Assembly (NCBI GenBank): GCA_037142715.1 | Contig: JBAXAD010000003.1 | Location: 738-64,737 of the forward strand | Direction of reading: 5' to 3' | Length of the DNA: 64,000 nt | Origin: Paludibacter sp. | GTDB taxonomy: Bacteria > Bacteroidota > Bacteroidia > Bacteroidales > Paludibacteraceae | Shown: positions 1 through 64,000 of the stretch, one piece after another | How positions within the stretch are numbered: position 1 is the stretch's first letter | How the letters are laid out: each line of letters starts with the position of its first letter | The notes under the pieces: model-generated | Seen by the model: the letters and a program-made list of their open reading frames with translations, nothing else | Databases searched by the model: none | What the model was told of the DNA's origin: nothing | Program-made: the position numbers and the translations under genes

Positions 1-1
1 G

Positions 2-697
2 CTGCCGATTAGTATTGAATCGAAAAAAATGTATGTCCAATTGTCTGTTTTAGAAAATGATAGCATCCACAAAAATGTAAAAATGCTAATTGATACTGGT
101 GCAGAGCTGAATGCTTGGTTTCAAACATTTACTGCCAATGCCATTCATTTGCCACAAAAAAATGTTGAAGGTAGAATAGGGCAGGGGCTCAACGGAGAAG
201 TTAAAGGGAAATTTGCTCGAATTCCACAGATTTGTTTTGGTGAATTCTGTTTAAGTAATACGATTGTTGCTTTCCCAGATTCGGCTGATATTGCCGAAAT
301 AGTAATCAGCACAAAAAGAGATGGAACAATTGGTAGTGAGCTTCTTAGTAGATTTAACAGCTATTTCGATTATAAGAATAAGCTGTTTTATTTTAAACCC
401 AATGCTTCCTTTAAAAATCCATTTACTTACAATATTGCAGGTATTGAAATAGAACAAATTATACCTTTTATTCCCCAAACGGAAGTATTGAATGTGTGGA
501 AAAATTCCCCGGCTGAAAAAGCGGGTGTACAAATAGGCGACCAAATCATGGAGTTGAATGGTAACAGAACATTTCAGATGCAAATGGGTGAAATAAAAAA
601 TTATTTTGAAAAGCCGTCCAAGCATCCTTTAAGCATTACCTTAATGCGTGGTGGTAAAGAAATAAGGTTGAAAATAGATATGAATAGTAAATTATAA
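2..697 (+). CDS. Retropepsin-like aspartyl protease with C-terminal PDZ domain (5'-truncated by window edge)
   Basis: Frame is open from base 2 to TAA at 695-697. LIDTGA aspartyl-protease motif, DGTIGSELL motif, and PDZ-like C-terminus (SPAEKAGVQIGDQIMELNG). Confidence 0.75.
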   Translation: MPISIESKKMYVQLSVLENDSIHKNVKMLIDTGAELNAWFQTFTANAIHLPQKNVEGRIGQGLNGEVKGKFARIPQICFGEFCLSNTIVAFPDSADIAEIVISTKRDGTIGSELLSRFNSYFDYKNKLFYFKPNASFKNPFTYNIAGIEIEQIIPFIPQTEVLNVWKNSPAEKAGVQIGDQIMELNGNRTFQMQMGEIKNYFEKPSKHPLSITLMRGGKEIRLKIDMNSKL

Positions 698-848
698 TAG
701 GCAGATTCGTATTTTTTTAAAAAACTTGAATTTGAAGGATTAAAAGTTATTTTTCCAACCATAATGACTTTTTCCACTTGAAATAATCTTAAATGTGTAA
801 GTATTTTTCAAACAATCACTTATTTTGCAAAGAAAAAGTTATCAACAG

Positions 849-879
849 TTTGCAGTCTCAAAAAAAACATCTATTTTTG
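849..879 (+). promoter_or_regulatory. Bacteroidota sigma-A promoter for rpmH
   Basis: TTTG (849-852), 19-nt spacer, TATTTTTG (872-879): matches the TTTG-N19-21-TAnnTTTG consensus about 50 nt upstream of rpmH. Confidence 0.7.
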
Positions 880-928
880 CAGTCCAAAACCCCGAATTGT
901 AAAAATAACAACATAAACACATAAAGCA

Positions 929-1087
929 ATGAAAAGGACGTTCCAACCTTCAGTAAGAAAAAGAAAAAACAAACACGGTTTCCGTGAAAGAATGGCAACA
1001 GCAAACGGACGCAGAGTATTAGCAAGCCGTCGTGCCAAAGGCAGAGCAAAACTTACCGTTGCTGACGAACCTCGTCACAAAATCTAA
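929..1087 (+). CDS. rpmH: 50S ribosomal protein L34 (52 aa, below ORF-track cutoff)
   Basis: Manual translation: [52 protein letters not shown]. Confidence 0.98.
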
Positions 1088-1111
1088 GCATTCTGTAAAA
1101 ACAGTATAAAG

Positions 1112-1146
1112 AAAGTAAAGACTTCAGGTAAGTTTTTACTTTTTTT
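1112..1146 (+). terminator. Intrinsic terminator after rpmH
   Basis: AAAGTAAAGACTT/AAGTTTTTACTTT stem (one G-U pair) followed by a T run. Confidence 0.6.
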
Positions 1147-1274
1147 GTTTTTAACCCCTTTGATAGCAATAAATTGATTATTTTTGGCATCTGTATTATT
1201 AGAGTCCGCAAAGTGTAAGATTGCCTATATATCAACAACTTGCAACTCGCAAATCTTTACTTGGAAGTAAACTT

Positions 1275-2108
1275 ATGGATATTAAGAGATTTTGGAAGGA
1301 GACTTTCGCTGGTTTTGTACTGAAAAATGTGTTGATTGCCATCACTATTATTGTGGCTTTAACTTGGATAGCATTAATTTGTATGGATTTTTATACACAT
1401 CATGGTGATTATCAAGTAGTACCCGATTTGCGCGGCGCTTATGTGGAAGAAGCAGTGCAGATTTTAACCAAGCAAGGATTATATGTAAAAGTAATCGATT
1501 CGGTATATGTGCGCAATAAAAAATTGGGTACTATTATCGACCAAATTCCTGCCCCAAATTCCAATGTGAAAAATAACCGTCCCATTTATTTAATTATTAA
1601 TTCTAAACAAGTGCGACAAGTAAGTTTGCCCGATGTGAGTGATGTGTCTTATCGTCAGGCCGATGCAATGCTTCAATCCATTGGTTTGGTGATAGCTAGC
1701 GTAGAATATGCACCTTCTGATTTCAAAGATTTGGTAATGGAGGTAAAATACAAAGGCAGAAGTATTCTTGCTGGCACTCGTATTCCCGAAGGCAGTTCGG
1801 TAGTTTTGGTGGTTGGTAATGGTTTAGGTGCTGCAGCATCCGTTGTTCCAGCTTTAAAAGGACTTGGAATGGAAGCTGCCACTGCCGAAATACTATCAGC
1901 ACAATTAGTTGTTGGCGCGGTTCAGTATGATACTCCACCTTCGGGCGACGAAAAAGATTATGTCATTTATCGCCAACGTCCTGCTGCAGGAACTTCACTT
2001 TCTGCTGGCACCGCCATAGAGATTTTCCTTTCCAAAGATAAATCGCGTGTAAATGAGGTATTTGAAGAAGATACCAAACCTGCAGAAAAAGAAGAAGTCT
2101 TTTTCTAG
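1275..2108 (+). CDS. PASTA domain-containing membrane protein
   Basis: N-terminal TM helix and three PASTA-like repeats (VPDLRG, LPDVSD, VPALKG). ATG at 1275 preferred to the track start at 1221. Typical Bacteroidota rpmH-PASTA-rluD-ddl context. Confidence 0.88.
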   Translation: MDIKRFWKETFAGFVLKNVLIAITIIVALTWIALICMDFYTHHGDYQVVPDLRGAYVEEAVQILTKQGLYVKVIDSVYVRNKKLGTIIDQIPAPNSNVKNNRPIYLIINSKQVRQVSLPDVSDVSYRQADAMLQSIGLVIASVEYAPSDFKDLVMEVKYKGRSILAGTRIPEGSSVVLVVGNGLGAAASVVPALKGLGMEAATAEILSAQLVVGAVQYDTPPSGDEKDYVIYRQRPAAGTSLSAGTAIEIFLSKDKSRVNEVFEEDTKPAEKEEVFF

Positions 2109-2146
2109 GATTCAAATTGTTCATTATTAATTTTTAATTATCAAAA

Positions 2147-3220
2147 GTGGCAGACGATTTTTTGAACGAATCAGCTTTGGATGAAATAGATGAATTGAGT
2201 GAAGTAGGAGAGGAGCAAGAGCTTTTTGAGCATTTTCGATTTGTAGTGGACAAAGGTCAAGCTTCCAACCGAATAGATAAGTATCTGGTAAACTGCATGT
2301 CCAACACGTCGCGCAACCGTATTCAGGATGCTGCTACTGCTGGAAATATTTTAGTGAACGGCAAATCCGTAAAATCCAATTACAAAACCAAAGCACTCGA
2401 TATTATTAGCATTGTGATGGCTTATCCACCTTCGCAATTTGAAATTATTCCGCAGGATATTCCCATCAATATTGTGTATGAAGATGACGACATTTTGCTT
2501 GTCAATAAGCAACCGAACTTGGTGGTACATCCTGGATTTGGCAATTTCGACGGTACACTTCTCAACGCCATTGCTTATCACCTCAAGGACACTCCAGGTT
2601 TTGATGCCAACGATTCGCGAATAGGTTTGGTGCATCGCATCGACAAGGACACTTCGGGTTTATTGCTAATTGCCAAAACCGAAATGGCAAAAACAAATCT
2701 AGGTAAGCAATTTTTTGATAAAACCACGCAACGACGCTATCAAGCGTTGGTTTGGGGCAATGTAAAAGAAGACGAAGGTACTATTATTGGTGCTTTGGCG
2801 CGAGATTCGCGGGATAGAATGCAGTTTACAGTTTTCCCCGAAGGTGAAAATCCAGCAGCCAAGCATGCCGTTACACATTACAAAGTGTTGGAGCGATTGG
2901 GTTATGTCACTTTGGTGGAATGTCGTCTTGAAACTGGCCGTACGCACCAAATCCGTGTACACATGAAGCACATTGGGCATACCATTTTCAACGATGAACG
3001 GTATGGTGGTCATGATATTTTGAAAGGAACTACTGCTGCCAAATACAAACAATTCGTGAAAAATTGCTTCGAAATCTGTCCACGACAAGCACTGCATGCC
3101 AAAACACTAGGCTTTGTACATCCACGCACTGGTGAATTTATGCATTTCGAAAGTGAATTGTTAGACGATATGCAAGGTTTGATTGAGAAATGGAGAGCAT
3201 ATAAGCAAACGATGGAATAA
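2147..3220 (+). CDS. rluD: RluA/RluD family 23S rRNA pseudouridine synthase
   Basis: S4-like domain, NKQPNLVVHP, catalytic HRIDKDTSG and GRTHQIRVH motifs. Confidence 0.93.
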   Translation: MADDFLNESALDEIDELSEVGEEQELFEHFRFVVDKGQASNRIDKYLVNCMSNTSRNRIQDAATAGNILVNGKSVKSNYKTKALDIISIVMAYPPSQFEIIPQDIPINIVYEDDDILLVNKQPNLVVHPGFGNFDGTLLNAIAYHLKDTPGFDANDSRIGLVHRIDKDTSGLLLIAKTEMAKTNLGKQFFDKTTQRRYQALVWGNVKEDEGTIIGALARDSRDRMQFTVFPEGENPAAKHAVTHYKVLERLGYVTLVECRLETGRTHQIRVHMKHIGHTIFNDERYGGHDILKGTTAAKYKQFVKNCFEICPRQALHAKTLGFVHPRTGEFMHFESELLDDMQGLIEKWRAYKQTME

Positions 3221-3221
3221 G

Positions 3222-3390
3222 AACCCCTAACAAACCCGAAAGGGGAATGAGGCAAGTTCTTTCGACCTGAATTTTATAAATTCAAAATGTAACAAATAAA
3301 TCAATACTAACTTCAGTTCCACTTTAAGGATTTGGGGTTGTATTTAAATAAATCATTACTAATTTTATTCCCCTTCAGGGGCTAGGGGTC
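3222..3390. repeat. MITE-like palindromic intergenic element, family C, copy 1 (plus extra right arm)
   Basis: AACCCC...GGGGTT ends. Internal AGGCAAGTTCTTTCGACCTGA and ATCAATACTAACTTCAGTTCC are shared with copies at 13379, 45287 and 47895. Confidence 0.65.
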
Positions 3391-3400
3391 ATCTTTATTT

Positions 3401-4378
3401 ATGAAAAAAAACATAGCCATTGTAGCCGGCGGCGATTCGTCGGAAGTAGTTGTTTCGCTCAAAAGTGCAGCGGGATTGTATTCTTTTATGGACAAAGAGC
3501 GTTATAATTTGTTCATTGTTACCATTGTAGGTCAAACCTGGCAAGTGGAATGGTCGGATACAGAGAAAATTGCCATTGATAAAAACGATTTCAGTTTTAC
3601 TCGAAACGGTGAAAAAACCAACTTCGATTTTGCTTATATTACCATTCACGGTACGCCTGGCGAAAATGGTATTTTACAAGGATATTTTGAGTTGATTGGA
3701 TTGCCATATTCTTGTTGTGGTGTGTTGGCAGCTGCAATTACTTTCAATAAATTTACTTGTAATCAATACCTTAAAGGATTCGGCGTAAAAGTATCAGAAT
3801 CGCTCGTTTTACGTTCGGGACAATCAGTTACCAACGAAGAGGTGGCTCAGAAAATAGGATTCCCATGCTTCGTAAAGCCCAACGTAGGCGGCAGTAGTTT
3901 TGGCGTGACCAAAGTGAAAAGCTTAGAACAGGTTCAACCTGCTATTGCACACGCATTTGCCGAAGGTAGTGAAGTAATGATTGAGGCTTTTTTGGCAGGA
4001 ACGGAAATTACCTGTGGCGTATATAAAACCAAACAAAAATCGCAAGTTTTGCCAGTAACTGAAGTGGTGAGCGAAAACGAATTTTTTGATTTTGATGCCA
4101 AGTACAAAGGTCAAGTTCAGGAAATTACGCCGGCTCGCATCAGTGATTCATTGACAGAACGGGTTCAGAAACTCACTTCTGCCATTTACGATATTTTGGG
4201 TTGCAAAGGCATTGTGCGCATCGATTACATTATTTCAGAGGGTGAAGTAATCAACCTTTTGGAAGTAAATACTACACCAGGCATGACTGCCACCAGCTTT
4301 ATTCCACAACAAATAGCTGCTGCTAGGTTAAATATTAAGGACGTGATGACAGAGATTATTGAAAATGAATTAAATTGA
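3401..4378 (+). CDS. ddl: D-alanine--D-alanine ligase
   Basis: GGDSSE, IHGTPGENG, FVKPNVGGSSFG and LEVNTTPG ATP-grasp motifs. Confidence 0.96.
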   Translation: MKKNIAIVAGGDSSEVVVSLKSAAGLYSFMDKERYNLFIVTIVGQTWQVEWSDTEKIAIDKNDFSFTRNGEKTNFDFAYITIHGTPGENGILQGYFELIGLPYSCCGVLAAAITFNKFTCNQYLKGFGVKVSESLVLRSGQSVTNEEVAQKIGFPCFVKPNVGGSSFGVTKVKSLEQVQPAIAHAFAEGSEVMIEAFLAGTEITCGVYKTKQKSQVLPVTEVVSENEFFDFDAKYKGQVQEITPARISDSLTERVQKLTSAIYDILGCKGIVRIDYIISEGEVINLLEVNTTPGMTATSFIPQQIAAARLNIKDVMTEIIENELN

Positions 4379-4400
4379 TTAATTTCAATCCTACAATTTT

Positions 4401-5378
4401 ATGAAAACTTTCAAAGAAATATCTCAAATAATTACAACCGAACTCGAACAAATCAATTGGAACAAGGAACCTCGTGGATTGTACGAACCCATTGGTTATG
4501 TGCTTAGTATGGGTGGTAAGCGCATTCGCCCGGTTCTGACTTTGATGGCTTGTAATTTGTTTTCGGACGATGTGCAGCCAGCCGTTAATTCTGCTTTGGG
4601 ATTGGAAATTTTCCACAATTTTACTTTGCTGCACGACGATATTATGGACAAAGCCGATGTTCGCCGTGGTCAACCTACTGTTCATAAAAAGTGGGATGAT
4701 AACACTGCCATACTTTCTGGAGATGTGATGCAAATATCGGCATATCAATTTATGACGCAAACACCTGTTAATCAATTAAAGCGGTCATTGGATTTGTTTT
4801 CTCAAACAGCTGCCGAAATTTGCGAAGGCCAGCAATATGATGTTGAATTTGAGTATCGCGATAGAGTTGAGGCCGATGAGTATTTGGAGATGATTCGCTT
4901 GAAAACTGCTGTTTTGCTTGGTGCTTCGCTACAAATTGGAGCATGGATAGGTGGGGCAGGAGAGGAGGATGCACAATTGCTTTACGATTTTGGAATAAAT
5001 ATCGGTTTGGCCTTTCAATTGAAAGACGATTTGCTAGATGTGTATGGTGATGAAGCTACTTTTGGGAAGAAAATTGGAGGCGATATACTTTGTAACAAGA
5101 AAACCTACATGTTGATTCACGCTTTGGAAAGAGCAGATGGAAAAGCGGCTGAAGAACTGCATGATTGGTTGGAAGTTTCTGACGCAAAACAATCAGATAA
5201 AAAAATTCTTGCAGTTACATCACTTTACAATAAATTAGGTGTGAAACAAATTTGCGAAGACAAGATGCAGTTTTTTTATTCAAAGGCAGTCGCAAATTTG
5301 GAAAATGTGTCTGTTTTGGAAAATAAAAAGCAAGAATTGAGAAATATAGCTGATAAATTGATGTTTAGGAACGATTAA
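4401..5378 (+). CDS. Polyprenyl diphosphate synthase (FPP/GGPP synthase family)
   Basis: GGKRIRP motif, two aspartate-rich motifs (HDDIMD, KDDLLD) and KT motif. Confidence 0.93.
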   Translation: MKTFKEISQIITTELEQINWNKEPRGLYEPIGYVLSMGGKRIRPVLTLMACNLFSDDVQPAVNSALGLEIFHNFTLLHDDIMDKADVRRGQPTVHKKWDDNTAILSGDVMQISAYQFMTQTPVNQLKRSLDLFSQTAAEICEGQQYDVEFEYRDRVEADEYLEMIRLKTAVLLGASLQIGAWIGGAGEEDAQLLYDFGINIGLAFQLKDDLLDVYGDEATFGKKIGGDILCNKKTYMLIHALERADGKAAEELHDWLEVSDAKQSDKKILAVTSLYNKLGVKQICEDKMQFFYSKAVANLENVSVLENKKQELRNIADKLMFRND

Positions 5379-5383
5379 TTATT

Positions 5384-5391
5384 TATCTTTG
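5384..5391 (+). promoter_or_regulatory. Sigma-A -7 element upstream of hypothetical gene
   Basis: TATCTTTG located 39 nt before the ATG at 5430. Confidence 0.45.
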
Positions 5392-5429
5392 TGGGCATAA
5401 ATCAATTTCAAATTACTAATTGACTTGCC

Positions 5430-6146
5430 ATGCCCTACCGAAGACTACCCAATACTGATCAAGCGCGTTTGCGTGCATTACGTACTGCTATTCAGCAATT
5501 TGACAAACAAGAATTTGGAAATCTGGTTATTTCTTATAAAACCATTTTAGATGCCAAAACCTATCTCAACGTGTTTGAGAAACAATTAAATCAATACCAA
5601 ATTACTTTAGATAGTCAAGTGTCTGCTAATAAGAAGTATCAGCAAATAGTACATAATGCCCGTTTATACATTTCTCATTTCATTCAGGTGTTAAATCTTT
5701 CGGTTATACGGGGCGATATAAAAAAAGACCACAAACTTTTTTATCATTTAGATCCTAACCTACATACAGTTCCCGATTTAAGTACTGAGGCTTCATTAAT
5801 TCAATGGGGAAAAAGTATAATTGAAGGCGAAAATGAGAGAATTAGGAATGGAGGATTACCGATCTACAATCCCGCAATTGCCAAAGTACAGGTTCATTAT
5901 GAGGTATTTAAAGAATACAAATCCACTCAAAAAATTTACCAAAACACTACCAATCGTAATTGGGAAGACTTGGTAAGTTTGCGTGAAAAAGGGGATGTCA
6001 TTATTCTGAATATTTGGAATCAAGTAGAGGCGAAATTTAGATCTGAACCACCCTATATTCGCATGATAAAATGCCAAACTTTTGGTTTGGTTTATTATTA
6101 CCGAAAGGGCGAGCCTGAGTTGGTGAAGGATGATGTAGTAGTTTAG
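5430..6146 (+). CDS. Conserved Bacteroidota hypothetical protein
   Basis: 238-aa ORF with a helical, protein-like sequence. The MPYRRLPNTD N-terminus is recognised as typical of a Bacteroidota family; no functional motif identified. Confidence 0.75.
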   Translation: MPYRRLPNTDQARLRALRTAIQQFDKQEFGNLVISYKTILDAKTYLNVFEKQLNQYQITLDSQVSANKKYQQIVHNARLYISHFIQVLNLSVIRGDIKKDHKLFYHLDPNLHTVPDLSTEASLIQWGKSIIEGENERIRNGGLPIYNPAIAKVQVHYEVFKEYKSTQKIYQNTTNRNWEDLVSLREKGDVIILNIWNQVEAKFRSEPPYIRMIKCQTFGLVYYYRKGEPELVKDDVVV

Positions 6147-6165
6147 TTTTGCTCAGAGCTAAACC

Positions 6166-6765
6166 TTATTCAATGGTTCTCAATGGCGTAAAAATTTTAT
6201 CTAGCGACACATCATTCTCATCGTACGGAATTGATTTGAGTAGTTGAAAGTCGAAACCAATGCCCCATTTCGGAGCTTTGGATTGATTAAAATACCTGTC
6301 ATAGAAACCTTTACCACGCCCTAGTCTGTTCTTTTTCAAGTCGAATGCTACTCCAGGTACCAATATCAAATCAGTATCACCGCAATAACTTTCTTCAGAA
6401 TATGGTTCCCAAATGCCCTTATATCCTTTTCTCATTTTTTCGATGGATGTAAACTTCTTAATCTCCATTTTCTCACCTATTACAATTGGCAGTAAAATGC
6501 ATTTTTTGTCTTTCCACTCGGAAATAAATTCTTGCGTTGGCAGTTCATCACTTGAAGACCAATAGATTAATATAGATTTTGCAGCAATAAATTCTGATGT
6601 TCCTGCTATTTTTTCAAAAACTACAACGGCATCTTTTTGTTTTTGGTCATCGCTGATTCTATTTTTTAATTCCTTTATTTGTCCCCGAATTCTATTTTTC
6701 TCAATAGAAATTTTTTCTGTCTTCCCTCCGAAAATTCCATTTATTATTTTTTTTAATTTGCTCAT
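6166..6765 (-). CDS. ygfA: 5-formyltetrahydrofolate cyclo-ligase
   Basis: LILVPGVAFDLKKNRLGRGKGFYDRY signature. Confidence 0.93.
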   Translation of the reverse strand: MSKLKKIINGIFGGKTEKISIEKNRIRGQIKELKNRISDDQKQKDAVVVFEKIAGTSEFIAAKSILIYWSSSDELPTQEFISEWKDKKCILLPIVIGEKMEIKKFTSIEKMRKGYKGIWEPYSEESYCGDTDLILVPGVAFDLKKNRLGRGKGFYDRYFNQSKAPKWGIGFDFQLLKSIPYDENDVSLDKIFTPLRTIE

Positions 6766-6886
6766 ATTGAGTTATTTATAAAATTCCAAAAAATACTTCT
6801 TATTGTTGTAAAACTACAGAATTATTTCCAAATCCACAACTGACGATGTTAATCTTTCGCCAAATGAAACTTTTTTCAATAAAAGC

Positions 6887-6917
6887 TTGTTAAATCACAT
6901 TAGTTTTATTAATTTTG
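6887..6917 (+). promoter_or_regulatory. Sigma-A promoter for the 6988/7854 pair
   Basis: TTG (6887-6889), 20-nt spacer, TAATTTTG (6910-6917). Confidence 0.55.
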
Positions 6918-6987
6918 ACAAAATAAAATCATTCTATATTTTACGTTTCATTTTTCTGATTATTTTATCTAAATCATGCTTTAATAT

Positions 6988-7806
6988 ATGAAGAAATTAT
7001 TTACTTTGTTGATAATTGTTACTTCCTTTCAGGTTATTAGCTCACAAATCTCAAATATAGTTCCCACTTCCACCTCCATTGCTCAAACTTCTGTGGCAGA
7101 TAGTCACAGTTGGACAGCCTTTTCAAATCCGGCCATGTTGGGTTATATTCAAAATGCCGAATTTGGTTTGCAATACGAGAATCGATATTTGATTTCGGAA
7201 CTTTCTACCAAGAGTGTGCAAGTGAGTTTGCCCTCAAATTTGGTGAATACCGGTCTTTCCTTCTCGCACTTTGGCTATTCGCTTTATCATGAAATGATGT
7301 TTGGTGTAGGTTTTGCCCGAAATTTTTCGGAAAAATTCGCTATGGGCGTGCAGTTTAATTATTATACAGCTTATTTTTCTGCCTCCAATTCTTATCGTGG
7401 CGCACTATTTCCACAGGTTGGTCTGTCCGTTAAATTATCTCCAAATTTTAGCTTGGGGTTCAATGCCTTCAATCCTTTTCAAACAAATATTCAAACAGAT
7501 TTTACTATTAAACGACTTCCATCTGTTTTTAGTTTGGGATCAGAGTTTTATTTTTCCCCAGAGTTTGCTTGGCGTACGCAAATTGACAAAGAAGTAAGCA
7601 GTAACTATCGATTTGCCACTGGATTTGAGTACCTTATGTTACAAAATTTTACAGTCAAACTTGGGGCTTACCAAACCGATTATTTGGTGCCTTGCCTTGG
7701 TTTTAGATTTAATGCCGGCTCATTTCTGTTTGATCTCAACTGCGAATTACATCCATTGCTTGGCTTAAACAGCATGGCAGCAGTTAAATATCGCTTTAAA
7801 CACTAA
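6988..7806 (+). CDS. Predicted outer-membrane beta-barrel protein (PorV/FadL-like)
   Basis: Signal peptide, AFSNPAMLG motif typical of the start of FadL/PorV-like barrels, and alternating amphipathic strands. Confidence 0.6.
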   Translation: MKKLFTLLIIVTSFQVISSQISNIVPTSTSIAQTSVADSHSWTAFSNPAMLGYIQNAEFGLQYENRYLISELSTKSVQVSLPSNLVNTGLSFSHFGYSLYHEMMFGVGFARNFSEKFAMGVQFNYYTAYFSASNSYRGALFPQVGLSVKLSPNFSLGFNAFNPFQTNIQTDFTIKRLPSVFSLGSEFYFSPEFAWRTQIDKEVSSNYRFATGFEYLMLQNFTVKLGAYQTDYLVPCLGFRFNAGSFLFDLNCELHPLLGLNSMAAVKYRFKH

Positions 7807-7853
7807 TTTCATTTTTAGCCTATAATTTCATTAATTATTTAATTTACAACAAT

Positions 7854-9920
7854 ATGCGATTTTTCACTTGTTTGTTATGGTTTCTGGTTTTGTTTCCTTG
7901 TTTTGCAAGGGCACAGGATGCTGTTACTACCACCGAGCAGTTTATCGCCGATGTTTTTGAACAATATACTGCTGAAAGTGAGGTTGAAATAGATTACGAC
8001 ACGTTTTTTGAAGAGTTAATGTTTTGCGCACAAAATCCAATAAATTTGAACCATACTAATCGAGAAGAACTACAGCGATTACTATTTTTGTCGGACATTC
8101 AAATTGAGAACATACAGGCTCACATTTATAAATTTGGTAAGTTGCAAACTCTCTTTGAGCTGCAACTGATTGACGGTCTGGACATGACGGATATTCGACG
8201 TATGTTACCATTTGTTGTAGTGGGTGAATCTGATGATACTTACAAGAAAATATATTGGCATGATTTATTGAAGTATGGAAAAAATGAATTGTTCTTACGA
8301 TTGGATAAAGGTGTGGAAACCAAAGAAGGCTATCAGTTTCTGCCAGAGGAAGATGTGAATGCCGCTGCAACCAATTCCAATAATTATTTGGGCAATGCGC
8401 TTTACCATTCCATGAAATATCGTTTTCATTTCAAAGACAGAATACTTGCTGGTATCACTGCCGAAAAAGATGCTGGCGAACAGTTTTTGGGGAAGAAAAA
8501 TGTTGGTTATGATTATTATTCTGCCTACGCTCAATTGAATAATATTGGAAAAATTAAAACCTTGGTCGTGGGTGATTTTCGTGCCAATTTTGGACAAGGA
8601 TTGGTGTTGCGGCCAGAATTTGGTATGGGCAAATCGTCCTATGTGCTCAATGTTTCGCCACGCAATTCGGGATTAAAGAAATATGGTTCCACCGATGAGA
8701 ATAATTTTTTCAGAGGTGCAGGTGCCACGGTTCGACTTGGAAAGTTTGATGTTACTGCCTTCTATTCCAATAAGATGATAGACGGCGACACGGTGAATGG
8801 CACATTTTCCAGCATTTACACAACGGGTTTGCATCGCACTGAGTCTGAATTGAGTAAAAAGCATACCATCAATCAGCAAGTGATGGGTGGAAATGCCACG
8901 CTGACCAATTCCACTTATCAAATTGGGTTTACTGCTGTTCATACCATCTTGGATAATAAGCTGATACCTGATAAATCGGTGTATAATTATTTCTACTTTT
9001 CGGGCAGTCAGCAAACCACAGCCGGTTTCAACTATCGCCTTCGTTGGCAAAAAATCAATTTCTTTGGCGAAACGGCAATGACTGATAATGGTGCAATGGC
9101 AACTCTCAATGGTTTTACTTTCAGCCCATTATCGCAGGTTAGTTTGGTGGCGTTGCACCGTTATTATTCTCCAGAATTTGATACATTTTACGCCACGGCT
9201 TTTTCCGAGACTTTACGTATCAACAATGAAAGTGGTTTCTATCTCGGAGCTGAAATTCGTCCCTACAAGAAATGGAAAATAGCCACCTACATTGACAGTT
9301 ATCGTTTTCCGTGGCCTAAGTATGGCATTGATGCACCGTCTATTGGCAGTGATTATTTGCTACAGGTTGATTATGCAGCACAGCGAAGAATTAGCATGTT
9401 TTGGCGGTTGAAATATGAGGAAAAAAAATCCAATCTTACCCAAACTGATGCTGTTATGCCATTGGTTGTTCCCATTCAAAAAGCTTCATTGCGCTATAAT
9501 CTAGCTTATTCTTTCGGGAGTTTTAGTTTCAAGAATGTGCTTGAGGGCAATTTAGCACGACAGGCAAATTTCAATTGGACTTATGGCATAATAGCTTCGC
9601 AGGATGTAAGTTATGCGTTTTCGAATATTCCATTGAAAGTAGATGTTCGGTTTCAATTTTTTGATGCCGTAAATTACGAAAATCGCCTTTATTCTTACGA
9701 AAAGGATGTGCTTTATGCATTCTCCATTCCAATGTATTTTGGTTTGGGAAGTCGGTATTATTTGAATATGGAGTTTGATTTGAACAGCCGACTTTCGTTG
9801 TGGTTCAAAATTGCACAAACCGTTTATGCCGATGAGCGTGAATCATTGAGCAGCGGCAATGAAACCATTCCGGGGAATCGGAAAACAGATATGCGGTTGA
9901 TGATTAAGTGGGATTTTTGA
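7854..9920 (+). CDS. ComEA-like helix-hairpin-helix domain protein with large C-terminal beta-barrel
   Basis: Signal peptide, INLNHTNREELQRL...LFELQLIDGL HhH-type region, beta-rich remainder ending in aromatic ...IKWDF. Confidence 0.72.
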   Translation: MRFFTCLLWFLVLFPCFARAQDAVTTTEQFIADVFEQYTAESEVEIDYDTFFEELMFCAQNPINLNHTNREELQRLLFLSDIQIENIQAHIYKFGKLQTLFELQLIDGLDMTDIRRMLPFVVVGESDDTYKKIYWHDLLKYGKNELFLRLDKGVETKEGYQFLPEEDVNAAATNSNNYLGNALYHSMKYRFHFKDRILAGITAEKDAGEQFLGKKNVGYDYYSAYAQLNNIGKIKTLVVGDFRANFGQGLVLRPEFGMGKSSYVLNVSPRNSGLKKYGSTDENNFFRGAGATVRLGKFDVTAFYSNKMIDGDTVNGTFSSIYTTGLHRTESELSKKHTINQQVMGGNATLTNSTYQIGFTAVHTILDNKLIPDKSVYNYFYFSGSQQTTAGFNYRLRWQKINFFGETAMTDNGAMATLNGFTFSPLSQVSLVALHRYYSPEFDTFYATAFSETLRINNESGFYLGAEIRPYKKWKIATYIDSYRFPWPKYGIDAPSIGSDYLLQVDYAAQRRISMFWRLKYEEKKSNLTQTDAVMPLVVPIQKASLRYNLAYSFGSFSFKNVLEGNLARQANFNWTYGIIASQDVSYAFSNIPLKVDVRFQFFDAVNYENRLYSYEKDVLYAFSIPMYFGLGSRYYLNMEFDLNSRLSLWFKIAQTVYADERESLSSGNETIPGNRKTDMRLMIKWDF

Positions 9921-9922
9921 GT

Positions 9923-9959
9923 TTTTTCCCCTAAAGTTTTTCCCCTAAAGTTTTTCCCC
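9923..9959. repeat. 14-bp tandem repeat (about 2.6 copies) overlapping the upp stop codon
   Basis: TTTTTCCCCTAAAG at 9923-9936 and 9937-9950, with a partial copy at 9951-9959. Confidence 0.85.
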
Positions 9960-10598
9960 AAACGCCAAATCCCCAGCGTCGCCAAGTCCAGGAATGATGT
10001 ACGAATGCTCGTTTAATTCTGGGTCTATTGCTGCTGCCCAAACCGTTGTAGTTGCTTCAGGAAAGTGTGCTGCCACATAATCGATAGCTACCTGACTGGC
10101 AATAACCGTTGCTATATGAATCTGTTTTGGTTTACCCTTTGTTAGTAAAGCTCCATACGCCAATTCCATTGAACTTCCTGTTGCCAGCATAGGGTCGGTA
10201 ATAATCAGCGTTTTACCATCTATATTCGGCGAGGCAATGTATTCAATAAAAATGTCAAATTTCAATGCATCTTTGTATTTACGGTAAGCAGAAACAAAAG
10301 CATTTTCAGCGGTGTCAAAGTAATTGAGAAATCCTGTATGAAATGGCAAACCAGCCCGTAATATCGTAGAAATCACGATGTTTTCATCTATTTCTTCAAT
10401 TTTTGCAATGCCCAATGGAGTTTGAATATCCTCTAGTTTGTATTGCATGGTTTTACTAATCTCGTAGGCCATTATTTCACCAATACGCTCCATATTTCTA
10501 CGAAAACGCATCGAATCTTTTTGAATTTCTACTGAGCGGATTTCTTTAATATAATGTTTCAGAACGGAATTATTGTCCGATAAATTAATGATTTTCAT
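9945..10598 (-). CDS. upp: Uracil phosphoribosyltransferase
   Basis: ILRAG, PRPP-binding ITDPMLATGSS and C-terminal YIIPGLGDAGD motifs. Confidence 0.96.
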   Translation of the reverse strand: MKIINLSDNNSVLKHYIKEIRSVEIQKDSMRFRRNMERIGEIMAYEISKTMQYKLEDIQTPLGIAKIEEIDENIVISTILRAGLPFHTGFLNYFDTAENAFVSAYRKYKDALKFDIFIEYIASPNIDGKTLIITDPMLATGSSMELAYGALLTKGKPKQIHIATVIASQVAIDYVAAHFPEATTTVWAAAIDPELNEHSYIIPGLGDAGDLAFGEKL

Positions 10599-10619
10599 AT
10601 AGTTGTAATTTCTAAATTT

Positions 10620-12278
10620 TCAATTATTATTATCTCTTTCGCGAATTTCGGCTCTGCGAATTTTACCGCTGATAGTTTTGGGCAATTCGTCCACAAATTG
10701 AATAATTCGTGGGTATTTATAAGGTGCTGTAACTGTTTTCACATGGTCTTGAATCTCTTTTATCAACAGTTCACCTGCTTTTTCTTTGTATTCATTGGCC
10801 AAAATAATAGTGGCTTTCACTATTTGTCCACGGATTTCGTCGGGTATGCCAGTTATAGCACATTCCACCACTGCAGGATGCGTCATTAACGCACTTTCCA
10901 CTTCAAAAGGACCAATTCGATAGCCTGAACTCTTAATCACATCGTCTGTACGACCTACAAACCAGTAATATCCATCTTCATCACGCCACGCCACATCGCC
11001 TGTGTAATACACATTGTCATGCCACGCCTCATTGGTGAGGCTTTCATTGCGGTAGTAGCCCTTAAAAAGGCCTACAGGATAGTGTTTGTCGGTACGAATA
11101 ACAATCTGTCCCTGTTCACCCACTTCGGCAGAACGACCTTCGGGCGTTAGTAAATCCATATCGTAATGAGGATTTACTAATCCCATCGAACCTGGCTTTG
11201 GCTCTGCCCATGGCGAAGTGAAAAGCGTAAGTGTTGTTTCGCTTTGTCCGTATCCTTCGCGAAGTTTAATGCCGGTAAGTTTGAGAAACTGCTCATAAAC
11301 GGCAGGATTGAGTGCTTCCCCAGCTATTGTGCAATATTCCAATGATGACAAATCATATCTCGATATATCCTCACGAATCAAAAAACGGAAAATTGTAGGC
11401 GGTGCACAAAGAGAGGTAATTTTATATTTTTCAATCATGGCAAGCATGTCTAATGACGAAAATTTCTCATGGTCGTACACAAATACGCAGGCACCAACTA
11501 TCCATTGTCCATAAAGTTTTCCCCAAACGGCCTTCAACCAACCCGTGTCAGCTATTGTTAGATGCAAACTATCTTCATGCAGATTGTGCCAAAATTTAGC
11601 TGTAACAATGTGAGCCAATGGATAAATGCAATCCAACATTACCATTTTTGGATTTCCGGTTGTGCCCGAAGTGAAACTTATTATAAGCGGGTCGGCATTA
11701 TTAGTAACTTTTTCAATGGGAGAAAAAGGTGCGGCGTTTTCAATTCCTTCGTGAAAATCATGCCAACCTTCCGGAACTATTTTTCCAACGGAAATCAGCA
11801 TTTCAACGCTTGGTGACTCAGGCATGGAATCGTTGATGTGGTTGATAATACTTTCTTCACCAACAGCTATAATTGCTTTAATATCAGCGGCATTATTGCG
11901 ATAAACCAAGTCTTTTTTTGTCAGTAAATGGGTGGCGGGAATGATGACAGCACCAATTTTATGCAATGCAATAATAGTGAACCAAAATTCATAACGACGT
12001 TTGAGAATGGCCATTACGATGTCTCCTTTTTTTATTCCCAGGCTTTGAAAATAGGATGCTGTTTGGTCGGAATATTGCTTCATTTCGGCAAAAGTAAATG
12101 TGCGACTTTCACCCAAGTCGTTTGTCCATAGCAAAGCCCTTTTGTTGGGTGCCTTTGCTGCCCATTGGTCAACAATATCGTAGCCAAAATTAAAATTGTC
12201 GGGAACTATAAGCTTGTAATTTGCCTTGAAATCTTCAAAGTTGCTAAATTCTGTTTGTTCTAGGTATTTATCGAGCAT
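10620..12278 (-). CDS. AMP-binding acyl-CoA synthetase (acetate/short-chain acyl-CoA ligase)
   Basis: FTSGTTGNPK, EGYGQSET, YYTGD, GRTDDVIKSSGYRIGPFEVE and PKTISGKIRR adenylation motifs. Confidence 0.92.
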   Translation of the reverse strand: MLDKYLEQTEFSNFEDFKANYKLIVPDNFNFGYDIVDQWAAKAPNKRALLWTNDLGESRTFTFAEMKQYSDQTASYFQSLGIKKGDIVMAILKRRYEFWFTIIALHKIGAVIIPATHLLTKKDLVYRNNAADIKAIIAVGEESIINHINDSMPESPSVEMLISVGKIVPEGWHDFHEGIENAAPFSPIEKVTNNADPLIISFTSGTTGNPKMVMLDCIYPLAHIVTAKFWHNLHEDSLHLTIADTGWLKAVWGKLYGQWIVGACVFVYDHEKFSSLDMLAMIEKYKITSLCAPPTIFRFLIREDISRYDLSSLEYCTIAGEALNPAVYEQFLKLTGIKLREGYGQSETTLTLFTSPWAEPKPGSMGLVNPHYDMDLLTPEGRSAEVGEQGQIVIRTDKHYPVGLFKGYYRNESLTNEAWHDNVYYTGDVAWRDEDGYYWFVGRTDDVIKSSGYRIGPFEVESALMTHPAVVECAITGIPDEIRGQIVKATIILANEYKEKAGELLIKEIQDHVKTVTAPYKYPRIIQFVDELPKTISGKIRRAEIRERDNNN

Positions 12279-12446
12279 TGGTAATCGTTTATTTAGGAAA
12301 GAAATTATATGTGAATCAAATGGTTACATATAATTAAAACGTTTTCTAATAGTTTATTGAGGATTTTGTTTAGCAATTATAAATTCTAGATAGCTTGTTT
12401 GGTAATAGTTTGTGGCACTTGTCTTCAAAATACCGATAGGTATTTT

Positions 12447-12521
12447 CTATGTGTTCTTTAAAGTAAACACGTAGTGTTTTATTCTATGTGTTCCAATGTG
12501 TTAGCTATATGAGACTATGTG
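12447..12521. repeat. CTATGTG short repeat/hairpin cluster (family E)
   Basis: CTATGTGTT...AACACGTAG hairpin at 12447-12474, then CTATGTG-like units at 12484, 12494, 12505 and 12515. Confidence 0.6.
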
Positions 12522-12559
12522 TCTAATTTCTTATGCATTGTGTTTTTTCTAAGAAATAA

Positions 12560-13360
12560 CTATTTGATATGCGATGCTTTTAATCCTTTAATCACTGCAT
12601 TAGAGAATCCGTTGGCTTCCATTTCGTTCAATCCTTTTATGGTTATTCCGCCAGGCGTTGTTACCTTGTCAATTTCCACTTCTGGATGTGAATTGTTGGC
12701 TTCCAATAAATCAATGGCGCCTCGCAAAGTTTGAATCACCACTTCCTTGGCCACATTTGGATAAATTCCCATTTCCACGCCACCTTCCATGGCAGCTCTT
12801 ATGTATCGAAAAGCATAAGCAATTCCGCATGAAGAAAGCGACATAAAGGCATTCAATTGTGCTTCGGGAACAAGAAAAGTTTTACCTAGTTCACCAAAAA
12901 TCGCCATAATCAGTTCTTCTTGTTCCTTATTTGCACGAAAAGAAGAAATTGTAGAAACACTTTGCAAAACGTCGATAGCAGTGTTTGGAATAACCCGAAA
13001 GAAGGTTGCTTCTGTATCAAAAAGACCAGCTAATTGCTCGAAATTGACTCCAGCGGCAATGGATACAATGATTTGTTTCTTGAAATCAAACTTGTTTTCA
13101 ATTTCTTCAGCCACCACTTCTACCAACCAAGGTTTCACGGCCAGAATGATTATATCGGCATCTTTGATAATATCGCGGTTGGAAGTACTCACCGTTATTT
13201 CAGTCGCAAAAGCGGTTATTGCATCCAAGTTGGCTTGTGACACATCGCTTACCCGTATATTTTTCGATTGAATCAGCTTGCCTTTCGATAAACCACGTGC
13301 AATGGCTCCACCCATATTTCCTGCACCAATAATGGCAATTTGCAAATTTGTTGTTTCCAT
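12560..13360 (-). CDS. proC: Pyrroline-5-carboxylate reductase
   Basis: IGAGNMG Rossmann motif, LAVKP, SIAAGV and VTTPGGITIKGL motifs. Confidence 0.95.
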   Translation of the reverse strand: METTNLQIAIIGAGNMGGAIARGLSKGKLIQSKNIRVSDVSQANLDAITAFATEITVSTSNRDIIKDADIIILAVKPWLVEVVAEEIENKFDFKKQIIVSIAAGVNFEQLAGLFDTEATFFRVIPNTAIDVLQSVSTISSFRANKEQEELIMAIFGELGKTFLVPEAQLNAFMSLSSCGIAYAFRYIRAAMEGGVEMGIYPNVAKEVVIQTLRGAIDLLEANNSHPEVEIDKVTTPGGITIKGLNEMEANGFSNAVIKGLKASHIK

Positions 13361-13378
13361 AATGCTATGTTTTATATG

Positions 13379-13580
13379 AACCCCTAGTACGTCAGCTGAC
13401 GGAGAAGTAAGTAAGTTTTATTTTTGTAAAATTAATCTAAAGTTTTGTATGACAATATATTTAGAATGTAATCCTGATAGCTTTTCGATTGGTTTTAAAT
13501 AGTCCCAATTTAAATTATAAAAGTGAATTTAAAATTAAATCAATACTAACTTCAAACTCCCCTTTAGGGGTTGGGGGTCA
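13379..13580. repeat. MITE-like palindromic element, family C, copy 2
   Basis: Left arm AACCCCTAGTACGTCAGCTGACGGAGAA; right arm ATCAATACTAACTTCAAACTCCCCTTTAGGGGTTGGGGGTC. Confidence 0.6.
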
Positions 13581-13582
13581 TT

Positions 13583-14611
13583 TTAATTTTCCAAAGAATT
13601 CCAGCCTTGTGCCCTTAGTTCTATTTCTTCGCCTTCGCGCCCCACCAATTGCAGACCGTGCGCCGATTTGGTAATATGACCTACCACCGCAATGCCTTCC
13701 ATGGTTATTATTTTGTCATAATCTTCGAGCGAAGCCGTGAAAAGCAATTCGTAATCCTCACCACCATTCAGAGCAGCCGTCACAATGTTCATATTCAACT
13801 CTTCGGCCATTACAACCGCTTGATAATGAATAGGAATTTTATCTTCAAAAACCCGACAACCCACATTGCTTTGCGAACAAATATGCATCAATTCTGATGA
13901 TAATCCGTCCGAAATATCCATCATGGATGTTGGTAAAATGCCTTTTTCGCGAAGTGATTTTATAATATCCTGACGCGCTTCTGGTTTCAATTGACGTTGT
14001 AAGATGTAATCTTTTTCCTCAAAATCGGGCTGAACTTCTTCATTGCCTGCAAAAACCATTTTTTCGCGTTCCAACAACTGAAGACCCATGTATGCCGAGC
14101 CCAAATCGCCCGTTACGCAAATCAAATCATTTTCCTTGGCACCGTTTCTGTACACAATTTTATCTGCTTCCGCTTCGCCAATGCAAGTAATGCTAATGGC
14201 CAAACCAGTAAGCGAGGCCGATGTGTCGCCACCCACCAAATCAACGCCATATTTTTTGCATGCCAATGAAATGCCTGCATAAAACTGGTCCAAATCTTCC
14301 ACCGAAAAACGCTTAGAAACGCCAATAGAAACAGTAATTTGTTTCGGGTCGCCGTTCATGGCATAAATGTCCGAGAAGTTCACCACGGCAGCTTTATAAC
14401 CCAAATGCATGAGCGGCACATACACCAAATCAAAGTGGATACCTTCCAGCAATAAGTCGGTGGTAACCAGCACTTTTTTGTTTTCGTAACTCAGCACTGC
14501 TGCATCATCTCCAATGCCCAAAAGGGTTGACGGGTTTTCGTTCTTAAATTTTTCGGTCAAGTGTTTAATTAAACCAAATTCGCCGTAAGTTGATATTTCT
14601 GTTCGTTGCAT
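13583..14611 (-). CDS. thiL: Thiamine-monophosphate kinase
   Basis: GEFGLI, GIGDDAAV, NFSDIYAM, GGDT, DISDGL and GGEDYELLFT motifs. Confidence 0.96.
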   Translation of the reverse strand: MQRTEISTYGEFGLIKHLTEKFKNENPSTLLGIGDDAAVLSYENKKVLVTTDLLLEGIHFDLVYVPLMHLGYKAAVVNFSDIYAMNGDPKQITVSIGVSKRFSVEDLDQFYAGISLACKKYGVDLVGGDTSASLTGLAISITCIGEAEADKIVYRNGAKENDLICVTGDLGSAYMGLQLLEREKMVFAGNEEVQPDFEEKDYILQRQLKPEARQDIIKSLREKGILPTSMMDISDGLSSELMHICSQSNVGCRVFEDKIPIHYQAVVMAEELNMNIVTAALNGGEDYELLFTASLEDYDKIITMEGIAVVGHITKSAHGLQLVGREGEEIELRAQGWNSLEN

Positions 14612-14622
14612 TCTTTTTGTTT

Positions 14623-14745
14623 AAAGTCTAAAGTCAAAGGTCTAAAGTCAAAGGTCTATTCCTTTAACAAAACTATATTTGTTGATGTCCAATGTCATTA
14701 GACCTTTGTCCTTTGTCCTTCGACTTAAGACCTCAGACCTTTGAC
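14623..14745. repeat. Inverted pair of heptamer tandem-repeat blocks (family D)
   Basis: AAAGTCT-AAAGTCA-AAGGTCT-AAAGTCA-AAGGTCT (14623-14657) facing AGACCTT-TGTCCTT-TGTCCTT-CGACTTA-AGACCTC-AGACCTT (14700-14741). Confidence 0.75.
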
Positions 14746-14757
14746 ATTCGACCGATT

Positions 14758-15201
14758 TTATATTTTATCCACTCTTCTTTGGTGTCTTCCACCTTCAAAA
14801 TCTGTCACAAAAAATGTATCAACAATATCCAAAGCTTCAGATTCAGTAACAAATCGAGCAGGTAATGAAAGAACATTTGCATCGTTGTGTTGGCGTGATA
14901 AAGCAGCAATTTCTGGGTTCCAGCAAAGCGCAGCACGAATGCCCAAGTGTTTGTTTAGCACCATACTAATGCCATTTCCGGTTCCACAGATTGAAATTCC
15001 GTAATCGAACTCGCCCTTTTTGATTGCCGACGCCATTGGATGTGCGTAATCTGGATAATCAGAACTTTCTGTTGAATAAGCGCCAAAATCTTTAATTTCT
15101 TCAGCTCCTTTGCCTTCAAGGTATTCAATAATTTGGTTTTTTAAGTCGTAGCCTGCATGGTCGTTGCAAATTGCAATGCGAAGATGTTTTAGATGATTCA
15201 T
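14758..15201 (-). CDS. rpiB: Ribose-5-phosphate isomerase B
   Basis: DHAG, DYPD, CGTGNG, RQHNDANVL and FEGGRHQRRV motifs. Confidence 0.96.
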   Translation of the reverse strand: MNHLKHLRIAICNDHAGYDLKNQIIEYLEGKGAEEIKDFGAYSTESSDYPDYAHPMASAIKKGEFDYGISICGTGNGISMVLNKHLGIRAALCWNPEIAALSRQHNDANVLSLPARFVTESEALDIVDTFFVTDFEGGRHQRRVDKI

Positions 15202-15227
15202 GGTATATTGCTGTTTTTAAAGTTTCA

Positions 15228-15235
15228 CAAAAGTA
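15228..15235 (-). promoter_or_regulatory. Sigma-A -7 element for rpiB
   Basis: TACTTTTG on the minus strand, 27 nt upstream of the ATG. Confidence 0.5.
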
Positions 15236-15366
15236 AATAATTAATTTCAACTATCGATGAATTTCAAGCTTTTCAACATTTTTGAAATGGGTTAATTGTA
15301 TTTGAAATTTCTTTTTAAGTGAAATTTAGTTGAGGGTATTTTGATTTGTTGATACAGTTGTTGATG

Positions 15367-16347
15367 TTAATTACTTTTATTAATCAGATTTACAACCACT
15401 TTCACTATCATGTTCATGTTTTTTTCTTCGGTGCGGCTTTCGGCAATCATAAGCGTAAGTGCCACCAGCGTGTTGTTTTCAATTAATTTTGTTCCATTTT
15501 CACGGTAAAGAATGTTGTTTTTATCCAGAAACCACAAAAGCAAAAAGGCTGCAATTCGTTTATTACCATCGCTAAATGAGTGATTTTTAGTTACTAAATA
15601 AAGCAACATGGCTCCTTTTTCTTCAATACTCGGATAAAGCTCCTCGCCATCAAAGGTTTGATAAATAGTATTTATAGAACTATCAAACGATTCATCTTTT
15701 TCGTTGCCAAACAAACCACCACTTCCAAACTTATCTTTCAGCAAAGTGATAACAGTCATGGCTTCGTCATAAGTTGCTCTAAATTTGGTTGTTTCACTTG
15801 TGTTCCCAACTTCAAGTTGTTGATAGTCATATCTATCAAGTATATCTAAACCATATGTATAATCGGTAATTACTCGCAACAAACCGGAAGTTTCATCTGC
15901 CGACAATTCATGATTCTGAATAACATTGGATAGCAATTTTATGGTTTTCTTTAAATCTTCCAATTGTTCCAACTTTACTTTTTGGTTTATAGCATAACCC
16001 TTTACAAGATAGTCTTTTAATATACTATTTGCCCAGATGCGGAATTGAGTTCCACGGATAGATTTTACGCGGTAGCCTACTGAAATGATGACATCTAGAT
16101 TATAATATTTTGTTTTATATGTTTTTCCATCTAAAGCAGCTGTCAAGTATTCCTTGACAGCTGAATCTTGTCCTAATTCCCCTTCTTTGAAAATATTGTT
16201 TATGTGTAAGCTTACATTTTGTTTAGATGAATCAAATAGCTCTGCCATTTGTGCCTGTGTCAACCAAACTGTGTCTTCTTCCAATCGAACATCCAATGCT
16301 GTACCGCCGTCAGGTGTGCTGTAAATGATAATTTCTCCTTTGTTCAT
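15367..16347 (-). CDS. RhuM-like N-terminal domain fused to Fic/Doc domain
   Basis: VWLTQAQMAELF...YNLDVIISVGYRVKS (RhuM-like) plus Doc-type motif HSFSDGNKRIA. Confidence 0.85.
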   Translation of the reverse strand: MNKGEIIIYSTPDGGTALDVRLEEDTVWLTQAQMAELFDSSKQNVSLHINNIFKEGELGQDSAVKEYLTAALDGKTYKTKYYNLDVIISVGYRVKSIRGTQFRIWANSILKDYLVKGYAINQKVKLEQLEDLKKTIKLLSNVIQNHELSADETSGLLRVITDYTYGLDILDRYDYQQLEVGNTSETTKFRATYDEAMTVITLLKDKFGSGGLFGNEKDESFDSSINTIYQTFDGEELYPSIEEKGAMLLYLVTKNHSFSDGNKRIAAFLLLWFLDKNNILYRENGTKLIENNTLVALTLMIAESRTEEKNMNMIVKVVVNLINKSN

Positions 16348-16363
16348 GGTCGGATTTTTTTTC

Positions 16364-18469
16364 TTATTTCTTCTTCCAAACGCTCACTTCAGTCAAATGT
16401 TTTTCCGAAATTCTTGACGATTTACGAAGTGTCAATACCAAATCAAAAGGTTTATTTTCCAATGTAAAATACTTATCCAGAATAGTTTGTATTCCTTCGA
16501 ATGAAGTCAACGGCTCACCATCTTGTTTGAAACCACCTGGCCAATGTGCTCGTTTTGTTTCGTTGCCGTCCCAATTATAAGTGGAGGTGATAATTAAAAT
16601 ACCATTTTCATTCAAGCGGTCTTGAATGTTTTTCAAAAACAGTATTGGGCAAATCAATTCTTCCAATAAATTGGGCACAATAATCAAGTCGTAACCGGTG
16701 TAAATAGGTTTCAGGTTATTGGCGTCGGCTTGCATAAAAAGAATATTGTCCTTACCGCTTTCAAGACTCATTTCCGACAAAACCACGTCTCGATAAAAAA
16801 CCAATTCGCCTTCATCTTTTACAATATAGCGAATAAAACCTTTTTCCTGCAACTGAATGGGCATGCGAATAAAACGTGTCGACAAATCGAGCGCCGTCAC
16901 TTTTTCGAAATGTTGCGCAAGTTCAAAGGCGAGTCGTCCTGTTTCTGCATTCAAATCCAGTACGCTGATATTCTTATTATTACCAACACTTTCAATGGCT
17001 ATTTTGGCCAATTGTTTGGAGAAATTTTCTGTATCAGTAAATGCATCACCCCAGTTTGTTTCGCACGAATTTGCTACTTCCCGATCTGTTTCATATTCAT
17101 CGTTGTGTAAAATTAGCGGCATTTCCGATTCCACCATTCTGAATCCAGCATGTTGGTAGAAATGTCTACGGAATGCATAGCGTGCATGACTAGCAGCTTC
17201 ATTTCCAGTGGAAATCCACGAACCTCCTTTGATTATATTGTGTTTTCCGTCAAAAGTTGGTGCAGTAAAATCGTCGTAAAGTGGATGCACTTTGAAGCCA
17301 GGATAGCCGGTAATTGGCGTTTCGGTCCATTGCCAAACGTTGCCTACCACATCGTAAAAATCACCTACTGGGAACGAATCAACTGGGCAAGGTGAAGTAA
17401 AATGCTCCAAATTAATGTTTCCCGGCGCAGTTTCCCATTCTAGAACGTCCGTTACTTTTACGTGCTCTGATAGTCGTTTCCATTCAGCTTCTGTTGGCAG
17501 GCGCAATGTTTTGCCAGTTTGCTTACTTTTCCAGTTGCAAAAGGCTTTTGCTTCCAAATAATTCACTTCTGCAGGCCAGTTCCAGGGCATTTCTATTTCC
17601 TCTGCCACCAAACGTAGGCGATATTTTCTGTTTTTTATTTGCCAAAATAACGGCATTTCGGCTTGTTTAAATGTCTTCCAATTCCAGCCTTCTTCTGTCC
17701 AAAATTCTTGTGCGTGATAGCCACCAACTTCAACGAATTCTAGAAATTCTCCGTTGGAAATAAGGTATTTTGACGTTTTGAAATTTGAAACCTTTTCCGT
17801 GTATTTTCCATATTCATTGTCCCATCCATAAAGCGGATGTTCGAAAGATTTTCCCAAATGCATTTCAGCGCCTGGAACTGGCAATAATTCATTTTTAGGA
17901 GCTGCTCCATTTTCAGTACAGATTTCTCCAAATTTTCCTGCAACCACTTCGTCCAAAGGTAATTGGCGAATAAGAACCGATGAAGTTTCAAGATGAATGC
18001 GTTCATGTTCAATACCCATCATGATAATCCATAGTGGGTCATTCCACGTAATGGGAAGGTTTAATGTGGCATTTTCAATCACCTCCAAAATCACTTTTTT
18101 GGCTTTATTTCTGTAATCACGAACGGCATCAACACTTGGCCAATTGTAATGTTTTTCGTTCAAATCATCCCAGCTCATTTCGTCTACGCCAATAGCAAAA
18201 ATGGACTCAAATTCGGGATTTATTCGTTCCTCCAGCATTTTTGCCAGAAACAATTTATTGATAAAAAACACTGCTGTATGTCCAAAATAGAAAAGCAGCA
18301 CATGGCGCAATGGGTCGCCACGATGGTAGAATACCTCATCGGATTTTAGCTGGGTGTACAGCTTTTCGTCCACTGCCCATGTTTTCTCAAAATAGTTGAT
18401 AATTTCCCGACGTTTATCTTCGGGTTTTCCATTCCGCAAATCAATTGTTTTGGTCAATAAATCTTGCAT
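16364..18469 (-). CDS. ovoA: 5-histidylcysteine sulfoxide synthase with C-terminal methyltransferase-like domain
   Basis: DinB_2-like N-terminus with HERIHLE (Hx3HxE iron-binding; 17987-18007), FGE-sulfatase-like domain with HPLYDDF and FYQHAGFR, then a Rossmann methyltransferase-like C-terminus. Confidence 0.9.
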   Translation of the reverse strand: MQDLLTKTIDLRNGKPEDKRREIINYFEKTWAVDEKLYTQLKSDEVFYHRGDPLRHVLLFYFGHTAVFFINKLFLAKMLEERINPEFESIFAIGVDEMSWDDLNEKHYNWPSVDAVRDYRNKAKKVILEVIENATLNLPITWNDPLWIIMMGIEHERIHLETSSVLIRQLPLDEVVAGKFGEICTENGAAPKNELLPVPGAEMHLGKSFEHPLYGWDNEYGKYTEKVSNFKTSKYLISNGEFLEFVEVGGYHAQEFWTEEGWNWKTFKQAEMPLFWQIKNRKYRLRLVAEEIEMPWNWPAEVNYLEAKAFCNWKSKQTGKTLRLPTEAEWKRLSEHVKVTDVLEWETAPGNINLEHFTSPCPVDSFPVGDFYDVVGNVWQWTETPITGYPGFKVHPLYDDFTAPTFDGKHNIIKGGSWISTGNEAASHARYAFRRHFYQHAGFRMVESEMPLILHNDEYETDREVANSCETNWGDAFTDTENFSKQLAKIAIESVGNNKNISVLDLNAETGRLAFELAQHFEKVTALDLSTRFIRMPIQLQEKGFIRYIVKDEGELVFYRDVVLSEMSLESGKDNILFMQADANNLKPIYTGYDLIIVPNLLEELICPILFLKNIQDRLNENGILIITSTYNWDGNETKRAHWPGGFKQDGEPLTSFEGIQTILDKYFTLENKPFDLVLTLRKSSRISEKHLTEVSVWKKK

Positions 18470-18472
18470 ATT

Positions 18473-19000
18473 CTAAACTAGTTTTTTGTGTAAATATATT
18501 TTTTTCATTACGAAAGTTCCGTTCCCGTCCGCTTTCGTCTTTGTTTGTTCAATATTGGCAATTTGCTCAAAACCAACCTTTTGATATAATGAAATGGCTC
18601 CCACGTTTTCATCCCAAACCCGAATAAAAGCATCTGTGAAAATCGATTTATCAACTGTTTGGAAAAATTCATTCAATAATTTTGTCCCAATTCCCATACC
18701 ACGTGCTGATTCTGTCACCATCATTTCTGCCACGTATACGCATTTATCAAGCGGAAAGTTTTTGTAAATCTCAGGTGGAACGGCCTTGTCAAGTTTTAAT
18801 GGACAGCACAAAATTGCACCCATTACCTGCAAATTCTCAACCGCAAGTAACGCATATCCTTCCGTCAGAATTTCATCAATATATTGATTTAACACTACTG
18901 TATCAATGTATTGTTTTGACAAACCAGTTGAGAAAGCTTCAATGTATAACGCAATTAAGTCTTTACGCTGTTTGGAATTGTTGATTTTGACAATTTGCAT
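18473..19000 (-). CDS. GNAT family N-acetyltransferase, translationally coupled to ovoA
   Basis: Acetyl-CoA motif ARGMGIGTKLL and N..AISLYQKVGF. Stop codon lies 3 nt before the ovoA ATG. Confidence 0.88.
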   Translation of the reverse strand: MQIVKINNSKQRKDLIALYIEAFSTGLSKQYIDTVVLNQYIDEILTEGYALLAVENLQVMGAILCCPLKLDKAVPPEIYKNFPLDKCVYVAEMMVTESARGMGIGTKLLNEFFQTVDKSIFTDAFIRVWDENVGAISLYQKVGFEQIANIEQTKTKADGNGTFVMKKIYLHKKLV

Positions 19001-19034
19001 GCAAACAATTTTCTTTTTGATATTGACGTGACTG

Positions 19035-19042
19035 CAAAATTA
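19035..19042 (-). promoter_or_regulatory. Sigma-A -7 element for GNAT-ovoA operon
   Basis: TAATTTTG(C) on the minus strand, 35 nt upstream of the GNAT ATG. Confidence 0.55.
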
Positions 19043-19077
19043 GACAATTCACGCTTATGATTAGCTATTTCCAACGA

Positions 19078-19119
19078 ATAAAATCAAAACACCCATACAT
19101 TGATATAAATGCATGGGTG
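19078..19119 (-). terminator. Intrinsic terminator after DUF2271 genes
   Basis: CACCCATGCATT/AATGTATGGGTG stem followed by TTTTGATTTT on the minus strand. Confidence 0.6.
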
Positions 19120-19166
19120 AGAGTAAGATATTAGACTTTTTTATTGACAGTATAACATTTTTTCAA

Positions 19167-20285
19167 TTAATTAGGTGTCCATTTTAATGAAATGTTCGAA
19201 AAACTTGAAACATTTGCAGGGGCTTGGGTTTGTGCTACAGCTCCTTTTGTAAAATTGAAGTAAGAAAAATTTCCTGTACCATTTCTATCTGTTAATTCCA
19301 TGCAGATTCGGTATGTTCCATCCTCTACTATTGCCCCACTCACATTTGTACCATTCCAAGAACATGTGCGCGTAGCATAAATCGATTGTGTAGCACCTGT
19401 TGTAGCATTGGTTGTGTTTCCGGTTGAATTATAAATCCAGTAGGTCAAATCTGCTTTTCGTGCAGCAGCGAATACAAGCAATGATTTGACAAATACTCCC
19501 GAATTATTTTCTATCCAAAAAGCTAGTACATGGTTGGGTGCATAATTTCCTCCAGCAGTGCTAGTTGCTGTACTTATTGTAAAAGTACCTGCTGTTTTAG
19601 GCGGAACTGCAGTAGTTGTCATCGTAATTTCATTGCCATAAGTTGTTCCAATCAAATTTGTGGCATAAGCCCTTAAATAATAAGTGGTTGTGGCCGTAAG
19701 TCCGGTAACGCTACTGATATAAGTTCCAATTGTTGTTCCTTCAGAAGTTTTGCTATTGGTAATGGTTGGATTTGTTGTAGTACTCCAGCAAACTCCTTTT
19801 GCAGTTAATGTTGAACCTCCATCACTTGTTATATTTCCGCCAGATGTTGCGGTGGTTGCAGCAATATTAGTTGTTGCAGAAGTTGTCAAAACCGGAGCAG
19901 TAGCCTGCAAAGTGGTAAATGTAAACTCCTCACCATAGGAAGTTCCTTCGCTGTTTGTTGCATAAGCACGTACATGATAAGTTGTGCTTGCCTTTAATCC
20001 GGTTAACGAACTTGTAAATATTCCCGAGCCTGATGAATTTGATGTTTTAGAATTGTTAATTGTAGGATTGGCGGCTGTATTCCAGCAAACGCCACGTTCT
20101 GTTATACTTGCACCACCGTCTGAACTTATGTTTCCACCCGAAGTTGCAGTTCCTGAAGCTATTTCAGTAACAGCAGTAGTGGTTAACACAGGAGCTAGTT
20201 TTGTACTTGTGCATGCTGCAAAAACTAAAACAGCAATTACGAATGATACGGTTTTTAGAATTGAAAATCTACTGTTTTTTTTCAT
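19167..20285 (-). CDS. Lipoprotein with two fibronectin-III-like repeats and a C-terminal DUF2271-like domain
   Basis: Lipobox VFAAC, two ~95-aa repeats (APVLTT...YxxRAYATN..GT.YG), then PNHVLAFWIENNSGVFVKSL...WNGT...DGTY. Confidence 0.72.
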   Translation of the reverse strand: MKKNSRFSILKTVSFVIAVLVFAACTSTKLAPVLTTTAVTEIASGTATSGGNISSDGGASITERGVCWNTAANPTINNSKTSNSSGSGIFTSSLTGLKASTTYHVRAYATNSEGTSYGEEFTFTTLQATAPVLTTSATTNIAATTATSGGNITSDGGSTLTAKGVCWSTTTNPTITNSKTSEGTTIGTYISSVTGLTATTTYYLRAYATNLIGTTYGNEITMTTTAVPPKTAGTFTISTATSTAGGNYAPNHVLAFWIENNSGVFVKSLLVFAAARKADLTYWIYNSTGNTTNATTGATQSIYATRTCSWNGTNVSGAIVEDGTYRICMELTDRNGTGNFSYFNFTKGAVAQTQAPANVSSFSNISLKWTPN

Positions 20286-20374
20286 ACTGTTTATTTGTTT
20301 TGTGATTGATTGAAGAATAAAAAACTAGTAAATCTATTTCATCAACTCAGGTTTTAATAACGTGTTTAATAATT

Positions 20375-20917
20375 CTATAATGGCATCCAATTGGAAGTGA
20401 TATTCGTGAAATTAGCTCCATTTGCTGGTGTAATGGTTTGATTAGCTGTACCTTTCACAAAAGTGAACGAGGTGTTTGGGCCAGCTCCCGAATTTTCTGT
20501 CATTTCCATCCAAACTTTGTAGGTACCGTCAGCCACTACTTTTTTATTGATATCGGTTCCATTCCAAGTTGCATAAATGGTGCCATGACCATCGCGGGTA
20601 GCTCCTGTAATGGCGTCTGTTTTATTGGAACTAGAAACCGATCTCCATTTGATCAAATCGCTAACTCGCACAGCAGCTTTTACATAAAGCGTTTTTACAA
20701 ACTTATCTGAATTGTCAGTCACCCAGATGGCTACAACATTTTTTGGAGCATATTGACCACCAGACGAGCTAGTTGTGGCAGAAATCAGAAGGCCTGATGT
20801 AACAGTCGGTACTGCATCTGATGAAGTAACTGCGGCAGTTGTACAACCAAAACCGACAAATGATATTATAGCTAGTAGCAATGAAAAACCAATTAAATTC
20901 TTTCTTTTTTGACTCAT
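20375..20917 (-). CDS. DUF2271-like lipoprotein
   Basis: Lipobox GFGC, then PKNVVAIWVTDNSDKFVKTL...DAITGAT...WNGTD...DGTYKVWME. Paralogous to the C-terminus of the downstream gene. Confidence 0.75.
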   Translation of the reverse strand: MSQKRKNLIGFSLLLAIISFVGFGCTTAAVTSSDAVPTVTSGLLISATTSSSGGQYAPKNVVAIWVTDNSDKFVKTLYVKAAVRVSDLIKWRSVSSSNKTDAITGATRDGHGTIYATWNGTDINKKVVADGTYKVWMEMTENSGAGPNTSFTFVKGTANQTITPANGANFTNITSNWMPL

Positions 20918-21011
20918 ATTTTTTTGTGTTGATTATAAATATGAAAACTAAACGATAAGGAATTTGAAAAGTTGTTTAACTCAGGTGTCTAAAATGTTGA
21001 TTTAACTAAGT

Positions 21012-22160
21012 TTATTGTCTAATGGTTACAAATAAAAGTTTCCTTAACGGCGTCCAGGTTTTAATATATTTCTTCACAAATTCGTCTTCGTTTTCAAGCT
21101 TTGACTTTAAATTTTCAATAGCGGTTTTCATTTCTTTCATCGAATTATTCATTTCTGAATTATTGGAATAAATTCCTTTTAAGATATTTTCGGCCGATTC
21201 CATATTCTGTCGGGATGTTGCCAGCATCGCTGTAATTTTTTCATCCTTCAAGCTCATATTTTCAAATTGTTTGTTTTTTGAAAGAATATAAAAGTTGAAA
21301 TCCGCCACGCTTTTATTGAATAAATCTTGTGAATTCTGCATCATTACAACCAATTTATTGTATTTAAAATTCTCAATACTCTTTTGATTATAAGTAAATT
21401 GAGCTTCAATCAACGGATTTGTTATCCCACAATGAAAGATGCGACGATTCTCCCGAACCATTTTATCCAATGGATTTAATTTTTCAAGAAGAGCGATTGA
21501 GTCATTGAAATTAAAGTTTGATGCCATTTGCAATTTCGAGAAATCACTTTTCTCAAAATCTGAATTCGAGATGGGATTGTTGAAAAACTGCCAAATTGGG
21601 TCGAAAGGAATGTGCGTTTTGATAAATACTGCCGGTTTTATCATAAAGAATTCATCTCTAAATGAATGCACATATTTTCCAGCATCAAGATATCCGGCAG
21701 CCCAAGTTATGTCAATACAGTAAAACTGCTTATCGATTTTCACGGCATTCCAAGCGTGACTAATATTTGCCATTTTTCCATCCTGTTTTGTATAACCATT
21801 AATTACATACGATTGAACACCAACGGATTGACAGCATGAGTGAAACAATTGGGCATAATTGGCACAAACTCCTTTTCGGTTTTTCAAAACATCATCCACC
21901 AGTTCTTGCGAATTAAAATAAGTGGAATTTGAATTCAGCTTAGCCAAATCGTATTTGATATTATGGGCAATCCAAATATAAATGGCTCGTGCTTTTTCGG
22001 TGGGCGAAGTGATGTTTTGAGTCAGATATTTTGCAATTTCTTCTGCGGTTTTTAGGTTACTGGGAACGGTTTTGGATTGGTTGTCAATTTTGCTGAAATC
22101 TTTACCGTAAATTATACTGATATTGAGAAGTATAAGTGAAATAAGAATGAATTTTTTCAT
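21012..22160 (-). CDS. Secreted transglutaminase-like (papain-fold) protein
   Basis: Signal peptide and Cys-His-Asp triad motifs GVCANYA, HAWNAV, IDITW. Confidence 0.82.
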   Translation of the reverse strand: MKKFILISLILLNISIIYGKDFSKIDNQSKTVPSNLKTAEEIAKYLTQNITSPTEKARAIYIWIAHNIKYDLAKLNSNSTYFNSQELVDDVLKNRKGVCANYAQLFHSCCQSVGVQSYVINGYTKQDGKMANISHAWNAVKIDKQFYCIDITWAAGYLDAGKYVHSFRDEFFMIKPAVFIKTHIPFDPIWQFFNNPISNSDFEKSDFSKLQMASNFNFNDSIALLEKLNPLDKMVRENRRIFHCGITNPLIEAQFTYNQKSIENFKYNKLVVMMQNSQDLFNKSVADFNFYILSKNKQFENMSLKDEKITAMLATSRQNMESAENILKGIYSNNSEMNNSMKEMKTAIENLKSKLENEDEFVKKYIKTWTPLRKLLFVTIRQ

Positions 22161-22275
22161 TGCAAAGTTGGTTTTACTTTATTATAAATCATATAACGGC
22201 AAAAGTAGAAAAAAAGCGCATTTGATTCTAATTATTAGAATCAAATACGCTTAAATAATGGTTCAATTTATAGTT

Positions 22276-23383
22276 TTAATCAGGAAATTCCATCAAATAC
22301 GCTTTGATAAAAGCATCGATATCGCCATCCATAACTGCCTGAACATTTGAAGTTTGGTAGTTGGTTCGGTGGTCTTTCACGCGGCGGTCGTCAAACACGT
22401 AACTACGAATTTGCGAACCCCATTCAATTTTCTTCTTGCCAGCTTCCACCTTTGCAGATGCAACGCGCCGTTTGGCAAGTTCCATGTCGTAAAGCATTGA
22501 TTTCAAGAGTCGCATCGCATTGTCTTTGTTGCCAAACTGCGAGCGGCTTTCGGTATTTTCAATCGCTATTTCCTTCATTTCGCCTGTTTCCTCGTCGCGG
22601 TATTTGTAATGCACCCGCACACCGGTTTCCACCTTGTTCACATTCTGTCCACCTGCACCCGACGAGCGGAAAGTGTCCCAGGTAATATCGGCCGGATTGA
22701 TGTTGATTTCAATGGTGTCATCCACCAATGGCACCACATAAACAGAAGTAAATGAGGTCATACGCTTGCCTTGTGCGTTAAACGGAGAAACCCGCACCAA
22801 ACGATGCACACCGTTTTCGCTCTTGAGGTAACCATAGGCCATTTCGCCTTCAATTTGCATGGTAACTGATTTGATACCAGCTTCTTCACCTTCCTGAATG
22901 TTGGTAATTTCGCACTTGTAGCCTTGTCGTTCGCACCAACGTTGGTACATTCTGAACAGCATCTGCGCCCAATCTTGCGCTTCGGTACCACCGGCACCGC
23001 CCACAATTTTAATAACCGCCCCCAACTTGTCCTCTTCGTGCGAAAGCATGTTCTTCATTTCCAGCGTTTCCACCAATTCCATGGCCAGTCGGTAAGCTTC
23101 GTCCACTTCCTCTTCGGTCATGGCTTCCTCGCGGTAAAAATCGTAAGTCAGTTGGAGTTCATCAACGGCAGTTTTCACTTCATTGTATCCAATCACCCAG
23201 TTTTTCAGTTCTCTCACTTTACGCATTTGGATTTCAGCCGCTTTTGCATCGTCCCAAAAACCAGGCACTTGCGTGCGTAACTCTTCTTCTTCTATCTGTA
23301 TAAGCTTCGTGTCCACGTCAAAGGTACCTCCTCAGTGCATCCTCGCGCTCCAACACATTTTTCAGTTGGTCTATCGTTATCAT
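22276..23383 (-). CDS. prfB: Peptide chain release factor 2, with programmed +1 frameshift
   Basis: ORF1 is MITIDQLKNVLEREDALRRYL then TGA (ATG at 23383). The +1 frame continues DVDTKLIQ... with the SPF and GGQ motifs. Confidence 0.96.
23317..23332 (-). other. prfB frameshift signal: internal SD AGGAGG, TAC, slippery CTT TGA C
   Basis: Minus strand reads AGG AGG TAC CTT TGA C. Confidence 0.95.
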
Positions 23384-23390
23384 TTTTTGT

Positions 23391-23425
23391 TGTCTAATGT
23401 CTAAAGTCAAAGGACCAAAGACTTT
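23391..23425. repeat. Heptamer tandem block (family D)
   Basis: TGTCTAA-TGTCTAA-AGTCAAA-GGACCAA-AGACTTT between the prfB start and the rhuM stop. Confidence 0.65.
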
Positions 23426-23447
23426 GGTTTAATTCTATTGTTTGTAA

Positions 23448-24464
23448 TTATTTTATTTTCAGACTTTTAATATCTTCTTCAATTTCTTTTAAGCTTAGCT
23501 CTCTTTCAATTTCTTGTTGTACAACTTTGTATTTTTGAAATTCATCATTCGATTTTTCCAAGGCTTTATCGTGGCTTATTTTTCCGGCATGGTCTAGTAA
23601 TTCTCTTCCGTTCAATTGAAGAATTGCATCCAACCTTTGCACCCAATCCGCCATGTACATCGGTGTTTGCTGCTGTGCCATTGTCTCGGCAAAAGCCAAA
23701 TACTGTTCTACCAATAAACCGAGCAACTTAATTTCATCTTCTTTTAGATAGTTTTTAGCAATGCTGATATCTGCTTTCTTTACTGACAATGAGCTTTTTT
23801 TGTCATAGGATTGCATTCCCATTAATGGCAGCGAGGCATCTACTCTTCGATAAACCAATTCGGCAGCAGTTTGTTTACTTATTGCCCATAACAGTTTGTT
23901 TTGTATTACTTTGAAGAATCCAATCGTCCTTTCATCTTTTGCATCATAATCAATGCTAGTTGTATAAATATCTTTAATTTTTTGGTAGAAAAACCGCTCC
24001 GAAATTCTAATTTCACGAATGCGCTCTTGCAATTCGATAAAATAATTCATCGAATTGCCCGATTTAAAACGGTCGTCGTTCAACGTAAAGCCTTTGATAA
24101 TGTATTCTTTAAGCCTTTGCGTAGCCCAAATACGAAATTTTGTGCCTTGCTGTGATTTAACACGATAACCTACCGATATAATTACATCGAGATTGTAAGC
24201 ATTTACTTCGATTTCTTGTGTCTTACCTGCTATAGCACCGTGTTGAGTGGTTGTTCGGAATTTCCGAACAACCACTTTTTCCTCAAGTTCTCCTTCTTCA
24301 AACACATTTTTAATGTGTTCACTAACAGTTGCTTTCGATTTCTGAAATAATTCACAGAGTTGACTTTGACTCAGCCAAACGCTTTCTTCTTCGAGTTTAA
24401 CATCAATTTTAATGCTACCTTCGGGGTTTTGATAAATGAGAATTTCGGAATTTGGTTCGGTCAT
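23448..24464 (-). CDS. rhuM: Virulence RhuM family protein
   Basis: VWLSQSQLCELF, YNLDVIISVGYRVKS, ERIREIRISERFFYQKIKDIY and QNKLLWA motifs. Confidence 0.88.
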   Translation of the reverse strand: MTEPNSEILIYQNPEGSIKIDVKLEEESVWLSQSQLCELFQKSKATVSEHIKNVFEEGELEEKVVVRKFRTTTQHGAIAGKTQEIEVNAYNLDVIISVGYRVKSQQGTKFRIWATQRLKEYIIKGFTLNDDRFKSGNSMNYFIELQERIREIRISERFFYQKIKDIYTTSIDYDAKDERTIGFFKVIQNKLLWAISKQTAAELVYRRVDASLPLMGMQSYDKKSSLSVKKADISIAKNYLKEDEIKLLGLLVEQYLAFAETMAQQQTPMYMADWVQRLDAILQLNGRELLDHAGKISHDKALEKSNDEFQKYKVVQQEIERELSLKEIEEDIKSLKIK

Positions 24465-24510
24465 AAAGGACTTTAATTTTATATTGTCAGGTTGTGTTTA
24501 TATCATCAAT

Positions 24511-24540
24511 GCGTCAAACCGCAAAAAATCGGTTGGACGC
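24511..24540. repeat. Isolated REP-A hairpin copy
   Basis: GCGTCAAACCGCAAAAAATCGGTTGGACGC, nearly identical to the hairpins flanking the RAYT gene 6 kb away. Confidence 0.85.
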
Positions 24541-24550
24541 TTGGGGTTCG

Positions 24551-25156
24551 CTAAAAAAAGATGCAAGGCAGAAATATCGCAAAAAAGCCAACCAAAAAAC
24601 CTGCAAAAACCTGACCTGGGGTGTGTGCTCTAAGTCCAATGCGTGATATGGCTACCAATGCAGAGATAGTGATAATTAACACCAAAAACCACAATGGATT
24701 AATGGCTACGCGATAGCAAACACCAAAAATGGCACCGGTTAAGCCTCCAATTCCAGCCAAGTGAGCACTAATTTTCCATTTTAGGTTGATTAATATAATG
24801 ATAAAAATGGATACTGCAGAACCAATGCCCATGCTGACAATAAACATCGGAAATTGCATGGTGCGCCACAAAAATAGCGACCAGAAGAAATACGCCATAA
24901 ACGAAAAAAGATACGGCATGGTGCGCTCCTCACGTCTGGAAATAAATAAATCGTGTAGCTCACCTCGGCGCAACATTAGCAAAATTGGAACTGCAGGAAG
25001 CAAAGCCGTGAACAAGAAGGTTCCACCAATAGCAATCCAACGCCAATAGCTTGGAAGTGAAGAAAATACATCCATGTTCATCAACAACAACATACCAAAA
25101 GTTGGCATCAAAAGTGGCTGAAAAACCAGGGAAATTATTTTATAAAATGTTCTCAT
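24551..25156 (-). CDS. Conserved multi-pass membrane protein (PAP2-like C-terminus) downstream of rpoN
   Basis: About six hydrophobic segments with WKISAH and SRIGLRAHT motifs. Usual Bacteroidota neighbour of rpoN. Confidence 0.75.
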   Translation of the reverse strand: MRTFYKIISLVFQPLLMPTFGMLLLMNMDVFSSLPSYWRWIAIGGTFLFTALLPAVPILLMLRRGELHDLFISRREERTMPYLFSFMAYFFWSLFLWRTMQFPMFIVSMGIGSAVSIFIIILINLKWKISAHLAGIGGLTGAIFGVCYRVAINPLWFLVLIITISALVAISRIGLRAHTPGQVFAGFLVGFFAIFLPCIFF

Positions 25157-25167
25157 GTTTTTTTTTA

Positions 25168-25282
25168 TGTCTAAGGTCTAAAGTCAAAGGTCAAAGGTCT
25201 CCAGACTCCAGTCTACGGTCTCCAGACTTATACTATTGTTAACTAATAACCGCTCACTGTTGACTGCTAACTGTCAACTGAA
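25168..25282. repeat. Heptamer tandem blocks (family D plus a second ACTG-type heptamer)
   Basis: TGTCTAA-GGTCTAA-AGTCAAA-GGTCAAA-GGTCTCC-AGACTCC-AGTCTAC-GGTCTCC-AGACTTA (25168-25230) and CACTGTT-GACTGCT-AACTGTC-AACTGAA (25255-25282). Confidence 0.72.
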
Positions 25283-26734
25283 TTAAACTTCTCTCCGCAT
25301 TCTAGCCACCGGAATACTTAATTGTTCACGGTATTTCGCTATGGTTCTTCTGGCAATAATGTAACCTTTGGTTTTGAGTACAAGCACTAATGCTTCGTCG
25401 GTAATTGGTTTCTGTTTGTCCTCATTATTTATGCATTCGGTTAGGATTTGCTTAATTTCTCGAGTCGAAACTTCTTCGCCAGAGTCGTTGGTCATCGATT
25501 CTGAGAAGAAATATTTTACAGGAAAAATGCCAAATTCAGTTTGTATATATTTGCTGTTGCTCACTCTAGAAATGGTAGAAATATCATAGCCGGTTATGTC
25601 GGCTATATCCTTCAATATCATAGGTTTCAAGTAAGTATCATCGCCTTCGATAAAAAATGCTTTCTGAAAATTCACGATGCACATCATGGTGGTGAGCAAA
25701 GTGTTTTGTCGCTGTTTGATGGCATCAATAAACCAGCGTGCCGAATCAATTTTTTGTTTCACAAACATTACCGCGTCTTTCATTTCGCGACTCTGATTTT
25801 GCTTGTTCCCAGCAAAATCCTGAAACATTTCGTTGTAGGTGGTATTCACCCGCAATTCAGGTATATTGCTGTTATTGAGGTGTACAGTAAGGTGATTCTC
25901 ATCGTTTTCCAAAATAAAATCGGGCACAATGGTGGACATTGATTTCTCCAAAATATTGCCACCCCACGCATTTCCTGGTTTAGGATTGAGACGAATAATT
26001 TCAGTCAACACTTTTTTTAGCATTTCATCATCCATATCCAAACTAAGCTTGATTTTGTCGTAGTGCTTTTTGGAAAAATCATCAAAGTATTCGTTTATCA
26101 ATCGTCTAGCCAATAAAACAGAAGGTGTTGGATCTCTGCGTTCAAGCTGCAGTTTTAGCGATTCTTGCAGATTGCATGCACCCACTCCGGCTGGATCCAA
26201 TTGCTGCACCAAATTGATAATGCGCATCATTTCCGCATCGGTGGTTTGCACACCTGCCTGAAAAACGATGTCGTCCACCATGGCTTCTGGCATCCGTCTG
26301 AGATAACCTTCGTCATCTATATTCCCAATCACATATTCAGTCAGTAGTCGTTCTTTTTCAGTTAGTTGCAACAGACCAATCTGGTCAATTAAGTATTCGT
26401 GAAAGGTCATTCCTACCGAAAAAGGAATGTCTTCATGTTTATCGTCTTTTGAAGTATTATTGGCTTTCAGCTTGTAATCTGGGATGTCGTCGTCGGCCAT
26501 ATATTCGTCAAAATCTACATCGTCGTTGTTGCCGCCATCATCCAAACTAAATTCATCTTCGTCGTCATTTTCTTTGTCAGCATCTGCGCCCTCCTCCAGT
26601 GCTGGGTTTTCTTCCAATTCTTGCCGGATGCGCTCCTCTAGCTCCAAAGTAGGTACTTCGAGCATTTTAATGACCTGAATTTGAGCAGGCGACAGTTTCT
26701 GTTGTAACTTTTGTTGTAATTGTTGCTTTAACAT
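25283..26734 (-). CDS. rpoN: RNA polymerase sigma-54 factor
   Basis: Gln/Leu-rich region I, PMILKDIAD...STISRVSNSKY and RpoN box ARRTIAKYRE. Confidence 0.97.
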   Translation of the reverse strand: MLKQQLQQKLQQKLSPAQIQVIKMLEVPTLELEERIRQELEENPALEEGADADKENDDEDEFSLDDGGNNDDVDFDEYMADDDIPDYKLKANNTSKDDKHEDIPFSVGMTFHEYLIDQIGLLQLTEKERLLTEYVIGNIDDEGYLRRMPEAMVDDIVFQAGVQTTDAEMMRIINLVQQLDPAGVGACNLQESLKLQLERRDPTPSVLLARRLINEYFDDFSKKHYDKIKLSLDMDDEMLKKVLTEIIRLNPKPGNAWGGNILEKSMSTIVPDFILENDENHLTVHLNNSNIPELRVNTTYNEMFQDFAGNKQNQSREMKDAVMFVKQKIDSARWFIDAIKQRQNTLLTTMMCIVNFQKAFFIEGDDTYLKPMILKDIADITGYDISTISRVSNSKYIQTEFGIFPVKYFFSESMTNDSGEEVSTREIKQILTECINNEDKQKPITDEALVLVLKTKGYIIARRTIAKYREQLSIPVARMRREV

Positions 26735-26782
26735 AAACAGGTTTGGCGCAATGAATCAGCGTTTACTTCATTCAAATGACCA

Positions 26783-26790
26783 CAAAGATA
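26783..26790 (-). promoter_or_regulatory. Sigma-A -7 element for rpoN
   Basis: TATCTTTG on the minus strand, 49 nt upstream of the ATG. Confidence 0.55.
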
Positions 26791-27476
26791 ATGTAATTTT
26801 TGAAAATAAGACCTAGAATGATTTTTGTTGAAATTATATATGGGAAGTTCAAAAATATAATATATAGCAACATTTAATCGAAATACTGTAACATTATGCC
26901 AGCAATGTAAGTAGTAATAATTCTAGCAGAGCATGTAAATTATTTTATTTGTTTCAAACAAATTACTACTTAAAAAATGGGGTTATATTCATAATTTAAT
27001 TCTAAAATGCTCATTTTATTATATTGAAAATCAATATATTAAGTGCTTCAATATTTTTTTTATGTTGTTTTTATTGGCGAACAAAAATTATTTCGTATTT
27101 TAGCATCTTGTATTGTAAGTTATAGTGATTTAATTTAGGTTTTTTCGCTTCAAAAAGGTCTAGAATTAAATGAAATTTGTAGTCTATAACTGACATCATC
27201 TCCTTGCTGTAAAATGCTTTTTCATAGAACGAAAATTTCTTGTAAAATAAACACTTTAGAGCCTGCATAGTATTTATTTTTGTGCTAAGTAAAGCCATAA
27301 ATTCTTGCGATATGGCTTGTCTGATTTTTGGTTTTCTTTGAATCAATAAATATGAATTTTATATATTTCAATCAGATTGTTAGCTAATTTTGAAATTGTA
27401 GCTCAGAAGTAAAAAACACCTTTGCCTGTCAAACAGTTGATTTTCCAAGACTAAATGTTATTCTTAAAAAAAACAT

Positions 27477-30146
27477 ATGAAAAACAAGATTTTACCCTCC
27501 CAATTACCCGAAAAACAAAATGATGAATCTCAAACGCCTGTAATAGAAAATGACATTTTACCACCAAAATCCGAAGTGAAAATATCAAAGAACCTTGTGC
27601 CTGATTTTCTGATTGTGGCAATTGGTGCATCGGCTGGCGGATTGGAAGCATTGGAATCTTTTTTCGAAAATATGCCTCTCAACAATAACATGGCATTCGT
27701 TGTGATTCAGCATCTTGACCCTACCCACAATGGTATTATGCCCGAACTGATGCAACGGTTTACGGCCATGAAGGTTATGCAAGCTACCGATCAACTCAAA
27801 GTGAAACCGAACTGCGTTTATATAATTCCACCCAACAAAAGTATGTCGATTCTGAAAGATACTTTGTATCTTTTTGAGCCTATTGAAACACGTGGACTGC
27901 GCCTTCCAATTGATTATTTTTTCCGTTCGTTGGCACAAGACAGGCTGGATAAGAGTGTTGGCATTATTCTTTCGGGTATGGGCTCCGATGGTACCCTTGG
28001 CATTAAAGCCATAAAAGAAAAAAATGGTGTGGTTCTGGTTCAGGATCCAAGTACGGCAAAATTTGACAGTATGCCACGTTCGGCCATCGAATCGGTTATA
28101 GTGGACATAGTAGCTCCAGCCAATCAGCTGCCATTAAAGTTGATAGAATTTATGAAGTTTATTCCAACAATCAATTTAGATGCAGAAGTGGAGGTGAAAA
28201 ATAAAAGTAATATCGATAAAATTATAATTCTGCTGCGTGAACAGTCGGGACATGATTTTTCGATGTATAAAAAAAACACCCTGTTTCGTCGCATCGAGAG
28301 GCGCAAAGGAGTTCATCAAATTGACCGACTTGAAAATTATGTCCGCTTTTTGCAAGAAAATCCCAAGGAGGTAGAAATTCTTTTCAAAGAACTGCTGATA
28401 GGCGTTACAAGTTTTTTTAGGGACACTGCCGTGTGGGAAAAATTAGAAGCAACCATCTTTCCTGATTTATTGAACGAAATGCCTGATGGTGCTGTGATGC
28501 GTGCTTGGGTGGCTGGTTGTTCTACCGGCGAAGAGGCATATTCACTAGCAATTTTATTCAAAGAATCGGTGGAAAAGCTTAAAAACCGCAGGAATATATC
28601 ATTACAGATTTTTGCTTCCGATTTGGACAGCGATGCCATTGAAATAGCCAGAAAAGGCATTTTCACTAAAAATATAGTTTCCGATGTTTCGCCCGAACGT
28701 CTTAATCGTTTTTTTATTGAAGAAGCTGGCTGCTTCAGGGTTACGAATGCCATACGTGAAATGGTGGTTTTTGCCCCACAAAATGTGATTAAAGATCCGC
28801 CATTTACAAAACTCGACATTTTGACTTGTCGCAATATGTTGATTTACATTGAACCAGAATTACAGAAGAAAATTATTACTTTATTTCATTACAGCCTCAA
28901 TCCAGGTGGAATAATGGTGCTTGGCACTGCCGAAACGCTTGGAAATATGAACATTGGATTTGAGGAAATTGATGGAAGATTGAAATTATTTAAACGAAGC
29001 GTAAATTCAATTTCTCCGGAACTGATTGATTTTCCAAGCTCTTTTCATAGACCAAAAATGGTTTCAAAAGAAAATAATAATACTTCAAAATCCATTGATA
29101 ATATTCAATCCATTGCCGATCAGATACTTCTTCAGAGGTTTACTCCTTCCAGTGTTTTGGTAAATTCCAAAGGCGACATTTTATACATTACTGGTCGCAC
29201 GGGAAATTATTTGGAATTGGTGGCTGGCAAAGCCAACTGGAATATTCACGTTATGGCCAGGGAAGGACTGCGACAGGAACTTCCGGTTGCGTTCCGCAAG
29301 GCCATGCAAAATTATGATCAAGTATTATTGTCAAATCTGAAAATTGGAATTAATGGTGGCAGTGTGTTAGTTAATGTGACAATTCAACGCATTGAAACTC
29401 CAGATTCTATAAAAGGCATGATTATGTTGGTGTTTAATGAAATTCCTTTTGTGCCCGAAATAGTGGATGCTGCAAAAAAACTGAGTAAACACAATTCTAG
29501 TAGGAATAAGGAACTTGAAATTGAACTTCAGCGAAGTTATGAGGATTTGCAAAGTACACGCGAGGAAATGCAAACATCGCAAGAAGAGTTAAAATCTACC
29601 AATGAAGAATTGCAATCTACCAATGAAGAATTGCAATCGACCAACGAAGAGCTGACCACTTCCAAAGAAGAAATGCAGAGCTTGAATGAAGAATTACAAA
29701 CGGTAAATTCAGAACTGCAAACCCGTGTTACCGATTTTATGCAGGCAAGTAACGACATGAAAAACTTGCTCAACAGTACTGAAATTGCCACTTTATTTTT
29801 GGATAAGGACTTAAATATAAGGCGTTTTACCGATTCGGCTACCACCATTTTTAAATTGAGAAATGCCGATGTGGGACGACCATATACCGACCTTGTTTCC
29901 GATTTGCAATACCCCGAAATGGATAAACACGCCCGTCAGGTAATAAGAACATTAACTACTATTGAAACGCCAATAAAAACCAATGATGGGAGATGGTACA
30001 ATGTTCGCATAATGCCATATCGTACACTGGATGACCGCATTGACGGGCTTATAATTACTTTTATGGATATTACATTTGCCAAAAAAATGGAAAATGAATT
30101 GAAGGAAGCCAAAGAGGAACTTTTGAAAAACGACAAAAAGATTTAA
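27477..30146 (+). CDS. CheB methylesterase-CheR methyltransferase-PAS-coiled-coil-PAS fusion
   Basis: CheB triad motifs GASAGG, IQHL, SGMGSDG; CheR motifs GVTSFFRD, WVAGCSTGEEAYSLA, FASDLD, CRNMLIY; (STNEELQ)n heptads; PAS_10-like C-terminus; no kinase domain. Confidence 0.95.
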   Translation: MKNKILPSQLPEKQNDESQTPVIENDILPPKSEVKISKNLVPDFLIVAIGASAGGLEALESFFENMPLNNNMAFVVIQHLDPTHNGIMPELMQRFTAMKVMQATDQLKVKPNCVYIIPPNKSMSILKDTLYLFEPIETRGLRLPIDYFFRSLAQDRLDKSVGIILSGMGSDGTLGIKAIKEKNGVVLVQDPSTAKFDSMPRSAIESVIVDIVAPANQLPLKLIEFMKFIPTINLDAEVEVKNKSNIDKIIILLREQSGHDFSMYKKNTLFRRIERRKGVHQIDRLENYVRFLQENPKEVEILFKELLIGVTSFFRDTAVWEKLEATIFPDLLNEMPDGAVMRAWVAGCSTGEEAYSLAILFKESVEKLKNRRNISLQIFASDLDSDAIEIARKGIFTKNIVSDVSPERLNRFFIEEAGCFRVTNAIREMVVFAPQNVIKDPPFTKLDILTCRNMLIYIEPELQKKIITLFHYSLNPGGIMVLGTAETLGNMNIGFEEIDGRLKLFKRSVNSISPELIDFPSSFHRPKMVSKENNNTSKSIDNIQSIADQILLQRFTPSSVLVNSKGDILYITGRTGNYLELVAGKANWNIHVMAREGLRQELPVAFRKAMQNYDQVLLSNLKIGINGGSVLVNVTIQRIETPDSIKGMIMLVFNEIPFVPEIVDAAKKLSKHNSSRNKELEIELQRSYEDLQSTREEMQTSQEELKSTNEELQSTNEELQSTNEELTTSKEEMQSLNEELQTVNSELQTRVTDFMQASNDMKNLLNSTEIATLFLDKDLNIRRFTDSATTIFKLRNADVGRPYTDLVSDLQYPEMDKHARQVIRTLTTIETPIKTNDGRWYNVRIMPYRTLDDRIDGLIITFMDITFAKKMENELKEAKEELLKNDKKI

Positions 30147-30151
30147 CATAT

Positions 30152-30422
30152 CCGCTTATCCGCTTTTTTGCGGTTTGTTGGATGATTGGAAGATAAGAGG
30201 AAAACCAAGAGTGCGTTAAAGACAACCTAACGCGTCCAACCGAAAAAAAATCGGTTGGACGCTACTAAACCGCTCAACCGCTTTCTCAGCGGTTTGTCGG
30301 ATGAATGGAAGATAAGGTAGAACCCGAAAGCATTAAAGACAACCTAACGCGTCAAACCGAAAAAAATCGGTTGGACGCTACTGAAACCTAACACTTCCAA
30401 CCGAAAAAAATCGGTTGGTAGC
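30152..30422. repeat. Left REP/BIME-like array: B-A-B-A-A hairpins
   Basis: REP-B at 30152 and 30270; REP-A (GCGTC(C/A)AACCG-A7/8-TCGGTTGGACGC) at 30232, 30349 and degenerate at 30393. A ~118-bp unit is duplicated. Confidence 0.92.
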
Positions 30423-30440
30423 TATAAAAAATAAGATATT

Positions 30441-31025
30441 ATGTATTTTACAAAAGACTGTACATACCATGTTTACAACCGGAGTAATGGACTTTTATTT
30501 CATAATAGGGAGAATTACATTTTCTTTCTGAAAAAGATTAGAATTCATATTCTACCTTTTGCGGATATTTTGTCTTATTGTTTAATGCCCAATCATTTTC
30601 ATTTAATACTGACTGCAAAAGCAGAAGGTGTTGTTTTTTTAGAAAATGAAAGATTGAAAGATTTACAACAATTATCACGGGGAATAGGAACGGTTTTGAG
30701 TTCATATACTCAAGCTGTAAACAAGCAGCAAGGCAATAAAGGATGTCTTTTTGCACACAAAACAAAAGCAAAGATTCTGAATGATGCAAAAGATGATTAT
30801 GCGTTAAATTGTTATATGTATGTACATCAAAATCCTTATCTAGCAAAATTGGTTGATAAAATTGAGGACTGGGAATTTTCCTCTTTCCTAGATTATATTG
30901 GGAGAAGAAACGGAACTTTAGTTAATAAACAAATGGGGATTGATATTTTTCAAGTACCCAAAAATCAGGTTTATGAACTTACCTATATAATGATGCAGGA
31001 CAAGTTCGATGAAGATTTTAATTGA
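30441..31025 (+). CDS. REP-associated tyrosine transposase (RAYT, HUH/Y1 family)
   Basis: YHVYNR, YCLMPNHFHLIL (HUH), YVHQNP (candidate catalytic Tyr) and WEFSSF motifs. Confidence 0.9.
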   Translation: MYFTKDCTYHVYNRSNGLLFHNRENYIFFLKKIRIHILPFADILSYCLMPNHFHLILTAKAEGVVFLENERLKDLQQLSRGIGTVLSSYTQAVNKQQGNKGCLFAHKTKAKILNDAKDDYALNCYMYVHQNPYLAKLVDKIEDWEFSSFLDYIGRRNGTLVNKQMGIDIFQVPKNQVYELTYIMMQDKFDEDFN

Positions 31026-31033
31026 TGCTGGAA

Positions 31034-31190
31034 ATCCGCATAACCGCTTTTTTTTGCGGTTTGTCGGATGAATTGTTAGAAGGATGCTGGAGGCTACTGA
31101 AACCTAACGCGTCAAACCGAAAAAAATCGGTTGGACGCTACTGAAACTAACGCGTCAAACCGAAAAAATCGGTTGTACGCTACTGAAAAC
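31034..31190. repeat. Right REP array: B-A-A hairpins
   Basis: ATCCGCATAACCGC-T-run-GCGGTTTGTCGGAT at 31034, then REP-A at 31109 and 31152, each followed by TACTGAAA. Confidence 0.92.
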
Positions 31191-31213
31191 AAAATTACTT
31201 ATTCACTAAATTT

Positions 31214-34200
31214 ATGGAAACTAATAACATCAAAATTCTGGCTATCGATGATAATCTTGAAAATTTAATGATTATTAAATCATTGATTTTAAAGGAATTT
31301 CCAAAGGCATTGTTTTTAACTGCTCCTAATGGAAAAAAAGGATTGGAAATAGCTACAGCTCAATACCCTGATGTTATTTTGATGGACATTCTTATGCCCG
31401 ATATGGACGGTTTTGAAGTGTGTGAGTTTCTTAATGCAGACCCTATACTAGTTGATATTCCGGTGGCAATTGTTACAAATGTAAAAGGGACTAACGAAAT
31501 ACGGATACGTGCCATGGAAGTGGGAGCTACAGCTTATTTGGAGAAACCTGTTGACATGAAGGAGCTTGCGATGCAGATACGTGCCATGTTGAAAATTAAA
31601 ATTGCAAATGTTGCTAGACGTACTGAAAATGAGCGACTTGAAGTTTTGGTGGAAGAACGAACCCGCGAATTACTGGAAACCCACAAAGCAACGCTACATT
31701 TATTGGAAGAGTTGAAAAACGAGAATGAAGCTCGCCGAAATAGCGAAGAAGCATTGCGGTTAAATGAGGAGAAGTATCGATTCATGACCGAAAATTCCAG
31801 CGATGTCATCTGGCATTTAGACAGCAATTATTGTTGTGATTATATCAGTCCAGCCGATGAGCGAATGCGTGGTTTTAGTAAAGAAGAAATGTTAGGCAAA
31901 TCGATATTGTCGATACTTAAACCAGAAGGTTATGAACAGGTTAAGCAAGTAACTGCACAGCGGTTGAAAGACGAAAAAAACGGGATTTTTAGCAATACCT
32001 ATCAATATGAATTTGAACAAATCTGCAAAGATGGTAGTTGGATCTGGATTGAAACAAATTCTACAGCTCACTTCAATGAAGCTGGAGAACATGTTGGATT
32101 TCATGGAGTTACGCGTAATATTTCTGAGAGAAAAGCAGCGCAGGCGGCTATACGTGAAAGCGAGGAGAAATACCGAATTATAACCGAACAATCGCCCATT
32201 GCCATTGAGTTGTATAATTCAGATGGCAAACTTGCAAATGCAAACAAAGCGTGCTTGGAGTTGTTTGGAATAATTAACCCTGAAAATATTAAAGGATTTT
32301 CATTGTTTGATGATCCAAATATTTCTGAGTTTCACAAAAATGAATTGAAGCAAGGTAGATCAATTAACTATCAAGATGAATTCGATTTTGATAAAGTAAA
32401 AGAATTGAACCTTTATAAAACAAGCAAATCAGGAAAAATTTACCTCGACACAATTATTACCCCAATAACAAAAGAAGGAAAAAATGAAACTGAATACTTA
32501 GTTCAAATACAAGACATTACAGAAAGAATACAAGTTGAATCTCAACTAAAAAAATTAAGTAATCACTATCAGAAAATTATTGAAAATGCACCCGACGGAA
32601 TTGTGTTAATTAATACCAACGGTGAATTCAAATACATTAGCACATCGGCCAAGCGAATGTTAGGGTATGATATTACGGAAGAAATTAACTCAACTCCCTA
32701 TGACTTAACACACCCTGACGATTTACCAAACGTGCTATTTACAATTGATAAACTATTACATGACTTCACTTTATGTCCGTTATTGCAATATCGTTTTTTG
32801 AATAAAGTGGGTGTTTGGATCTGGATTGAAAGTAAATTCACTGTTCAAATTGATGATTCAAATGAGGTTTTTATAATAATTAATTTTCGAGATATAACCG
32901 AACAAAGAAAAGCCGATGAGGAGCTTTCTCAAACCCGACTAAATTACGAAACATTTTTCAATACGATTGATGATTTTCTATTTGTACTTGATGTGCAGGG
33001 AAATATAATTCACACCAATAATACGGTAAATAACAGGTTATTGTATTCGAAAGAAGAGCTTTTAGGAAAATCGGTATTGGAAGTTAATCCCGCAGACCGA
33101 CGCGAAGAAGCTGGCAAAATAGTAGGTGAAATGCTCAGTGGACTTGCCGAAACTTGCCCTGTGCCAATTGTCACAAAATCGGGAGTACAAATACCCGTAG
33201 AAACTAGGGTTACGCATGGATTTTGGAACGGAGAGCCAGTGATTTTTGGCGTTACCAAAGATGTTTCGAAAGTGAAATTGTCCGAAGAAAAATTCTCCAA
33301 AGTGTTTCATGTCAATCCTTCGGCATGTACATTATCCGAAATGGATAATTATAAATATGTAGAAGTAAATGAGGCATTTTACAAGCTGTTTGGTTTTGAT
33401 AAGGACGAAGTTATTGGAAAATCGGCTATAGAGTTGGGAATTATTAGTCCTGAATCTTATCATAAAAATATAAACTCAGGAGATGCATTTGGTAATGTAT
33501 ATAATATAGAAAGCATTGGGAAAACTAAAACCGGAGATGAAAAACAGGTTTTAATTTCTTCCGAAAACATAAATGTACAAGATAAAAGCTACCGTTTCAC
33601 TTTAATTCAGGACATTACCGATCGGAAATTAGCAGAAGAATCACTCAGGGAAAGGGAAGGGAAATATCGGTTTATGTTTGCAAATAATCCACAACCGATG
33701 TTTATTTATGATTTGGAAACTCTCGCATTTTTGGAAGTAAACCAATCAGCCATAAACCATTATGGATATTCGAGAGAGGAATTTCTTGCCATGTCAATAA
33801 AAGACATTCGCCCAGAAGAAGATTTACCCGCATTTTTGGAAGACGTTGAAAAAGCAAAGCTAACCTTCATAAGTACTTCCAATGATTGGAAACACATAAA
33901 GAAAAACGGAGAGTTGATTTACGTACAAGTTACTGCACTTTCAATTATCTCGAATGGTAGAAATGCGCGTCACATAATGGTGAATGACATTACCGACCGC
34001 AAAAATGCCGAAAAAGAGTTGCGCGAAAGTGAGTCTAAATACTTCAACCTATATTCACTTATTCGATCAATGAGCGATACCATGCCCGACATGCTATGGG
34101 CCAAGGATTTGAATAATAACTATATATTTACAAACAAGGCATTTAGCAAAATAATACTTAATGCTACTGATACTTCTGAAGCAATTGGTAAAAACGATAT

Positions 34201-37200
34201 TTTCTTTGCCTTGCGAGAACGTGAAACCCACATTGAAAATCCTGAATGGCATACTTTTGGCGATATTTGCGCCAATACAGATGTCCTTACATTGCAAGAA
34301 ATGAAACCCATGCGGTTTGATGAATATGGAAATGTAAAAGGCAAATTTATATATTTGGATGTTGATAAAGCGCCATTGTATAATAGCAATAACGAACTAA
34401 TTGGAGTTGTGGGTTCTGGACGTGATGTAACACAAAAGAAGGAAGTAGAAAAAAATCTCAGGCATCTAGCACGCCTTTATGCATTGCTAAGTGAAATAAA
34501 TAGAGCCATTGTTAAGCATAAAAATCAGGACGAACTTTTTGATACTATATGTAAAGTAGCCATAGAATTCGGTCAATTTCGGATGGCATGGTTTGGCAAA
34601 TACGATGAAGATATATGTAAGATTATTCCCATAATATCAGCAGGTTACAGCGATGGTTATTTGGATTTACTACGTCTTGACCCCAACTCCAAAACCAATG
34701 GGAAAGGACCTACCGGCAGGGCATTTCATGAAGGGGAAATTGTATTTTGTAACGATATTGCCAATGACCCAATGATGCAACCATGGAAAGATCAGGCACT
34801 TAAACGTGGTTATCAATCATCGTTTGCAGCACCTATTTTGCGAGGCGGAAAACCTTACGGAACTTTTACGCTTTATGCCTCTGAAGTGGGGTTCTTTAAT
34901 AATGATGAACAAAAACTGTTGGCAGAAATTGGACAAAACATTTCTTATGCCATCGATGCCATCGATTCTGAATTGGAGCGCATACAAATTCAGCAAGATT
35001 TGGAAATTAGTGAGCTAAAATACAGAGAGTTGATGGAAAACTCGCCCGAAGGAATCACTATATATGTTGACGGAAAAGTGGCATACATCAACAAGGAAGC
35101 CATGCGATTGATGAGGGCAAAAGATAAGAACAACTTATTGGGCAAAACAATTGTAGATTTTATTCATCCCGACAATCAAGCCTTGGTATTGGAGCGCATG
35201 CAATATGTGGCAATGGCACCTTTGTATGCCATTTTGCCATCGGTGGAAGAAAAATATATCAGACTTGATGGTACAGAAGTGTATGTGGAAATTAAAGTGA
35301 TGCCCATTCTTTATGATGGAAAACCAGCCATACAATTGTCAGGTCATGACATTTCGGATCGGAAAAATGCTGAAATGGCCCTTGCAGATACCATGACGGA
35401 ATTAAAAACCATATACGATAACTCGCCTGTAATGATGTGCGTGGTGGACGAAAAGGCTGACATACAATTTGCTAATCAGGCTTTTGCCCATTTATCTGAA
35501 ACTATTAAGAGCGAATTGAAGGGCGAACAAGTGGGCGATGTGATGGGATGTGTTCAGGCTTTAGAGAACAATGCTGGATGTGGTTTTGGAAAACTATGTG
35601 GCAATTGTGGATTAAGAGGCGCTATGTTGAATACACTTAAAACTGGCAAAGGACATAACAATATTGAGCATAAATCTACTTTGGTGCGCGATGGAATACA
35701 TGTAGATGTTTTCCTTCTAGCTTCTACTGCGTTAATACTTACAGGTAAAACCAAGCGTCTTCTTTTGTGTTTGGTAGACATAACAAATCGTAAACAAGCC
35801 GAAGAAGCCCTTCAAAAAAGTGAAGAGAAGTACCGATTGCTTGCAGAAAATATGCATGATGGAATTTTATCATTTGGGGCTGATAACAAAATTAATTATG
35901 TGTCAGCATCTTATATTAAACAACTTGGTTATTCAGAGAAGACGCAGCTTGATAAGGGCGTAACTGATATATTTTCAATCATTCATCCTGAAGATCGTGA
36001 TGAAGTGTTTGCAAATATATTTGATGCGATAGAAAAAAAGAAACCTCAATTGGTTTATTCTTATAGAGTTAAACATTTTTTAGGACATTATATTTGGCGT
36101 GAAGATAGTACAAAATTCAATTACGATGACGATGGAAATTATGCTGGCGCTTATTTAGTCTGTCGTGATATTACTATTCGAAAACAAACACAAGAAGCAT
36201 TACAACTAAGTGAAATTCATTTGAATAACTTGTTTGAGTTTTCGCCAATTTCTATTTGGGAAGAAGATTTTTCTGAGATTAAAAATTATTTTGACGAATT
36301 GAAAGGTCAAGGAATAGCTGATTTTAGAGAGTTTTTGACTAGTAATCCCCACGAGGTAGAAAAGCTAGCAATGCTTATAAAAGTTGCGAAAGTGAATGAA
36401 ACGAGCGTTAAAATTTTTGGTGCTGATACCAAAGAAGAGCTAATTTCTAGCTTGCCCTTTGCCTTTAGCCACATCAATGTGCCTGTGTTTCTGGAAGAGT
36501 TTGTAGCATTGGCCGAAGGAAAAATCCATTTTGAGGGCGAAACGCAAATTGATACTTTGAAGGGAGAAAAGAGGAACTTTTGGTTGAACCTCACCGTGAT
36601 GCCCGACTATGAAGACACGTTGTCTAAAGTGCTGGTTACGTTTATTGACATTACTGAGCGGAAGCAGGCGGAAGATGCACTTCAGAAAAGTGAAATGTTT
36701 TTAAGGACATTTATCGACAATACTCCTTTTGAAATTTGGGCCAGAGATGTCAATAATATTGGAATACTGGAAAACAAAAAAGTGGTGGACCATTATGGAT
36801 CTATATTAGGCAAACAGCCGAATGAACTTTCAATACAAGATAGGAAACTGGGGAAAACTTGGGAAAGTCAAAACGTTCGGGTTTTTAAAGGTGAAATGAT
36901 AGATGAAGTTGTTGAGTTTAAGGAAAACAAAGAATTGTTATTCTATCAAAAAATCAGTTTTCCTATTATCAACAAGTCAGAAATCATAGGTATTGCGGGC
37001 TTTAATATTGACATCACCGAACGGAAGCGTGCCGATGAAGCATTAAGAATATCGCAAGTTCAATTGAAGCAATTTGCAGCTCATCTTCAGGATGTGCGTG
37101 AAGAAGAAAAGAAAATACTGGCCCGTGAAATTCACGATGAATTAGGTCAAATTCTGGTAGCTCTTAAAATTGATTTAGGATTATTGAAACAAAAAGTAGT

Positions 37201-37726
37201 AAGAAAATTTGAGGATACAGATCCAGGTGATTTAATTACAAAATTTGACCACCTGTATGTTTTAGTGGACGATACCATTAAAACTACCCGGAAAATAATG
37301 ACCAACTTGCGGCCGGAAGTGCTTGATCTGCTCGGATTTATGGATGCCGTGAAATTATACAGCCGTGACTTTAAGGAAAGACATCGGATGGAATGTAATT
37401 TTACTTGCAACATTACGAAACTTGAAATTCAACCTCAGCACTCTATGGCATTGTTCAGAATTGTGCAGGAGTCGCTCACCAACGTAGCAAAACATGCCAA
37501 AGCAAGTACGGTGAGTATCACTTTGGAATTTCTGAATGATAAACTCGTCTTGAAAATAATAGACAACGGTGTGGGCTTTGATGAAAATCACAAAGGACGA
37601 TCCGATTCGTATGGAATGATTGGTATGAAGGAGCGCGTTTTTCTGTTGGATGGCGAATTGAGTATTGTAGGAAAACTGGGAATTGGCACCACTGTAAAGG
37701 TTTCGATGCCTTATAAAGAAGCGTGA
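31214..37726 (+). CDS. HK1: REC-(about 12 PAS)-GAF-HisKA_3-HATPase cytoplasmic histidine kinase, 2170 aa
   Basis: REC (IDDN, MDILMPDMDG, EKP), repeated PAS/PAC units ending DIT.RK, a GAF segment, H-box AREIHDELGQ, and DNGVGF/GMIGMKER. Confidence 0.93.
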   Translation: METNNIKILAIDDNLENLMIIKSLILKEFPKALFLTAPNGKKGLEIATAQYPDVILMDILMPDMDGFEVCEFLNADPILVDIPVAIVTNVKGTNEIRIRAMEVGATAYLEKPVDMKELAMQIRAMLKIKIANVARRTENERLEVLVEERTRELLETHKATLHLLEELKNENEARRNSEEALRLNEEKYRFMTENSSDVIWHLDSNYCCDYISPADERMRGFSKEEMLGKSILSILKPEGYEQVKQVTAQRLKDEKNGIFSNTYQYEFEQICKDGSWIWIETNSTAHFNEAGEHVGFHGVTRNISERKAAQAAIRESEEKYRIITEQSPIAIELYNSDGKLANANKACLELFGIINPENIKGFSLFDDPNISEFHKNELKQGRSINYQDEFDFDKVKELNLYKTSKSGKIYLDTIITPITKEGKNETEYLVQIQDITERIQVESQLKKLSNHYQKIIENAPDGIVLINTNGEFKYISTSAKRMLGYDITEEINSTPYDLTHPDDLPNVLFTIDKLLHDFTLCPLLQYRFLNKVGVWIWIESKFTVQIDDSNEVFIIINFRDITEQRKADEELSQTRLNYETFFNTIDDFLFVLDVQGNIIHTNNTVNNRLLYSKEELLGKSVLEVNPADRREEAGKIVGEMLSGLAETCPVPIVTKSGVQIPVETRVTHGFWNGEPVIFGVTKDVSKVKLSEEKFSKVFHVNPSACTLSEMDNYKYVEVNEAFYKLFGFDKDEVIGKSAIELGIISPESYHKNINSGDAFGNVYNIESIGKTKTGDEKQVLISSENINVQDKSYRFTLIQDITDRKLAEESLREREGKYRFMFANNPQPMFIYDLETLAFLEVNQSAINHYGYSREEFLAMSIKDIRPEEDLPAFLEDVEKAKLTFISTSNDWKHIKKNGELIYVQVTALSIISNGRNARHIMVNDITDRKNAEKELRESESKYFNLYSLIRSMSDTMPDMLWAKDLNNNYIFTNKAFSKIILNATDTSEAIGKNDIFFALRERETHIENPEWHTFGDICANTDVLTLQEMKPMRFDEYGNVKGKFIYLDVDKAPLYNSNNELIGVVGSGRDVTQKKEVEKNLRHLARLYALLSEINRAIVKHKNQDELFDTICKVAIEFGQFRMAWFGKYDEDICKIIPIISAGYSDGYLDLLRLDPNSKTNGKGPTGRAFHEGEIVFCNDIANDPMMQPWKDQALKRGYQSSFAAPILRGGKPYGTFTLYASEVGFFNNDEQKLLAEIGQNISYAIDAIDSELERIQIQQDLEISELKYRELMENSPEGITIYVDGKVAYINKEAMRLMRAKDKNNLLGKTIVDFIHPDNQALVLERMQYVAMAPLYAILPSVEEKYIRLDGTEVYVEIKVMPILYDGKPAIQLSGHDISDRKNAEMALADTMTELKTIYDNSPVMMCVVDEKADIQFANQAFAHLSETIKSELKGEQVGDVMGCVQALENNAGCGFGKLCGNCGLRGAMLNTLKTGKGHNNIEHKSTLVRDGIHVDVFLLASTALILTGKTKRLLLCLVDITNRKQAEEALQKSEEKYRLLAENMHDGILSFGADNKINYVSASYIKQLGYSEKTQLDKGVTDIFSIIHPEDRDEVFANIFDAIEKKKPQLVYSYRVKHFLGHYIWREDSTKFNYDDDGNYAGAYLVCRDITIRKQTQEALQLSEIHLNNLFEFSPISIWEEDFSEIKNYFDELKGQGIADFREFLTSNPHEVEKLAMLIKVAKVNETSVKIFGADTKEELISSLPFAFSHINVPVFLEEFVALAEGKIHFEGETQIDTLKGEKRNFWLNLTVMPDYEDTLSKVLVTFIDITERKQAEDALQKSEMFLRTFIDNTPFEIWARDVNNIGILENKKVVDHYGSILGKQPNELSIQDRKLGKTWESQNVRVFKGEMIDEVVEFKENKELLFYQKISFPIINKSEIIGIAGFNIDITERKRADEALRISQVQLKQFAAHLQDVREEEKKILAREIHDELGQILVALKIDLGLLKQKVVRKFEDTDPGDLITKFDHLYVLVDDTIKTTRKIMTNLRPEVLDLLGFMDAVKLYSRDFKERHRMECNFTCNITKLEIQPQHSMALFRIVQESLTNVAKHAKASTVSITLEFLNDKLVLKIIDNGVGFDENHKGRSDSYGMIGMKERVFLLDGELSIVGKLGIGTTVKVSMPYKEA

Positions 37727-37816
37727 ATTGTGATTGGAAATAGGATTTTGTAGAATACAAGATTCCAAAAACCCTTTACAATTTAACATTAAAAATTTCA
37801 ATTTCCAGAATTCATT

Positions 37817-40366
37817 ATGAAATCATCATTTAAAATTTCAAACATTCTGATTGGACTTTTCTTTCTGATAAGTTCCTCATCAGCAGTAGGTAAACCCACA
37901 AACGTAACTTTGCAACTGAAATGGAAACATCAATTTCAGTTTGCGGGATATTATGCGGCCATCGCCAAAGGATTTTACCAAGAAAAAGGAATTACAGTCA
38001 ATTTGCAAGAAGCAATGGAAGGTGTGGATCCCAATGATGCTGTAGTGAACGGAAAGGCCGATTTTGGTGTGTGTACAACAGATATTCTTTTGCTGCGGTC
38101 GCAGAATAAGAAAGTAGTGGTATTATCTACCATTTTTCAACATTCGCCACAGATATTAGTAGCATCCAAAAAATCTGGTATTGAGCATGTTCACAATCTG
38201 ATTGGTAAAAGAATTGCCATGGAACATAATGCTGTCGACATCATTGCATTTATGAAGGAAGAGGGAATTGCTTTGGATAAATGTGTGCTTCATGCTTATT
38301 CCTTCAACCCCAATAATCTAATTGAGGGAAAAATAGATGCTGCCACTGCCTATTTAACAGATGAGCCTTTTGAATTAAATCAAGCTCATTTCGATTATAA
38401 CATTATTTCTCCTTCAATGGGAGGTATAGATTTTTATGGCGATTTGCTATATACCACCGAAGGATTGATAAAATCGAATCCTGAATTAGTAGAAAATTTC
38501 AGAAAGGCCTCTCTTAAAGGATGGAAATATGCCATGGAACATCCTGAAGAAATCATCAATTTTATTTACAATAATTATGGCAAAAGGCATAGTTTAGAGC
38601 ATCTTAGGTTTGAAGCCGAAAAGATGAAAAATCTCATTCTCCCCGATGTTGTAGAAATTGGATATTCAAATCCAGGACGATGGGAAAGCATATTGGATGC
38701 CTATAAAAAATTGGACATGATTGATGCCTCGTTCAAAATTGATGGCATGATGTATTCCGATTATGTTGAACCTAAAGTGGTGATTCCTTGGGCATTGATT
38801 GGTGTCATATTTATTGTTTTTCTCGTTATTGTAATTATTGCTTTGGTGTTTTATCGTTCAGCAAGAAATCTTAAAAAGGAAATAAATAATCGACACGCTA
38901 TAGAAAAAGATTTATTGGAAAGCAATGAATTATTTCATTCAATAATAAAGGCCTCACCCGAAGATATTACCATTACAGATCTAGAAGGGATAATTATAAT
39001 GAGCTCACCAGCAGCATTATCCTTGTTTGGCTACAAAAATAAAAATGATTTTGAAGGTCATTTAATTTCTGAATTTATTGTTCCCGAAGATCGCCAACGT
39101 GCCATGGAAAATGTGGTGCTAATGTTTCAGGGAATTATGACTGGCGTGGGCGAATATCGTGGTTTGAGAGCCGATGGGACCTGTTTTGACTTGGAGGTAA
39201 ACGCCGAATTTATTAGAGACCCCGAGGGAAAACCTATAAAAATGATTTATATTACCCGCGATATTTCCGACCGTAAATTGGTGGAAGAGCGGTTGAAACA
39301 AAGTGAGCAAAATTACAGAATGTTAATAGAGACTGCAAATGAAGGCATTGCGGTTTCTTACGATATGTATTTTAAATATGTAAATCCCAGAATGCTGGAT
39401 TTAACAGGACGCACGCAAGAAGAGTTAATGTCAATCCCTTATGAGGAGTTTATTCATCCAGACGATAGAGAATTTGTGATGAGCAATAAGGCAAAGCGCA
39501 TGGCTGGTAATGTTATTGTGTCGCGTTATCAATTTCGGTTTGTTCACAAAGACGGTTCTATTAGGTGGATGGAAATGAGTGGTGCAAAAATAGAATGGGA
39601 AAACAAGCCCGCCATTATAAACTTTATAACAGACATTACCGAGCGGAAAGAGGCTGAGCAGCAATTAAGTAACTCGCAGGAGCAATTGAAAAATTTTGCA
39701 GCGCATCTTCAAAATGTTCGCGAAGAAGAAAGAGCACTTTTAGCACGCGAAATACATGATGAACTGGGTCAGATTCTAGTGGCGGTTAAAATTGATATGG
39801 GAATGCTGCGGCAAAAGGTTATAAAATGCAATACAGATAATGAAAACAATGATGTTTTAGAAAAACTCAATCAGCTGTATATTTTGGTTGACAATACCAT
39901 CAAAACCACCAGAAGAATAATGACAGGACTCAGACCAGAAGTGCTTGAATTGCTGGGATTTGTTGAAACAACAAAAATTCATCTGACTGAATTTCAAAAT
40001 AGATATTCTATTAATACTGAATTTCATTGCAATGTAATGGCATTGAAAATCACTGACCAGCAGTCGGTTGCATTGTTCCGTATTTTGCAAGAATCACTTT
40101 TGAATGTGTCTCGTCATGCAGAAGCATCCCTTGTGAAAGTAGAAATAAAAGTAGAACACGAAAAACTGATAATGAAAATTGTGGACAACGGAAAAGGTTT
40201 TGATGAAAATAACAAAGGTCGATCCGATTCTTATGGAATGATAGGTATGAAGGAAAGGGTATTTCTGCTGGATGAACAAATGACAATATCAGGAAAAATA
40301 GGCAAAGGAACAACCGTGAGGGTAGAAATACCCTACAAAGAACCCATTGTAGGTACTGAAGAGTAG
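37817..40366 (+). CDS. HK2: NMT1/THI5-like periplasmic binding domain-TM-2 PAS-HisKA_3-HATPase
   Basis: Signal peptide, LQLKWKHQFQFAGYYAA solute-binding-protein signature, one TM helix, two PAS units and AREIHDELGQ. Confidence 0.92.
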   Translation: MKSSFKISNILIGLFFLISSSSAVGKPTNVTLQLKWKHQFQFAGYYAAIAKGFYQEKGITVNLQEAMEGVDPNDAVVNGKADFGVCTTDILLLRSQNKKVVVLSTIFQHSPQILVASKKSGIEHVHNLIGKRIAMEHNAVDIIAFMKEEGIALDKCVLHAYSFNPNNLIEGKIDAATAYLTDEPFELNQAHFDYNIISPSMGGIDFYGDLLYTTEGLIKSNPELVENFRKASLKGWKYAMEHPEEIINFIYNNYGKRHSLEHLRFEAEKMKNLILPDVVEIGYSNPGRWESILDAYKKLDMIDASFKIDGMMYSDYVEPKVVIPWALIGVIFIVFLVIVIIALVFYRSARNLKKEINNRHAIEKDLLESNELFHSIIKASPEDITITDLEGIIIMSSPAALSLFGYKNKNDFEGHLISEFIVPEDRQRAMENVVLMFQGIMTGVGEYRGLRADGTCFDLEVNAEFIRDPEGKPIKMIYITRDISDRKLVEERLKQSEQNYRMLIETANEGIAVSYDMYFKYVNPRMLDLTGRTQEELMSIPYEEFIHPDDREFVMSNKAKRMAGNVIVSRYQFRFVHKDGSIRWMEMSGAKIEWENKPAIINFITDITERKEAEQQLSNSQEQLKNFAAHLQNVREEERALLAREIHDELGQILVAVKIDMGMLRQKVIKCNTDNENNDVLEKLNQLYILVDNTIKTTRRIMTGLRPEVLELLGFVETTKIHLTEFQNRYSINTEFHCNVMALKITDQQSVALFRILQESLLNVSRHAEASLVKVEIKVEHEKLIMKIVDNGKGFDENNKGRSDSYGMIGMKERVFLLDEQMTISGKIGKGTTVRVEIPYKEPIVGTEE

Positions 40367-40440
40367 AATTTTTATCAATTTAAATATAGTAAATCATATA
40401 AATTAACACAGAACGCCACTGGCATATATCGAAATTTAAT

Positions 40441-43400
40441 ATGGACATTCAATTTAACGACATCTTTATTCTTGAAGAAATTCAACAATTGCAGGATATG
40501 TTTTCAGATGCTACGGGAGTGGCTTCTATTATCACACAGCCTGACGGTACATTAATTACCAAACCTAGTAATTTTACCCGTTTGTGTAATGATATTATTC
40601 GCAATACCCCAAAAGGTTGTGCCAATTGTATCAAATCCGATGCAACAATTGGCGGGTTAAATTCCTGTCAAGTTGTTGTAAAACATTGTTTAAGTGCTGG
40701 GCTTTGGGATGCTGGCGTTCCCATTACCGTAGGTGGAAATCATATAGCCAATTGGCTGATTGGGCAGGTGCAGGCTGAAGATGTAGACTTGGAAAAAATG
40801 AAAGCTTATGCCGATGAAATTGGTGTTGATAGAAATGAATTTTTATCCGCTTTGGAAGAGGTGCCTAAAATGACTGAAAACAGGTTCAAAAAAGTGGCCG
40901 AAATGCTTCATGTTTTTGTCATTGATTTGTCAGAAAAAGCATACAACAATTTGCAATTGAAAAATGAAATTGCAAAACGTGAAGAAGCAAATTTGAAATT
41001 GCAAAAAAGTCAGGAATCACTTTATATCACCCTTCATTCTATTGGTGACGGTGTAATTTCTACCGACAGAAATGGGTTGATAAACGAAATGAATCCTGTG
41101 GCAGAGCAGCTTTGTGGATGGAAATTGAAGGATGCAAAAGGAAAACCGTTGACTCAGGTTTTTGAAATAGTGAATGCTCAAACCAGATTGCCAGTTGAAA
41201 ACCCTGTGGATAAAGTACTGGAAAATGGCCAAATTGTGGGGCTTGCCAATCATACAGTGCTCATTTCCAAAGATAAAACAGAATATCAAATTGCCGATAG
41301 TGCCGCGCCCATCAAAAATTGTGAAGGTGAAATTACAGGCATTGTGTTGGTGTTTTCGGATGTGACTGAAAAATATGAATCGGAAGAATCACAAAAGATA
41401 TCGGATAAAAGATACAGCGACTTGCTAAACCATCTGGAAGCTGGAGTGGTGGTTCATGGCCCCGATACAGCCATCTTTTCAAGCAATCCAAGAGCATCGG
41501 AATTGTTGGGATTGACTGAAATGCAAATGTTCGGGAAAATGGCAATGCATCCCGATTGGAAGTTTCTTGCTCCAAACAGTAGCCATTTAGCACTAGAAGA
41601 TTATCCGGTAAATTTGATTGCACGCACTAAAAAACCGATTATTGATTATGTGATTGGGATTAACCGTCCAGTGACCAATGACCTTGTATGGGTAATGGTG
41701 AATGGCTTTCCCATGTTAAACCCGACGGGGGAAATTTCTGAAATTATAATAAGTTTTATCGACATTACCCAGCGTACAATAACAGATGAAGCATTGATTA
41801 AAAGTCGTGAAGATTTTAAGGAACTATATGATAATGCGCCAATTGGGTACCATGAACTTGACAATGAGGGCAGAATAATTCGGATAAATCAGACTGAATT
41901 AAAAATGTTGGGATATACTGAAAATGAAGTATTGGGACAGTATGGTTGGGAATTTCTTGAAGATAAAGAATTGTCGCAAAATAGAATCCAAGGAAAATTG
42001 GACGGAACCATTAACCATGGCGATAGTGTTGAACGCCAGTTTCTACGAAAAGATGGAACTAAGCTAATTTTCCTTAGCAATGATAAAATACTGAAGGATC
42101 AAAATGACATAATAATAGGTATACGCACTACGGTACAGGACATTACCAAAAGAAAATATGCTGAAGAAGCTTTAGAAAATGAAAAGCATTTGTTAAGAAC
42201 TCTGATTGATAATATGCCAGATGCCATTTACACCAAAGATTTGGAAAGCCGCAAAACCCTTGCAAATAAGGCTGATGTGAAAAACTTGGGTGCAAATTTG
42301 GAACTAGAAGTATTGGGGAAAACCGATTTTGATATTTTTCCAAAAAAAATGGCTGAAGGTTTTTTTGATGATGATCAAAGTGTGTTGAAAAAAGGTGAAC
42401 CAATACTCAATAGAGAAGAGTATTTAATGGATGATAATGGTGAAAAACGTTGGTTACTAACTTCAAAGCTTCCACTTTTTAATAATAATCACCAGGTTAT
42501 TGGTTTGGTTGGTATTGGTCGTGACATTACCATCAGACGCAAAGCAGAACTTGCTTTGCGCAAAAGCGAAAGTTTTCTCAAAGAAACACAAATGATTGCC
42601 AAAGTGGGTAGCTATTCATTAGACGTTAAATCAGGAATTTGGGTAAGCTCAGAGGTGTTGGACAAAGTATTTGGTATTGAGGCCAATTATGAAAAAACCT
42701 TGGAAAGCTGGAAGCGTATTATACATCCCGAATGGCAGGAAGTAATGATTGATTACTTTATAAATGAAGTAATTGGCAAGAAAACCCAGTTTAATAAAGA
42801 ATATAAAATTATCAGTATTAATGATGGTGTAGAAAAATGGGTGCATGGAATTGGTAGGTTAATTTTTGGTGATAACAACGAAATCATATCCATGATTGGT
42901 TCCATTCAGGATATTACCGAACTTAAACAGACAGCATTGGCATTGGAAGATCAACTGAGAATGCAACAAGTATTGATGAATATATCATCAGAATATATCA
43001 ATTTGCCCATCAATAAAATTGAAGCTGCCATTCATGTTTCTTTACGCAATTTGGCTGAATATGTGGAAGCAGATAGGGCGTATGTGTTTGATTATAACCT
43101 AGATAGTCAAAATTCAAACAATACTTATGAGTGGTGTGCCGAAGGAATTAATGCTCAAATTGCTTCAATGAAAGCTATTCCTTTAAATGAAATGTTGGGG
43201 TTTGAAGCTCATCAAAAAGGAGAATTAGTGGTCATTCCTAATGTTTCTGACTTGCATGATGGTAAATTAAAGCAATGGTTGCATAATAGAAATTTGAAAA
43301 GTTTTATTACTATACCAATGATGCTCAATGGTATAACCATTGGATTTGTAGGATTCGATTCTTTTAAAAAGCAACATTCTTATACCGAACACGAAAAATA

Positions 43401-45270
43401 TTTATTCAGGGCATTTGCCCAAATGCTGGTAAATATCCAATTGCGTAAGGAGGTTGACGAGACGCTCCAAAATGAGCGACTCTTGCTCCGAACCGTTATC
43501 GACAATATCCCAGATACCATTTATGCCAAGGATCTGAATTATAAGAAAACACTTGCCAACAAAGCCGAAGTGAAAATACTTGGGGCAAAATCCGAAGCCG
43601 ATGTTGTTGGGAAAACTGATTCAGAATTTTATGATGAAGAATATGCAAGACGTTTTAAGGCGAGTGATCAGATAGTAATTGAATCCGGAATCCCTGATTT
43701 TAACAGAGAAGGCTTAATTGTTGACGGATATGGAAACAATCGCTGGATGTTATCTTCTAAGCTTCCATTGCGCAACAAAGACAACCAAATTGTTGGACTA
43801 GTGGGTATTGGTCACGACATTTCCAATAGAATACTAGCCGAAGAAACACTGCGAAAGAGTGAAGAAAAATACCGCAACATTTTTGAAAACGTACAAGATG
43901 TCTATTTTCAAATGAACTTGTTAGGCGAAATATTTGAAATAAGTCCCTCTATAGAAAAGCTTTATGGATACAAACGCGAGGAAATTATTGGTAAATCTAT
44001 TTACGATTTCTATTATCAAAATGATGATTCGATAAACTTATCCCTTTTGACAGAAAAAAGGACAATAAAAGATCTTGAATTTATAATTAAAAATAAAAAA
44101 GGCGAAACAAAATCAATTCTGTTAAATGCGCAGTTGATTTTCGATGCAGAAGGTCATCCAAACCATATTGATGGTACCATTAGGGACATTAGCAAGCGGA
44201 AGAATGCCGAAGATGCTTTGAAAGAAAGTGAGCGTAAATTCAGAAACATCCTCGAAAATTCGCCATTTCATATATGGGCTTTCGATGGTGAAGTGTACAA
44301 CTATGTAAATAAAGCGTATTTTGATTTTACGGGAATTGAAAAGAAAGATATCATGACCATAGAAATGTGGACTTTGTGCCTTCACCCTGATGATTTGGAA
44401 TCAGCTGGCAAGGTGTGGAATGATGCTTGGGAAAGAAAAGCTGAACATGATAACTATTTCAGACTATTGAGCAAGGATGGGATTTATCGTGATTTTTGGT
44501 GTCATGTTGTGCCTATATATGATGAATTTCAACAGTTTAAGCATTTTCAAGGATTTAATTTCGACATTACCGAGCGGAAGCAGGCAGATGAAGCTTTGAA
44601 TAAATCGCAAGACGAACTCCAAAAATTTGCATCGCATCTCCAAAATGTTCGCGAAGAAGAAAGAATTATGCTGGCAAGAGAAATTCACGACGAACTGGGT
44701 CAAATACTTATAGCAATAAAAATAGACACAGGCCTTCTTAAACAAAAAGTGTTAAAGGTTGTCGACTCTATTAATTATTCGGAAATATTGACTAAATTTG
44801 AAAATCTTTTCGGGCTGGTTGACAACACAATAAATACCGCTCGTAAAATCATGACCGACTTACGTCCCGAGGTACTTTATTTGCTGGGATTTGAGGAAGC
44901 TGTAAAATTACATATCTCAAAATTTCAAGTACGACATAATATTGATTGTCAGTTTTATACTGAAGATACGAAACTTGAACTGACAGAACAGCAATCAGTT
45001 GCTTTATATCGTATTGTTCAGGAAGCATTGACCAATATTGTAAAACATGCAAAAGCAACAAAAGTAGATATTCATATTAGTTTAGTTGACAATGTTTTAA
45101 CCTTGGAAATAAACGATAATGGCGTTGGCTTTGACCAAAATTTCAAAATCAAATCCGATTCTTATGGTTTGATTGGCATGAAAGAGAGGGTTTATTTGCT
45201 GGCCGGAGAACTTAGCATCATTGGTAATGCTGGTAAAGGTACATCGTTGAGAGTGGTTATGCCGTATTAA
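40441..45270 (+). CDS. HK3: PocR-(8 PAS)-GAF-HisKA_3-HATPase histidine kinase
   Basis: PocR-like N-terminus (LQDMFSDATGVASII...CIKSD...CLSAGLWDAGVPI...WLIGQV), PAS units, GAF and AREIHDELGQ. Confidence 0.92.
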   Translation: MDIQFNDIFILEEIQQLQDMFSDATGVASIITQPDGTLITKPSNFTRLCNDIIRNTPKGCANCIKSDATIGGLNSCQVVVKHCLSAGLWDAGVPITVGGNHIANWLIGQVQAEDVDLEKMKAYADEIGVDRNEFLSALEEVPKMTENRFKKVAEMLHVFVIDLSEKAYNNLQLKNEIAKREEANLKLQKSQESLYITLHSIGDGVISTDRNGLINEMNPVAEQLCGWKLKDAKGKPLTQVFEIVNAQTRLPVENPVDKVLENGQIVGLANHTVLISKDKTEYQIADSAAPIKNCEGEITGIVLVFSDVTEKYESEESQKISDKRYSDLLNHLEAGVVVHGPDTAIFSSNPRASELLGLTEMQMFGKMAMHPDWKFLAPNSSHLALEDYPVNLIARTKKPIIDYVIGINRPVTNDLVWVMVNGFPMLNPTGEISEIIISFIDITQRTITDEALIKSREDFKELYDNAPIGYHELDNEGRIIRINQTELKMLGYTENEVLGQYGWEFLEDKELSQNRIQGKLDGTINHGDSVERQFLRKDGTKLIFLSNDKILKDQNDIIIGIRTTVQDITKRKYAEEALENEKHLLRTLIDNMPDAIYTKDLESRKTLANKADVKNLGANLELEVLGKTDFDIFPKKMAEGFFDDDQSVLKKGEPILNREEYLMDDNGEKRWLLTSKLPLFNNNHQVIGLVGIGRDITIRRKAELALRKSESFLKETQMIAKVGSYSLDVKSGIWVSSEVLDKVFGIEANYEKTLESWKRIIHPEWQEVMIDYFINEVIGKKTQFNKEYKIISINDGVEKWVHGIGRLIFGDNNEIISMIGSIQDITELKQTALALEDQLRMQQVLMNISSEYINLPINKIEAAIHVSLRNLAEYVEADRAYVFDYNLDSQNSNNTYEWCAEGINAQIASMKAIPLNEMLGFEAHQKGELVVIPNVSDLHDGKLKQWLHNRNLKSFITIPMMLNGITIGFVGFDSFKKQHSYTEHEKYLFRAFAQMLVNIQLRKEVDETLQNERLLLRTVIDNIPDTIYAKDLNYKKTLANKAEVKILGAKSEADVVGKTDSEFYDEEYARRFKASDQIVIESGIPDFNREGLIVDGYGNNRWMLSSKLPLRNKDNQIVGLVGIGHDISNRILAEETLRKSEEKYRNIFENVQDVYFQMNLLGEIFEISPSIEKLYGYKREEIIGKSIYDFYYQNDDSINLSLLTEKRTIKDLEFIIKNKKGETKSILLNAQLIFDAEGHPNHIDGTIRDISKRKNAEDALKESERKFRNILENSPFHIWAFDGEVYNYVNKAYFDFTGIEKKDIMTIEMWTLCLHPDDLESAGKVWNDAWERKAEHDNYFRLLSKDGIYRDFWCHVVPIYDEFQQFKHFQGFNFDITERKQADEALNKSQDELQKFASHLQNVREEERIMLAREIHDELGQILIAIKIDTGLLKQKVLKVVDSINYSEILTKFENLFGLVDNTINTARKIMTDLRPEVLYLLGFEEAVKLHISKFQVRHNIDCQFYTEDTKLELTEQQSVALYRIVQEALTNIVKHAKATKVDIHISLVDNVLTLEINDNGVGFDQNFKIKSDSYGLIGMKERVYLLAGELSIIGNAGKGTSLRVVMPY

Positions 45271-45286
45271 GTAGAAGAAAGTAGAG

Positions 45287-45405
45287 CTCCTTGTCCGCCA
45301 GCTGGCGGAGAATTAGGCAAGTTCATTCGACCTGATTTTTTAGATATAAAGATATAAGTATATCAATACTATCCTAGTTCTCCGCTAGCTGGCGGACTAG
45401 GGGTT
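45287..45405. repeat. MITE-like element, family C, copy 3 (best preserved, ~30-bp terminal inverted repeats)
   Basis: TGTCCGCCAGCTGGCGGAGAATTAGG ... CCTAGTTCTCCGCTAGCTGGCGGACTAGGGGTT. Confidence 0.8.
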
Positions 45406-45444
45406 ATTTCTTAGTTTCCTAAATTTCCCGTAGAAACTACCTTA

Positions 45445-47874
45445 ATGAAAAACGAAATTACCGATGTTGATACTACTCTTCGCCAAAAGGCAGAAAAGTT
45501 ATTAAAAAAGAAAGCTACAAAAAAAGTAGAAACGCAACTCTCAGAAGCCGATTCGTTAAAATTAATCCACGAATTGGATGTGTATCAAATAGAGCTTGAT
45601 ATGCAAACCGATGAGTTTCAGCAATCGAAATTGTATGATGCAGAAAGGTTAGCACTCATACACCAATTGGAAGCTCACCATGTAGAGCTTGAGATGCAAA
45701 ACCATGAACTCAGCTTGGCTCGTGTAAAGGCTGAAAAAATTGCAAAAAATTATTCTACTTTATATGATTTTGCGCCAACTGGTTATTTTACACTTTCCGT
45801 TGATGGTGAGATACTTGAACTCAATCTTTGTGGAGCGCAAATGCTTGGTAAAGAGCGAAGTAATTTATTGAATAGCAGATTTGCATTTTTTGTTTCCAAC
45901 AACACCAAACCATTTTTTCAACTTTTTCTGGATAAAGTATTTATTACCAATAAAACTGAAACCTGCGAAATTACAATCAAAACCGATGGCAATCCCTCTA
46001 TATATGCACATGTAACTGGATTGATTTCTGAAAATAAAGACCAATGCCTTCTTACTGTTGTTGATATTACCAAAAGGAAAAAAGCTGAAGAAGAACTGTT
46101 ACTTAAGAATGTCATTTTTGATTCATCCATTGCTGCTAATAGTATAGCCGATATTGATGGTATAATTATAGAAGTAAACAATTCTTTTTACCTCGGTTGG
46201 GGTTATAAAAGTAAGTATGAAGTTATTGGAAAGTCTATAGCTAGTTTTTTTGCTTATAGCTCTGAAGCCGAGCAGATTATGAATTCCTTGAATGAAACCG
46301 GACAATGGGAAGGCGAATTTATTGCCAAGCGGGTTGACAATTCACACTTCTTTGCTTATGCTACTGCTACAGTTGTTAGAGATAAGTATGATAAAATAAT
46401 TGGTTATCAATCATCTGTTATAGATAATACGAATCAAAAAATTGCTGAGGAAGCTTTAAAAGTGAGCGAAGAAAAATTCCGTGGCATTTTTGAAAACACC
46501 AAGGATATTTTCTTTCAAATTAGTTTAGACGGAAAAATCATAGATATTAGCCCATCGGTAAAGTCATTAACAAATATCTCTAGAGAGGAATTTATTGGTA
46601 AGTCTTTCATAGATTCACATAATAATCCTCTGAAAACAAAATTGCTTTTCGATTCCGTTATTAACAATGTGGATTTAACAGACTTTGAAATTGAAGTTAA
46701 ATCCAAAAATGGTCATTCAAAGTTTTTATCCATAAATGCCATATTAATTGTTGACCAATTAGGAAACAAAAAACATATTGATGGATCAATAAGAGATGTC
46801 ACTGAACGAAAACTGGCCGAGGATGCATTGACAGAAAGTGAGGAGAATTATCGGTTCATGTTTGCAAATAATCCGCAACCGATGTGGATTTATGATTTGG
46901 AAACCCTTGTGATATTGGAGGTTAACCAATCAGCAATTTGCCATTATGGTTATTCAAGAGAAGAATTTCTGTCAATGACATTAAAAGATTTACGACCAAA
47001 AGAGGATTTTCCAGCACTTATGAGGGATTTGGAATTGGCCAAAGCCGACAATAACACGGTTACCCAATGGCGGCACATTAAGAAAAATAAAGAGTCAATA
47101 TTTGTAGAAGTCATTGCTCATTCGGTCAAATATAACGGAAGAAATGCACGTCATGTTTTGATAAACGACATTACCGAGCGCAAGCAAGTGGAGTTCAAAT
47201 TGGTAAATACGCAGGAAGAGCTGAAGAAATTTGCAGCGCATCTTCAAAATATCCGCGAGGAAGAAAGAATAATGTTGGCTCGCGATATTCATGACGAATT
47301 GGCTCAAATTCTTATTGCCATAAAAATGGATATGGGTTTAATAAAACAAAAATTATCAAGAGGACTAAATAGTATTTGTAATGAGGAACTTATGGAGAAT
47401 TTTAACCATGTATTTGGTCTTGTCGACAACACAATTCATACCTCAAGAAAAATAATGTCAGGACTAAGGTCAGAAATGCTTGAATTGCTTGGATTGATTG
47501 AAACCATTAAAATATATACCAAAGAGTATGAAGGCAGGCATTATATAAAATGCAATATGATGATTGAAAGCAATGAAGTAGAATTTGATCCACATAAATC
47601 TGTCACTTTATTAAGGATATATCAGGAAATATTAACAAATGTAGTTAAGCATGCAGAGGCTACTGAGTTAAATATTTATCTGACAGTTAAATCAAAAATA
47701 CTTATCATGGAAGTAAAAGACAATGGTAGGGGTTTTGATAAAACCACGGAAAACAAACCCAATACTTATGGGATAATTGGAATGAAAGAAAGGACTTTTT
47801 TGTTGGATGGAAAATTAAGTATTGAAACTGAACCAGGAAAAGGAACTACCGTAAAAGTGGAAATTCCATATTAG
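45445..47874 (+). CDS. HK4: N-terminal ELEMQ coiled coil-4 PAS-HisKA_3-HATPase
   Basis: LRQKAEKLL...LIHELDVYQIELDMQ...ELEMQNHEL, PAS units, ARDIHDELAQ and DNGRGF. Confidence 0.92.
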   Translation: MKNEITDVDTTLRQKAEKLLKKKATKKVETQLSEADSLKLIHELDVYQIELDMQTDEFQQSKLYDAERLALIHQLEAHHVELEMQNHELSLARVKAEKIAKNYSTLYDFAPTGYFTLSVDGEILELNLCGAQMLGKERSNLLNSRFAFFVSNNTKPFFQLFLDKVFITNKTETCEITIKTDGNPSIYAHVTGLISENKDQCLLTVVDITKRKKAEEELLLKNVIFDSSIAANSIADIDGIIIEVNNSFYLGWGYKSKYEVIGKSIASFFAYSSEAEQIMNSLNETGQWEGEFIAKRVDNSHFFAYATATVVRDKYDKIIGYQSSVIDNTNQKIAEEALKVSEEKFRGIFENTKDIFFQISLDGKIIDISPSVKSLTNISREEFIGKSFIDSHNNPLKTKLLFDSVINNVDLTDFEIEVKSKNGHSKFLSINAILIVDQLGNKKHIDGSIRDVTERKLAEDALTESEENYRFMFANNPQPMWIYDLETLVILEVNQSAICHYGYSREEFLSMTLKDLRPKEDFPALMRDLELAKADNNTVTQWRHIKKNKESIFVEVIAHSVKYNGRNARHVLINDITERKQVEFKLVNTQEELKKFAAHLQNIREEERIMLARDIHDELAQILIAIKMDMGLIKQKLSRGLNSICNEELMENFNHVFGLVDNTIHTSRKIMSGLRSEMLELLGLIETIKIYTKEYEGRHYIKCNMMIESNEVEFDPHKSVTLLRIYQEILTNVVKHAEATELNIYLTVKSKILIMEVKDNGRGFDKTTENKPNTYGIIGMKERTFLLDGKLSIETEPGKGTTVKVEIPY

Positions 47875-47894
47875 AAGAACAGCTAGCCCTCCAA

Positions 47895-47912
47895 CGGGAA
47901 TTAGGCAAGTTC
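47895..47912. repeat. Partial family C element
   Basis: GGGAATTAGGCAAGTTCA matches the inner left arm of the copies at 3243 and 45308. Confidence 0.5.
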
Positions 47913-48003
47913 ACTTTACAAGTTTCGCGTCCAATCGTTTTTTTTTACGGTTTGAAGCATAAGTAAGCAGAAATAAAAGCGGTTTGACACAATAAAACGA
48001 ATT

Positions 48004-50481
48004 ATGAATAAAGAATTTAAAAAAATGTTTCCAATTCTGCGACAAAAAGCAGAAGAGTTGTTAAAGGCTGCTCCGGCTAAAAACACCGTTGCCCAGCTTT
48101 CTGAAGCCGAAGCTTTGAAACTTTTGCACGAATTGGAAGTATATGAAATTGAACTGGAAATGCAAACCAATGAGTTTGCAATTGCAAATGAGCTGTATTC
48201 CAATAACTTGAAATTGATGCAAGAACAGGCGATAAAAAATATTGAGTTGGAGATGCAGAAGGAAGCACTTGTGGAAGCAAAGTTGGAATTGTCGGAAACA
48301 GCAAAGCAATATGCTGAATTTTTTGACAATGCTGACACAGGTTTTTTTACACTAAGCCACGAAGGAGATATTTTGGAGTTAAATCTATACGGCGCACAGT
48401 TAATTGGAAAACCAAAAAACCATTTAATAAATGCACGTTTCGGCTTTTTTGTGTCTGAGTCTACAAAGTAGATTTTCAATAAGTTTATAGAGCAAATTTT
48501 TCAAAATTCCGAAAAGAAAACTTGCGAAGTTGAACTGATTACACCAGAAGGGATTTTAAGTATTTGTCAATTGATAGGCATTGCTTCAGAAAACTCAGTT
48601 AAATGTTTGTTGACAGTAAAAGATATTTCGCAACAGAAAAAATTTGAAGCAGCTTTTATTGCGGATAATTCTCGACTGGAATTGGCTATGGAGGCTGGAA
48701 AAATTGCATGGTGGGAAATGGAAACTCCTACTGGAAATATTACTTGCGACAACAGAAAAACAGCAATGCTTGGTTTTTCACCCGAAAATTTCACCCATTA
48801 TACCCATTATACAGCTTTGGTGCATCCCGAAGATGTGGAAAGAACAATGGAGGCAATGCGTCAACATATTTATGGAACCGCCAAAAAATATGAAGCTGAA
48901 TATAGAATTCGCACAGCTTCAGGTACTTATATTTGGACTTTGGATATGGGTTCAATTACTAAAAGAGACGAACAGGGTAAACCGTTGGTGGTTGCAGGAC
49001 TGGTAATAGATATAACCGAAAGAAAATTACAAGAAGCCATTAAAGGAGATGCGCTTCATCGCCTCCAAAAAATTGCGAGCTGTGTGCCAGGTGTAGTTTA
49101 TCAGTATAAATTACGACCAGACGGAACTTCATGTTTTCCATTTTCTAGTGAAGCATTGGCAAGCATTTATCGTGTTAATCCAAAAGATGTAATCGAAGAT
49201 GCATCCTCAGTTTTTAAAAATATTCACCCTGATGATCTTGAAGAAGTTACCGATACCATTCAGTATTCGGCAAAAAATTTAACCCAATGGCAACATGAAT
49301 ATCGGGTGAAATTTGATGATGGAACCGTTCGTCATCTTTTTGGAGATTCCATACCTCAACTTGAAGAAGATGGATCTGTGCTTTGGCATGGATATATTTC
49401 GGATATAACTGAAAGAAAGTTATTTGAACAGAAGCAAAGAGAATCAGACCAGCAATTTCGCGATATGTTTGAAAAAAATACAGCGGTAAAGTTAGTTGTA
49501 GATCCTGAAAGTGGCTCGATAATTAATGCAAATCTAGCTGCCGGAAAATTCTACGGCTATTCAATAAAACAGCTTGAAAACATGAATATTGATGAGATAA
49601 ATATACTCGATTTTACTCAAATTAGAAACAAAATGAGTATTGCCATCGATGGGAATTCTACTTGTTTTTATTTTCAACATCGATTGGCGTCTGGCGAAGT
49701 TCGTGATGTGGAAGTTTATTCTGGTCCTATTCAACTTGGCGGGAGAACAGTTCTTAATTCGATTGTACATGACATTACTGTACGGAAAAGAGCTGAAGAG
49801 GCTTTGAGATTGTCGCAAGAAGAACTGAAAAGGTTTGCCTCTCATTTACAACACATTCACGAGGAGGAAAGAGTATTGTTGGCACGCGAAATCCATGATG
49901 AACTTGCCCAGACTTTGATTGCTTTGAAAATTGACATGGGAATGTTGAAATCAAAAGTATTAAAAGATGCTGAAAATGTAGATGCAAACGATATATTGAT
50001 TAAATTTGACCAGCTTTTCGGATTGGTGAACAATACCATTAAAACCGCAGGCAGTATTATGACTGGCCTGAGACCGGAAGCTTTATATTTACTTGGGTTA
50101 GTAGAGGCTATATCGTTGTATGTCAATAAATTCAAATCCAAATACCAAATTGATTGTCAGTTTGAAAACTCAGTTTTTGAGCATGATATTAATCCACAGC
50201 AATCAATAGCGTTATTTCGGATTCTGCAAGAAGCACTCGAGAATGTGGCTCAACATGCAAAAGCTTCAAAGGTAGTTATCTATTTAAGTTTAGATAAGAA
50301 CAATTTAGTGATGGTAATTAATGATAATGGAATAGGTTTCAATAAATGTATGCATTTAAAATCAGAGACTTATGGAATTATTGGGATGAAAGAAAGAGCC
50401 CTATTTGTGAATGGGATTTTTTCTATTACAGCTATTTTGGGTCAAGGTACAACCATTAAAGTGGAAATACCACAACTATAA
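48004..50481 (+). pseudogene. HK5: ELEMQ coiled coil-4 PAS-HisKA_3-HATPase, interrupted by one in-frame TAG at 48469-48471
   Basis: Track ORFs 48004-48471 and 48571-50481 are in the same frame. Readthrough gives ...FVSESTK*IFNKFIEQIF...CLLTVKDI, colinear with HK4 ...FVSNNTKPFFQLFLDKVF...CLLTVVDI. H-box AREIHDELAQ. Confidence 0.85.
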
Positions 50482-50547
50482 AATTCACCCAGCTGTGTCT
50501 GAAATGGGATTATGGTAAATTAATAATTTAACTTCAAAAAAAATAAA

Positions 50548-51174
50548 ATGATTAAAATATTTCTTGTAGATGATCATGAAATCATGCGGAAATCATTAAA
50601 CTTGATTTTAAAAGACGAATCAGATATGATTATTGTTGGTGAAGCTTCCAATGGTTCCGAATTACTCGAAAAAATCAAAGAGATTCAATGTGATGTTTTA
50701 TTGTTAGATTTGAATATGCCCGGAATCGATGGAATTGAGCTAATTTCTGAGCTAATAAAACTTAAGCCAAAGCTTAAAATACTTGTCCTTAGCATACAAC
50801 CGGAAAAAAAATACGCACTTAAAGCCTTGAATGCAGGCGCATCTGGCTATATAAGTAAAGATACCGCACTGAATGAATTAGTGTATGCTTTAAGAAAAAT
50901 GGTAGCCAATGGAAGATATCTTAGTGCTAATTTTACTGAGCTTTTGGCATTTGGAGATATTAAATCTAATGTATTTGTCCCAAAACAACTTACTGATATT
51001 GAAACCAAAATAATGATTTCACTGGCTTCTGGAAAAAACGTTAGTGATATTGCTGAAAATATGTCTCTCAAAATCAGTTCAATATTATCACACAGACTTC
51101 GAATTTTCAAGAATCTTAATGTCAAAAACAATACCGAGTTAGCTCATTACGCTTTTGAAAATAAGCTTATGTAG
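50548..51174 (+). CDS. NarL/FixJ family response regulator 1 (REC + LuxR HTH)
   Basis: VDDHEI, LLDLNMPG, GASGYISKD and C-terminal LuxR-type HTH. Confidence 0.93.
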   Translation: MIKIFLVDDHEIMRKSLNLILKDESDMIIVGEASNGSELLEKIKEIQCDVLLLDLNMPGIDGIELISELIKLKPKLKILVLSIQPEKKYALKALNAGASGYISKDTALNELVYALRKMVANGRYLSANFTELLAFGDIKSNVFVPKQLTDIETKIMISLASGKNVSDIAENMSLKISSILSHRLRIFKNLNVKNNTELAHYAFENKLM

Positions 51175-51362
51175 CAAATTAGTAATTTTTTGTCAGATTT
51201 TTTTTGAAGTTCAGCACACAGATTATTCTGGACGAATTTGTTAACTGAAAGGTTTTTTTCTATATACTATTAAATCAGTACTTTGAAAAAAGCTTGATGC
51301 TATAAATTTAGTCAGCATTCCATTTTTTAAAATCTTTATTTTTTTGTAGCAATATATCTACA

Positions 51363-51370
51363 TATCTTTG
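51363..51370 (+). promoter_or_regulatory. Candidate sigma-A -7 element for response regulator 2
   Basis: TATCTTTG, immediately preceded by the inverted repeat TGTAG-N8-CTACA (51345-51362). Confidence 0.4.
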
Positions 51371-51591
51371 ATTAGCTAATGATTATATGAAAATTATTAC
51401 TACTTTTACATATTGTTTTTTTTATAGCAATTTTGGAATTTAAAAGATTAATCATTTTCATCTGATAAGTGTATTTTGCTTTTCGGGATTATTTTCAAAA
51501 AAGTATAAAAAAGGCTGATTTATAGCAGATTAACAATAAAATAAAAACATATTTTTCTCTGGAATTCCCGAGTATATTTAAAATAAGACTT

Positions 51592-52230
51592 ATGATAAAA
51601 GTATTCATTGTAGACGATCATGAAATCATTCGTGAAGGATTAAAGAAAATTCTAAAAGAAGAATCAGATTTAATAGTAGTAGGTGAAGCCCAAAATGGAG
51701 CTGATGTACTTGAGAAAATGCAAGCACTTGATTTTGAGTGTGATGTGATGGTACTTGATATGAATATGCCAGGAAAAAGTGGCATTGAACTTCTCACCGA
51801 CCTCAAAAACATGAAACCACAGCTTCACATTTTGGTGTTAAGCATACATCCCGAAGACAAGTTTGCTTTGCGCACTCTAAAGGCAGGTGCTTCTGGTTAT
51901 CTATGCAAAGATACCGCTCTGGAAGAGCTGGTGGTTGCCATTCGGAAAATCTATTCCAAAGGCAGGTATTTAAGCACCACTTTAGCCGAACAATTGGCAT
52001 TTGATATTATGCCTGTAACCAATTCATTACCACACGAACAACTTTCAAATCGCGAATTGGAAATTATGTTTATGCTTGTTTCGGGCAAAAAGGTAAAAGA
52101 CATTGCAGCCGATTTGGGTTTAAGTATAAGTACCATATTTACTTATCGTGTAAGGATTTTTGAGAAGTTGAAAATCAAAAATAATGTTGAATTGACACAT
52201 TATGCTATGATCAATAAACTGATTGAGTAG
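51592..52230 (+). CDS. NarL/FixJ family response regulator 2 (REC + LuxR HTH)
   Basis: VDDHEIIREG, LDMNMPG, GASGYLCKD and LSNRELEI...LSISTIFTYRVRIFEKL. Confidence 0.95.
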   Translation: MIKVFIVDDHEIIREGLKKILKEESDLIVVGEAQNGADVLEKMQALDFECDVMVLDMNMPGKSGIELLTDLKNMKPQLHILVLSIHPEDKFALRTLKAGASGYLCKDTALEELVVAIRKIYSKGRYLSTTLAEQLAFDIMPVTNSLPHEQLSNRELEIMFMLVSGKKVKDIAADLGLSISTIFTYRVRIFEKLKIKNNVELTHYAMINKLIE

Positions 52231-52252
52231 TATCTGAAATAATATATTCTAC

Positions 52253-52287
52253 AAAAAGATGATGGGTTTTTCCTATCATCTTTTTTT
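52253..52287 (+). terminator. Intrinsic terminator ending the signalling island
   Basis: AAAAAGATGATGGG/CCTATCATCTTTTT stem with T tail. Confidence 0.7.
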
Positions 52288-52301
52288 GTCTGCGCTCCGC
52301 T

Positions 52302-52333
52302 CCGCTCAACCGCTTTAAGCGGTTTGTCGGATA
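52302..52333. repeat. Isolated REP-B hairpin copy
   Basis: CCGCTCAACCGCTTTAAGCGGTTTGTCGGATA, nearly identical to the REP-B at 30270. Confidence 0.85.
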
Positions 52334-52402
52334 ATGTAAACATGCATTTTAAATCTCATAGTATTGATACAGAGCTGATAATTTCACTTCAATTATTTTT
52401 TG

Positions 52403-52410
52403 TACCTTTG
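52403..52410 (+). promoter_or_regulatory. Sigma-A -7 element for ychF
   Basis: TACCTTTG(C) about 120 nt upstream of the ATG. Confidence 0.55.
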
Positions 52411-52529
52411 CACTTCAAAAAATTTTAAACCGATTTTGTAAATCAAAATTTTACAAGTTTGTTTGATATGAAATGTTCAAACTTTTCAATCCCGAAAGCT
52501 ATCGGGACAAACTCTTCAAATAAAAATAT

Positions 52530-53630
52530 ATGGCTCTTCAATGTGGTATCGTTGGTTTACCCAATGTAGGTAAATCTACGCTATTCAACTGTTTATCAAA
52601 TGCTAAAGCTCAAGCAGCTAATTTTCCATTCTGTACAATAGAACCCAACGTGGGCGTAATTACGGTTCCCGATGAGCGATTGAATAAATTGGCCGAATTG
52701 GTACATCCCAATCGTATTGTGCCTACCACTGTTGAAATTGTTGATATTGCAGGATTGGTAAAAGGAGCCAGCAAAGGCGAGGGATTGGGTAATAAATTCC
52801 TTGCCAACATACGCGAAACTGATGCCATTTTGCACGTATTGCGTTGTTTCGACGATGAAAATATCACCCACGTGGATGGCAGTATAAATCCGGTGCGCGA
52901 CAAAGAAATTATAGATACCGAGTTGCAGCTCAAAGACTTGGAGACTGTAGAAAGCCGCATGGTGAAAACCCAAAAACAAGCCAAAACTGGTGGTGATAAA
53001 CAAGCGCAGGCGGCTTATGACATTATGGTTCAATACCGCGACGCATTGCTGCAAGGAAAATCGGCCAGAACTGTAGTGCTTGACAAAGAGCAAAAGAAAC
53101 TGGTCAGTGATTTATATCTACTTACGGATAAACCAGTTATGTATGTTTGCAATGTTGACGAAGCTTCGGCCGTAAATGGAAATGCGTATGTGGATGCGCT
53201 ACGAGCTTCTGTAAAAGAAGAAAATGCTGAAATCTTGGTCGTTGCGGCCGCTACCGAAGCAGATATTGCGGAATTGGAAACTTACGAAGAACGCCAAATG
53301 TTTCTGGAAGAAGCTGGATTGACCGAATCGGGTGTATCGCGCTTGATACGAGCTGCTTATCACTTGCTCGACTTACAAACTTATTTTACATGCGGTGTGC
53401 AGGAAGTACGTGCCTGGACATTTGGTAGAGGCTGGAAAGCGCCTCAAACTGCGGCAGTTATTCATACGGATTTCGAAAAAGGATTTATCCGCGCCGAAGT
53501 AATTAAGTACCTTGACTTTATAACTTTAGGTTCTGAAGCTGCTTGTAAAGAAGCCGGAAAAATGAACGTGGAAGGAAAAGAATATGTGGTACAAGATGGT
53601 GATATAATGCATTTTAGATTTAATGTTTAG
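52530..53630 (+). CDS. ychF: Redox-regulated ATPase YchF
   Basis: GIVGLPNVGKST, NFPFCTIEPN, DIAGLVKGASKGEGLGNKFL and HTDFEKGFIRAE motifs. Confidence 0.98.
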   Translation: MALQCGIVGLPNVGKSTLFNCLSNAKAQAANFPFCTIEPNVGVITVPDERLNKLAELVHPNRIVPTTVEIVDIAGLVKGASKGEGLGNKFLANIRETDAILHVLRCFDDENITHVDGSINPVRDKEIIDTELQLKDLETVESRMVKTQKQAKTGGDKQAQAAYDIMVQYRDALLQGKSARTVVLDKEQKKLVSDLYLLTDKPVMYVCNVDEASAVNGNAYVDALRASVKEENAEILVVAAATEADIAELETYEERQMFLEEAGLTESGVSRLIRAAYHLLDLQTYFTCGVQEVRAWTFGRGWKAPQTAAVIHTDFEKGFIRAEVIKYLDFITLGSEAACKEAGKMNVEGKEYVVQDGDIMHFRFNV

Positions 53631-53662
53631 AAAATAATTTATTCAAAAATAGATGAATATTC

Positions 53663-53704
53663 AAAAAAAAAGGTCTGTCGTTTATATCGACAGACCTTTT
53701 TTTT
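53663..53704. terminator. Bidirectional intrinsic terminator
   Basis: A9-GGTCTGTCG-loop-CGACAGACC-T8 between convergent genes. Confidence 0.85.
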
Positions 53705-53725
53705 AAAATCAAAATCATTTTCAAT

Positions 53726-54592
53726 TTATTTTTTCAAAGTAATCTCTTTGGTTACGCCATTGATGGTAACCGTGGCTATTGCATCTTTGGTTCCATTGCC
53801 ATAATCGAGCAAAGCGGTTCTCTTTTCGGTAGTAATAACCACTGCACCGCTAACAAAATATTTCCAACCTCCAATGATTGTGAGTGGTTTAGCAGCATCA
53901 ATTTCCATGGTATAAGCTACACCTTTAGCATTTACACCATTGGAATTGCCAGAAATTGCATAAGTATCATCCCAATAAATTAGTGGAGTGCTGTTGTTGC
54001 TAATGCGGGTGCGAGTGCGACTAGAGTTCCAAGTTACTATAGTGCCATCTGTACGTGTGATGGTATCTTTTGCAACTATGCTCCAATTAGGATTTCCAGC
54101 CGTTTCGCCATTAAATGTTACAACTTTAAAACCTTTTACTGAGTTGTCATTTACGAAGAAATTTGAAAATTGAAATGTGCGGGTTGATCCTGCAATTATC
54201 ATGCGATTGCTAACCGTAATATATAGTTTTCCTTTCAGTACATTTCCACGTTTATCAGTGAAACCTGTTGTTCCAAAATCAATAGTGATTTTTTTAGGAA
54301 AAACCGTTAATCCGGTTTTGTCGATAGTTACAATTACGGAGTCGGCAGCAGTAACGCCACTTACTCTTTGGGAGGCACTTACTTGTTGATAGCCACTTAG
54401 TTCGGACGCATTTACATAGTCGTCAACAGTGCTAATAACTTGGTCATTTACAGTTGAAGCTTGGGCTTCGTCCGATGCTGTTTCGGCGATTGAAGCATCC
54501 GTTCCGGTAAATTCATCTGAACTTTTGCAAGATACAAAGGAAACAAGGCTGAATGAAATGGCGAAAATGGCCAATAAATTTACTTTTTTCAT
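53726..54592 (-). CDS. Lipoprotein of unknown function
   Basis: Lipobox FVSC followed by KSSDE; beta-rich body (ITIDFG..G...G..LKG). Confidence 0.78.
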   Translation of the reverse strand: MKKVNLLAIFAISFSLVSFVSCKSSDEFTGTDASIAETASDEAQASTVNDQVISTVDDYVNASELSGYQQVSASQRVSGVTAADSVIVTIDKTGLTVFPKKITIDFGTTGFTDKRGNVLKGKLYITVSNRMIIAGSTRTFQFSNFFVNDNSVKGFKVVTFNGETAGNPNWSIVAKDTITRTDGTIVTWNSSRTRTRISNNSTPLIYWDDTYAISGNSNGVNAKGVAYTMEIDAAKPLTIIGGWKYFVSGAVVITTEKRTALLDYGNGTKDAIATVTINGVTKEITLKK

Positions 54593-54706
54593 GATGATTA
54601 ATTTTTAATGTTATTTTTTAGAATGAGTTATTTATTTCATATATTATTAAGACAAACAACAAGAAAGATACCACTACTCGTATTTGATTTTTCTTTGAAA
54701 AAAACC

Positions 54707-55834
54707 TTAACTCTTTGGAAATAAGAGGTTTTTCAAATCAACTTTTATTCCTACAGATACTCCAACTGCAACCAGCATTCCTAGGTCGGTAGTGGAATCA
54801 GAACTTATATAGCTCGATTTTATCAAATGTAAAATTGGACCACCCGAGATTTTGAAACTTTTTCCAATTCGATAATTCAAAATGGGGGAGAATTGAGTAT
54901 TTGATGCTCGTACATCTAATAAATAGGTTTTTCCGGCATAAAGTGAATTTCTCAACAGGTCAAAATCAATACTAAAATGATTGTTCAACTTTACGTTCAC
55001 ACCAGCGCCAATGCCTAATAAATACGATTTGTTATAATCTGATGCTATTGAAAGTATTGAATATGCATTATAAAGTCCAGTACGAATTGAAATTGCCCCC
55101 AATTTCTTATTAAACGACATTCCAACTTCCCAAAATCCATTCTTTTTTAGGAATTCACCAAAATTTTTTTTAACCCCCAGCGTGTCAATTACATTCTTTA
55201 AACCCGACTGGGAATTAGTAATTAGTATTTCATTCGTTTTTTTCGGATTTATATTTTCTTGATTTTGAGTGACTTGTTTCGTTTCAGCTGTATCTTTCGA
55301 CTCTAATTTGATTAAACTTGTATTTTCAGAAATTAAATTTGGCACTGCATCTTCCTCTTTCTGTTTAATGTCAACTAAATCCGAATTATCAGCTATTGGT
55401 GGTAATACGAGGCGTTCCTTTGTGGGGCTATTATCAATTTTACCTGCCATTTTTTGATTCAGATTGAATAATTTTGCTGATTTCTCTAAGCTTTTTTCAA
55501 TTTTTATATCACTTTTATCAGCAAACCTTTTCAAAACAATATATTTTCCATTTGTTTTAATATGAATGCCTTTGGGTAAAATCTTTATTAATGCTGATTG
55601 AAGACTGAGTTTTGTATTGGATGAAAAATTGATGATCTGTTTTTCCCCAATTAGTGTTGCCTCGTAAGAAAAAATGCAGCCTGTTTGGTTGCTTAATAGG
55701 TTAAGTGCCTCTTTGATTGTTCTTTGTCCTGATTGCAGGTTTACTTCTTTGTCCAAATACGAGTTTTCAGCTTTCAGATGAAATGTGGACATCAGAAAAA
55801 ATAAAACAACATAACTCATTGTCAATCTATTCAT
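54707..55834 (-). CDS. STN-domain protein with charged linker and small C-terminal beta-barrel-like domain
   Basis: Signal peptide; STN-like LDKEVNL...TIKEALNLLSNQTGCIFSY...LQSALIKIL; about 140-aa amphipathic beta C-terminus. Start overlaps the fecR stop. Confidence 0.65.
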   Translation of the reverse strand: MNRLTMSYVVLFFLMSTFHLKAENSYLDKEVNLQSGQRTIKEALNLLSNQTGCIFSYEATLIGEKQIINFSSNTKLSLQSALIKILPKGIHIKTNGKYIVLKRFADKSDIKIEKSLEKSAKLFNLNQKMAGKIDNSPTKERLVLPPIADNSDLVDIKQKEEDAVPNLISENTSLIKLESKDTAETKQVTQNQENINPKKTNEILITNSQSGLKNVIDTLGVKKNFGEFLKKNGFWEVGMSFNKKLGAISIRTGLYNAYSILSIASDYNKSYLLGIGAGVNVKLNNHFSIDFDLLRNSLYAGKTYLLDVRASNTQFSPILNYRIGKSFKISGGPILHLIKSSYISSDSTTDLGMLVAVGVSVGIKVDLKNLLFPKS

Positions 55835-56844
55835 TTATCAGTTCTAATAATTTGATTACTCAACTCAAAATTATTCGCCTCTTTTTTGAGTTTTAAATTC
55901 AAGGTTTCCGCTATTATTTGCAGCACGACATTCACATCTTCGCCATCGAAATTCACCGTAATTTTTCTTTGACCAATGGAAGCATCTTCAAGCTTAATTT
56001 TCACATTATAAGCATTACAAATAACTGCTATGGCATCTTTGAGCATCATTCCCTGAAATTCAATGTGCATTGATCCAACTTCAGCTTTTTTATCCAATTT
56101 TTGAGCTAGAACCTGAAAAGTCTTGCTCTGTTTGTTGTAAGTTCCTGTTTCATTTGAATTTAGCGTTATTCCATTGTCGTTTTTTGTGTAAAACCGAACA
56201 GAGCCTTTGCTCACTTTTACACTGATAAAGTTGCTGTCGGGGTAGGCAGTCACCGCAAATACAGTTCCAATGTCCTCAATAAATGTTTCGTTGGCCTGAA
56301 TCTGCAAAGTTCCTTTGCCCGTGTGACCAACCGTGAAGTTCGCTTCGCCCTCCAATCGGATCACTTTATTCTTTTTTCCAAAGTTTGAACTGTAAGTGAT
56401 TTTGCTGTTTTTCGATAATTTTACTTGTGTTTTATCGGGCAAAATGCTTTCCTTTAAGGCCATTTGTGTGGCCAGAACCATTTCGTGTTCTGACAAAAAG
56501 ACTTTCCAACCGCCATAAGACAATATCATAAATATAGCGATGCTTGCAGCTTGATACATCCACTTTTTATAGAATGGTTTGTGTTTAATCTCAAATTTTG
56601 GCAATTCTTGAATGTCATTGTGCATAGACATGTATGCCAGAAATTTTGACTTTGCAGCCTGGGTGTTTGGTTTTGGTGTGTTGCGTTGATTGGTGGTCAG
56701 TTTTTCATACAAATCTGTAGTTTGATCAAAAACTTGTTGGTTTTCTGGCGATTCGGAAATCCAATTCTCCAATGCCTTCATGTCATCCTCAGAGGCATTT
56801 CCACCAAAATATCGTGCCAATATATTATCTATTTCTATTTTCAT
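55831..56844 (-). CDS. FecR-family anti-sigma factor
   Basis: N-terminal W-containing helix bundle, one TM helix, LPDKTQVKLSKNSKI, LEGEANF, IGTVFAV and DUF4974-like C-terminus. Confidence 0.9.
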   Translation of the reverse strand: MKIEIDNILARYFGGNASEDDMKALENWISESPENQQVFDQTTDLYEKLTTNQRNTPKPNTQAAKSKFLAYMSMHNDIQELPKFEIKHKPFYKKWMYQAASIAIFMILSYGGWKVFLSEHEMVLATQMALKESILPDKTQVKLSKNSKITYSSNFGKKNKVIRLEGEANFTVGHTGKGTLQIQANETFIEDIGTVFAVTAYPDSNFISVKVSKGSVRFYTKNDNGITLNSNETGTYNKQSKTFQVLAQKLDKKAEVGSMHIEFQGMMLKDAIAVICNAYNVKIKLEDASIGQRKITVNFDGEDVNVVLQIIAETLNLKLKKEANNFELSNQIIRTDK

Positions 56845-56850
56845 GGCTTA

Positions 56851-57411
56851 CTATTTTAGCAATTGGAGGATTAAACACAATAATAAAAATTCTTTTAACT
56901 CTACACGAAGGATTTTGAGCGCCTTGGAAACGTGATTTTCTACCGTATTGGTTGAAATATTTAATTCCTTTGCTATCTCCGAATAGGACAATTGATCCAT
57001 TCTGCTCATTTCGAAAACACGCCGGCATTGCAGCGGCAAAGCTGTAAGTGCCTTGTCAATAGCTAGTTGTAAATCATTGGCTGTAATTTGTTCTGCTACA
57101 GAATTGTCAGCTTCGTTCATCGTTGAAATATAATTCAAATTATGTTCCTGATGACTTGTTTTTTGATGAACTGTGTTCAAACTTTCGTTGTGAACAATCC
57201 GATACAAATATGAATTGATGGAACTTTTAATATTCAAGTTCTCGCGTTGATCCCATAATTTGCAGAACGTTTTTTGAACCACATCTTCTGCATCGTCCAT
57301 ATCCCTTAAAATAGAAAATGCATATCTACAAAGCGGCTCGTACCAACTATCAAATAGTTGTTCATATGCCAAATGATTTCCCTCATTTAATGCCTTTATC
57401 GTGTCTATCAT
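56851..57411 (-). CDS. ECF sigma-70 factor (Bacteroidetes expansion family)
   Basis: AEDVVQKTFCKLW, SYLYRIVHN, CRRVFEMSR and LSYSEIAKELNISTNTVENHVSKAL. ATG at 57411 preferred to the track start at 57444. Confidence 0.93.
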   Translation of the reverse strand: MIDTIKALNEGNHLAYEQLFDSWYEPLCRYAFSILRDMDDAEDVVQKTFCKLWDQRENLNIKSSINSYLYRIVHNESLNTVHQKTSHQEHNLNYISTMNEADNSVAEQITANDLQLAIDKALTALPLQCRRVFEMSRMDQLSYSEIAKELNISTNTVENHVSKALKILRVELKEFLLLCLILQLLK

Positions 57412-57441
57412 ATTTTTATTATAACCAATAAAACAGAACGA

Positions 57442-57449
57442 CAAAGATA
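57442..57449 (-). promoter_or_regulatory. Sigma-A -7 element for ECF sigma operon
   Basis: TATCTTTG on the minus strand, 31 nt upstream of the ATG at 57411. Confidence 0.55.
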
Positions 57450-57566
57450 TAAATTAAGTTGTAATATTTTCTTCGATTTATTGCTTCTAATTATAGGACA
57501 AATAAATTGATTCAAACCACTATTAAAAGAATAAATAAGCATTAGATTTAACTATCGCAAACCAAT

Positions 57567-57600
57567 AAAAAAAGGGGGAAACAAGTGAATTGTTTCCCCC
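57567..57600 (-). terminator. Intrinsic terminator after hsp20
   Basis: GGGGGAAACAA/TTGTTTCCCCC stem with T7 tail on the minus strand. Confidence 0.8.
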
Positions 57601-57626
57601 TGAACTACTGTCCCTTTATTGAAGGT

Positions 57627-58064
57627 TTACTTGATCTCAATCATTCGCGCAGGTCTTGGCCTTGCTTCTTCCTTTTTGGGGATGGCTACATGCAAAATTC
57701 CATTGTCGTAAGTTGCCGTAATGTTTTCATTATCAGCAAAATCAGGCATCGTAAACGAACGAGTGAATGATTGATAACTAAATTCATGTTTGGTAAACTG
57801 TTCACCTTCCTTAGTTTCGTTTTCAACTTTTCTTTCTGATGAAATGGTCAATAGGTTATTGTTTAACTCCAACTTAAAATCATTCTTGCTTAAGCCAGGT
57901 GCAGCCACATCTACTTCAAATGCATCTTGGTTTTCTTTAATATTTACAGATGGCAAAGTAGTATTGGTCAAAGAATAATTGCGGTTAGACCAATCAAACA
58001 AATCATTTTCAAAAAATCGGTCGAAAAACGTAGGTAGTGGATTTGAAAATTTCATGAGTGACAT
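57627..58064 (-). CDS. Hsp20/alpha-crystallin small heat-shock protein
   Basis: PSVNIKEN, AAPGL, SFTRSF and A.Y.NGIL.V.IPK motifs. Confidence 0.95.
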   Translation of the reverse strand: MSLMKFSNPLPTFFDRFFENDLFDWSNRNYSLTNTTLPSVNIKENQDAFEVDVAAPGLSKNDFKLELNNNLLTISSERKVENETKEGEQFTKHEFSYQSFTRSFTMPDFADNENITATYDNGILHVAIPKKEEARPRPARMIEIK

Positions 58065-58391
58065 AGTAGGTTCCTCCTATTTTAAAATTAAACATTTAGC
58101 AAATTTGATTCTTCATACAATTATCAAAAAAAATGCCATCAAAAATAATTGTAATATTGTCAGCATTTCAATGACATTTTTTCAATATTATATTTCAGTA
58201 AAAAAGTCAGGTTTTATTGAAACCTATCTTTTTCTATTACTATAACAATTTTGTAACACTTTCTGCTAAAAAAATGTCATATTTATATGTTATATTATTA
58301 CAAATCAACGGTTGAATCTCAAAATGGAGAAGAAATCAAAATTATTTACTATATTTGTCGTCCAAAAAAACAAATAAATATACAAGAATTC

Positions 58392-60665
58392 ATGAATAAA
58401 AAAAATCTCCTCCCAGTACTTTTCGCCTTTTTATGTCAATTGGCATTTGTTCCTGTATTTGCCATCAAGGCATATCCATTTCCAATCACAACCACACAGC
58501 CTGATGGAACCCAGCTCTCTATAAGATTGCACGGTGATGAACATCACCATTACCAAGCCACTGAAGATGGATATGTTTTAAAGGCAAACACCCAAGGTTT
58601 TTTGACTTATGCTACACTAAATACAACTGGCGAATTGATTGAAAGTAATTATATTGCAAAAAATACCAATAAAAGAACTGCCACTGAAGTTCAGTTCTTA
58701 AAAACAATCAACCAAACTGCAATTCAACAAACCTTACAAAGCTCAGCCCAAAAAAGTAAAATGAGGGCCGCCGCTTCCACACAGCCACGAAAAGCTTACC
58801 CGCTCAATGGCTCACCAAAAGCATTGGTAATTTTGGCCAATTTTAAAGACAAAGCTTTTACTGTCAGCACTCCACAATCTTCTTATCAGAACTTAGTAAC
58901 CCAAACGGGATACAGTGCCAATGGTGGAACGGGGTCAGCAAAGGATTATTTTATGGCAAGTACTTATGGTAAGTTTTCTCCCGATTTTGTAGTGGTAGGC
59001 CCTGTCACTTTACCGCAAACCCTTGATTATTATGGAAAAAACGATGCTAGTAAGCAAGATACAAACCCAGCTCAAATGATTGTGGATGCCTGTAATGCTG
59101 CAAATGTTGCTGGATTGGATTTTACCCAATTCGATACTGATGGAGATGGATTTGTTGACAACGTCTTTGTATATTATGCAGGCTATAATGAAGCTGAAGG
59201 TGGAGCTGCCAATACTATTTGGCCTCACCGCTGGAGTATTTCTTCTGCGGGAATCACTACCGGAATTACTTTCGATGGAAAGAAAATTGAAGACTACTCA
59301 TGTACCTCAGAACTTAAAGGCACAAGTGGAACAAATATGTGCGGTATTGGTACTTTCTGCCACGAGTTTGGACATGTTTTGGGTTTACCTGATTATTATG
59401 ATACATCTGGAACACAAAGCAATACATTGAACGAATGGGATATTATGGATTACGGCGCGTACAGTAATAATGGATGTACTCCTCCAACTTATTCTGCTTT
59501 TGACAGATTCTTTTTGGGCTATCTTACACCACAACAACTCAGCTCTGGGTCAGATGTTACTTTACTTCCTCTTTATCAAGGAACTACACAACCAGCAAAT
59601 ACCAATAATCAGGCGTATTTATTCTCGGCCACAACACATAATCTGAATGGAGCAGCACCTAGTCCTGCTGAATTCTTCTTAGTGGAATATAGAAAACAAA
59701 CAGGTTGGGACGCGTATTTACCGGCCGAAGGAATGTGTATATGGCATATTGATTATAATGCTACTAACTGGAATGACAATGACCCGAACAATTATACAGG
59801 AACAACACAAACAAATGCTAGTCACATGCATGTGTACCTGCAACCTTTAAGTGGCCAAACTACAACTCCAGGAACAGCGTTTACTACTGGATCTTTTACT
59901 CCTACTACTTGGAGTGGGACTAATATTAACCGTCCAATTACTTCTATTGTAAAAACTGCCAATAATGTTACTTTCAAATTGATGGGTGGTAATGTAAGTC
60001 CTACAGTATCAGCTACAGGAACATTTGCGGCATTTGCGGCCGAAATTGGAACGCCATCAGCTGTTCAAACCATTACTGTAAATGGTGTGGCATTGACAAA
60101 CAATGTGGTTGTTACGTTGCTTGACAAAACACATTTTGATGTGAAGTTATCTACAGATGCAACATGGGCCAAAACCGTTACTGTAAGCCCTACCTCTGGC
60201 AGCGTGAGCGCAACTGTTCAAGTTCGTTACAATCCCACTTCAATAGGAGCGCACACCGAGCAATTGGGTATAACTAGTGTTGGAGCCACTGCTGTAAACC
60301 TCAGCTTGAGCGGAACGGCAACTGCACCCTACAACCCAACTGCTCCAGCAATAATTGTTGGGAAAATTGACAATATGCTAGTGTTTCCAACAAAAAAATT
60401 GAATTCTACAGTATCAAAAACAGTCAATATAAAGACTACGGATATTGTAAATGATTTGTCGCTCGTAATCTCCGGAGCAAATGCAAGTCAATTCACGGTT
60501 TCAAAAGGTTCGGTAACCAAAGACTTGGTAAATGCCACAGGCGGAATAAATATCGTAGTTACTTATGCTCCAACATCCGTTGGGCAACATACAGCTACAC
60601 TTACTATATCCGGTGGTGGACTTAATCCAGACAAAGTAATTACGCTCAAAGGTGAAGGGCTTTAA
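58392..60665 (+). CDS. M6 family (immune inhibitor A-like) metalloprotease with two C-terminal Ig-like domains
   Basis: Signal peptide from the ATG at 58392, QPDG...LHGDEH propeptide, D.DGDGFVD, IWPHRW and zinc motif HEFGHVLGLPD. Confidence 0.9.
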   Translation: MNKKNLLPVLFAFLCQLAFVPVFAIKAYPFPITTTQPDGTQLSIRLHGDEHHHYQATEDGYVLKANTQGFLTYATLNTTGELIESNYIAKNTNKRTATEVQFLKTINQTAIQQTLQSSAQKSKMRAAASTQPRKAYPLNGSPKALVILANFKDKAFTVSTPQSSYQNLVTQTGYSANGGTGSAKDYFMASTYGKFSPDFVVVGPVTLPQTLDYYGKNDASKQDTNPAQMIVDACNAANVAGLDFTQFDTDGDGFVDNVFVYYAGYNEAEGGAANTIWPHRWSISSAGITTGITFDGKKIEDYSCTSELKGTSGTNMCGIGTFCHEFGHVLGLPDYYDTSGTQSNTLNEWDIMDYGAYSNNGCTPPTYSAFDRFFLGYLTPQQLSSGSDVTLLPLYQGTTQPANTNNQAYLFSATTHNLNGAAPSPAEFFLVEYRKQTGWDAYLPAEGMCIWHIDYNATNWNDNDPNNYTGTTQTNASHMHVYLQPLSGQTTTPGTAFTTGSFTPTTWSGTNINRPITSIVKTANNVTFKLMGGNVSPTVSATGTFAAFAAEIGTPSAVQTITVNGVALTNNVVVTLLDKTHFDVKLSTDATWAKTVTVSPTSGSVSATVQVRYNPTSIGAHTEQLGITSVGATAVNLSLSGTATAPYNPTAPAIIVGKIDNMLVFPTKKLNSTVSKTVNIKTTDIVNDLSLVISGANASQFTVSKGSVTKDLVNATGGINIVVTYAPTSVGQHTATLTISGGGLNPDKVITLKGEGL

Positions 60666-60672
60666 TATGCCC

Positions 60673-60731
60673 TACTACTTCAAACAAAAAAAAGGAACAG
60701 TTACTGTTCCTTTTTTTTGTTTGAAGTAGTA
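60673..60731. terminator. 28-bp perfect inverted repeat containing a bidirectional terminator
   Basis: TACTACTTCAAACAAAAAAAAGGAACAG-TTA-CTGTTCCTTTTTTTTGTTTGAAGTAGTA. Confidence 0.75.
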
Positions 60732-60952
60732 TTTTGAATACTCCATGAAATTACATTTCAAAAAGTATAAGCCAATCATCAATCCTATTAATTCATGTCT
60801 ATTCTAAAGCGAGAGCATAGACATCATACGTTTTTTATTAGCTAGAATATATCCTTTTTGAAAATACCTAGAGATTCTTTGAATGTATTAAAGAATTGCT
60901 CTAAAGGCTCATAGAAATGAGTAAATACCAAGCTTGTATGTGTCTTAAATAC

Positions 60953-61648
60953 TTATAATTTGTATGATACTGTTACAGATAATCCTGCTAAAACATCATT
61001 GCTTTTTGATGTGCCAGATGCAGGTTTAATACCATCAACTAAATCAGAAATAACATATTTCCAACCAATTTCAGCACCTAAAGAAAAATCATCAGTAATC
61101 TTATATTGATATCCAACTCCAAAGGGAATTACAGGTGCTGTATCTTTAGATACAAACTCGGTTCCTGGATAAGTGATTGGTGCATGATTGATACTGCTAT
61201 TTAATACTCCTGCGCCAAGAAAACCATAAATTATATTAGGTTCTGAACTTCTGTAACGTCTGTATCTTCCACCTCCAAATTTTATCATGTATTCTGCAGA
61301 AACAGATGCTTCAATAATCTGAGATTCAAAAGAATATCCTCTAGTTATCATTTTTGAACCAACGTCATCACCCACTTGATTCCCAAAATTAATGCTGGCT
61401 TTGTATCCAAAGTTATTTTTAAATCTCTGACGAAAGCCCAACGAAATATCGTAATTATGAACACTTGAGTAATTTGATGTGTTGAAAATTGAGCCCTGAG
61501 TATCTCCATAAAGGAAACCTGGTCCTGCTGAAAATATAATTGAATAATCGCCTGTACTTCTACGACCAATTAAACCATTTCTACGTTGCGCATTGAGTGA
61601 AGGCAGTACTAGTAAGGAGAGTAAAGAAAATAAGAGAATTTTTTTCAT
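60953..61648 (-). CDS. Small outer-membrane beta-barrel protein (DUF6089/OmpA-like barrel)
   Basis: Signal peptide; alternating strands (G..YGD, IPFGVGYQY, SLGAEIGWKY..SDLVDG); ends VTVSYKL. Confidence 0.72.
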   Translation of the reverse strand: MKKILLFSLLSLLVLPSLNAQRRNGLIGRRSTGDYSIIFSAGPGFLYGDTQGSIFNTSNYSSVHNYDISLGFRQRFKNNFGYKASINFGNQVGDDVGSKMITRGYSFESQIIEASVSAEYMIKFGGGRYRRYRSSEPNIIYGFLGAGVLNSSINHAPITYPGTEFVSKDTAPVIPFGVGYQYKITDDFSLGAEIGWKYVISDLVDGIKPASGTSKSNDVLAGLSVTVSYKL

Positions 61649-61686
61649 TCAAAAGTTGGTTTTTCTGTTTTGACAAAAACGACGCG

Positions 61687-61694
61687 CAAATATA
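61687..61694 (-). promoter_or_regulatory. Sigma-A -7 element for the beta-barrel gene
   Basis: TATATTTG(C) on the minus strand, 39 nt upstream of the ATG. Confidence 0.5.
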
Positions 61695-61848
61695 CTAATT
61701 ATATTTTGAAATATCTAATAACTAATATCATAACTTTAGCTCCCATATCTCTAGAATTACTATTAATATACCCTTTTATGAGTTTAAATTGGAACTTTTT
61801 AAGTGATAATCGCGTAATAAGATAAATATCAAACAATCATTAATTAAC

Positions 61849-61887
61849 GAAAAAGACCCAGCAATTATTTTATTGTTGGGTCTTTTC
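61849..61887. terminator. Intrinsic terminator downstream of the nucleoside kinase gene
   Basis: AAAAGACCCAGCAAT/ATTGTTGGGTCTTTT stem. Confidence 0.6.
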
Positions 61888-62078
61888 AAGTATTTGATAT
61901 ATATGTATTTGCCTGCTTTTATATTTTTCGACTATATAAAATGGAAGTATATTGAATTTTATCTTTTAGTGCTAATTTAATCCAATACACTGTCCTATGT
62001 CGGTTGAAAATTACATAATATTGATTGTTGAGAATTAATAGCAAAAAAGAATGTTCAGCATGAATTATTTATTACATT

Positions 62079-63749
62079 TTAATATCTAAAACTGCTACCT
62101 CCCACAAATTCGCGTAGCAAAGAAGTTGGTGGAATTTCACGATCATGGATGGGAACAAAGTAATTTAAGAATTTTATCAGTCTATGCGTTTCGGTATATT
62201 CATCGCAAAACTTAGGTACTTCTGCCAATATTGGCTCTGCATGTTTTTTCAGTACCGCCAGTTCAAACAATAAGGCAGAATTGAACATCACATCTGCATT
62301 TTCTTGATACGGAAAAATCCATTTCTCTTCGCCACGACGTACGCTTGGCCAGCGAGCAATGGTTTGCCGAGCGCTGTAGTTTCTAAAACGGTAATCACGT
62401 ATAATTCTGCGTAACAGGCGGGTATCAGCTGTTGGAATCCAGTTGTGGTTATCGATGGAAATGGTGGTGAGTGCCGAAACGTAAATCTTGAAAGTCGTTT
62501 CGAGCGGAATGTCCTTTATTAAGTCTGGGTTTAGTGCGTGAATTCCTTCCATAATAAATACACTGTCTTCCTTTAATTGCAGTTTCTCGCCCTTCAAATA
62601 ACGTTTTCCGTCCTCAAAATTGAAGGATGGTATTTCTATTTCTTCACCATTGAGCAACTGTTTGAGATGCTGATTGAAAAGTGGTAAATCCAAGGCATTG
62701 ATGTGCTCAAAATCCCATTCGCCATTTTCGTCCAATGGTGTTTCTTCGCGGCTTACAAAATAATTGTCGAGCGACAACACCACTGGTTTCAAGCCATTTA
62801 CATTCAATTGTATGGAAAGTCGTTTGCTGAAAGTGGTCTTGCCCGACGATGATGGCCCTGAAACCAATACAAAACGTACCTTCTGGGTTCGTTGTGAAAT
62901 CATGTCTGCAATTTTGGCCACTTTCTTTTCGTGCAGAGCTTCCGATATCTTTATCAGATTGAATGATTGATTGTTTCGGCAAGCCACATTAAATTCGCCT
63001 ACACTGTTCATATTCATGATTTTGCTCCAGCCCACAAACTCTTTGAATATGTCGAACATCTTGGGTAACAAAACGATTTTCTCAAGTTCAAAAGGATTTT
63101 CGCGGTTGGGAACGCCAAGCAACAGTCCGTCATAATACATTTGCAAATCGTACAAATCCAGGTAGTTGGTTGATGGCAGAAGTACGCCATTGTAATAATC
63201 GATATAATCGTCGATGCGGAAAAAACGGCAATATGGATTGCCCAGTGTTTCGAAAAGTGCTATTTGGTCTTCGTCATTGGCTTGATTTGAAAACAATTCT
63301 ATCACCTCTCTTGTCTGTTTTTCTTCGCTAATAATTTGTTTTCCCTCAGAAATTATCAAATTGACACGTTCTTTGATTTCTGAGATAATTTCGGGTGTCA
63401 AAGATTGTCCCAGATTTTCTAGTTTGCAATAATAGCCTTTCGAAATGGGGTGTTCTATGCAAAGTGTGGCGGCAGGAAAAAGCTCCGAAATGGCTTTTGA
63501 AAGCACCATACACAGTGTTCTGACATAAACGCGCATTCCCGAAGGGGTGCTCGAATCAATAAACTCTATGTCTTTGGGTTTGTATATTAAGAAATTCAAA
63601 TCTTCCACTTTGTAGTTCACGCGTGCAGCCACCACTTGGTACTTTAATTCAATTTGCAAATCATCAAATACTTCTATTAGCGAAGTGCCCAAGGGGTAAT
63701 TGTGATAAGTCTTTGTGTTTTTGCAAAAAATAGTTACTTGTTTCTCCAT
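62079..63749 (-). CDS. Nucleoside (uridine) kinase with N-terminal ThrRS/TGS-like domain
   Basis: P-loop SGPSSSGKTT, LSLDNYF, MEGIHALN and RLLRRIIRD motifs. ATG at 63749 preferred to the track start at 63935. Confidence 0.9.
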   Translation of the reverse strand: MEKQVTIFCKNTKTYHNYPLGTSLIEVFDDLQIELKYQVVAARVNYKVEDLNFLIYKPKDIEFIDSSTPSGMRVYVRTLCMVLSKAISELFPAATLCIEHPISKGYYCKLENLGQSLTPEIISEIKERVNLIISEGKQIISEEKQTREVIELFSNQANDEDQIALFETLGNPYCRFFRIDDYIDYYNGVLLPSTNYLDLYDLQMYYDGLLLGVPNRENPFELEKIVLLPKMFDIFKEFVGWSKIMNMNSVGEFNVACRNNQSFNLIKISEALHEKKVAKIADMISQRTQKVRFVLVSGPSSSGKTTFSKRLSIQLNVNGLKPVVLSLDNYFVSREETPLDENGEWDFEHINALDLPLFNQHLKQLLNGEEIEIPSFNFEDGKRYLKGEKLQLKEDSVFIMEGIHALNPDLIKDIPLETTFKIYVSALTTISIDNHNWIPTADTRLLRRIIRDYRFRNYSARQTIARWPSVRRGEEKWIFPYQENADVMFNSALLFELAVLKKHAEPILAEVPKFCDEYTETHRLIKFLNYFVPIHDREIPPTSLLREFVGGSSFRY

Positions 63750-64000
63750 GATGACTGATTGGTAATTGGTTAACTTCCAATTGTTTTTTTGATTGGTTAT
63801 TGAAAAATAGGGCTTATTGTCTGACGTTTTACTAGCTTTTAGAAACTTGAGAAATAATCCGCGTAAAATTACATCATTTTTTTTAATTGTAATTATTTGA
63901 GGGTCTCTTAATTTTGAATTACTTTTGTAACCCACAAAATTGAAGGATGAAATAAAAATTTCCTATTTTTCAATAGTTCGTTATAAAAAAAGATTTTTTG

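Follow-up and report, generated by a model that had tools for sequence, protein, structure and literature searches.

A rebuilt SAM-binding loop in the methyltransferase-fold domain of OvoA encoded beside a 5THNAT homologue in Bacteroidota

OvoA and its closest described relatives

In OvoA, as known from Erwinia tasmaniensis and from the solved OvoA_Th2 (PDB 8khq), a 5-histidylcysteine sulfoxide synthase is fused to a C-terminal methyltransferase domain that acts on N-pi of 5-thiohistidine. The OvoA_Th2 structure, in which the latter domain has no bound cofactor, reveals a dimer whose core is made by the methyltransferase domains and in which a hairpin docks into the synthase domain of the partner subunit (PMC10696552). 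The same methyltransferase fold can also be found in stand-alone enzymes, namely OvoM (9bxl-n) and OvsM (9bxh-k). A precedent for a silent domain is provided by AshA, an OvoA-like actinobacterial sulfoxide synthase: its OvoA-derived methyltransferase domain is vestigial, no methylation was seen, and its pathway, based on C2 sulfurisation and an ATP-grasp ligase partner, leads to an unmethylated product (Abbott et al., JACS 2026, PMC13674229).

The biosynthesis of N-acetyl-5-thiohistidine was first described in 2025 (Liao, Lim, Alim and Seebeck, ChemBioChem 2025, PMC12631010). According to the accessible parts of that paper, the GNAT enzyme 5THNAT acetylates 5-thiohistidine and not ovothiol A, the acetyl-CoA-dependent N-alpha-acetylation being shown only for the enzyme from Proteiniphilum saccharofermentans, while the methyltransferase domain of the neighbouring OvoA is assumed to be still active and in competition with acetylation. 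In a literature search for follow-up studies on N-acetyl-5-thiohistidine or 5THNAT, only this original paper turned up.

A fused OvoA with a rebuilt SAM motif I

The window analysed here is a stretch of 64,000 nucleotides from Paludibacter sp. (contig JBAXAD010000003.1), taken from a fragmented assembly of 432 contigs. It harbors a complete ovoA:

16364..18469, minus strand: ovoA, 701 aa, 5-histidylcysteine sulfoxide synthase fused to a methyltransferase-fold domain (open reading frame, end-to-end alignment with 8khq)
17132..18448, minus strand: sulfoxide synthase half, aa 8-446, DinB and FGE-sulfatase (TIGR04344)
16370..17095, minus strand: C-terminal class I methyltransferase-fold domain, aa 459-700, variant (N-type) subfamily (TIGR04345, AF2 model)
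17048..17068, minus strand: N-terminal cap segment SCETNWG, with Asn472 for the canonical His (FHYG)
16934..16960, minus strand: SAM motif I variant LDLNAETGR, aa 504-512 (alignments)
16880..16900, minus strand: post-I motif VTALDLS, with Gly526 switched to Ala and the ribose-binding acid Asp528 kept
16712..16732, minus strand: motif III QADANNL, with Asp582 kept
16655..16672, minus strand: motif IV and helix NLLEEL, with Arg604 switched to Glu
16502..16537, minus strand: beta-hairpin GGFKQDGEPLTS, aa 645-656

The product has the architecture and length of OvoA, aligns end to end with 8khq (E = 2.9e-241) and scores above the cut-off of both NCBIfam equivalog-domain models, with 700.7 bits for TIGR04344 (cut-off 400) in the N-terminal half and 288.5 bits for TIGR04345 (cut-off 170) in the C-terminal half. 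By alignment with 8khq, the iron ligands of EHERIH and the catalytic tyrosine of HPLYDDF (Tyr398) are intact, Tyr398 corresponding to Y406 of OvoA_Th2 (PMC10696552); a preliminary description of this DNA had already regarded HERIHLE and HPLYDDF as intact in the synthase half, and both strings are indeed found in the translated frame.

The C-terminal half is predicted with high confidence to adopt the OvoC/OvoM-type class I methyltransferase fold, since in addition to the TIGR04345 match its AF2 model (pLDDT 93) superimposes on the methyltransferase domain of 8khq with a TM-score of 0.94 and on the OvoM-SAM complex 9bxl with 0.92 (0.89-0.92 over the OvoM and OvsM structures, at 30-36% identity). 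Among the 32 family-core positions, 24 are kept, including Asp505, Asp528, Gly511, Tyr459, Arg512, Glu516, Glu553, Trp633, Arg686 and Trp698; Tyr459 and the last six of these probably line the active site.

The difference lies in the SAM-binding motif I. The canonical form, D-x-G-C-[A/G/S]-x-G-R, can be found in 74 canonical relatives and in the solved OvoA_Th2, OvoM and OvsM, with Gly507 and Cys508 conserved at 100% in these three and in 44 non-redundant canonical domains. The window OvoA reads D-L-N-A-E-T-G-R, where the invariant Gly is replaced by Asn507, the invariant Cys by Ala508 and a usually small residue by Glu509. A fixed loop D-L-N-[A/C]-[D/E]-T-G-R characterises 164 related sequences, all of which have both Gly507 and Cys508 replaced; residue 507 itself served to sort the sequences into a variant group (Asn507 in 164/164) and a canonical group (Gly507 in 74/74). 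The motif I difference is not due to chance. Residue 509 is variable inside the variant clade (D, E, N, K, G or Q). An independent Gly-to-Asn lineage, reading LNCSVGR (P0182, P0192 and P0225), is represented by a divergent fused OvoA fragment.

The preliminary description had noticed LDLNAETGR in place of a glycine-rich loop, which the translation and the solved enzymes confirm, although the span it gave, 16937-16957, covers only DLNAETG. The consensus it had quoted agrees with 8khq, 9bxl and 9bxh, which at the aligned sites read LD[VL]GCA[ITV]GR, NLIDRL and SPYT[WL], and the further departures it listed, SCETNWG, NLLEEL and STYNW (16571-16585, minus strand), are all present. The window OvoA differs from OvoM and OvsM at each of LDLGCA[TV]GR, NLIDRL, SPYT and RETxRKxQH, and from the D-x-G-C-A-x-G-R enzyme of 8khq also by G526A, R604E, E683K and the loss of F486/H696-type dimer contacts.

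Not all of these positions carry the same weight. His is found at position 472, within the FHYG motif, in 82% of the 44 non-redundant canonical domains, but since the three solved enzymes have G, Q and H at this site it is not a strict requirement. Asp528 is present at 100% in both groups. Position 582 is D in 55% and N in 45% of the variant clade versus D in 100% of canonical domains; both residues, the only ones seen in variants, are able to hydrogen-bond adenine. R604E together with E683K looks like a swapped charge pair, a pairing that we infer from sequence. Thr638 is lost in the variant clade, positions 467, 478, 480, 687 and 690 are relaxed, and the canonical C-terminal strand R-E-T-x-R-K-x-Q-H is changed, E683 being mostly K and K687 and H690 variable.

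The same description had called the domain degenerate, a term that does not suit a loop fixed throughout the clade, a confident predicted fold and the retention of Asp528 and most core residues. The dN/dS of the variant C-terminal domain is about 0.04-0.2, like that of the synthase half and of canonical OvoAs, and purifying selection acts on the domain just as strongly in variant as in canonical OvoAs. The relaxed selection and sequence decay of an AshA-like vestigial domain are thus not seen: the AshA domain is quite divergent, whereas that of the window OvoA is well conserved. Relative to the N-domain, the C-domain has nevertheless diverged more among variant OvoAs (C/N divergence ratio 1.57) than among canonical ones (1.24). 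The rebuilt loop belongs to the best-conserved stretches, with N507, T510, G511 and R512 at 98-100%, and new clade-specific constraints are found near the presumed active site (E464, E470, A514, R547, D552, M579 and K587), a conserved-but-different pattern that, as far as sequence can tell, points to altered rather than lost function. Conservation of the hairpin GGFKQDGEPLTS, the counterpart of the 8khq hairpin that docks into the partner subunit (PMC10696552), is also stronger in the variant clade than among canonical OvoAs.

Association with a GNAT gene and loss of the domain

Directly upstream of ovoA lies a second gene:

18473..19000, minus strand: GNAT acetyltransferase, 175 aa, 5THNAT homologue (Pfam Acetyltransf_1 and signature residues)

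Its stop codon is 3 nt before the ovoA start, both genes are on the minus strand, and the two are translationally coupled. The residues Y89, E92, R127 and W129 correspond to Y116, E119, R153 and W155 of the characterised 5THNAT (PMC12631010), i.e., the catalytic Tyr and three acceptor-pocket residues (Glu, Arg and Trp), and are near-invariant among 34 OvoA-adjacent GNATs. In gene order, co-orientation and signature residues, the window pair is the same as the 5THNAT-OvoA pairs of P. saccharofermentans and related Bacteroidota, whose OvoAs belong to the same clade. Table S1 of PMC12631010, in the portion available, includes pairs from Paludibacter propionicigenes and CG2_30_38_12, and the OvoAs of both carry LDLNADTGR; the rebuilt loop shared by 5THNAT-linked OvoAs is not mentioned in the accessible parts of that text and supplement.

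A tree built from the N-terminal domain only groups the variant OvoAs in one clade, which identifies them, on phylogenetic grounds, as a Bacteroidota subfamily of single origin. A 5THNAT homologue is found beside 38/43 variant OvoAs (directly upstream in 37 cases, with one on a contig end) versus 0/37 canonical OvoAs, an association that is not statistical proof because a single evolutionary event underlies it. A reverse search that began with the GNAT recovered a variant OvoA again. Four genomes have a variant OvoA but no 5THNAT at all.

The methyltransferase domain can be lost in the variant clade, as one genome encodes a clean 449-aa OvoA without it, with the GNAT kept 3 nt upstream and no OvoM-like domain anywhere in that genome. 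Methylation supplied by a separate OvoM is rejected, since none was found in the 10 genomes checked, namely the window genome and nine others (eight that encode a variant OvoA, plus the genome of the 449-aa OvoA). In Bacteroides ihuae, which encodes a variant OvoA but no GNAT, a UbiE-type methyltransferase gene is divergently transcribed from ovoA; this proximity is probably coincidental.

Possible roles of the variant domain

The best explanation, to which we give a probability of roughly 0.45, is that methylation is silenced or weakened, that the domain is kept for structure and that the product is N-alpha-acetyl-5-thiohistidine. The intact N-terminal half would couple histidine and cysteine with O2, a housekeeping beta-lyase would free 5-thiohistidine, the rebuilt domain would methylate it weakly or no longer, and the co-translated GNAT would convert it to N-alpha-acetyl-5-thiohistidine. 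The rebuilt part would be the methionine side of the SAM pocket (Gly507 to Asn, Cys508 to Ala, polar 509, Gly526 to Ala, His472 to Asn), and the domain may have been retained by selection as the dimer core and for the hairpin that would prop the synthase domain of the partner subunit. Considering the coupled 5THNAT homologue, the free, unmethylated 5-thiohistidine predicted in the preliminary description has to be amended to its N-alpha-acetylated form as the likely end product, so that N-acetyl-5-thiohistidine, and not ovothiol A, is what these bacteria probably produce. Loss of N-pi methylation by the variant OvoAs, as suggested by their sequences, is a live possibility that falls a little short of an even chance, and a still-active C-terminal domain is nearly as likely as a silenced or weakened one.

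A silent domain is favoured by the replacement of Gly507 and Cys508, the relaxed positions, the divergence ratio, the GNAT linkage, the OvoA lacking the domain, the lack of OvoM in the genomes checked and the conserved hairpin, and is opposed by the low dN/dS, the conserved loop, the 24 retained core positions, the new constraints, the four GNAT-less genomes and the single event behind the linkage. Several of the opposing observations, i.e., selection, core retention and the unchanged persistence of variant OvoAs in the four genomes without 5THNAT, speak for an alternative that we regard as unlikely but serious, in which the domain, with its non-canonical motif I, still uses SAM to methylate 5-thiohistidine at N-pi. 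Asn507, at a site probably needing a left-handed backbone, and Asn472 would then re-wire the recognition of the SAM methionine, and cells would produce both ovothiol A and N-acetyl-5-thiohistidine. The restriction of position 582 to D or N and the match of the modelled fold to the OvoM-SAM complex are consistent with this, and a polar residue 509 need not block SAM because K, R, N or E occasionally occurs there in otherwise canonical domains. Active enzymes with a large residue at the first or second motif I glycine also exist, such as the DNA and m5U methyltransferases with FxGxG and COMT with Tyr68. Against an active N-pi-methyltransferase, class I methyltransferases usually lose SAM binding when the first motif I glycine is mutated, all canonical domains and solved enzymes examined have Gly507 and Cys508, and outright deletion of the domain occurs in the variant clade. 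The loop change moreover coincides with the gain of a competing enzyme: since 5THNAT accepts 5-thiohistidine and not ovothiol A, methylation would divert flux from its product. A joint output of both compounds is what Liao et al. assumed, in the accessible parts of their paper (PMC12631010).

Less likely again is an active but re-specialised domain, which would methylate N-alpha-acetyl-5-thiohistidine to N-acetyl-ovothiol A, use another adenosyl ligand or sense SAM as a regulatory signal. The conserved-but-different changes at 507, 508, 510, 526 and 604, their coincidence with the GNAT linkage and the clade-only constraints in the N-terminal cap, the lid hairpin (R547, D552 and L556) and the flank of motif III (M579 and K587) would fit such a role, as would the altered C-terminal strand, but motif I binds the cofactor and not the acceptor, which makes it an odd site for a change of substrate, and the relaxed residues of this strand make contacts between the subunits of the 8khq dimer (PMC10696552). 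R604E with E683K may be a mere swapped salt bridge, lineages without the methyltransferase domain and without the GNAT both exist, and the literature search gave no report of such a metabolite. The narrower proposal that 5THNAT-linked OvoAs employ this domain on N-alpha-acetyl-5-thiohistidine or with another adenosyl donor to give an undescribed thiohistidine, e.g., N-acetyl-ovothiol A, seems more doubtful still. A spermidine-synthase-like switch to decarboxylated SAM has a low probability, the acidic residue of the Gly loop being one position off and varying within the clade. Lastly, a local artefact or recent decay of this assembly, by sequencing error or as an incipient pseudogene, can be practically dismissed, given the frame open over 701 codons, the occurrence of LDLNAETGR in eight other protein clusters and an independent Paludibacter MAG and of LDLNADTGR in 94 more, the clade-wide conservation and the low dN/dS, the last two of which rule out decay of this ovoA into a pseudogene.

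Every OvoA of the clade with the 5THNAT gene pair has a rebuilt SAM loop, and in one lineage the domain has been deleted outright. If the domain is silent, these Bacteroidota would be without ovothiol A and database annotations as ovothiol producers would be wrong. If it is active, it would offer a natural case of a class I methyltransferase that dispenses with the first motif I glycine and, if it is re-specialised, widespread and mostly anaerobic Bacteroidota would make an undescribed thiohistidine. Either way, OvoA homologues can be sorted by their likely product with N-[A/C]-x-T-G-R as a simple sequence marker.

SAM motif I of the window OvoA and its homologues

Residue numbers refer to the window OvoA, which combines a sulfoxide synthase half (N-domain) with a methyltransferase-fold half (C-domain, or MT domain).

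16364-18469, minus strand: ovoA, 701-aa open reading frame, by translation
16934-16960, minus strand: SAM motif I LDLNAETGR, nine residues, coordinates checked by translation

In profile searches, the NCBIfam model TIGR04344 (ovoA_Nterm) gives 700.7 bits against a cutoff of 400, and TIGR04345 (ovoA_Cterm) gives 288.5 bits against 170. Over its full length the protein aligns with the crystal structure of OvoA_Th2 (PDB 8khq; E = 2.9e-241). All the strings quoted in the preliminary description are found in the translation at checked coordinates, although the interval 16937-16957 assigned to motif I spans DLNAETG only. The sulfoxide synthase half is intact, as proposed, with EHERIH present and Tyr398 of HPLYDDF corresponding to Y406 of OvoA_Th2. 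The consensus given there is also correct: when aligned, the solved enzymes OvoA_Th2, OvoM (9bxl) and OvsM (9bxh) read LD[VL]GCA[ITV]GR, NLIDRL and SPYT[WL], and representatives of a 1.8-billion-protein library give the family motif D-[LIV]-G-C-[A/G/S]-x-G-R.

In a C-domain search, Asn occupies the first-glycine position in all but one of the 119 closest homologues (63-88% identity within this domain), the sole exception (P0113) having Lys; LDLNADTGR is the commonest form (94 of 119). Species-representative genomes yielded 80 loci. With the window's own locus added for typing and L067, a G-type locus whose reading frame is truncated, excluded, 43 OvoAs carry Asn507 (N-type) versus 37 with the canonical Gly507 (G-type). 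N-type hosts are Paludibacter, Proteiniphilum, Fermentimonas, Draconibacterium, Roseimarinus and Flavobacteriales, and G-type hosts are Geobacterales, Desulfobacterota, PVC bacteria, Ancylomarina and Labilibaculum. In a maximum-likelihood tree built from the N-domain only, so that the trait's own columns were left out, a single branch (SH-aLRT 90) separates all N-type sequences and one change is needed. Since they all lie on one side of this branch, the variant loop, as read from this tree, arose once.

Within the variant clade, the OvoA of Paludibacter sp. APR314 (L042:679-2784) reads LLLNAQTGR, with Asp505 lost too; it sits on a long branch (0.78), its C-terminal alignment ends early, and this copy may be undergoing genuine decay. 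Library representatives P0182, P0192 and P0225 form a second, divergent lineage of OvoA with LD[LI]NCSVGR, where only Gly is replaced by Asn and Cys is kept; the gene context of this lineage would tell whether Asn there fits an otherwise canonical domain.

Conservation, selection and fold of the variant domain

Comparison of 44 non-redundant canonical with 55 non-redundant N-type domains indicates that, among the 32 core positions of the family (conservation of 88% or more among the canonical domains), 24 are retained in the N-type set, including Tyr459, Asp505, Gly511, Arg512, Phe515, Glu516, Asp528, Glu553, Phe578, Asp594, Trp633, Arg686 and Trp698. Asp528 is the post-I acid, which binds ribose in class I methyltransferases. 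On this alignment, two changes are clear-cut, Gly507 to Asn (from 100% Gly to 100% Asn) and Cys508 to Ala (from 100% Cys to 82% Ala). Position 582 passes from 100% Asp to 55% D and 45% N, Thr638 is lost or weakened, and Gly554 and Trp643 partly so. At position 509 the N-type clade has D, followed by E, N, K, G or Q, and some canonical domains also carry K, R, N or E there; for this reason the residue probably faces the solvent and is a poorer marker than the preliminary description held. Other positions are conserved but different, namely V510T, G526A, H472N and the following pair.

16658-16660 and 16421-16423, minus strand: aa 604 and aa 683, canonical Arg604/Glu683, Glu604/Lys683 in the variant clade

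R604E and E683K probably represent a compensatory charge swap, i.e., a swapped salt bridge, which would predict contact between the two residues. Constraints peculiar to the N-type clade are E464, E470, A514, R547, D552, L556, M579, K587 and the hairpin 645-656, whose equivalent in 8khq docks into the synthase domain of the partner subunit (PMC10696552). Canonical fused OvoAs, OvoM and OvsM share conserved residues at positions 478, 687 and 690, whereas the N-type set varies there; the equivalent residues F486 and H696 of 8khq make a dimer contact (PMC10696552).

Selection on the N-type C-domain is strong, with a pairwise dN/dS of 0.04-0.2, comparable to that of the N-domains of the same pairs (0.025-0.12) and of G-type C-domains (0.03-0.25). 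A slight hint of altered constraint comes from the C-domain/N-domain divergence ratio, which is 1.57 among N-type and 1.24 among G-type sequences. The outlier is the pair L015/L026 (dN/dS 0.31); these sister OvoAs have a dN of 0.06 in the N-domain and 0.44 in the C-domain, suggesting that the MT domain of L026 was replaced or went through a burst of divergence. An AlphaFold2 model of the window MT domain (61-sequence input alignment) has a mean pLDDT of 93, about 97 over motif I, and superposes on the MT domain of 8khq with a TM-score of 0.94; against the OvoM-SAM complex 9bxl, the TM-score is 0.92 and the rmsd 1.7 Å. The proposed "degenerate pseudo-methyltransferase" is thus half right: motif I is indeed replaced, but decay does not hold, since the loop is fixed in the clade, dN/dS is low and the fold is confident. 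The N-type MT domain is a selected, folded module with a rebuilt methionine-side SAM subsite. No mention of the N-type motif was found in PMC12631010 and its supplement, PMC8433421, PMC10696552 or PMC13674229.

The adjacent acetyltransferase and loss of the MT domain

18473-19000, minus strand: GNAT, 175 aa, directly upstream of ovoA with a 3-nt spacer

The OvoA-adjacent GNAT of Proteiniphilum saccharofermentans is a 5-thiohistidine N-alpha-acetyltransferase (5THNAT) that does not accept ovothiol A and whose key residues are Y116, E119, R153 and W155 (Liao et al., PMC12631010), the only paper found on N-acetyl-5-thiohistidine. Y89, E92, R127 and W129 of the window GNAT match these residues and are near-invariant in 34 OvoA-adjacent GNATs. 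Table S1 of the same paper includes GNAT-OvoA pairs from Paludibacter propionicigenes and CG2_30_38_12; the OvoAs of both were recovered here, all with LDLNADTGR. The GNAT lies directly upstream in 37 of the 43 N-type loci, with one more on a contig end, and is absent from all 37 G-type loci. A reverse search from the GNAT in 401 Bacteroidota genomes added one genome, whose OvoA is N-type (NCDTGR), and 5THNAT is absent genome-wide in four N-type OvoA genomes, among them that of a Bacteroides ihuae isolate and one with a closed assembly of 4.9 Mb. Because the variant loop arose once, the association is one evolutionary event with a few losses, not a statistical correlation. In B. ihuae, a canonical UbiE/Methyltransf_25 methyltransferase gene (L008:5217-5921, minus strand) lies divergent from ovoA, about 80 nt away; it is presumably a menaquinone methyltransferase gene placed there by coincidence.

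Among 401 evenly sampled Bacteroidales genomes, 12 carry OvoA, and one of these 12 has, on a 1.5-Mb contig, a clean 449-aa OvoA without MT domain, terminating at the domain boundary (FRMVES) and preceded 3 nt upstream by the GNAT. It is closest to the N-type (69% identity versus 62% for the best G-type); no MT-domain remnant was found downstream and no TIGR04345-type domain anywhere in its genome. GNAT-OvoA pairs without MT domain are also given by Liao et al. (PMC12631010). Besides the fused domain, no other OvoM-like sequence was found in the window's genome and eight other N-type genomes searched.

Directly downstream of ovoA, a 326-aa protein (15367-16347, minus strand) joins an N-terminal RhuM fragment to a Fic/DOC domain, and a complete gene of the RhuM family is located at a distance of 7 kb (23448-24464, minus strand); both could be cargo of a mobile or toxin-antitoxin-like kind. 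Just upstream of GNAT-ovoA, two DUF2271-like proteins (19167-20917, minus strand) gave no sign of pathway membership.

Methylation, end product and setting

With a probability of about 0.45, we favor a silent or attenuated methylation by the N-type domain, because both motif I residues invariant in every active relative were replaced, the loop change coincides with the gain of an enzyme whose substrate methylation would destroy, the clade tolerates complete loss of the domain, and OvoA_Th2 gives a structural reason for its retention. AshA, an OvoA-like synthase with a vestigial MT domain, is a precedent (PMC13674229). However, the rebuilt loop also shows strong conservation, and the ribose- and adenine-binding positions are kept together with most polar core residues; a domain still active on 5-thiohistidine, although less likely, is the foremost alternative. 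New constraints around the presumed active site also tell against silence, and this pattern is more typical of altered than of lost function. A domain re-specialised or binding another ligand seems slightly less probable again. Other readings share the small remainder.

If methylation is silent or attenuated, the end product would most likely be N-alpha-acetyl-5-thiohistidine. From the product first predicted, the loss of methylation is thus kept as the favored reading, while free 5-thiohistidine gives way to its acetylated form, likelier given the upstream 5THNAT homologue. OvoA requires O2, yet most of the close OvoA homologues (loci L043-L081 and the window) belong to anaerobe lineages, namely Paludibacter, Proteiniphilum, Geobacterales, Desulfobacterota and Syntrophobacter.

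Follow-up and report, generated by a model that had tools for sequence, protein, structure and literature searches.

Organization of the GNAT–ovoA locus

The window analyzed here is a 64,000-nucleotide stretch of DNA from a Paludibacter-like MAG, in which a gene encoding a GNAT N-acetyltransferase is followed by ovoA on the minus strand. The elements discussed below are listed in their order along that strand.

19119-19090, minus strand: terminator-like hairpin of 12 pairs, followed by the T run TTTTGATTTT
19042-19035, minus strand: promoter-like motif TAATTTTG
19000..18473, minus strand: GNAT N-acetyltransferase ORF (P0002), 175 aa, ATG start, TAG stop
18472-18470, minus strand: GNAT–ovoA spacer, exactly 3 nt; reads TAG-AAT-ATG
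18469..16364, minus strand: ovoA ORF (P0001), 701 aa; residues ~1-450, 5-histidylcysteine sulfoxide synthase; residues ~459-700, methyltransferase-like domain
16943..16969, minus strand: codons of the SAM loop (motif I) of P0001, residues 504-512, LDLNAETGR as compared to the canonical LDxGCxxGR

The GNAT gene and ovoA form one transcription unit, and the ORF coordinates and sequence agree with the layout given in a first-pass annotation of this DNA (promoter-like motif, GNAT gene, 3-nt gap, ovoA). The terminator-like hairpin ends the upstream gene (19167-20285) and parts it from the operon. Directly after this hairpin stands TAATTTTG, which fits the Bacteroidota -7 consensus TAnnTTTG and lies ~35 nt 5′ of the GNAT ATG. 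Because the bare TAnnTTTG pattern occurs in the window at chance frequency (102 found versus 93 expected; not enriched), it is only the position of TAATTTTG that suggests a promoter role. A sigma-70 promoter scan of positions 16000-19400 returned 10 sites, as compared to 9.6 expected. Genes flanking the operon encode RpiB, an AIRS-domain protein, ProC, a Fic/RhuM protein, a DUF2271 protein, a transglutaminase-like protein, and PrfB. Other neighbors were considered as members of the system and ruled out, the GNAT gene and ovoA alone being conserved across loci.

The GNAT is an orthologue of 5-thiohistidine N-alpha-acetyltransferase

The first-pass annotation pointed to an acetyl-CoA-dependent 5-thiohistidine acetyltransferase from Proteiniphilum, and this precedent proved to be real. 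The text of Liao, Lim, Suryatin Alim, and Seebeck (ChemBioChem 2025; PMC12631010) describes the in vitro characterization of a 5-thiohistidine N-alpha-acetyltransferase (5THNAT; A0A1R3T2J6) from Proteiniphilum saccharofermentans, with a kcat of about 2 per s and a Km of 58 uM for 5-thiohistidine, and reports inactivity on histidine, 2-thiohistidine, and ovothiol A; the assays reported there for 5THNAT are in vitro only. The same source assigns catalysis to Tyr116 and the acceptor pocket to Glu119, Arg153, and Trp155, describes these residues as strictly conserved in the family, names Naa50 as the nearest solved structure, and includes in its Table S1 more than 50 ovoA-linked 5THNAT homologues, Paludibacter among them (PMC12631010).

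P0002 matches Pfam PF00583 (Acetyltransf_1; E 2.3e-9). The reference P. saccharofermentans locus was found in its genome via exact short peptides from PMC12631010, and its 5THNAT aligned with P0002 at 37% identity over 169 residues (E 2e-37), the two proteins being reciprocal only matches between the two genomes. Y89, E92, R127, and W129 of P0002 align with Y116, E119, R153, and W155 of 5THNAT, so that all four signature residues are kept; the Tyr/Glu/Arg/Trp signature is retained in 211-213 of 213 family members and is invariant in the family alignment with P0002. The acetyl-CoA pyrophosphate-binding loop (R/Q-x-x-G-x-G/A) is present as R100-G-M-G-I-G105, at positions conserved across the 213 homologues, and the solved structures closest to P0002 are likewise those of Naa50 (6YZZ, 3TFY). 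P0002 thus displays every sequence-level hallmark of the 5THNAT family and is an orthologue of 5THNAT; the earlier suggestion that it extends a known family instead of founding a new one is correct.

The two loci share the GNAT fold, the GNAT-then-ovoA gene order on the same strand, the signature residues, and the acetyl-CoA loop. In contrast, P0002 lacks the ~25-residue N-terminal extension of the Proteiniphilum enzyme, the intergenic gap of 3 nt compares to about 80-145 nt in Proteiniphilum loci, and the LemA, DUF2207, and transcarboxylase neighbors of the latter are absent from the Paludibacter locus. The hosts also differ (a Paludibacter-like MAG and P. saccharofermentans). Given just 37% identity, the acceptor specificity of P0002 may be shifted from that of 5THNAT. 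The first-pass annotation had the GNAT acetylate 5-thiohistidine or its sulfoxide precursor as the tailoring step of the OvoA pathway; the comparison supports a predicted tailoring role, and the substrate is corrected to 5-thiohistidine, which the published enzyme takes. The locus adds a well-supported member from the Paludibacter lineage to a family whose essentials have already been published (PMC12631010).

The GNAT gene is linked to ovoA across Bacteroidota

General linkage of the GNAT to ovoA in relatives, on which the first-pass proposal depended, was examined in 63 homologous loci collected by the GNAT alone and then checked for ovoA. Directly downstream and on the same strand, ovoA was present in 60 of the 63, and the linked loci span several Bacteroidota families; GNAT–ovoA adjacency is therefore far beyond chance. 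Among loci without ovoA, the GNAT gene is frameshifted in one (L045) and lies beside ovoA remnants in another (L050). The GNAT thus depends on ovoA. The reverse does not hold, as a search of three complete genomes with OvoAs of the same clade (G243, G328, and G274) found no 5THNAT homologue, which shows that OvoAs of this type do not require acetylation. OvoA is independent of the GNAT, which has been lost repeatedly.

OvoA carries an intact synthase domain and an atypical SAM loop

P0001 scored 700.7 bits on the N-terminal synthase model TIGR04344 (cut-off 400) and 288.5 bits on the C-terminal methyltransferase model TIGR04345 (cut-off 170; model positions 1-242), and aligned with the OvoA structure 8KHQ over residues 4-700 (E 2.9e-241, 806 bits). 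In that alignment, the HX3HXE iron motif (H155-H159-E161) and the catalytic Tyr398, equivalent to Y406 of OvoATh2, are conserved, and the OvoA of the operon is predicted to be intact. Like canonical OvoA (Erwinia tasmaniensis; Hydrogenimonas thermophila OvoATh2, 8KHQ), it combines DinB_2, FGE-sulfatase, and class I methyltransferase domains with the iron motif and catalytic tyrosine. However, P0001 belongs to a separate Bacteroidia OvoA clade (SH-aLRT 98), with at most 49% identity to canonical representatives. Residues 436-700 are also homologous to the stand-alone 5-thio/selenohistidine N-pi-methyltransferases OvoM/OvsM (9BXL, E 5.6e-41; 9BXH, E 7.6e-32), from which P0001 differs in having its methyltransferase-like domain joined to the synthase within one protein and in the clade-specific SAM-loop change of that domain.

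The canonical SAM loop D-x-G-C-x-x-G is replaced in P0001 by D505-L-N507-A508-E-T-G511, i.e., with the substitutions G507N and C508A. Asn507 was found in 54 of 54 full-length GNAT-linked OvoAs, in all four clade rows among 50%-identity OvoA representatives, and in all four full-length OvoAs from an even sample of Bacteroidia; the partner OvoA of the Proteiniphilum locus falls in the same Asn-type clade. By comparison, 39 canonical representatives have Gly at position 507 in 97% and Cys at position 508 in 95%. Cys508 is changed to Ala or Thr in most clade sequences, position 604 is Arg in 74% of canonical sequences and Glu in 93% of the clade (Glu in P0001), and H472N/M is a further clade-specific change in this domain. 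Four positions, Asp505, the beta2 acid Asp528, Gly511, and Asp594, are 100% conserved in the clade, and every member has an acidic residue at 581 or 582; P0001 itself retains the other SAM-contact acids D528, D582, and D594.

An estimated dN/dS of 0.087 for the methyltransferase-like domain, versus 0.066 for the N-terminal catalytic domain, with constraint that includes the ligand loops, indicates only that the domain is functional in some way. The Asn-type SAM loop is not specific to GNAT-linked OvoAs, since the three genomes lacking a 5THNAT homologue have Asn as well. As to the co-occurrence of the GNAT with a methyltransferase-degenerate OvoA, proposed as a check in the first-pass annotation, all GNAT-linked OvoAs aligned are of the Asn type, and Asn also occurs without the GNAT. 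The accompanying claim that acetylation replaces methylation is not supported: the domain is full length, passes TIGR04345, is under purifying selection, and keeps its Asn in GNAT-less clade members. A stand-alone methyltransferase gene beside ovoA in G328 was considered as a replacement for the fused domain and found unsupported, the protein being MM_2633/UbiE-like rather than OvoM-like.

A candidate C-S lyase and the proposed pathway

Genome-wide profile searches (PatB TIGR04350, Cys_Met_Meta_PP PF01053, Aminotran_5 PF00266) returned no PLP-dependent lyase on the contig of the window, in agreement with the earlier remark that no OvoB-like lyase lies in the window. The genome-wide search for a C-S lyase that had been recommended did find a PatB/OvoB-type gene on another contig (G000:C161:4411-5559), which scored 486.9 bits on TIGR04350 (cut-off 340), is full length, and matches OvoB of E. 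tasmaniensis (5Z0Q; E 3.5e-78). It is thus, by homology, a candidate OvoB of the pathway, and the missing lyase in the window is no pathway gap. The gene differs from E. tasmaniensis OvoB in being unlinked to the operon, and its product resembles generic PatB and cysteine-S-conjugate lyases (4DGT, 6QP3) more than it does OvoB; the PatB-type family is a broad housekeeping family, found also in control genomes without OvoA. Of five other 5THNAT genomes, four also have an unlinked OvoB-type lyase, that of P. saccharofermentans among them.

In the proposed pathway, the N-terminal non-haem-iron domain of OvoA would convert L-histidine, L-cysteine, and O2 to 5-histidylcysteine sulfoxide, an unlinked PLP-dependent C-S lyase (for which the PatB/OvoB-type protein is the candidate) would release 5-thiohistidine from the sulfoxide, and the GNAT would acetylate 5-thiohistidine at its alpha-amino group with acetyl-CoA as the donor, giving N-alpha-acetyl-5-thiohistidine. 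We estimate a probability of roughly 0.85 that the locus is a GNAT–ovoA operon of the 5THNAT/OvoA type known in Bacteroidota, with this proposed pathway; the activities and the in vivo product are inferred from the gene identities, orthology, conserved catalytic and signature residues, and synteny. Apart from the ovothiols, no tailored form of 5-thiohistidine was known before N-acetyl-5-thiohistidine.

Alternative explanations and the role of the methyltransferase-like domain

A GNAT unrelated to thiohistidine, such as a RimI-like protein acetyltransferase or a resistance enzyme that lies beside ovoA by chance, would account for the generic family searches on P0002, which gave only RimI-like, ArsN1-like, and AAC-like names, all under cut-off. 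This explanation is already disfavored and highly improbable, given the linkage to ovoA in several Bacteroidota families, the reciprocal match to the characterized enzyme, the retention of every acceptor-pocket signature residue, and the frameshift or ovoA remnants seen where ovoA is missing. [quoted passage not shown] The SAM-loop argument draws on conservation and on general knowledge of class I methyltransferases. Asn is the best stand-in for a Gly with positive phi, and in certain class I methyltransferases the first Gly is dispensable for SAM binding; both points count against a loss of SAM binding. Neither the paper on the OvoATh2 structure nor the preprint on ovoselenol gave SAM-contact residues.

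The pathway might be dedicated to acetylation, as the first-pass annotation proposed; the clade domain would then neither bind SAM nor methylate 5-thiohistidine and be kept, for example, for dimer architecture, with N-acetyl-5-thiohistidine as the sole end product. The first SAM-loop Gly is Asn in 60 of 60 clade rows (56 GNAT-linked and 4 clade representatives), as compared to 97% Gly in the canonical set, the changes at positions 508 and 604 accompany it, and on the OvoA tree GNAT linkage looks ancestral in the Asn clade. A reason to retain an inactive domain is offered by the OvoATh2 structure, where the methyltransferase domains are the dimer core, and some 5THNAT partner OvoAs are listed without the domain in PMC12631010. 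A dedicated acetylation pathway nevertheless appears rather unlikely: the domain lies well above its profile cut-off, its acidic residues and Gly511 are universally kept, constraint extends to the ligand loops and is stronger than expected for a scaffold, and the Asn is retained in three clade members with no GNAT in the genome. Alternatively, the GNAT could act first on 5-thiohistidine and the methyltransferase-like domain then methylate the product to N-alpha-acetyl-ovothiol A. The 5THNAT data in the article text show only rejection of ovothiol A (PMC12631010), the strictly conserved clade-specific changes (N507, E604, H472N/M) are more readily explained by an altered substrate than by lost function, and the 3-nt gap couples the two genes tightly. 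This order of events is quite improbable, as an Arg-to-Glu change is unexpected for a more anionic substrate and the same domain features occur in clade members without the GNAT.

Within the 5THNAT/OvoA-type operon, a broader and still tentative possibility, held at somewhat below even odds, is that the clade domain has changed function, either having lost methylation of 5-thiohistidine or acting on N-acetyl-5-thiohistidine, because the fixed Gly-to-Asn, the Cys508-to-Ala/Thr, and the Arg604-to-Glu changes stand under strong purifying selection. If so, N-acetyl-5-thiohistidine alone or N-acetyl-ovothiol would be made, rather than the published competing mixture of ovothiol A and acetylated product. 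An atypical yet selected SAM loop common to all clade OvoAs renders the published assumption of competing methylation testable and raises the question of which thiol these anaerobes actually make.

Operon structure and genomic surroundings

The GNAT and ovoA genes of the window were delimited, together with upstream signals and neighbouring genes, as follows.

19000..18473, minus strand: GNAT ORF (protein P0002, 175 aa)
18469..16364, minus strand: ovoA ORF (protein P0001, 701 aa)
19042-19035, minus strand: promoter-like TAATTTTG, ~35 nt before the GNAT ATG
19119-19090, minus strand: hairpin of 12 pairs with a T run, ending the upstream gene
15367-16347, minus strand: Fic/RhuM-domain protein, next gene downstream, starting 16 nt past the ovoA stop
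19167-20285, minus strand: 372-aa protein, upstream neighbour, no match in Pfam
20375-20917, minus strand: DUF2271 protein, upstream neighbour

The ORF boundaries bear out the arrangement proposed in the first-pass annotation, with GNAT and ovoA separated by three bases (read TAG-AAT-ATG). The promoter-like element suggested there fared less evenly: its position ~35 nt before the ATG, directly after the hairpin and T run, is telling and fits a separate transcription unit, but TAnnTTTG as a pattern is not enriched across the window (102 occurrences versus 93 in shuffles). Among the neighbours, the 372-aa and DUF2271 proteins are common to ~18 related Paludibacter loci and absent from other 5-thiohistidine N-acetyltransferase (5THNAT) loci, which marks them as lineage synteny outside the module. 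The downstream RhuM-family Fic/DOC gene was seen in only one of 63 related loci and is not conserved among relatives. At a distance of 7 kb is another gene of the RhuM family (23448-24464, minus strand); the pair could represent mobile or defence-related insertions on either side of the region. The window also carries prfB (release factor 2; 22276-23382, minus strand, ATG at 23382) with the ordinary, well-known programmed +1 frameshift site (AGGAGG TAC CTT TGA C, ~23330-23317), due to which the ORF finder gives only a 346-aa, GTG-started piece.

Relationship of the GNAT protein to 5THNAT

An ovoA-adjacent GNAT of Proteiniphilum saccharofermentans, 5THNAT, is described by Liao, Lim, Suryatin Alim and Seebeck (ChemBioChem 2025; PMC12631010) as acetylating the α-amino group of 5-thiohistidine with acetyl-CoA (kcat ~2 s−1, Km 58 μM), with histidine, 2-thiohistidine, and ovothiol A reported there as nonsubstrates. 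The same account assigns Tyr116 as catalytic base and Glu119, Arg153, and Trp155 as a strictly conserved acceptor pocket, and tabulates >50 ovoA-linked homologues, several from Paludibacter. According to a 2026 JACS paper, 5THNAT is the sole known thiohistidine-tailoring enzyme outside the canonical pathways, besides the ATP-grasp enzymes of that paper.

A Pfam search with P0002 gave Acetyltransf_1 and related GNAT models, and an NCBIfam search returned generic GNAT families only, every match below cut-off. The P. saccharofermentans gene was located in a genome consisting of a single 4.4-Mb contig (G007) by three exact peptides from the PMC12631010 supplement. P0002 is 37% identical to its product over 169 residues (E 2e-37), and each protein is the other's only match in the two genomes. 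Residues Y89, E92, R127, and W129 of P0002 align with Y116, E119, R153, and W155 of 5THNAT. These four are kept in 211 to 213 members of a 213-homologue set, which combines 63 loci from genomes, another 30 loci (29 from the genus Proteiniphilum), and 119 metagenome proteins; the acetyl-CoA loop R-G-x-G-x-G/A is conserved there as well. Solved structures nearest to P0002 are Naa50 entries (6YZZ and 3TFY), as is likewise stated for 5THNAT in PMC12631010. By every sequence criterion examined, the window locus is a member of the published 5THNAT-OvoA pair, and it is predicted to work like that pair. The Proteiniphilum acetyltransferase cited in the first-pass annotation is borne out, and the caveat given there, that the window GNAT might be a further member rather than a first example, was justified.

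Linkage of GNAT to ovoA and its loss

With one genome taken per species, a pattern scan yielded 63 loci encoding a GNAT relative, from Paludibacter, Proteiniphilum, Draconibacterium, Prolixibacteraceae, and Porphyromonadaceae. Linkage, whose absence in relatives had been named as a possible refutation, is found in 60 of the 63, each with ovoA as the immediate downstream gene in the same orientation; the 54 linked ovoA genes uncut by contig ends are all full length, and only GNAT and ovoA are common across the loci. Within the genus Proteiniphilum, the GNAT is present in 45 of 62 genomes. The three loci without linkage are in keeping with a GNAT that depends on ovoA: in one Paludibacter MAG the GNAT is frameshifted and ovoA is missing (L045, 6001-6524), a Prolixibacteraceae MAG has an intact GNAT followed by ~300 nt of ovoA fragments (L050, 6570-6869), and at L049 no ovoA was found within the remaining 950 nt of contig. 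The first two have the appearance of a module at different stages of decay.

OvoA, in turn, does not depend on GNAT. Among 400 evenly sampled Bacteroidia genomes, full-length OvoA occurs in only four besides the window's own, and in three of these (G243, of the window's family, G328, and G274) no 5THNAT homologue was found genome-wide. Their OvoAs occupy three separate places among GNAT-linked sequences on the OvoA tree, so GNAT was lost more than once. The window OvoA groups as sister to an 87%-identical OvoA from a Paludibacter MAG.

In the complete genome G274, whose OvoA is Asn-type (see below), a KamA-family radical SAM aminomutase gene (L124:9030-10361, plus strand) divergently adjoins ovoA (L124:6221-8329, minus strand) and might provide another thiohistidine tailoring step. 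Around the G328 ovoA (L123:6630-8738, minus strand), also Asn-type, lie genes for a stand-alone class I methyltransferase (L123:8851-9522, plus strand), which is MM_2633-like and not OvoM-like, for an Lrp/AsnC regulator (L123:5994-6473, plus strand), and for MetE (L123:3525-5825, minus strand).

A candidate C-S lyase in trans

The window's contig yielded no PLP enzyme of the PatB, Cys/Met-metabolism, or class V type, in agreement with the lack of an OvoB-like lyase noted for the window. The genome search proposed at that stage did yield a candidate: another contig (C161) of the same 4.26-Mb MAG, 92.9% complete, encodes a PatB-type C-S lyase (486.9 bits; cut-off 340) matching Erwinia tasmaniensis OvoB over its full length (5Z0Q, identified as OvoB in PMC8433421; E 3.5e-78). 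An unlinked copy is also present in four of five other 5THNAT genomes, including P. saccharofermentans. As OvoB is described in published work as a broad-specificity lyase, supply in trans would be the ordinary case.

The OvoA C-terminal domain and the fate of methylation

P0001 scores above cut-off on TIGR04344 (ovoA_Nterm; 700.7 bits versus 400). Its alignment to 8KHQ, the OvoATh2 structure, spans residues 4-700 (E 2.9e-241) and shows conservation of the HX3HXE motif (H155, H159, and E161) and of the catalytic tyrosine (Y398, OvoATh2 Y406). In the C-terminal domain, the SAM loop has the sequence LDLNAETGR, as compared to LDVGCAIGR in 8KHQ. Asn replaces the first Gly in all 54 full-length GNAT-linked OvoAs, in P. 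saccharofermentans OvoA, and in the 50%-identity representatives of this Bacteroidia clade, whereas 39 canonical representatives across the family have Gly in 97% and the following Cys in 95%. This clade-wide, selected change in the partner OvoA is the single point that extends PMC12631010.

Together with the other clade-specific changes (H472 to N or M; R604 to E), the Asn could signify that the domain has changed or lost its function, and the first-pass annotation had acetylation replacing methylation as the tailoring step. The substitution is confirmed, but neither degeneration of the domain nor replacement of methylation is established. P0001 passes the curated TIGR04345 model (ovoA_Cterm; 288.5 bits versus 170); Asp505, Gly511, Asp528 (the β2 acid), and Asp594 are invariant in the clade (100%), and an acid always occupies position 581 or 582; and median dN/dS is 0.087 for the C-terminal domain versus 0.066 for the synthase domain, from 35 mutually non-independent pairwise comparisons. 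The same Asn is also present in clade members that have no GNAT. Asn is the best replacement for a positive-phi glycine, and the first Gly is missing from several class I methyltransferases. These features indicate clearly a C-terminal domain that is functional in some way. Three sub-models remain: methylation and acetylation of 5-thiohistidine side by side as competing branches, as PMC12631010 assumes; a dedicated acetylation pathway; or acetylation followed by methylation.

Four Bacteroidia genomes (G362, G393, G368, and G287; loci L115-L118) encode OvoA-like synthases of ~450 aa without a methyltransferase domain. [quoted passage not shown]

What the first reader, a model, noticed from the sequence alone, without database searches (positions are those of the whole stretch)
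27477..52230. Chemoreceptor-free CheB/CheR signalling island: five tandem paralogous HisKA_3 kinases converging on two NarL regulators
Seen: cheB-cheR-PAS fusion, then five co-oriented kinases with closely similar kinase cores (AR(E/D)IHDEL(G/A)Q.L.A.K.D.G...KQK) but different inputs, then two NarL/LuxR regulators. The inputs are REC+~12 PAS+GAF, NMT1-type binding protein, PocR+8 PAS+GAF, and two coiled-coil+PAS proteins. No MCP, CheA, CheW or CheY lies in the window. Established: HisKA_3 kinases pair with NarL-type regulators; CheR/CheB methylate and demethylate glutamates in heptad helices; CheB-CheR fusions outside chemotaxis clusters are known but functionally uncharacterised. Inference: a multi-kinase integrator with about 30 PAS domains controls transcription rather than motility and has a methylation-based adaptation module. 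This is my best candidate for an undescribed system in the window.
Basis: partly seen in the sequence, partly recalled or inferred. Interest (0 to 1): 0.85.

Follow-up and report, generated by a model that had tools for sequence, protein, structure and literature searches.

The report
CheB-CheR fusion with helix-tagged client kinases
A fused chemotaxis-type methylating/demethylating enzyme sits beside five related sensor kinases and two regulators, and comparison with other genomes, many of which lack chemoreceptors, suggests it works on a conserved helix system carried by itself and by two of these kinases.

Summary
The window holds a CheB-CheR-PAS_10 fusion, five HisKA_3 kinases with 48-61% identical cores, and two NarL-type regulators.

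Three corrections apply:
- HK5 is one 825-codon frame broken by an in-frame TAG at 48469-48471.
- A RAYT-like gene with REP hairpins separates cheBR from HK1.
- The genome is not chemoreceptor-free. Another contig carries a complete Wsp-like cluster with its own MCP, CheA, CheW, CheR and CheB.

CheBR's conserved partner is a module, not "the kinases". The module is a near-invariant helix (KLIHELEVHQIELEMQNEEL) leading into a PAS domain.
- In 63 of 70 testable loci from several phyla, a gene starting with this module directly follows cheBR.
- Here the module heads only HK4, HK5 and four kinases elsewhere. HK1-3 lack it.
- About 35 of 43 genomes with this CheBR type show no MCP.
- CheBR's own helix has seven near-invariant Glu-Glu heptads. 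Five match a receptor methylation-site half-motif that I quote from memory.

Best reading: a chemoreceptor-independent methylation module tunes helix-tagged sensors. HK1-3 join only through the shared regulators RR1 and RR2. No biochemistry supports this.

Earlier agents of this scan reported the same CheBR-helix pair in other genomes. I found no paper describing it.

The parts
27477..30146 (+). cheBR: 889-aa fusion of CheB methylesterase (aa 45-225), CheR_N+CheR (aa 246-500), a PAS-like middle domain (aa 543-656), a 94-residue helix (aa 674-767), PAS_10 (aa 771-864) and a C-terminal helix. It has no receiver domain.
   Evidence: Pfam. PDB sequence matches to CheR and CheB. AlphaFold model. 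S52, H79 and D171 and the CheR motifs are invariant in 44 homologues.
29559..29726 (+). Glu-Glu heptad array REEMQTSQEELKSTNEELQSTNEELQSTNEELTTSKEEMQSLNEELQTVNSELQ inside the long helix. This is the candidate built-in methyl-accepting helix.
   Evidence: Most positions from 696 to 744 are 0.9-0.99 conserved over 79 sequences from several phyla. The mean over aa 676-745 is 0.82, against 0.72 for the catalytic domains. It holds five [EQ][EQ]xx[ASTG][ASTG] sites at 7-residue spacing, the only such cluster in the genome's ORFs. Three of the heptads are encoded by a 21-bp tandem repeat at 29593-29650.
30147..31213 (+). Inserted mobile-element-like spacer: a RAYT-like gene (30441-31025) flanked by five REP-like hairpins CAACCGAAAAAAATCGGTTG.
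   Evidence: NCBIfam REP_Tyr_transpos E 7e-10, below its cut-off. Repeat families D1-D5. In other genomes this position is taken by the partner gene.
31214..37726 (+). HK1: REC + about 13 PAS + GAF + HisKA_3 + HATPase_c. It is cytoplasmic and has no partner module.
37817..40366 (+). HK2: signal/TM segment + periplasmic NMT1-type binding domain + TM + 2 PAS + HisKA_3 kinase. No partner module.
   Evidence: NMT1 sensor kinases also lie downstream of cheBR-module pairs in three other Bacteroidia assemblies.
40441..45270 (+). HK3: PocR + about 8 PAS + GAF + HisKA_3 kinase. No partner module.
45445..47874 (+). HK4: predicted CheBR client. The N-terminal module is aa 1-215 (45445-46089): helix 6-24, one unbroken helix 34-108 holding two tandem ELEMQ-type repeats, then a PAS fold 113-207. 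Three more PAS domains and a HisKA_3 kinase follow.
   Evidence: Module profile 241 bits. AlphaFold pLDDT 89.6. Foldseek returns PAS structures. Pfam.
48004..50481 (+). HK5: paralogue of HK4 with the same module. It is one frame of 825 codons interrupted by TAG at 48469-48471, inside the module's PAS domain. It is a pseudogene, a sequencing error or a split gene.
   Evidence: Module match with '1 TAG'.
50548..51174 (+). RR1: REC + GerE (NarL/FixJ-type) regulator.
   Evidence: It is 56% identical to RR2. The next closest regulator in the genome is about 30-33% identical.
51592..52230 (+). RR2: REC + GerE regulator, paralogue of RR1.
   Evidence: It is 41% identical to the regulator that follows a cheBR / module-HisKA_3 kinase pair in locus L066.

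Best explanation
The locus holds two things that are joined only in part.

(1) A chemoreceptor-independent methylation module.
- CheBR is an active-looking methyltransferase/methylesterase fusion. Its C-terminal half is a long helix of Glu-Glu heptads running into a PAS_10 domain.
- Its conserved partners are proteins that begin with a short version of the same kind of helix (HEL EVHQ IEL EMQN EEL) running into a PAS domain. Both helices have a polar a position, Leu at d, and an invariant Glu at c.
- I propose that the two helix-PAS units associate.
- I propose that CheR and CheB add and remove methyl groups on the exposed glutamates of the CheBR helix, and possibly on the three invariant glutamates of the partner helix.
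- I propose that the methylation level resets the signalling state of the partner, as it does for chemoreceptors.
- In this genome the predicted clients are HK4, HK5 (if intact) and four kinases on contigs C6, C9, C15 and C37.

(2) A multi-kinase network.
- HK1-HK5 and three orphan kinases elsewhere share one HisKA_3 core class.
- Only two matching regulators exist, RR1 and RR2. Many inputs (a receiver, NMT1, PocR, GAF, about 30 PAS) probably converge on transcription.
- HK1-HK3 would feel CheBR only indirectly, through the shared regulators.

Shown here: domain content, gene-pair conservation, co-distribution, absence of MCPs in most carrier genomes, and sequence conservation of both helices.
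Inferred: helix-helix association, the identity of the methylated residues, the effect on kinase activity, and phosphotransfer to RR1/RR2.
For: Gene pair:
- A module gene starts right after cheBR, often with overlapping stop and start, in 4 related genomes.
- The same holds in 12 further neighbourhoods from the phylum survey.
- It holds in 63 of 70 testable named loci from Bacteroidota, Desulfobacterota, Chlorobiaceae, Pseudomonadota, Verrucomicrobiota and one Methanomicrobiaceae archaeon.

The partner's output varies while the module stays.

Co-distribution in 301 genomes at least 90% complete:
- 42 of 43 genomes with a strong module match hold a CheBR fusion.
- Presence and absence agree within at least six families.

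No MCP:
- MCPsignal was found in 0 of 63 genomes of family f36 and 0 of 22 of f23, although 34 and 10 of them carry CheBR.

Enzyme competence:
- The CheB Ser-His-Asp triad and the CheR motifs are invariant.

Helices:
- The CheBR heptads are the best conserved part of the protein and form a unique cluster of methylation-site-like motifs.
- The partner helix has E44, E51 and E58 at 97% conservation or more, spaced by 7 residues, in register with the CheBR heptads.
- Both are single long helices entering a PAS fold.
- Kinase-fused CheBR proteins keep the heptads and lack the partner.

Network:
- RR1 and RR2 are the only close regulators.
- Locus L066 is a minimal cheBR / module-HisKA_3 kinase / NarL regulator operon.
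Against: - No biochemical or expression data exist.
- In this window cheBR is 15 kb from HK4, separated by a RAYT element and three kinases, so co-transcription is doubtful.
- Promoter and terminator scans gave counts equal to shuffled sequence.
- HK4 and HK5 helices do not fit the [EQ][EQ]xx[ASTG][ASTG] half-motif.
- HK4's second repeat reads NHEL instead of NEEL.
- The profile alignment between the two helix types is not statistically significant.
- The genome has an MCP that could in principle be a substrate.
- One genome (G213) has a module gene without CheBR.
- Kin are not independent, and family f36 dominates the counts.
Confidence: 0.55

Rival explanations
1. CheBR is a spare adaptation enzyme for the genome's single chemoreceptor in the Wsp-like cluster on contig C4. 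Its place beside the kinases is incidental.
For: An MCP with a 4HB and a HAMP domain exists in the genome. CheR and CheB domains are known to act on MCPs.
Against: That cluster has its own CheR (with TPR) and its own CheB (with receiver). About 35 of 43 genomes with this CheBR type show no MCPsignal domain at all. The conserved neighbour is the helix-PAS module, never an MCP.
Confidence: 0.07
2. One reading: all five kinases are direct methylation targets of CheBR and together form one adapting integrator.
For: The genes are co-oriented with short gaps of 66-188 nt between kinases. Multi-kinase arrays also lie downstream of cheBR-module pairs in three other Bacteroidia assemblies.
Against: HK1-HK3 have neither the partner helix nor any cluster of methylation-like sites. 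Across genomes only the module is conserved next to cheBR. A RAYT/REP insertion separates cheBR from HK1.
Confidence: 0.1
3. CheBR and the module proteins bind each other through their helices, but the enzyme's substrate is something else, or one or both catalytic activities serve only as a sensor or scaffold. The Glu-Glu heptads would then be a binding surface rather than a methyl acceptor.
For: Both helices share an unusual pattern of polar a and Leu d positions, which suits mutual pairing. The partner helix does not match the receptor methylation consensus.
Against: The catalytic residues of both enzymes are invariant over 44 homologues from several phyla. Conservation of exposed Glu-Glu, Ser and Thr positions at 0.97-0.99 is more than a coiled-coil interface usually needs. 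No other conserved neighbour is seen.
Confidence: 0.2
4. The array is an ordinary lineage-specific expansion of PAS kinases. Its link to cheBR is a leftover: HK5 is dead and cheBR has been displaced by a mobile element, so the system is decaying.
For: There is an in-frame TAG in HK5 and a RAYT/REP insertion at the place where the partner gene normally starts. Close relatives have only a small stand-alone partner.
Against: cheBR, HK4 and four other module kinases have intact frames with conserved catalytic motifs. The TAG may be an assembly error in a 432-contig draft.
Confidence: 0.08

Closest known systems
Chemoreceptor adaptation by CheR and CheB (E. coli/Salmonella Tar and Tsr; my own knowledge)
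   Same: The enzyme domains are the same, with intact catalytic residues. The candidate acceptor is a long helix with heptad-spaced Glu-Glu pairs followed by small residues, like receptor methylation helices. Several predicted clients share one enzyme.
   Different: No MCPsignal domain, CheA or CheW is involved. The two enzymes are fused, and CheB has no receiver domain. The acceptor helix is part of the enzyme polypeptide. The outputs are two-component kinases and other domains, not a flagellar motor.
Database family 'CheB/CheR fusion protein' (cheBR, KEGG K13924 as I recall; Pfam architecture CheB_methylest-CheR_N-CheR-PAS_10), including the kinase-fused forms
   Same: The window protein has exactly this architecture. 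Kinase-fused relatives keep the same Glu-Glu heptads.
   Different: The window type lacks a kinase and instead has a separate, conserved helix-PAS partner gene. In the papers I could search, cheBR appears only in gene tallies (PMC8396549, PMC8067831). I found no functional study.
NarX/NarQ with NarL/NarP (two HisKA_3 kinases cross-talking to two NarL-type regulators; my own knowledge)
   Same: The kinases are HisKA_3 and the regulators are REC-GerE paralogues. More kinases than regulators share one specificity class.
   Different: There are eight kinases of one core class for two regulators. The sensors are cytoplasmic and PAS-rich. Nothing suggests nitrate sensing.
Multi-kinase networks such as KinA-E to Spo0F in Bacillus or GacS/RetS/LadS in Pseudomonas (my own knowledge)
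   Same: Several sensor kinases with different inputs feed a common regulator.
   Different: Here convergence is only inferred from near-identical His helices. A methylation enzyme is attached to a subset of the kinases.
Wsp-type (alternative cellular function) chemosensory clusters
   Same: The cluster on contig C4 has the Wsp gene order: CheW, CheR with TPR, CheW, MCP, CheA-REC, CheB.
   Different: That cluster is separate from the window. Its last gene is a REC-HisKA kinase, not a diguanylate cyclase. It is a neighbour in the genome and not the system under study.

Membership tests
CheB methylesterase | CheB_methylest domain above the curated cut-off | tested here: met
   186 bits against a cut-off of 24. 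PDB CheB chains match aa 42-225.
CheB methylesterase | Ser-His-Asp catalytic triad | tested here: met
   S52 (GASAGG), H79 (QHLDP) and D171 (GMGSDG) are invariant in 44 homologues. Equating them with the Salmonella triad rests on my own knowledge.
CheB methylesterase | N-terminal receiver domain that gates the esterase | tested here: not met
   Only about 40 disordered residues precede the esterase.
CheR methyltransferase | CheR_N and CheR SAM-binding domains above cut-off, with conserved motifs | tested here: met
   47 and 172 bits. The FFRD, GCSTGEE and CRN..IY motifs contain invariant columns.
Methyl-accepting chemotaxis protein | MCPsignal (kinase-control) domain | tested here: not met
   No PF00015 match in any protein of the region. 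The genome's only match is on contig C4.
Methyl-accepting chemotaxis protein | Methylation-site consensus [EQ][EQ]xx[ASTG][ASTG] in a long helix (motif quoted from memory) | tested here: inconclusive
   The CheBR helix has 5 sites at heptad spacing. The HK4 and HK5 helices have none. Actual methylation cannot be tested here.
HisKA_3 histidine kinases | HisKA_3 and HATPase_c domains with the phospho-accepting His | tested here: met
   All five kinases are above cut-off. The His in EIHDEL is aligned in all of them.
NarL/FixJ response regulators | Receiver with an acceptor Asp, plus a GerE helix-turn-helix | tested here: met
   Both domains are above cut-off in RR1 and RR2. The Asp in LLLDLNMP and MVLDMNMP was read.
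CheBR-partner helix-PAS module (defined here) | N-terminal LRxKAEE, then KLIHELEVHQIELEMQNEEL, then a PAS fold | tested here: met
   HK4 scores 241 bits and HK5 155 bits with one TAG. HK1-HK3 have no match.
CheBR-partner helix-PAS module (defined here) | Gene directly downstream of cheBR | tested here: not met
   In the window HK4 starts 15.3 kb after the cheBR stop. Elsewhere 63 of 70 loci have the module gene immediately downstream.
REP-associated tyrosine transposase (RAYT) | Family profile above cut-off, HUH motif, and flanking REP hairpins | tested here: inconclusive
   NF047646 scores 38.9 bits against a cut-off of 80. Pfam gives no hit. The motif MPNHFHLIL and five hairpins are present.

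The most novel reading that the evidence does not exclude
CheBR, its Glu-Glu heptad helix and the helix-PAS partner form a widespread, chemoreceptor-independent adaptation system. It would give methylation 'memory' to ordinary two-component kinases, transcription factors and other outputs. In this genome one CheBR would serve six sensor kinases of at least two core classes, much as one CheR/CheB pair serves many chemoreceptors.
Probability: 0.4. Interest if true: 0.85.

Novelty: new variant of a known kind. Interest (0 to 1): 0.62.

Why it matters
CheB-CheR fusions are annotated in many genomes but have no known substrate.

The comparative data give a concrete, testable pair: the enzyme's own Glu-Glu helix, and an N-terminal helix-PAS tag. 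The tag's profile matches about 17,000 representative protein clusters at E of 1e-30 or better. That count may include multi-PAS proteins without the helix.

If methylation of these helices sets kinase output, adaptation by reversible glutamate methylation would not be limited to chemotaxis arrays. It would also apply to transcriptional signalling in non-motile bacteria.

This window adds a case where the tagged kinases are embedded in a larger kinase family that shares two regulators.

Tried and rejected
- Literature. Six full-text searches for CheBR, fusion wording and the helix motifs found only gene tallies and no functional study. One search failed on syntax.
- Promoters and terminators. 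The scans were uninformative, with counts equal to shuffled sequence.
- Island test. rpoN and ychF flank the region, but they are not neighbours in relatives. No simple insertion between them can be claimed. Base composition is not unusual.
- Middle domain of CheBR. Profile-profile comparison with PAS_10 or with the module was not significant. Only the AlphaFold order of helices and strands suggests a PAS-like fold.
- Partner helix in kinase-fused CheBR. The search was negative.
- HK2 orthologues. None is close (at most about 58% identity), and no conserved copy of the whole array exists.
- No complex prediction tool was on hand, so helix-helix pairing was not modelled.


Full report
**What is in the window**

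- CheBR is an 889-aa protein with CheB_methylest, CheR_N, CheR, a coiled coil and PAS_10.
- Five co-oriented HisKA_3 kinases follow, then two REC-GerE regulators.
- HK1 has a receiver, many PAS domains and a GAF domain.
- HK2 has a periplasmic NMT1-type domain between a signal/TM segment and a TM segment.
- HK3 has PocR, PAS and GAF domains.
- The last 235 residues of the kinases are 48-61% identical. The helix around the phospho-accepting His is almost the same in all five.

Three details differ from the finding.
- The 155-aa ORF at 48004-48471 and HK5 are one frame, broken by a single TAG at 48469-48471 in the middle of a PAS domain.
- The 1.07-kb gap between cheBR and HK1 holds a 194-aa gene with an HUH-type motif. 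It gives a sub-threshold match to REP-associated tyrosine transposases and is flanked by five copies of a hairpin repeat.
- The flanks are rpoN (minus strand) and ychF, with no compositional break.

**The genome is not chemoreceptor-free**

Searching the whole assembly (4.26 Mb, 432 contigs, 92.9% complete) gave one MCPsignal match, three CheW matches, and a second CheR and a second CheB, all on contig C4. The gene order there is Wsp-like:
- CheW
- CheR with a TPR tail
- CheW
- an MCP with 4HB and HAMP domains
- CheA with a receiver
- CheB with a receiver
- a REC-HisKA kinase

That receptor therefore has its own dedicated methylation enzymes.

**What CheBR is conserved with**

Four related genomes have a 58-61% identical CheBR. 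In each, the next gene, overlapping or abutting the cheBR stop, encodes a small protein of 184-250 aa. It starts with LLHELQVHQIELEMQNEEL followed by a divergent PAS domain.

The same module forms the N-terminus of HK4 and of the broken HK5, each with two tandem helix repeats. It also heads four kinases on contigs C6, C9, C15 and C37. HK1-HK3 lack it.

I built a profile of the module (A1) and searched 301 genomes of the phylum that are at least 90% complete.
- 43 genomes have a strong match, and 42 of them also hold a CheB-CheR fusion. The exception is G213.
- The coordinates show the module gene directly downstream of cheBR in at least 35 genomes. Twelve neighbourhoods were checked in detail.
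- Presence and absence agree within several families, not just between them.

A scan of named genomes returned 80 CheBR loci at 44-74% identity. They come from:
- Bacteroidota
- Desulfobacterota
- Chlorobiaceae
- Nitrospirota
- Verrucomicrobiota
- Elusimicrobiales
- Pseudomonadota
- one Methanomicrobiaceae archaeon

In 63 of the 70 loci with enough downstream sequence, a strong module match begins 85-280 nt after the cheBR stop on the same strand. Three of the seven misses are my own frame errors.

The partner's output varies:
- a minimal HisKA kinase
- hybrid kinases
- a HisKA_3 kinase
- a winged-helix DNA-binding domain
- nothing at all

Locus L066 reads cheBR, module-HisKA_3 kinase, NarL-type regulator. 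It looks like a minimal form of the window's system. The module, not a particular output, is therefore the conserved counterpart of CheBR.

**Chemoreceptors are not needed**

Over the same 301 genomes, MCPsignal was found in 0 of 63 genomes of family f36 and 0 of 22 of family f23. Family f23 includes Flavobacterium sinopsychrotolerans, identified by matching contig lengths. Yet 34 and 10 of these genomes carry CheBR. About 35 of the 43 genomes with the window's CheBR type have no detectable MCP. For this particular genome it remains formally possible.

**The two helices**

In an alignment of 79 CheBR sequences, most positions of the stretch REEMQTSQEELKSTNEELQSTNEELQSTNEELTTSKEEMQSLNEELQTVN are 0.9-0.99 conserved. 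It is better conserved than the catalytic domains.
- It holds five matches to [EQ][EQ]xx[ASTG][ASTG] at exact 7-residue spacing.
- I recall this as the C-terminal half of the receptor methylation consensus.
- The motif occurs 0.37 times per 1000 residues in the genome's ORFs, and no other ORF has four within 50 residues.

Kinase-fused CheBR relatives keep the heptads.

The partner helix, in 73 sequences, has E44, L45, V47, H48, E51, L52, E53, Q55, E58 and L59 at 86-100% conservation. Read in register with the CheBR heptads (alignment not significant on its own), both have a polar residue (N or Q) at position a, Leu at d, and an invariant Glu at c. The HK4 and HK5 helices do not match the half-motif.

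AlphaFold models show the same plan in both proteins.
- CheBR has one unbroken helix, 674-767, entering PAS_10. It is preceded by a domain with a PAS-like order of elements (mean pLDDT 75, and the relative placement of domains is unreliable).
- HK4 has one unbroken helix, 34-108, entering a PAS fold (pLDDT 89.6; PAS matches).

The CheB triad and the CheR motifs are invariant. CheB has no receiver domain.

**The kinase family and its regulators**

The genome has eight kinases of the HK1-5 core class: five in the window, and three on C14, C35 and C198 with no adjacent regulator. RR1 and RR2 are 56% identical to each other, and the next regulator is 33% identical at most. The module kinases on C6, C9 and C37 belong to a second HisKA_3 core class with their own adjacent regulators. 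The C15 protein's core gave no match to the window's class and was not typed. The module has thus spread across kinase classes, as an input domain would.

Three other Bacteroidia assemblies show cheBR, a module kinase and then further sensor kinases, including NMT1-type ones, but with HisKA cores. Kinase arrays beside this pair therefore recur, though not this array.

**Reading**

The best-supported explanation is a methylation module that acts on helix-tagged sensors, here HK4, HK5 and four others. It sits beside, and is partly embedded in, a multi-kinase family that probably converges on RR1 and RR2.

The steps from gene pairing to mechanism are inferences:
- association of the two helices
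- which glutamates are modified
- the effect on kinase activity

The window departs from the usual layout. The partner position after cheBR is taken by a RAYT/REP element and by HK1-HK3, and one client is interrupted by a stop codon.

**Relation to earlier notes and to the literature**

Notes on this window had already pointed to the ELEMQ helices and the STNEELQ heptads. Follow-up agents reported the same CheBR-helix gene pair in other genomes. Those are unchecked AI notes. The counts given here were made here.

In the searchable papers, cheBR appears only in tallies of chemotaxis genes. No paper holds the helix motifs. Subscription journals are largely missing from that library, so prior description cannot be excluded.

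Noticed in passing
window 30147-31213: RAYT-like gene (194 aa, motif MPNHFHLIL) flanked by five REP-like hairpins CAACCGAAAAAAATCGGTTG, within 117-bp repeated units. A second, 31% identical copy of the gene lies on contig C40.
   Followed up: partly
window 48469-48471: A single in-frame TAG splits HK5 inside its first PAS domain. The rest of the kinase looks intact. It could be a real nonsense mutation or a draft-assembly error, and reads could not be consulted.
   Followed up: partly
G000 contig C4, 19-28 kb (locus L009 6139-15004): Complete Wsp-like chemosensory cluster whose final gene is a REC-HisKA-HATPase kinase instead of a diguanylate cyclase.
   Followed up: partly
loci L022 8176-8853, L024 4157-4843, L026 2524-4103: Several small stand-alone partner proteins end in a second conserved motif, F.GRE.RMVELKKEIN.LL...G, of unknown meaning.
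   Followed up: no
G000 contig C198 (635-aa ORF, truncated by the contig end): A kinase of the HK1-5 core class starts with a CheBR-heptad-like stretch, LKTNEALIKENQELQLVNNAL, which gave a weak match to the CheBR coiled coil.
   Followed up: no
table, G032:C192 (2660-aa ORF): A giant protein in a related family carries at least four repeats of a coiled coil plus PAS_10-like unit without CheB or CheR. The helix-PAS_10 unit therefore also exists outside the fusion.
   Followed up: no
relatives: In several genus members rpoN lies within 0.1-1.6 kb of a contig end. This hints that the repeat-rich sensor genes next to rpoN break assemblies there too.
   Followed up: no
window 23448-24464: A RhuM-family gene (Pfam Virulence_RhuM, 328 bits) lies two genes upstream of rpoN on the minus strand.
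   Followed up: no

Follow-up and report, generated by a model that had tools for sequence, protein, structure and literature searches.

A probable REPtron of a Bacteroidota-wide RAYT clade, set within arrays of two related imperfect hairpins in a Paludibacter genome

The window analyzed here, a 64,000-nucleotide stretch of Paludibacter sp. DNA, is part of contig C3 in a metagenome-assembled genome of 4.26 Mb (MAG; 432 contigs, 92.9% complete). Between a cheBR fusion gene and a kinase gene it holds a single open reading frame, a RAYT-type ORF of 194 residues (P0001) at positions 30441-31025 of the plus strand, which is bordered on both sides by hairpins of two classes, REP-A and REP-B. All eight hairpins, five of the first class and three of the second, lie on the plus strand, and the first-pass annotation, which had placed a Y1/HUH transposase gene amid this same set from the letters alone, is borne out on this point, with hairpin cores well beyond shuffle expectation (see below). 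The features of the locus are as follows:

27477-30146, CheB-CheR-PAS fusion gene, upstream neighbor of the RAYT gene (domain annotation)
30150-30183, plus strand, REP-B1, degenerate, upper stem only CCGC/GCGG, weak single-stranded DNA (ssDNA) fold (z -1.9)
30232-30265, plus strand, REP-A1, perfect 12-bp stem GCGTCCAACCGA/TCGGTTGGACGC, A-rich loop and 3' CTAC (-15.2 kcal/mol, z -9.9)
30268-30302, plus strand, REP-B2, lower stem, 3x3 internal loop, AACCGC/GCGGTT upper stem and T-rich loop (-9.2 kcal/mol, z -3.5)
30349-30381, plus strand, REP-A2, central A.G mismatch and CTAC tail (z -6.2)
30393-30425, plus strand, REP-A3, degenerate lower stem (ACTTCC...GGTAGC) and TAT tail (-8.7 kcal/mol, z -5.5)
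30441-31025, plus strand, predicted RAYT or TnpA(REP)-like HUH/Y1 gene, 194 aa (HUH and Y motifs, fold, family profile, dN/dS)
31034-31069, plus strand, REP-B3 (-11.0 kcal/mol, z -4.5)
31088-31100, plus strand, remnant of an A hairpin, 3' arm and tail (TGGAGGCTACTGA; repeat-family comparison)
31109-31141, plus strand, REP-A4 (core pattern and ssDNA fold)
31152-31183, plus strand, REP-A5, 3' arm variant GTACGC (z -4.4)
31214-37726, REC-PAS-GAF-HisKA_3-HATPase kinase gene, 2170 aa, downstream neighbor of the RAYT gene (domain annotation)

Read 5' to 3', the array upstream of the gene runs REP-B1, A1, B2, A2 and A3, and the one downstream REP-B3, the remnant A arm, A4 and A5. The tandem duplication of a B-spacer-A unit of about 118 bp that had been proposed earlier is found as two 118-bp upstream copies (30150-30267 and 30268-30385; 83% identical), to which a third, shorter unit is added downstream of the gene (31035-31145), and the two classes alternate across the locus with a period of 117-119 bp. 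We also observe that the last 18 nucleotides of the RAYT ORF together with the 7 beyond them (31008-31032) resemble the segment that follows REP-B3 (31067-31091; 72% over 25 nucleotides), a likeness that may reflect how the gene entered the array.

In REP-A a single mismatch at the center separates a 5-bp lower stem from a 6-bp upper stem, and as ssDNA the four copies whose lower stem is intact have fold energies of -9.2 to -15.2 kcal/mol (z -4.4 to -9.9). The minus strand of REP-A reads GTAG-CGTCC... in four of the five locus copies and ATAG in the remaining one, and the tetranucleotide is absent from REP-B. Genome-wide it accompanies about 8 of some 36 A-family copies, mainly those at the RAYT locus, and it also recurs in several copies in relatives; the GTAG earlier placed at the foot of the REP-A stem is a feature of most locus copies, and a role as hallmark of the family is not supported. 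On either strand the 120-nt B-A units fold as two separate hairpins and not as a single long one of the REPIN type. None of the eight locus hairpins fits an intrinsic terminator, and a search of Rfam with E values up to 1 gives no match for them.

The core AACCGA-N4-9-TCGGTT occurs five times in the window and not once in 100 shuffles, and the core AACCGC-N4-10-GCGGTT three times against a shuffle mean of 0.01. A chance cluster of palindromes is rejected on these counts and on recurrence in independent assemblies. More broadly, an origin of the pattern in chance or in faulty assembly could draw on the fragmentation of the MAG into its 432 contigs, some of which end in hairpin arrays; set against the near absence of shuffle matches, the repetition of the same layout in independent metagenome assemblies and the presence of hairpins at 67 of the 80 best related loci, such an origin is vanishingly unlikely.

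The encoded protein carries HFH at residues 52-54 and YVHQNP at 127-132, and H52, H54, Y127, N131 and P132 are invariant across 36 homologs of 52-89% identity, whereas the WQ motif common to most RAYT subclasses here reads F-A. The NCBIfam profile REP_Tyr_transpos (NF047646) matches P0001 with an E value of 7e-10 and 38.9 bits, under its curated cut-off of 80 bits, and all 36 homologs match it likewise under the cut-off (best E value 1e-14); the strictness of the threshold may, we assume, reflect the ‘equivalog’ kind of the profile. A Pfam search with P0001 returns no match, Y1_Tnp included, and 7 of the 36 homologs do match Y1_Tnp. The AlphaFold2 model (pLDDT 90, pTM 0.87) finds as its top Foldseek match in the PDB structure 4ER8, E. 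coli TnpA(REP) in complex with a REP hairpin (E value 5e-6, TM 0.57/0.65, 160 aligned columns, 19% sequence identity over the structural alignment), followed more weakly by the IS200, IS608 and ISDra2 transposases. Searched against PDB sequences, the family profile likewise retrieves only 4ER8, in an alignment that spans both the HUH and the Y motifs; a single-sequence phmmer search of P0001 against the PDB yields noise only. Substitution rates against two syntenic orthologs (dN/dS of 0.135 and 0.067) indicate that the gene is under purifying selection and maintained. Together, motifs, model and profile identify P0001 as a predicted ssDNA nuclease-ligase of the RAYT-type HUH/Y1 family, of the TnpA(REP) type and with catalysis itself a prediction, and the earlier assignment to the RAYT-type HUH/Y1 transposases is upheld by the invariant motifs and by 4ER8 as the best match of both fold and profile.

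The two hairpin classes are related. Reverse-complemented, the core of a CCGC-topped form of REP-A (A') gives exactly the REP-B core, CAACCGC-T6/7-GCGGTTTG, as is clearest in relatives where A' directly follows B; the loop is T-rich in B and A-rich in A, and the mismatch at the upper stem is C.T in B versus A.G in A. The lower stem of REP-B (ATCCG...CGGAT, with a 3x3 internal loop) is unlike that of A. Aligned to the A' consensus, the B consensus gives 30 identities as reverse complement (score 18) and 23 on the forward strand (score 1); since both strings were typed by hand from the census and the loop supplies much of the gap between the scores, we give more weight to the identity seen in individual copies. 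As far as sequence comparison can tell, REP-B is an inverted A-type hairpin that presents the same upper stem, loop and mismatch on the other strand above a different lower stem and, with core, loop and mismatch polarity all opposite, the B-A unit is read as an inverted heterotypic doublet. The first-pass annotation had all copies in direct orientation, which is accurate within either class and misses that REP-B is itself an inverted derivative of REP-A.

Neither class is restricted to the RAYT locus. The genome-wide count of both hairpins proposed in the first-pass annotation returns about 36 dispersed loci of the A family, GCGTC[A/C]AACCG-loop-CGGTT[G/T]GACGC, most of them CCGC-topped (A'), and 18 of the B family, about 54 copies in the 4.26 Mb; these are lower bounds, because some contigs end inside hairpin arrays. 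The exact CCGA-topped form of A is nearly limited to the RAYT locus and rare elsewhere. Among 41 cleanly classified copies 37 are intergenic, compared with crude ORF calls that cover about 86% of the genome. Three copies lie elsewhere in the window:

24511-24540, plus strand, solo A-family copy, intergenic
47927-47958, minus strand, degenerate A-family copy, solo and of opposite sense, flanked by two kinase genes
52301-52331, plus strand, solo REP-B copy, intergenic

The dispersed copies comprise about 21 solo A hairpins, about 7 solo B hairpins, about 4 B-then-A doublets and 4 A-then-B pairs. An obligate B-A mobile unit is rejected as the main form, solo hairpins being predominant. The exact A pattern finds 17 loci in the MAG versus none or one per genome in 60 congeners, and the exact B pattern 10 versus none; both hairpin families are essentially missing from congeners that do not carry the RAYT lineage of P0001. 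The first-pass annotation had held that hairpins confined to the locus and acting as IS200/IS605 ends would overturn the REPtron reading; their genome-wide dispersal argues for a REPtron and not for an IS200/IS605 element.

Several further observations concern the dispersed copies and their surroundings. Short runs of the heptamer GAAACAC border many solo A' hairpins, on one side or on both (C123:7630, C130:8720, C66:6170, C32:4980-5120, C142:1530-1650); they could belong to the mobile unit or represent a favored target, and the CTGAAAC that follows the hairpins of the RAYT locus resembles a single unit of this type. On 19 of the 24 contigs that bear A or B copies the hairpins share one sense on the contig plus strand, on 4 they have the opposite one and on 1 both occur; the contigs are oriented neither by composition nor by lexicographic order and their orientation looks random, hairpin sense does not follow the direction of neighboring genes, and the 19-to-4 bias is possibly chance. 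At C15:17633-19361 two inverted A' hairpins with matching flanks enclose about 1.7 kb of coding DNA. An A'-B doublet with a 4-nt gap recurs at C5:38605-38668, C9:4943-5006 and C91:6169-6232 within a longer repeat common to the three contigs, and three A-family copies with shared flanks (C160:3511, C222:3284 and C323:2708) lie inside long ORFs of the crude calls, where they may be REP insertions in a repeated gene.

A tblastn search of the genome finds one copy of the P0001 gene and no near-identical duplicates, its next relative being 31% identical, and the paralogs examined, on contigs C40, C74 and C112, carry other hairpins of their own. Metagenome contigs whose RAYT is 89% and 83% identical preserve the gene order cheBR-RAYT-kinase. 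Three contigs from three samples have RAYT genes with 100% nucleotide identity and cheBR with 99.9% identity, yet differ in the number of units in the downstream array. Such a difference in array length next to an identical gene suggests fast array turnover at the locus, which we treat as a lead only, 115-bp tandem units being prone to short-read assembly error. A close ortholog is present in 1 of 24 congeneric species searched (G020; 70% identity), where it occupies a different locus, preceded by one B-like hairpin and followed by two A-like ones, all with GCGGC/GCCGC upper stems; at that frequency and position the gene is not stably inherited across the genus. It therefore appears, on these comparisons, to hold its position among close relatives and to be patchily distributed at greater distances. 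The search for an empty site that had been suggested finds no empty junction: in the closest genomes compared CheBR is about 60% identical with no adjoining kinase, and the near relatives in metagenomes all carry the RAYT gene between cheBR and the kinase gene.

These data also bear on whether the locus is instead an insertion sequence of the IS200/IS605 type, with REP-B as left end and REP-A as right end, in which the whole unit or gene-less mini-units would move as a single-stranded circle. The hairpins upstream and downstream of the gene do share one polarity, a layout reminiscent of the asymmetric ends of such elements, the G020 ortholog has a minimal B-gene-A-A layout at another locus, the lineage is patchy in the genus, and the TnpA proteins of IS200 and IS608 are among the next-best fold matches. 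An insertion sequence of this kind is nonetheless hard to reconcile with a single gene copy that has no near-identical duplicates, a position conserved in close relatives, several hairpins on each side in place of one pair, and dispersed copies that are mostly solo and not B...A pairs; P0001 itself lacks a Pfam Y1_Tnp match, has TnpA(REP) as its best match and shows the dN/dS of a maintained gene. We regard this explanation as very improbable and retain the REPtron reading.

A scan of species-representative genomes returns at least 570 related RAYT loci. The best 80 of them are all from Bacteroidota, in Paludibacter, other Bacteroidales, Prolixibacteraceae, Chitinophagaceae, Cytophagales and Balneolaceae, and in 67 of these 80 the gene has hairpins of the form 5 bp-mismatch-5 bp no more than about 500 nt away. 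Hairpin density is 3.11 per kb beside the gene versus 0.18 per kb in the far flanks, a 17-fold enrichment, and the stems differ between lineages through paired substitutions; the central position in related loci is usually A.A or T.T. Throughout Bacteroidota, hairpin sequence varies in step with the RAYT lineage. No single rule of orientation holds for the whole clade: of 25 loci with typed hairpins both upstream and downstream, 14 have nearest hairpins that agree in sense and 11 have nearest hairpins that oppose each other.

It is against this phylum-wide pattern that a host function for the hairpins has to be weighed, in which they would be structural or regulatory elements such as mRNA stabilizers or protein-binding sites, with arrays that vary by slippage or unequal recombination and a RAYT-like protein that no longer acts on them. 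Tandem units of about 115-118 bp do favor slippage, array length does vary among contigs with 100% identical RAYT genes, and the locus hairpins stand between co-oriented genes and could be transcribed. Elements of the host would not be expected to follow the RAYT lineage through the phylum, to be enriched 17-fold beside its gene or to be missing from congeners that do not carry it, and the invariant catalytic motifs and the purifying selection speak against an inactive protein; the hairpins, moreover, are not terminator-like and belong to no Rfam family. A host function of this sort is improbable.

In light of these results, the best explanation is that the locus represents a REPtron whose RAYT clade extends across Bacteroidota, which we hold to be likely. 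The observation beneath it is plain: a RAYT gene sits in BIME-like arrays of two related imperfect hairpins. If it works as E. coli TnpA(REP) does, the enzyme would bind the folded hairpin on transiently single-stranded DNA, read the mismatch and a flanking tag (on the plus strand TAAC upstream and CTAC downstream, on the minus strand GTAG), and cleave beside the hairpin before rejoining the strands. Such cut-and-rejoin cycles would spread solo hairpins and doublets and alter array length while the gene itself stays put. It is important to note what counts against the REPtron reading: P0001 falls under the NCBIfam cut-off, has no Pfam Y1_Tnp match and replaces WQ by F-A, about 54 copies are few for classical REPs, and GTAG accompanies about 8 of 36 A-family copies, with CCGA-topped A rare outside the locus; the single close ortholog among 24 congeners, at another site, and the possible assembly origin of the array-length differences weigh on the same side.

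The same genome holds other RAYT systems, which we describe here as observations in their own right. A second REPtron lies at C40:11370-12409, with a RAYT gene at 11669-12217 whose product is 31% identical to P0001 and a hairpin CCTAACAGGTT-loop-AACCTGTTAGG found at 21 loci genome-wide. One inverted and then four direct copies precede this gene, and one inverted and then two direct copies follow it, the layout of the P0001 locus (inverted, then direct, on both sides) with unrelated hairpins. A third RAYT type is present in two copies (C74:~8540-9440 and C112:~4960-5720) with the motifs NHVH, LWQ and Y-x-x-NNP, by which it looks like subclass 2.4 of Quentin et al.; its genes are flanked by REPIN-like long doublets, GGGACAAGCGACA...TGTCGCTTGTCCC, of which the genome has about 5 along with 19 small hairpins.

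The locus changes nothing in kind, an association of RAYT genes with hairpins at the level of the phylum having been published before. To our knowledge, RAYT/REP biology has been tested almost solely in Proteobacteria. Here, a clean Bacteroidota case offers one gene, two related hairpin classes and about 50 lineage-specific dispersed copies, with clear strand-defining features in the hairpins (central mismatch, loop polarity and flanking tags) and two or three further RAYT types in the same genome, each with its own hairpins; this combination makes the system convenient for studying how RAYTs choose substrate and strand. A bolder proposal is that the RAYT of this clade uses an uncharacterized two-part substrate, a mismatch hairpin whose two lower-stem versions (B and A) serve in opposite sense, often bracketed by GAAACAC runs, and that it remodels the arrays beside its gene as fast as strains diverge, given the unequal array lengths next to 100% identical RAYT genes. 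This we consider unlikely; if true, it would provide a REP system that is active at present, amenable to study and found outside Proteobacteria, with a layout intermediate between IS200/IS605 ends and BIMEs.

Among described families the nearest is RAYT subclass 2.6 (group 5 of Bertels), mostly of Bacteroidetes, with the motifs NH[LIV]H and YIH[QN]NP and with non-canonical flanking hairpins that have copies elsewhere in the genome (Quentin et al. 2018, PMC6006769). Our locus shares with it the phylum, a length in the range of about 180-195 aa, the Y motif (YVHQNP here, YIHQNP in the family consensus), a lack of conservation in the stretch with which the E. coli protein contacts GTAG, and non-canonical flanking hairpins with copies elsewhere and commonly more than one hairpin subfamily per locus; it differs in its HUH motif (NHFH versus NH[LIV]H), in the missing WQ and in that its REP-A copies at the locus carry GTAG. 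By Y motif and phylum the locus looks most like subclass 2.6, in a comparison by motif description that leaves subclass 2.4 (NH[IFV]H, mean length 194 aa, also frequent in Bacteroidetes; PMC6006769) as a further candidate. Nearly half of all REPtrons have more than one REP subfamily (PMC6006769), and CGTC-tagged REPs are known in Bacteroidetes (Di Nocera et al. 2013, PMC3733652); here the stem likewise starts with CGTC, right after GTAG, but as paired stem sequence and not as an unpaired tag. The description of the locus as a Bacteroidota REPtron, with a RAYT-type gene and cognate REP-like hairpins in a Paludibacter-like genome, is accordingly one that our analysis shares, whereas the novelty for the phylum that the first-pass annotation implied was anticipated by the published subclasses 2.6 and 2.4 and the CGTC REPs.

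With the IS200/IS605 elements IS608 and ISDra2 the locus has in common the HUH/Y1 fold, strand-specific recognition of subterminal hairpins and two ends of like polarity; in contrast to them, it has a single-copy gene, three to five hairpins per side, hairpins dispersed without the gene and a predicted fold nearer to TnpA(REP). The REPIN-RAYT systems of Pseudomonas (Bertels and Rainey) resemble it in their single-copy RAYT, lineage-specific cognate repeats and purifying selection, but here the B-A unit folds as two hairpins and not as one long REPIN, the dispersed copies are mostly singlets and the lineage is patchy within the genus.

The E. coli REPtron, finally, combines a TnpA(REP) that needs a bulged imperfect palindrome preceded by a conserved motif (Corneloup et al. 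2021, PMC8266576) with a rayt gene (yafM) flanked on both sides by BIME-2 arrays of Y and Z2 REPs (PMC2817692). Our locus departs from it in the 19% identity over the structural alignment and the F-A in place of WQ, in its about 54 copies against the more than 100 per genome usual for REPs, in the common upper stem and unrelated lower stems of A and B, and in the GAAACAC runs that bracket many solo copies. Conversely, the two share a single-copy HUH/Y1 gene, mismatch hairpins with a GTAG foot and REPs of the locus that are also dispersed in intergenic DNA and, as in BIME-2, two REP types that alternate in opposite sense and in tandem on both sides of the gene.
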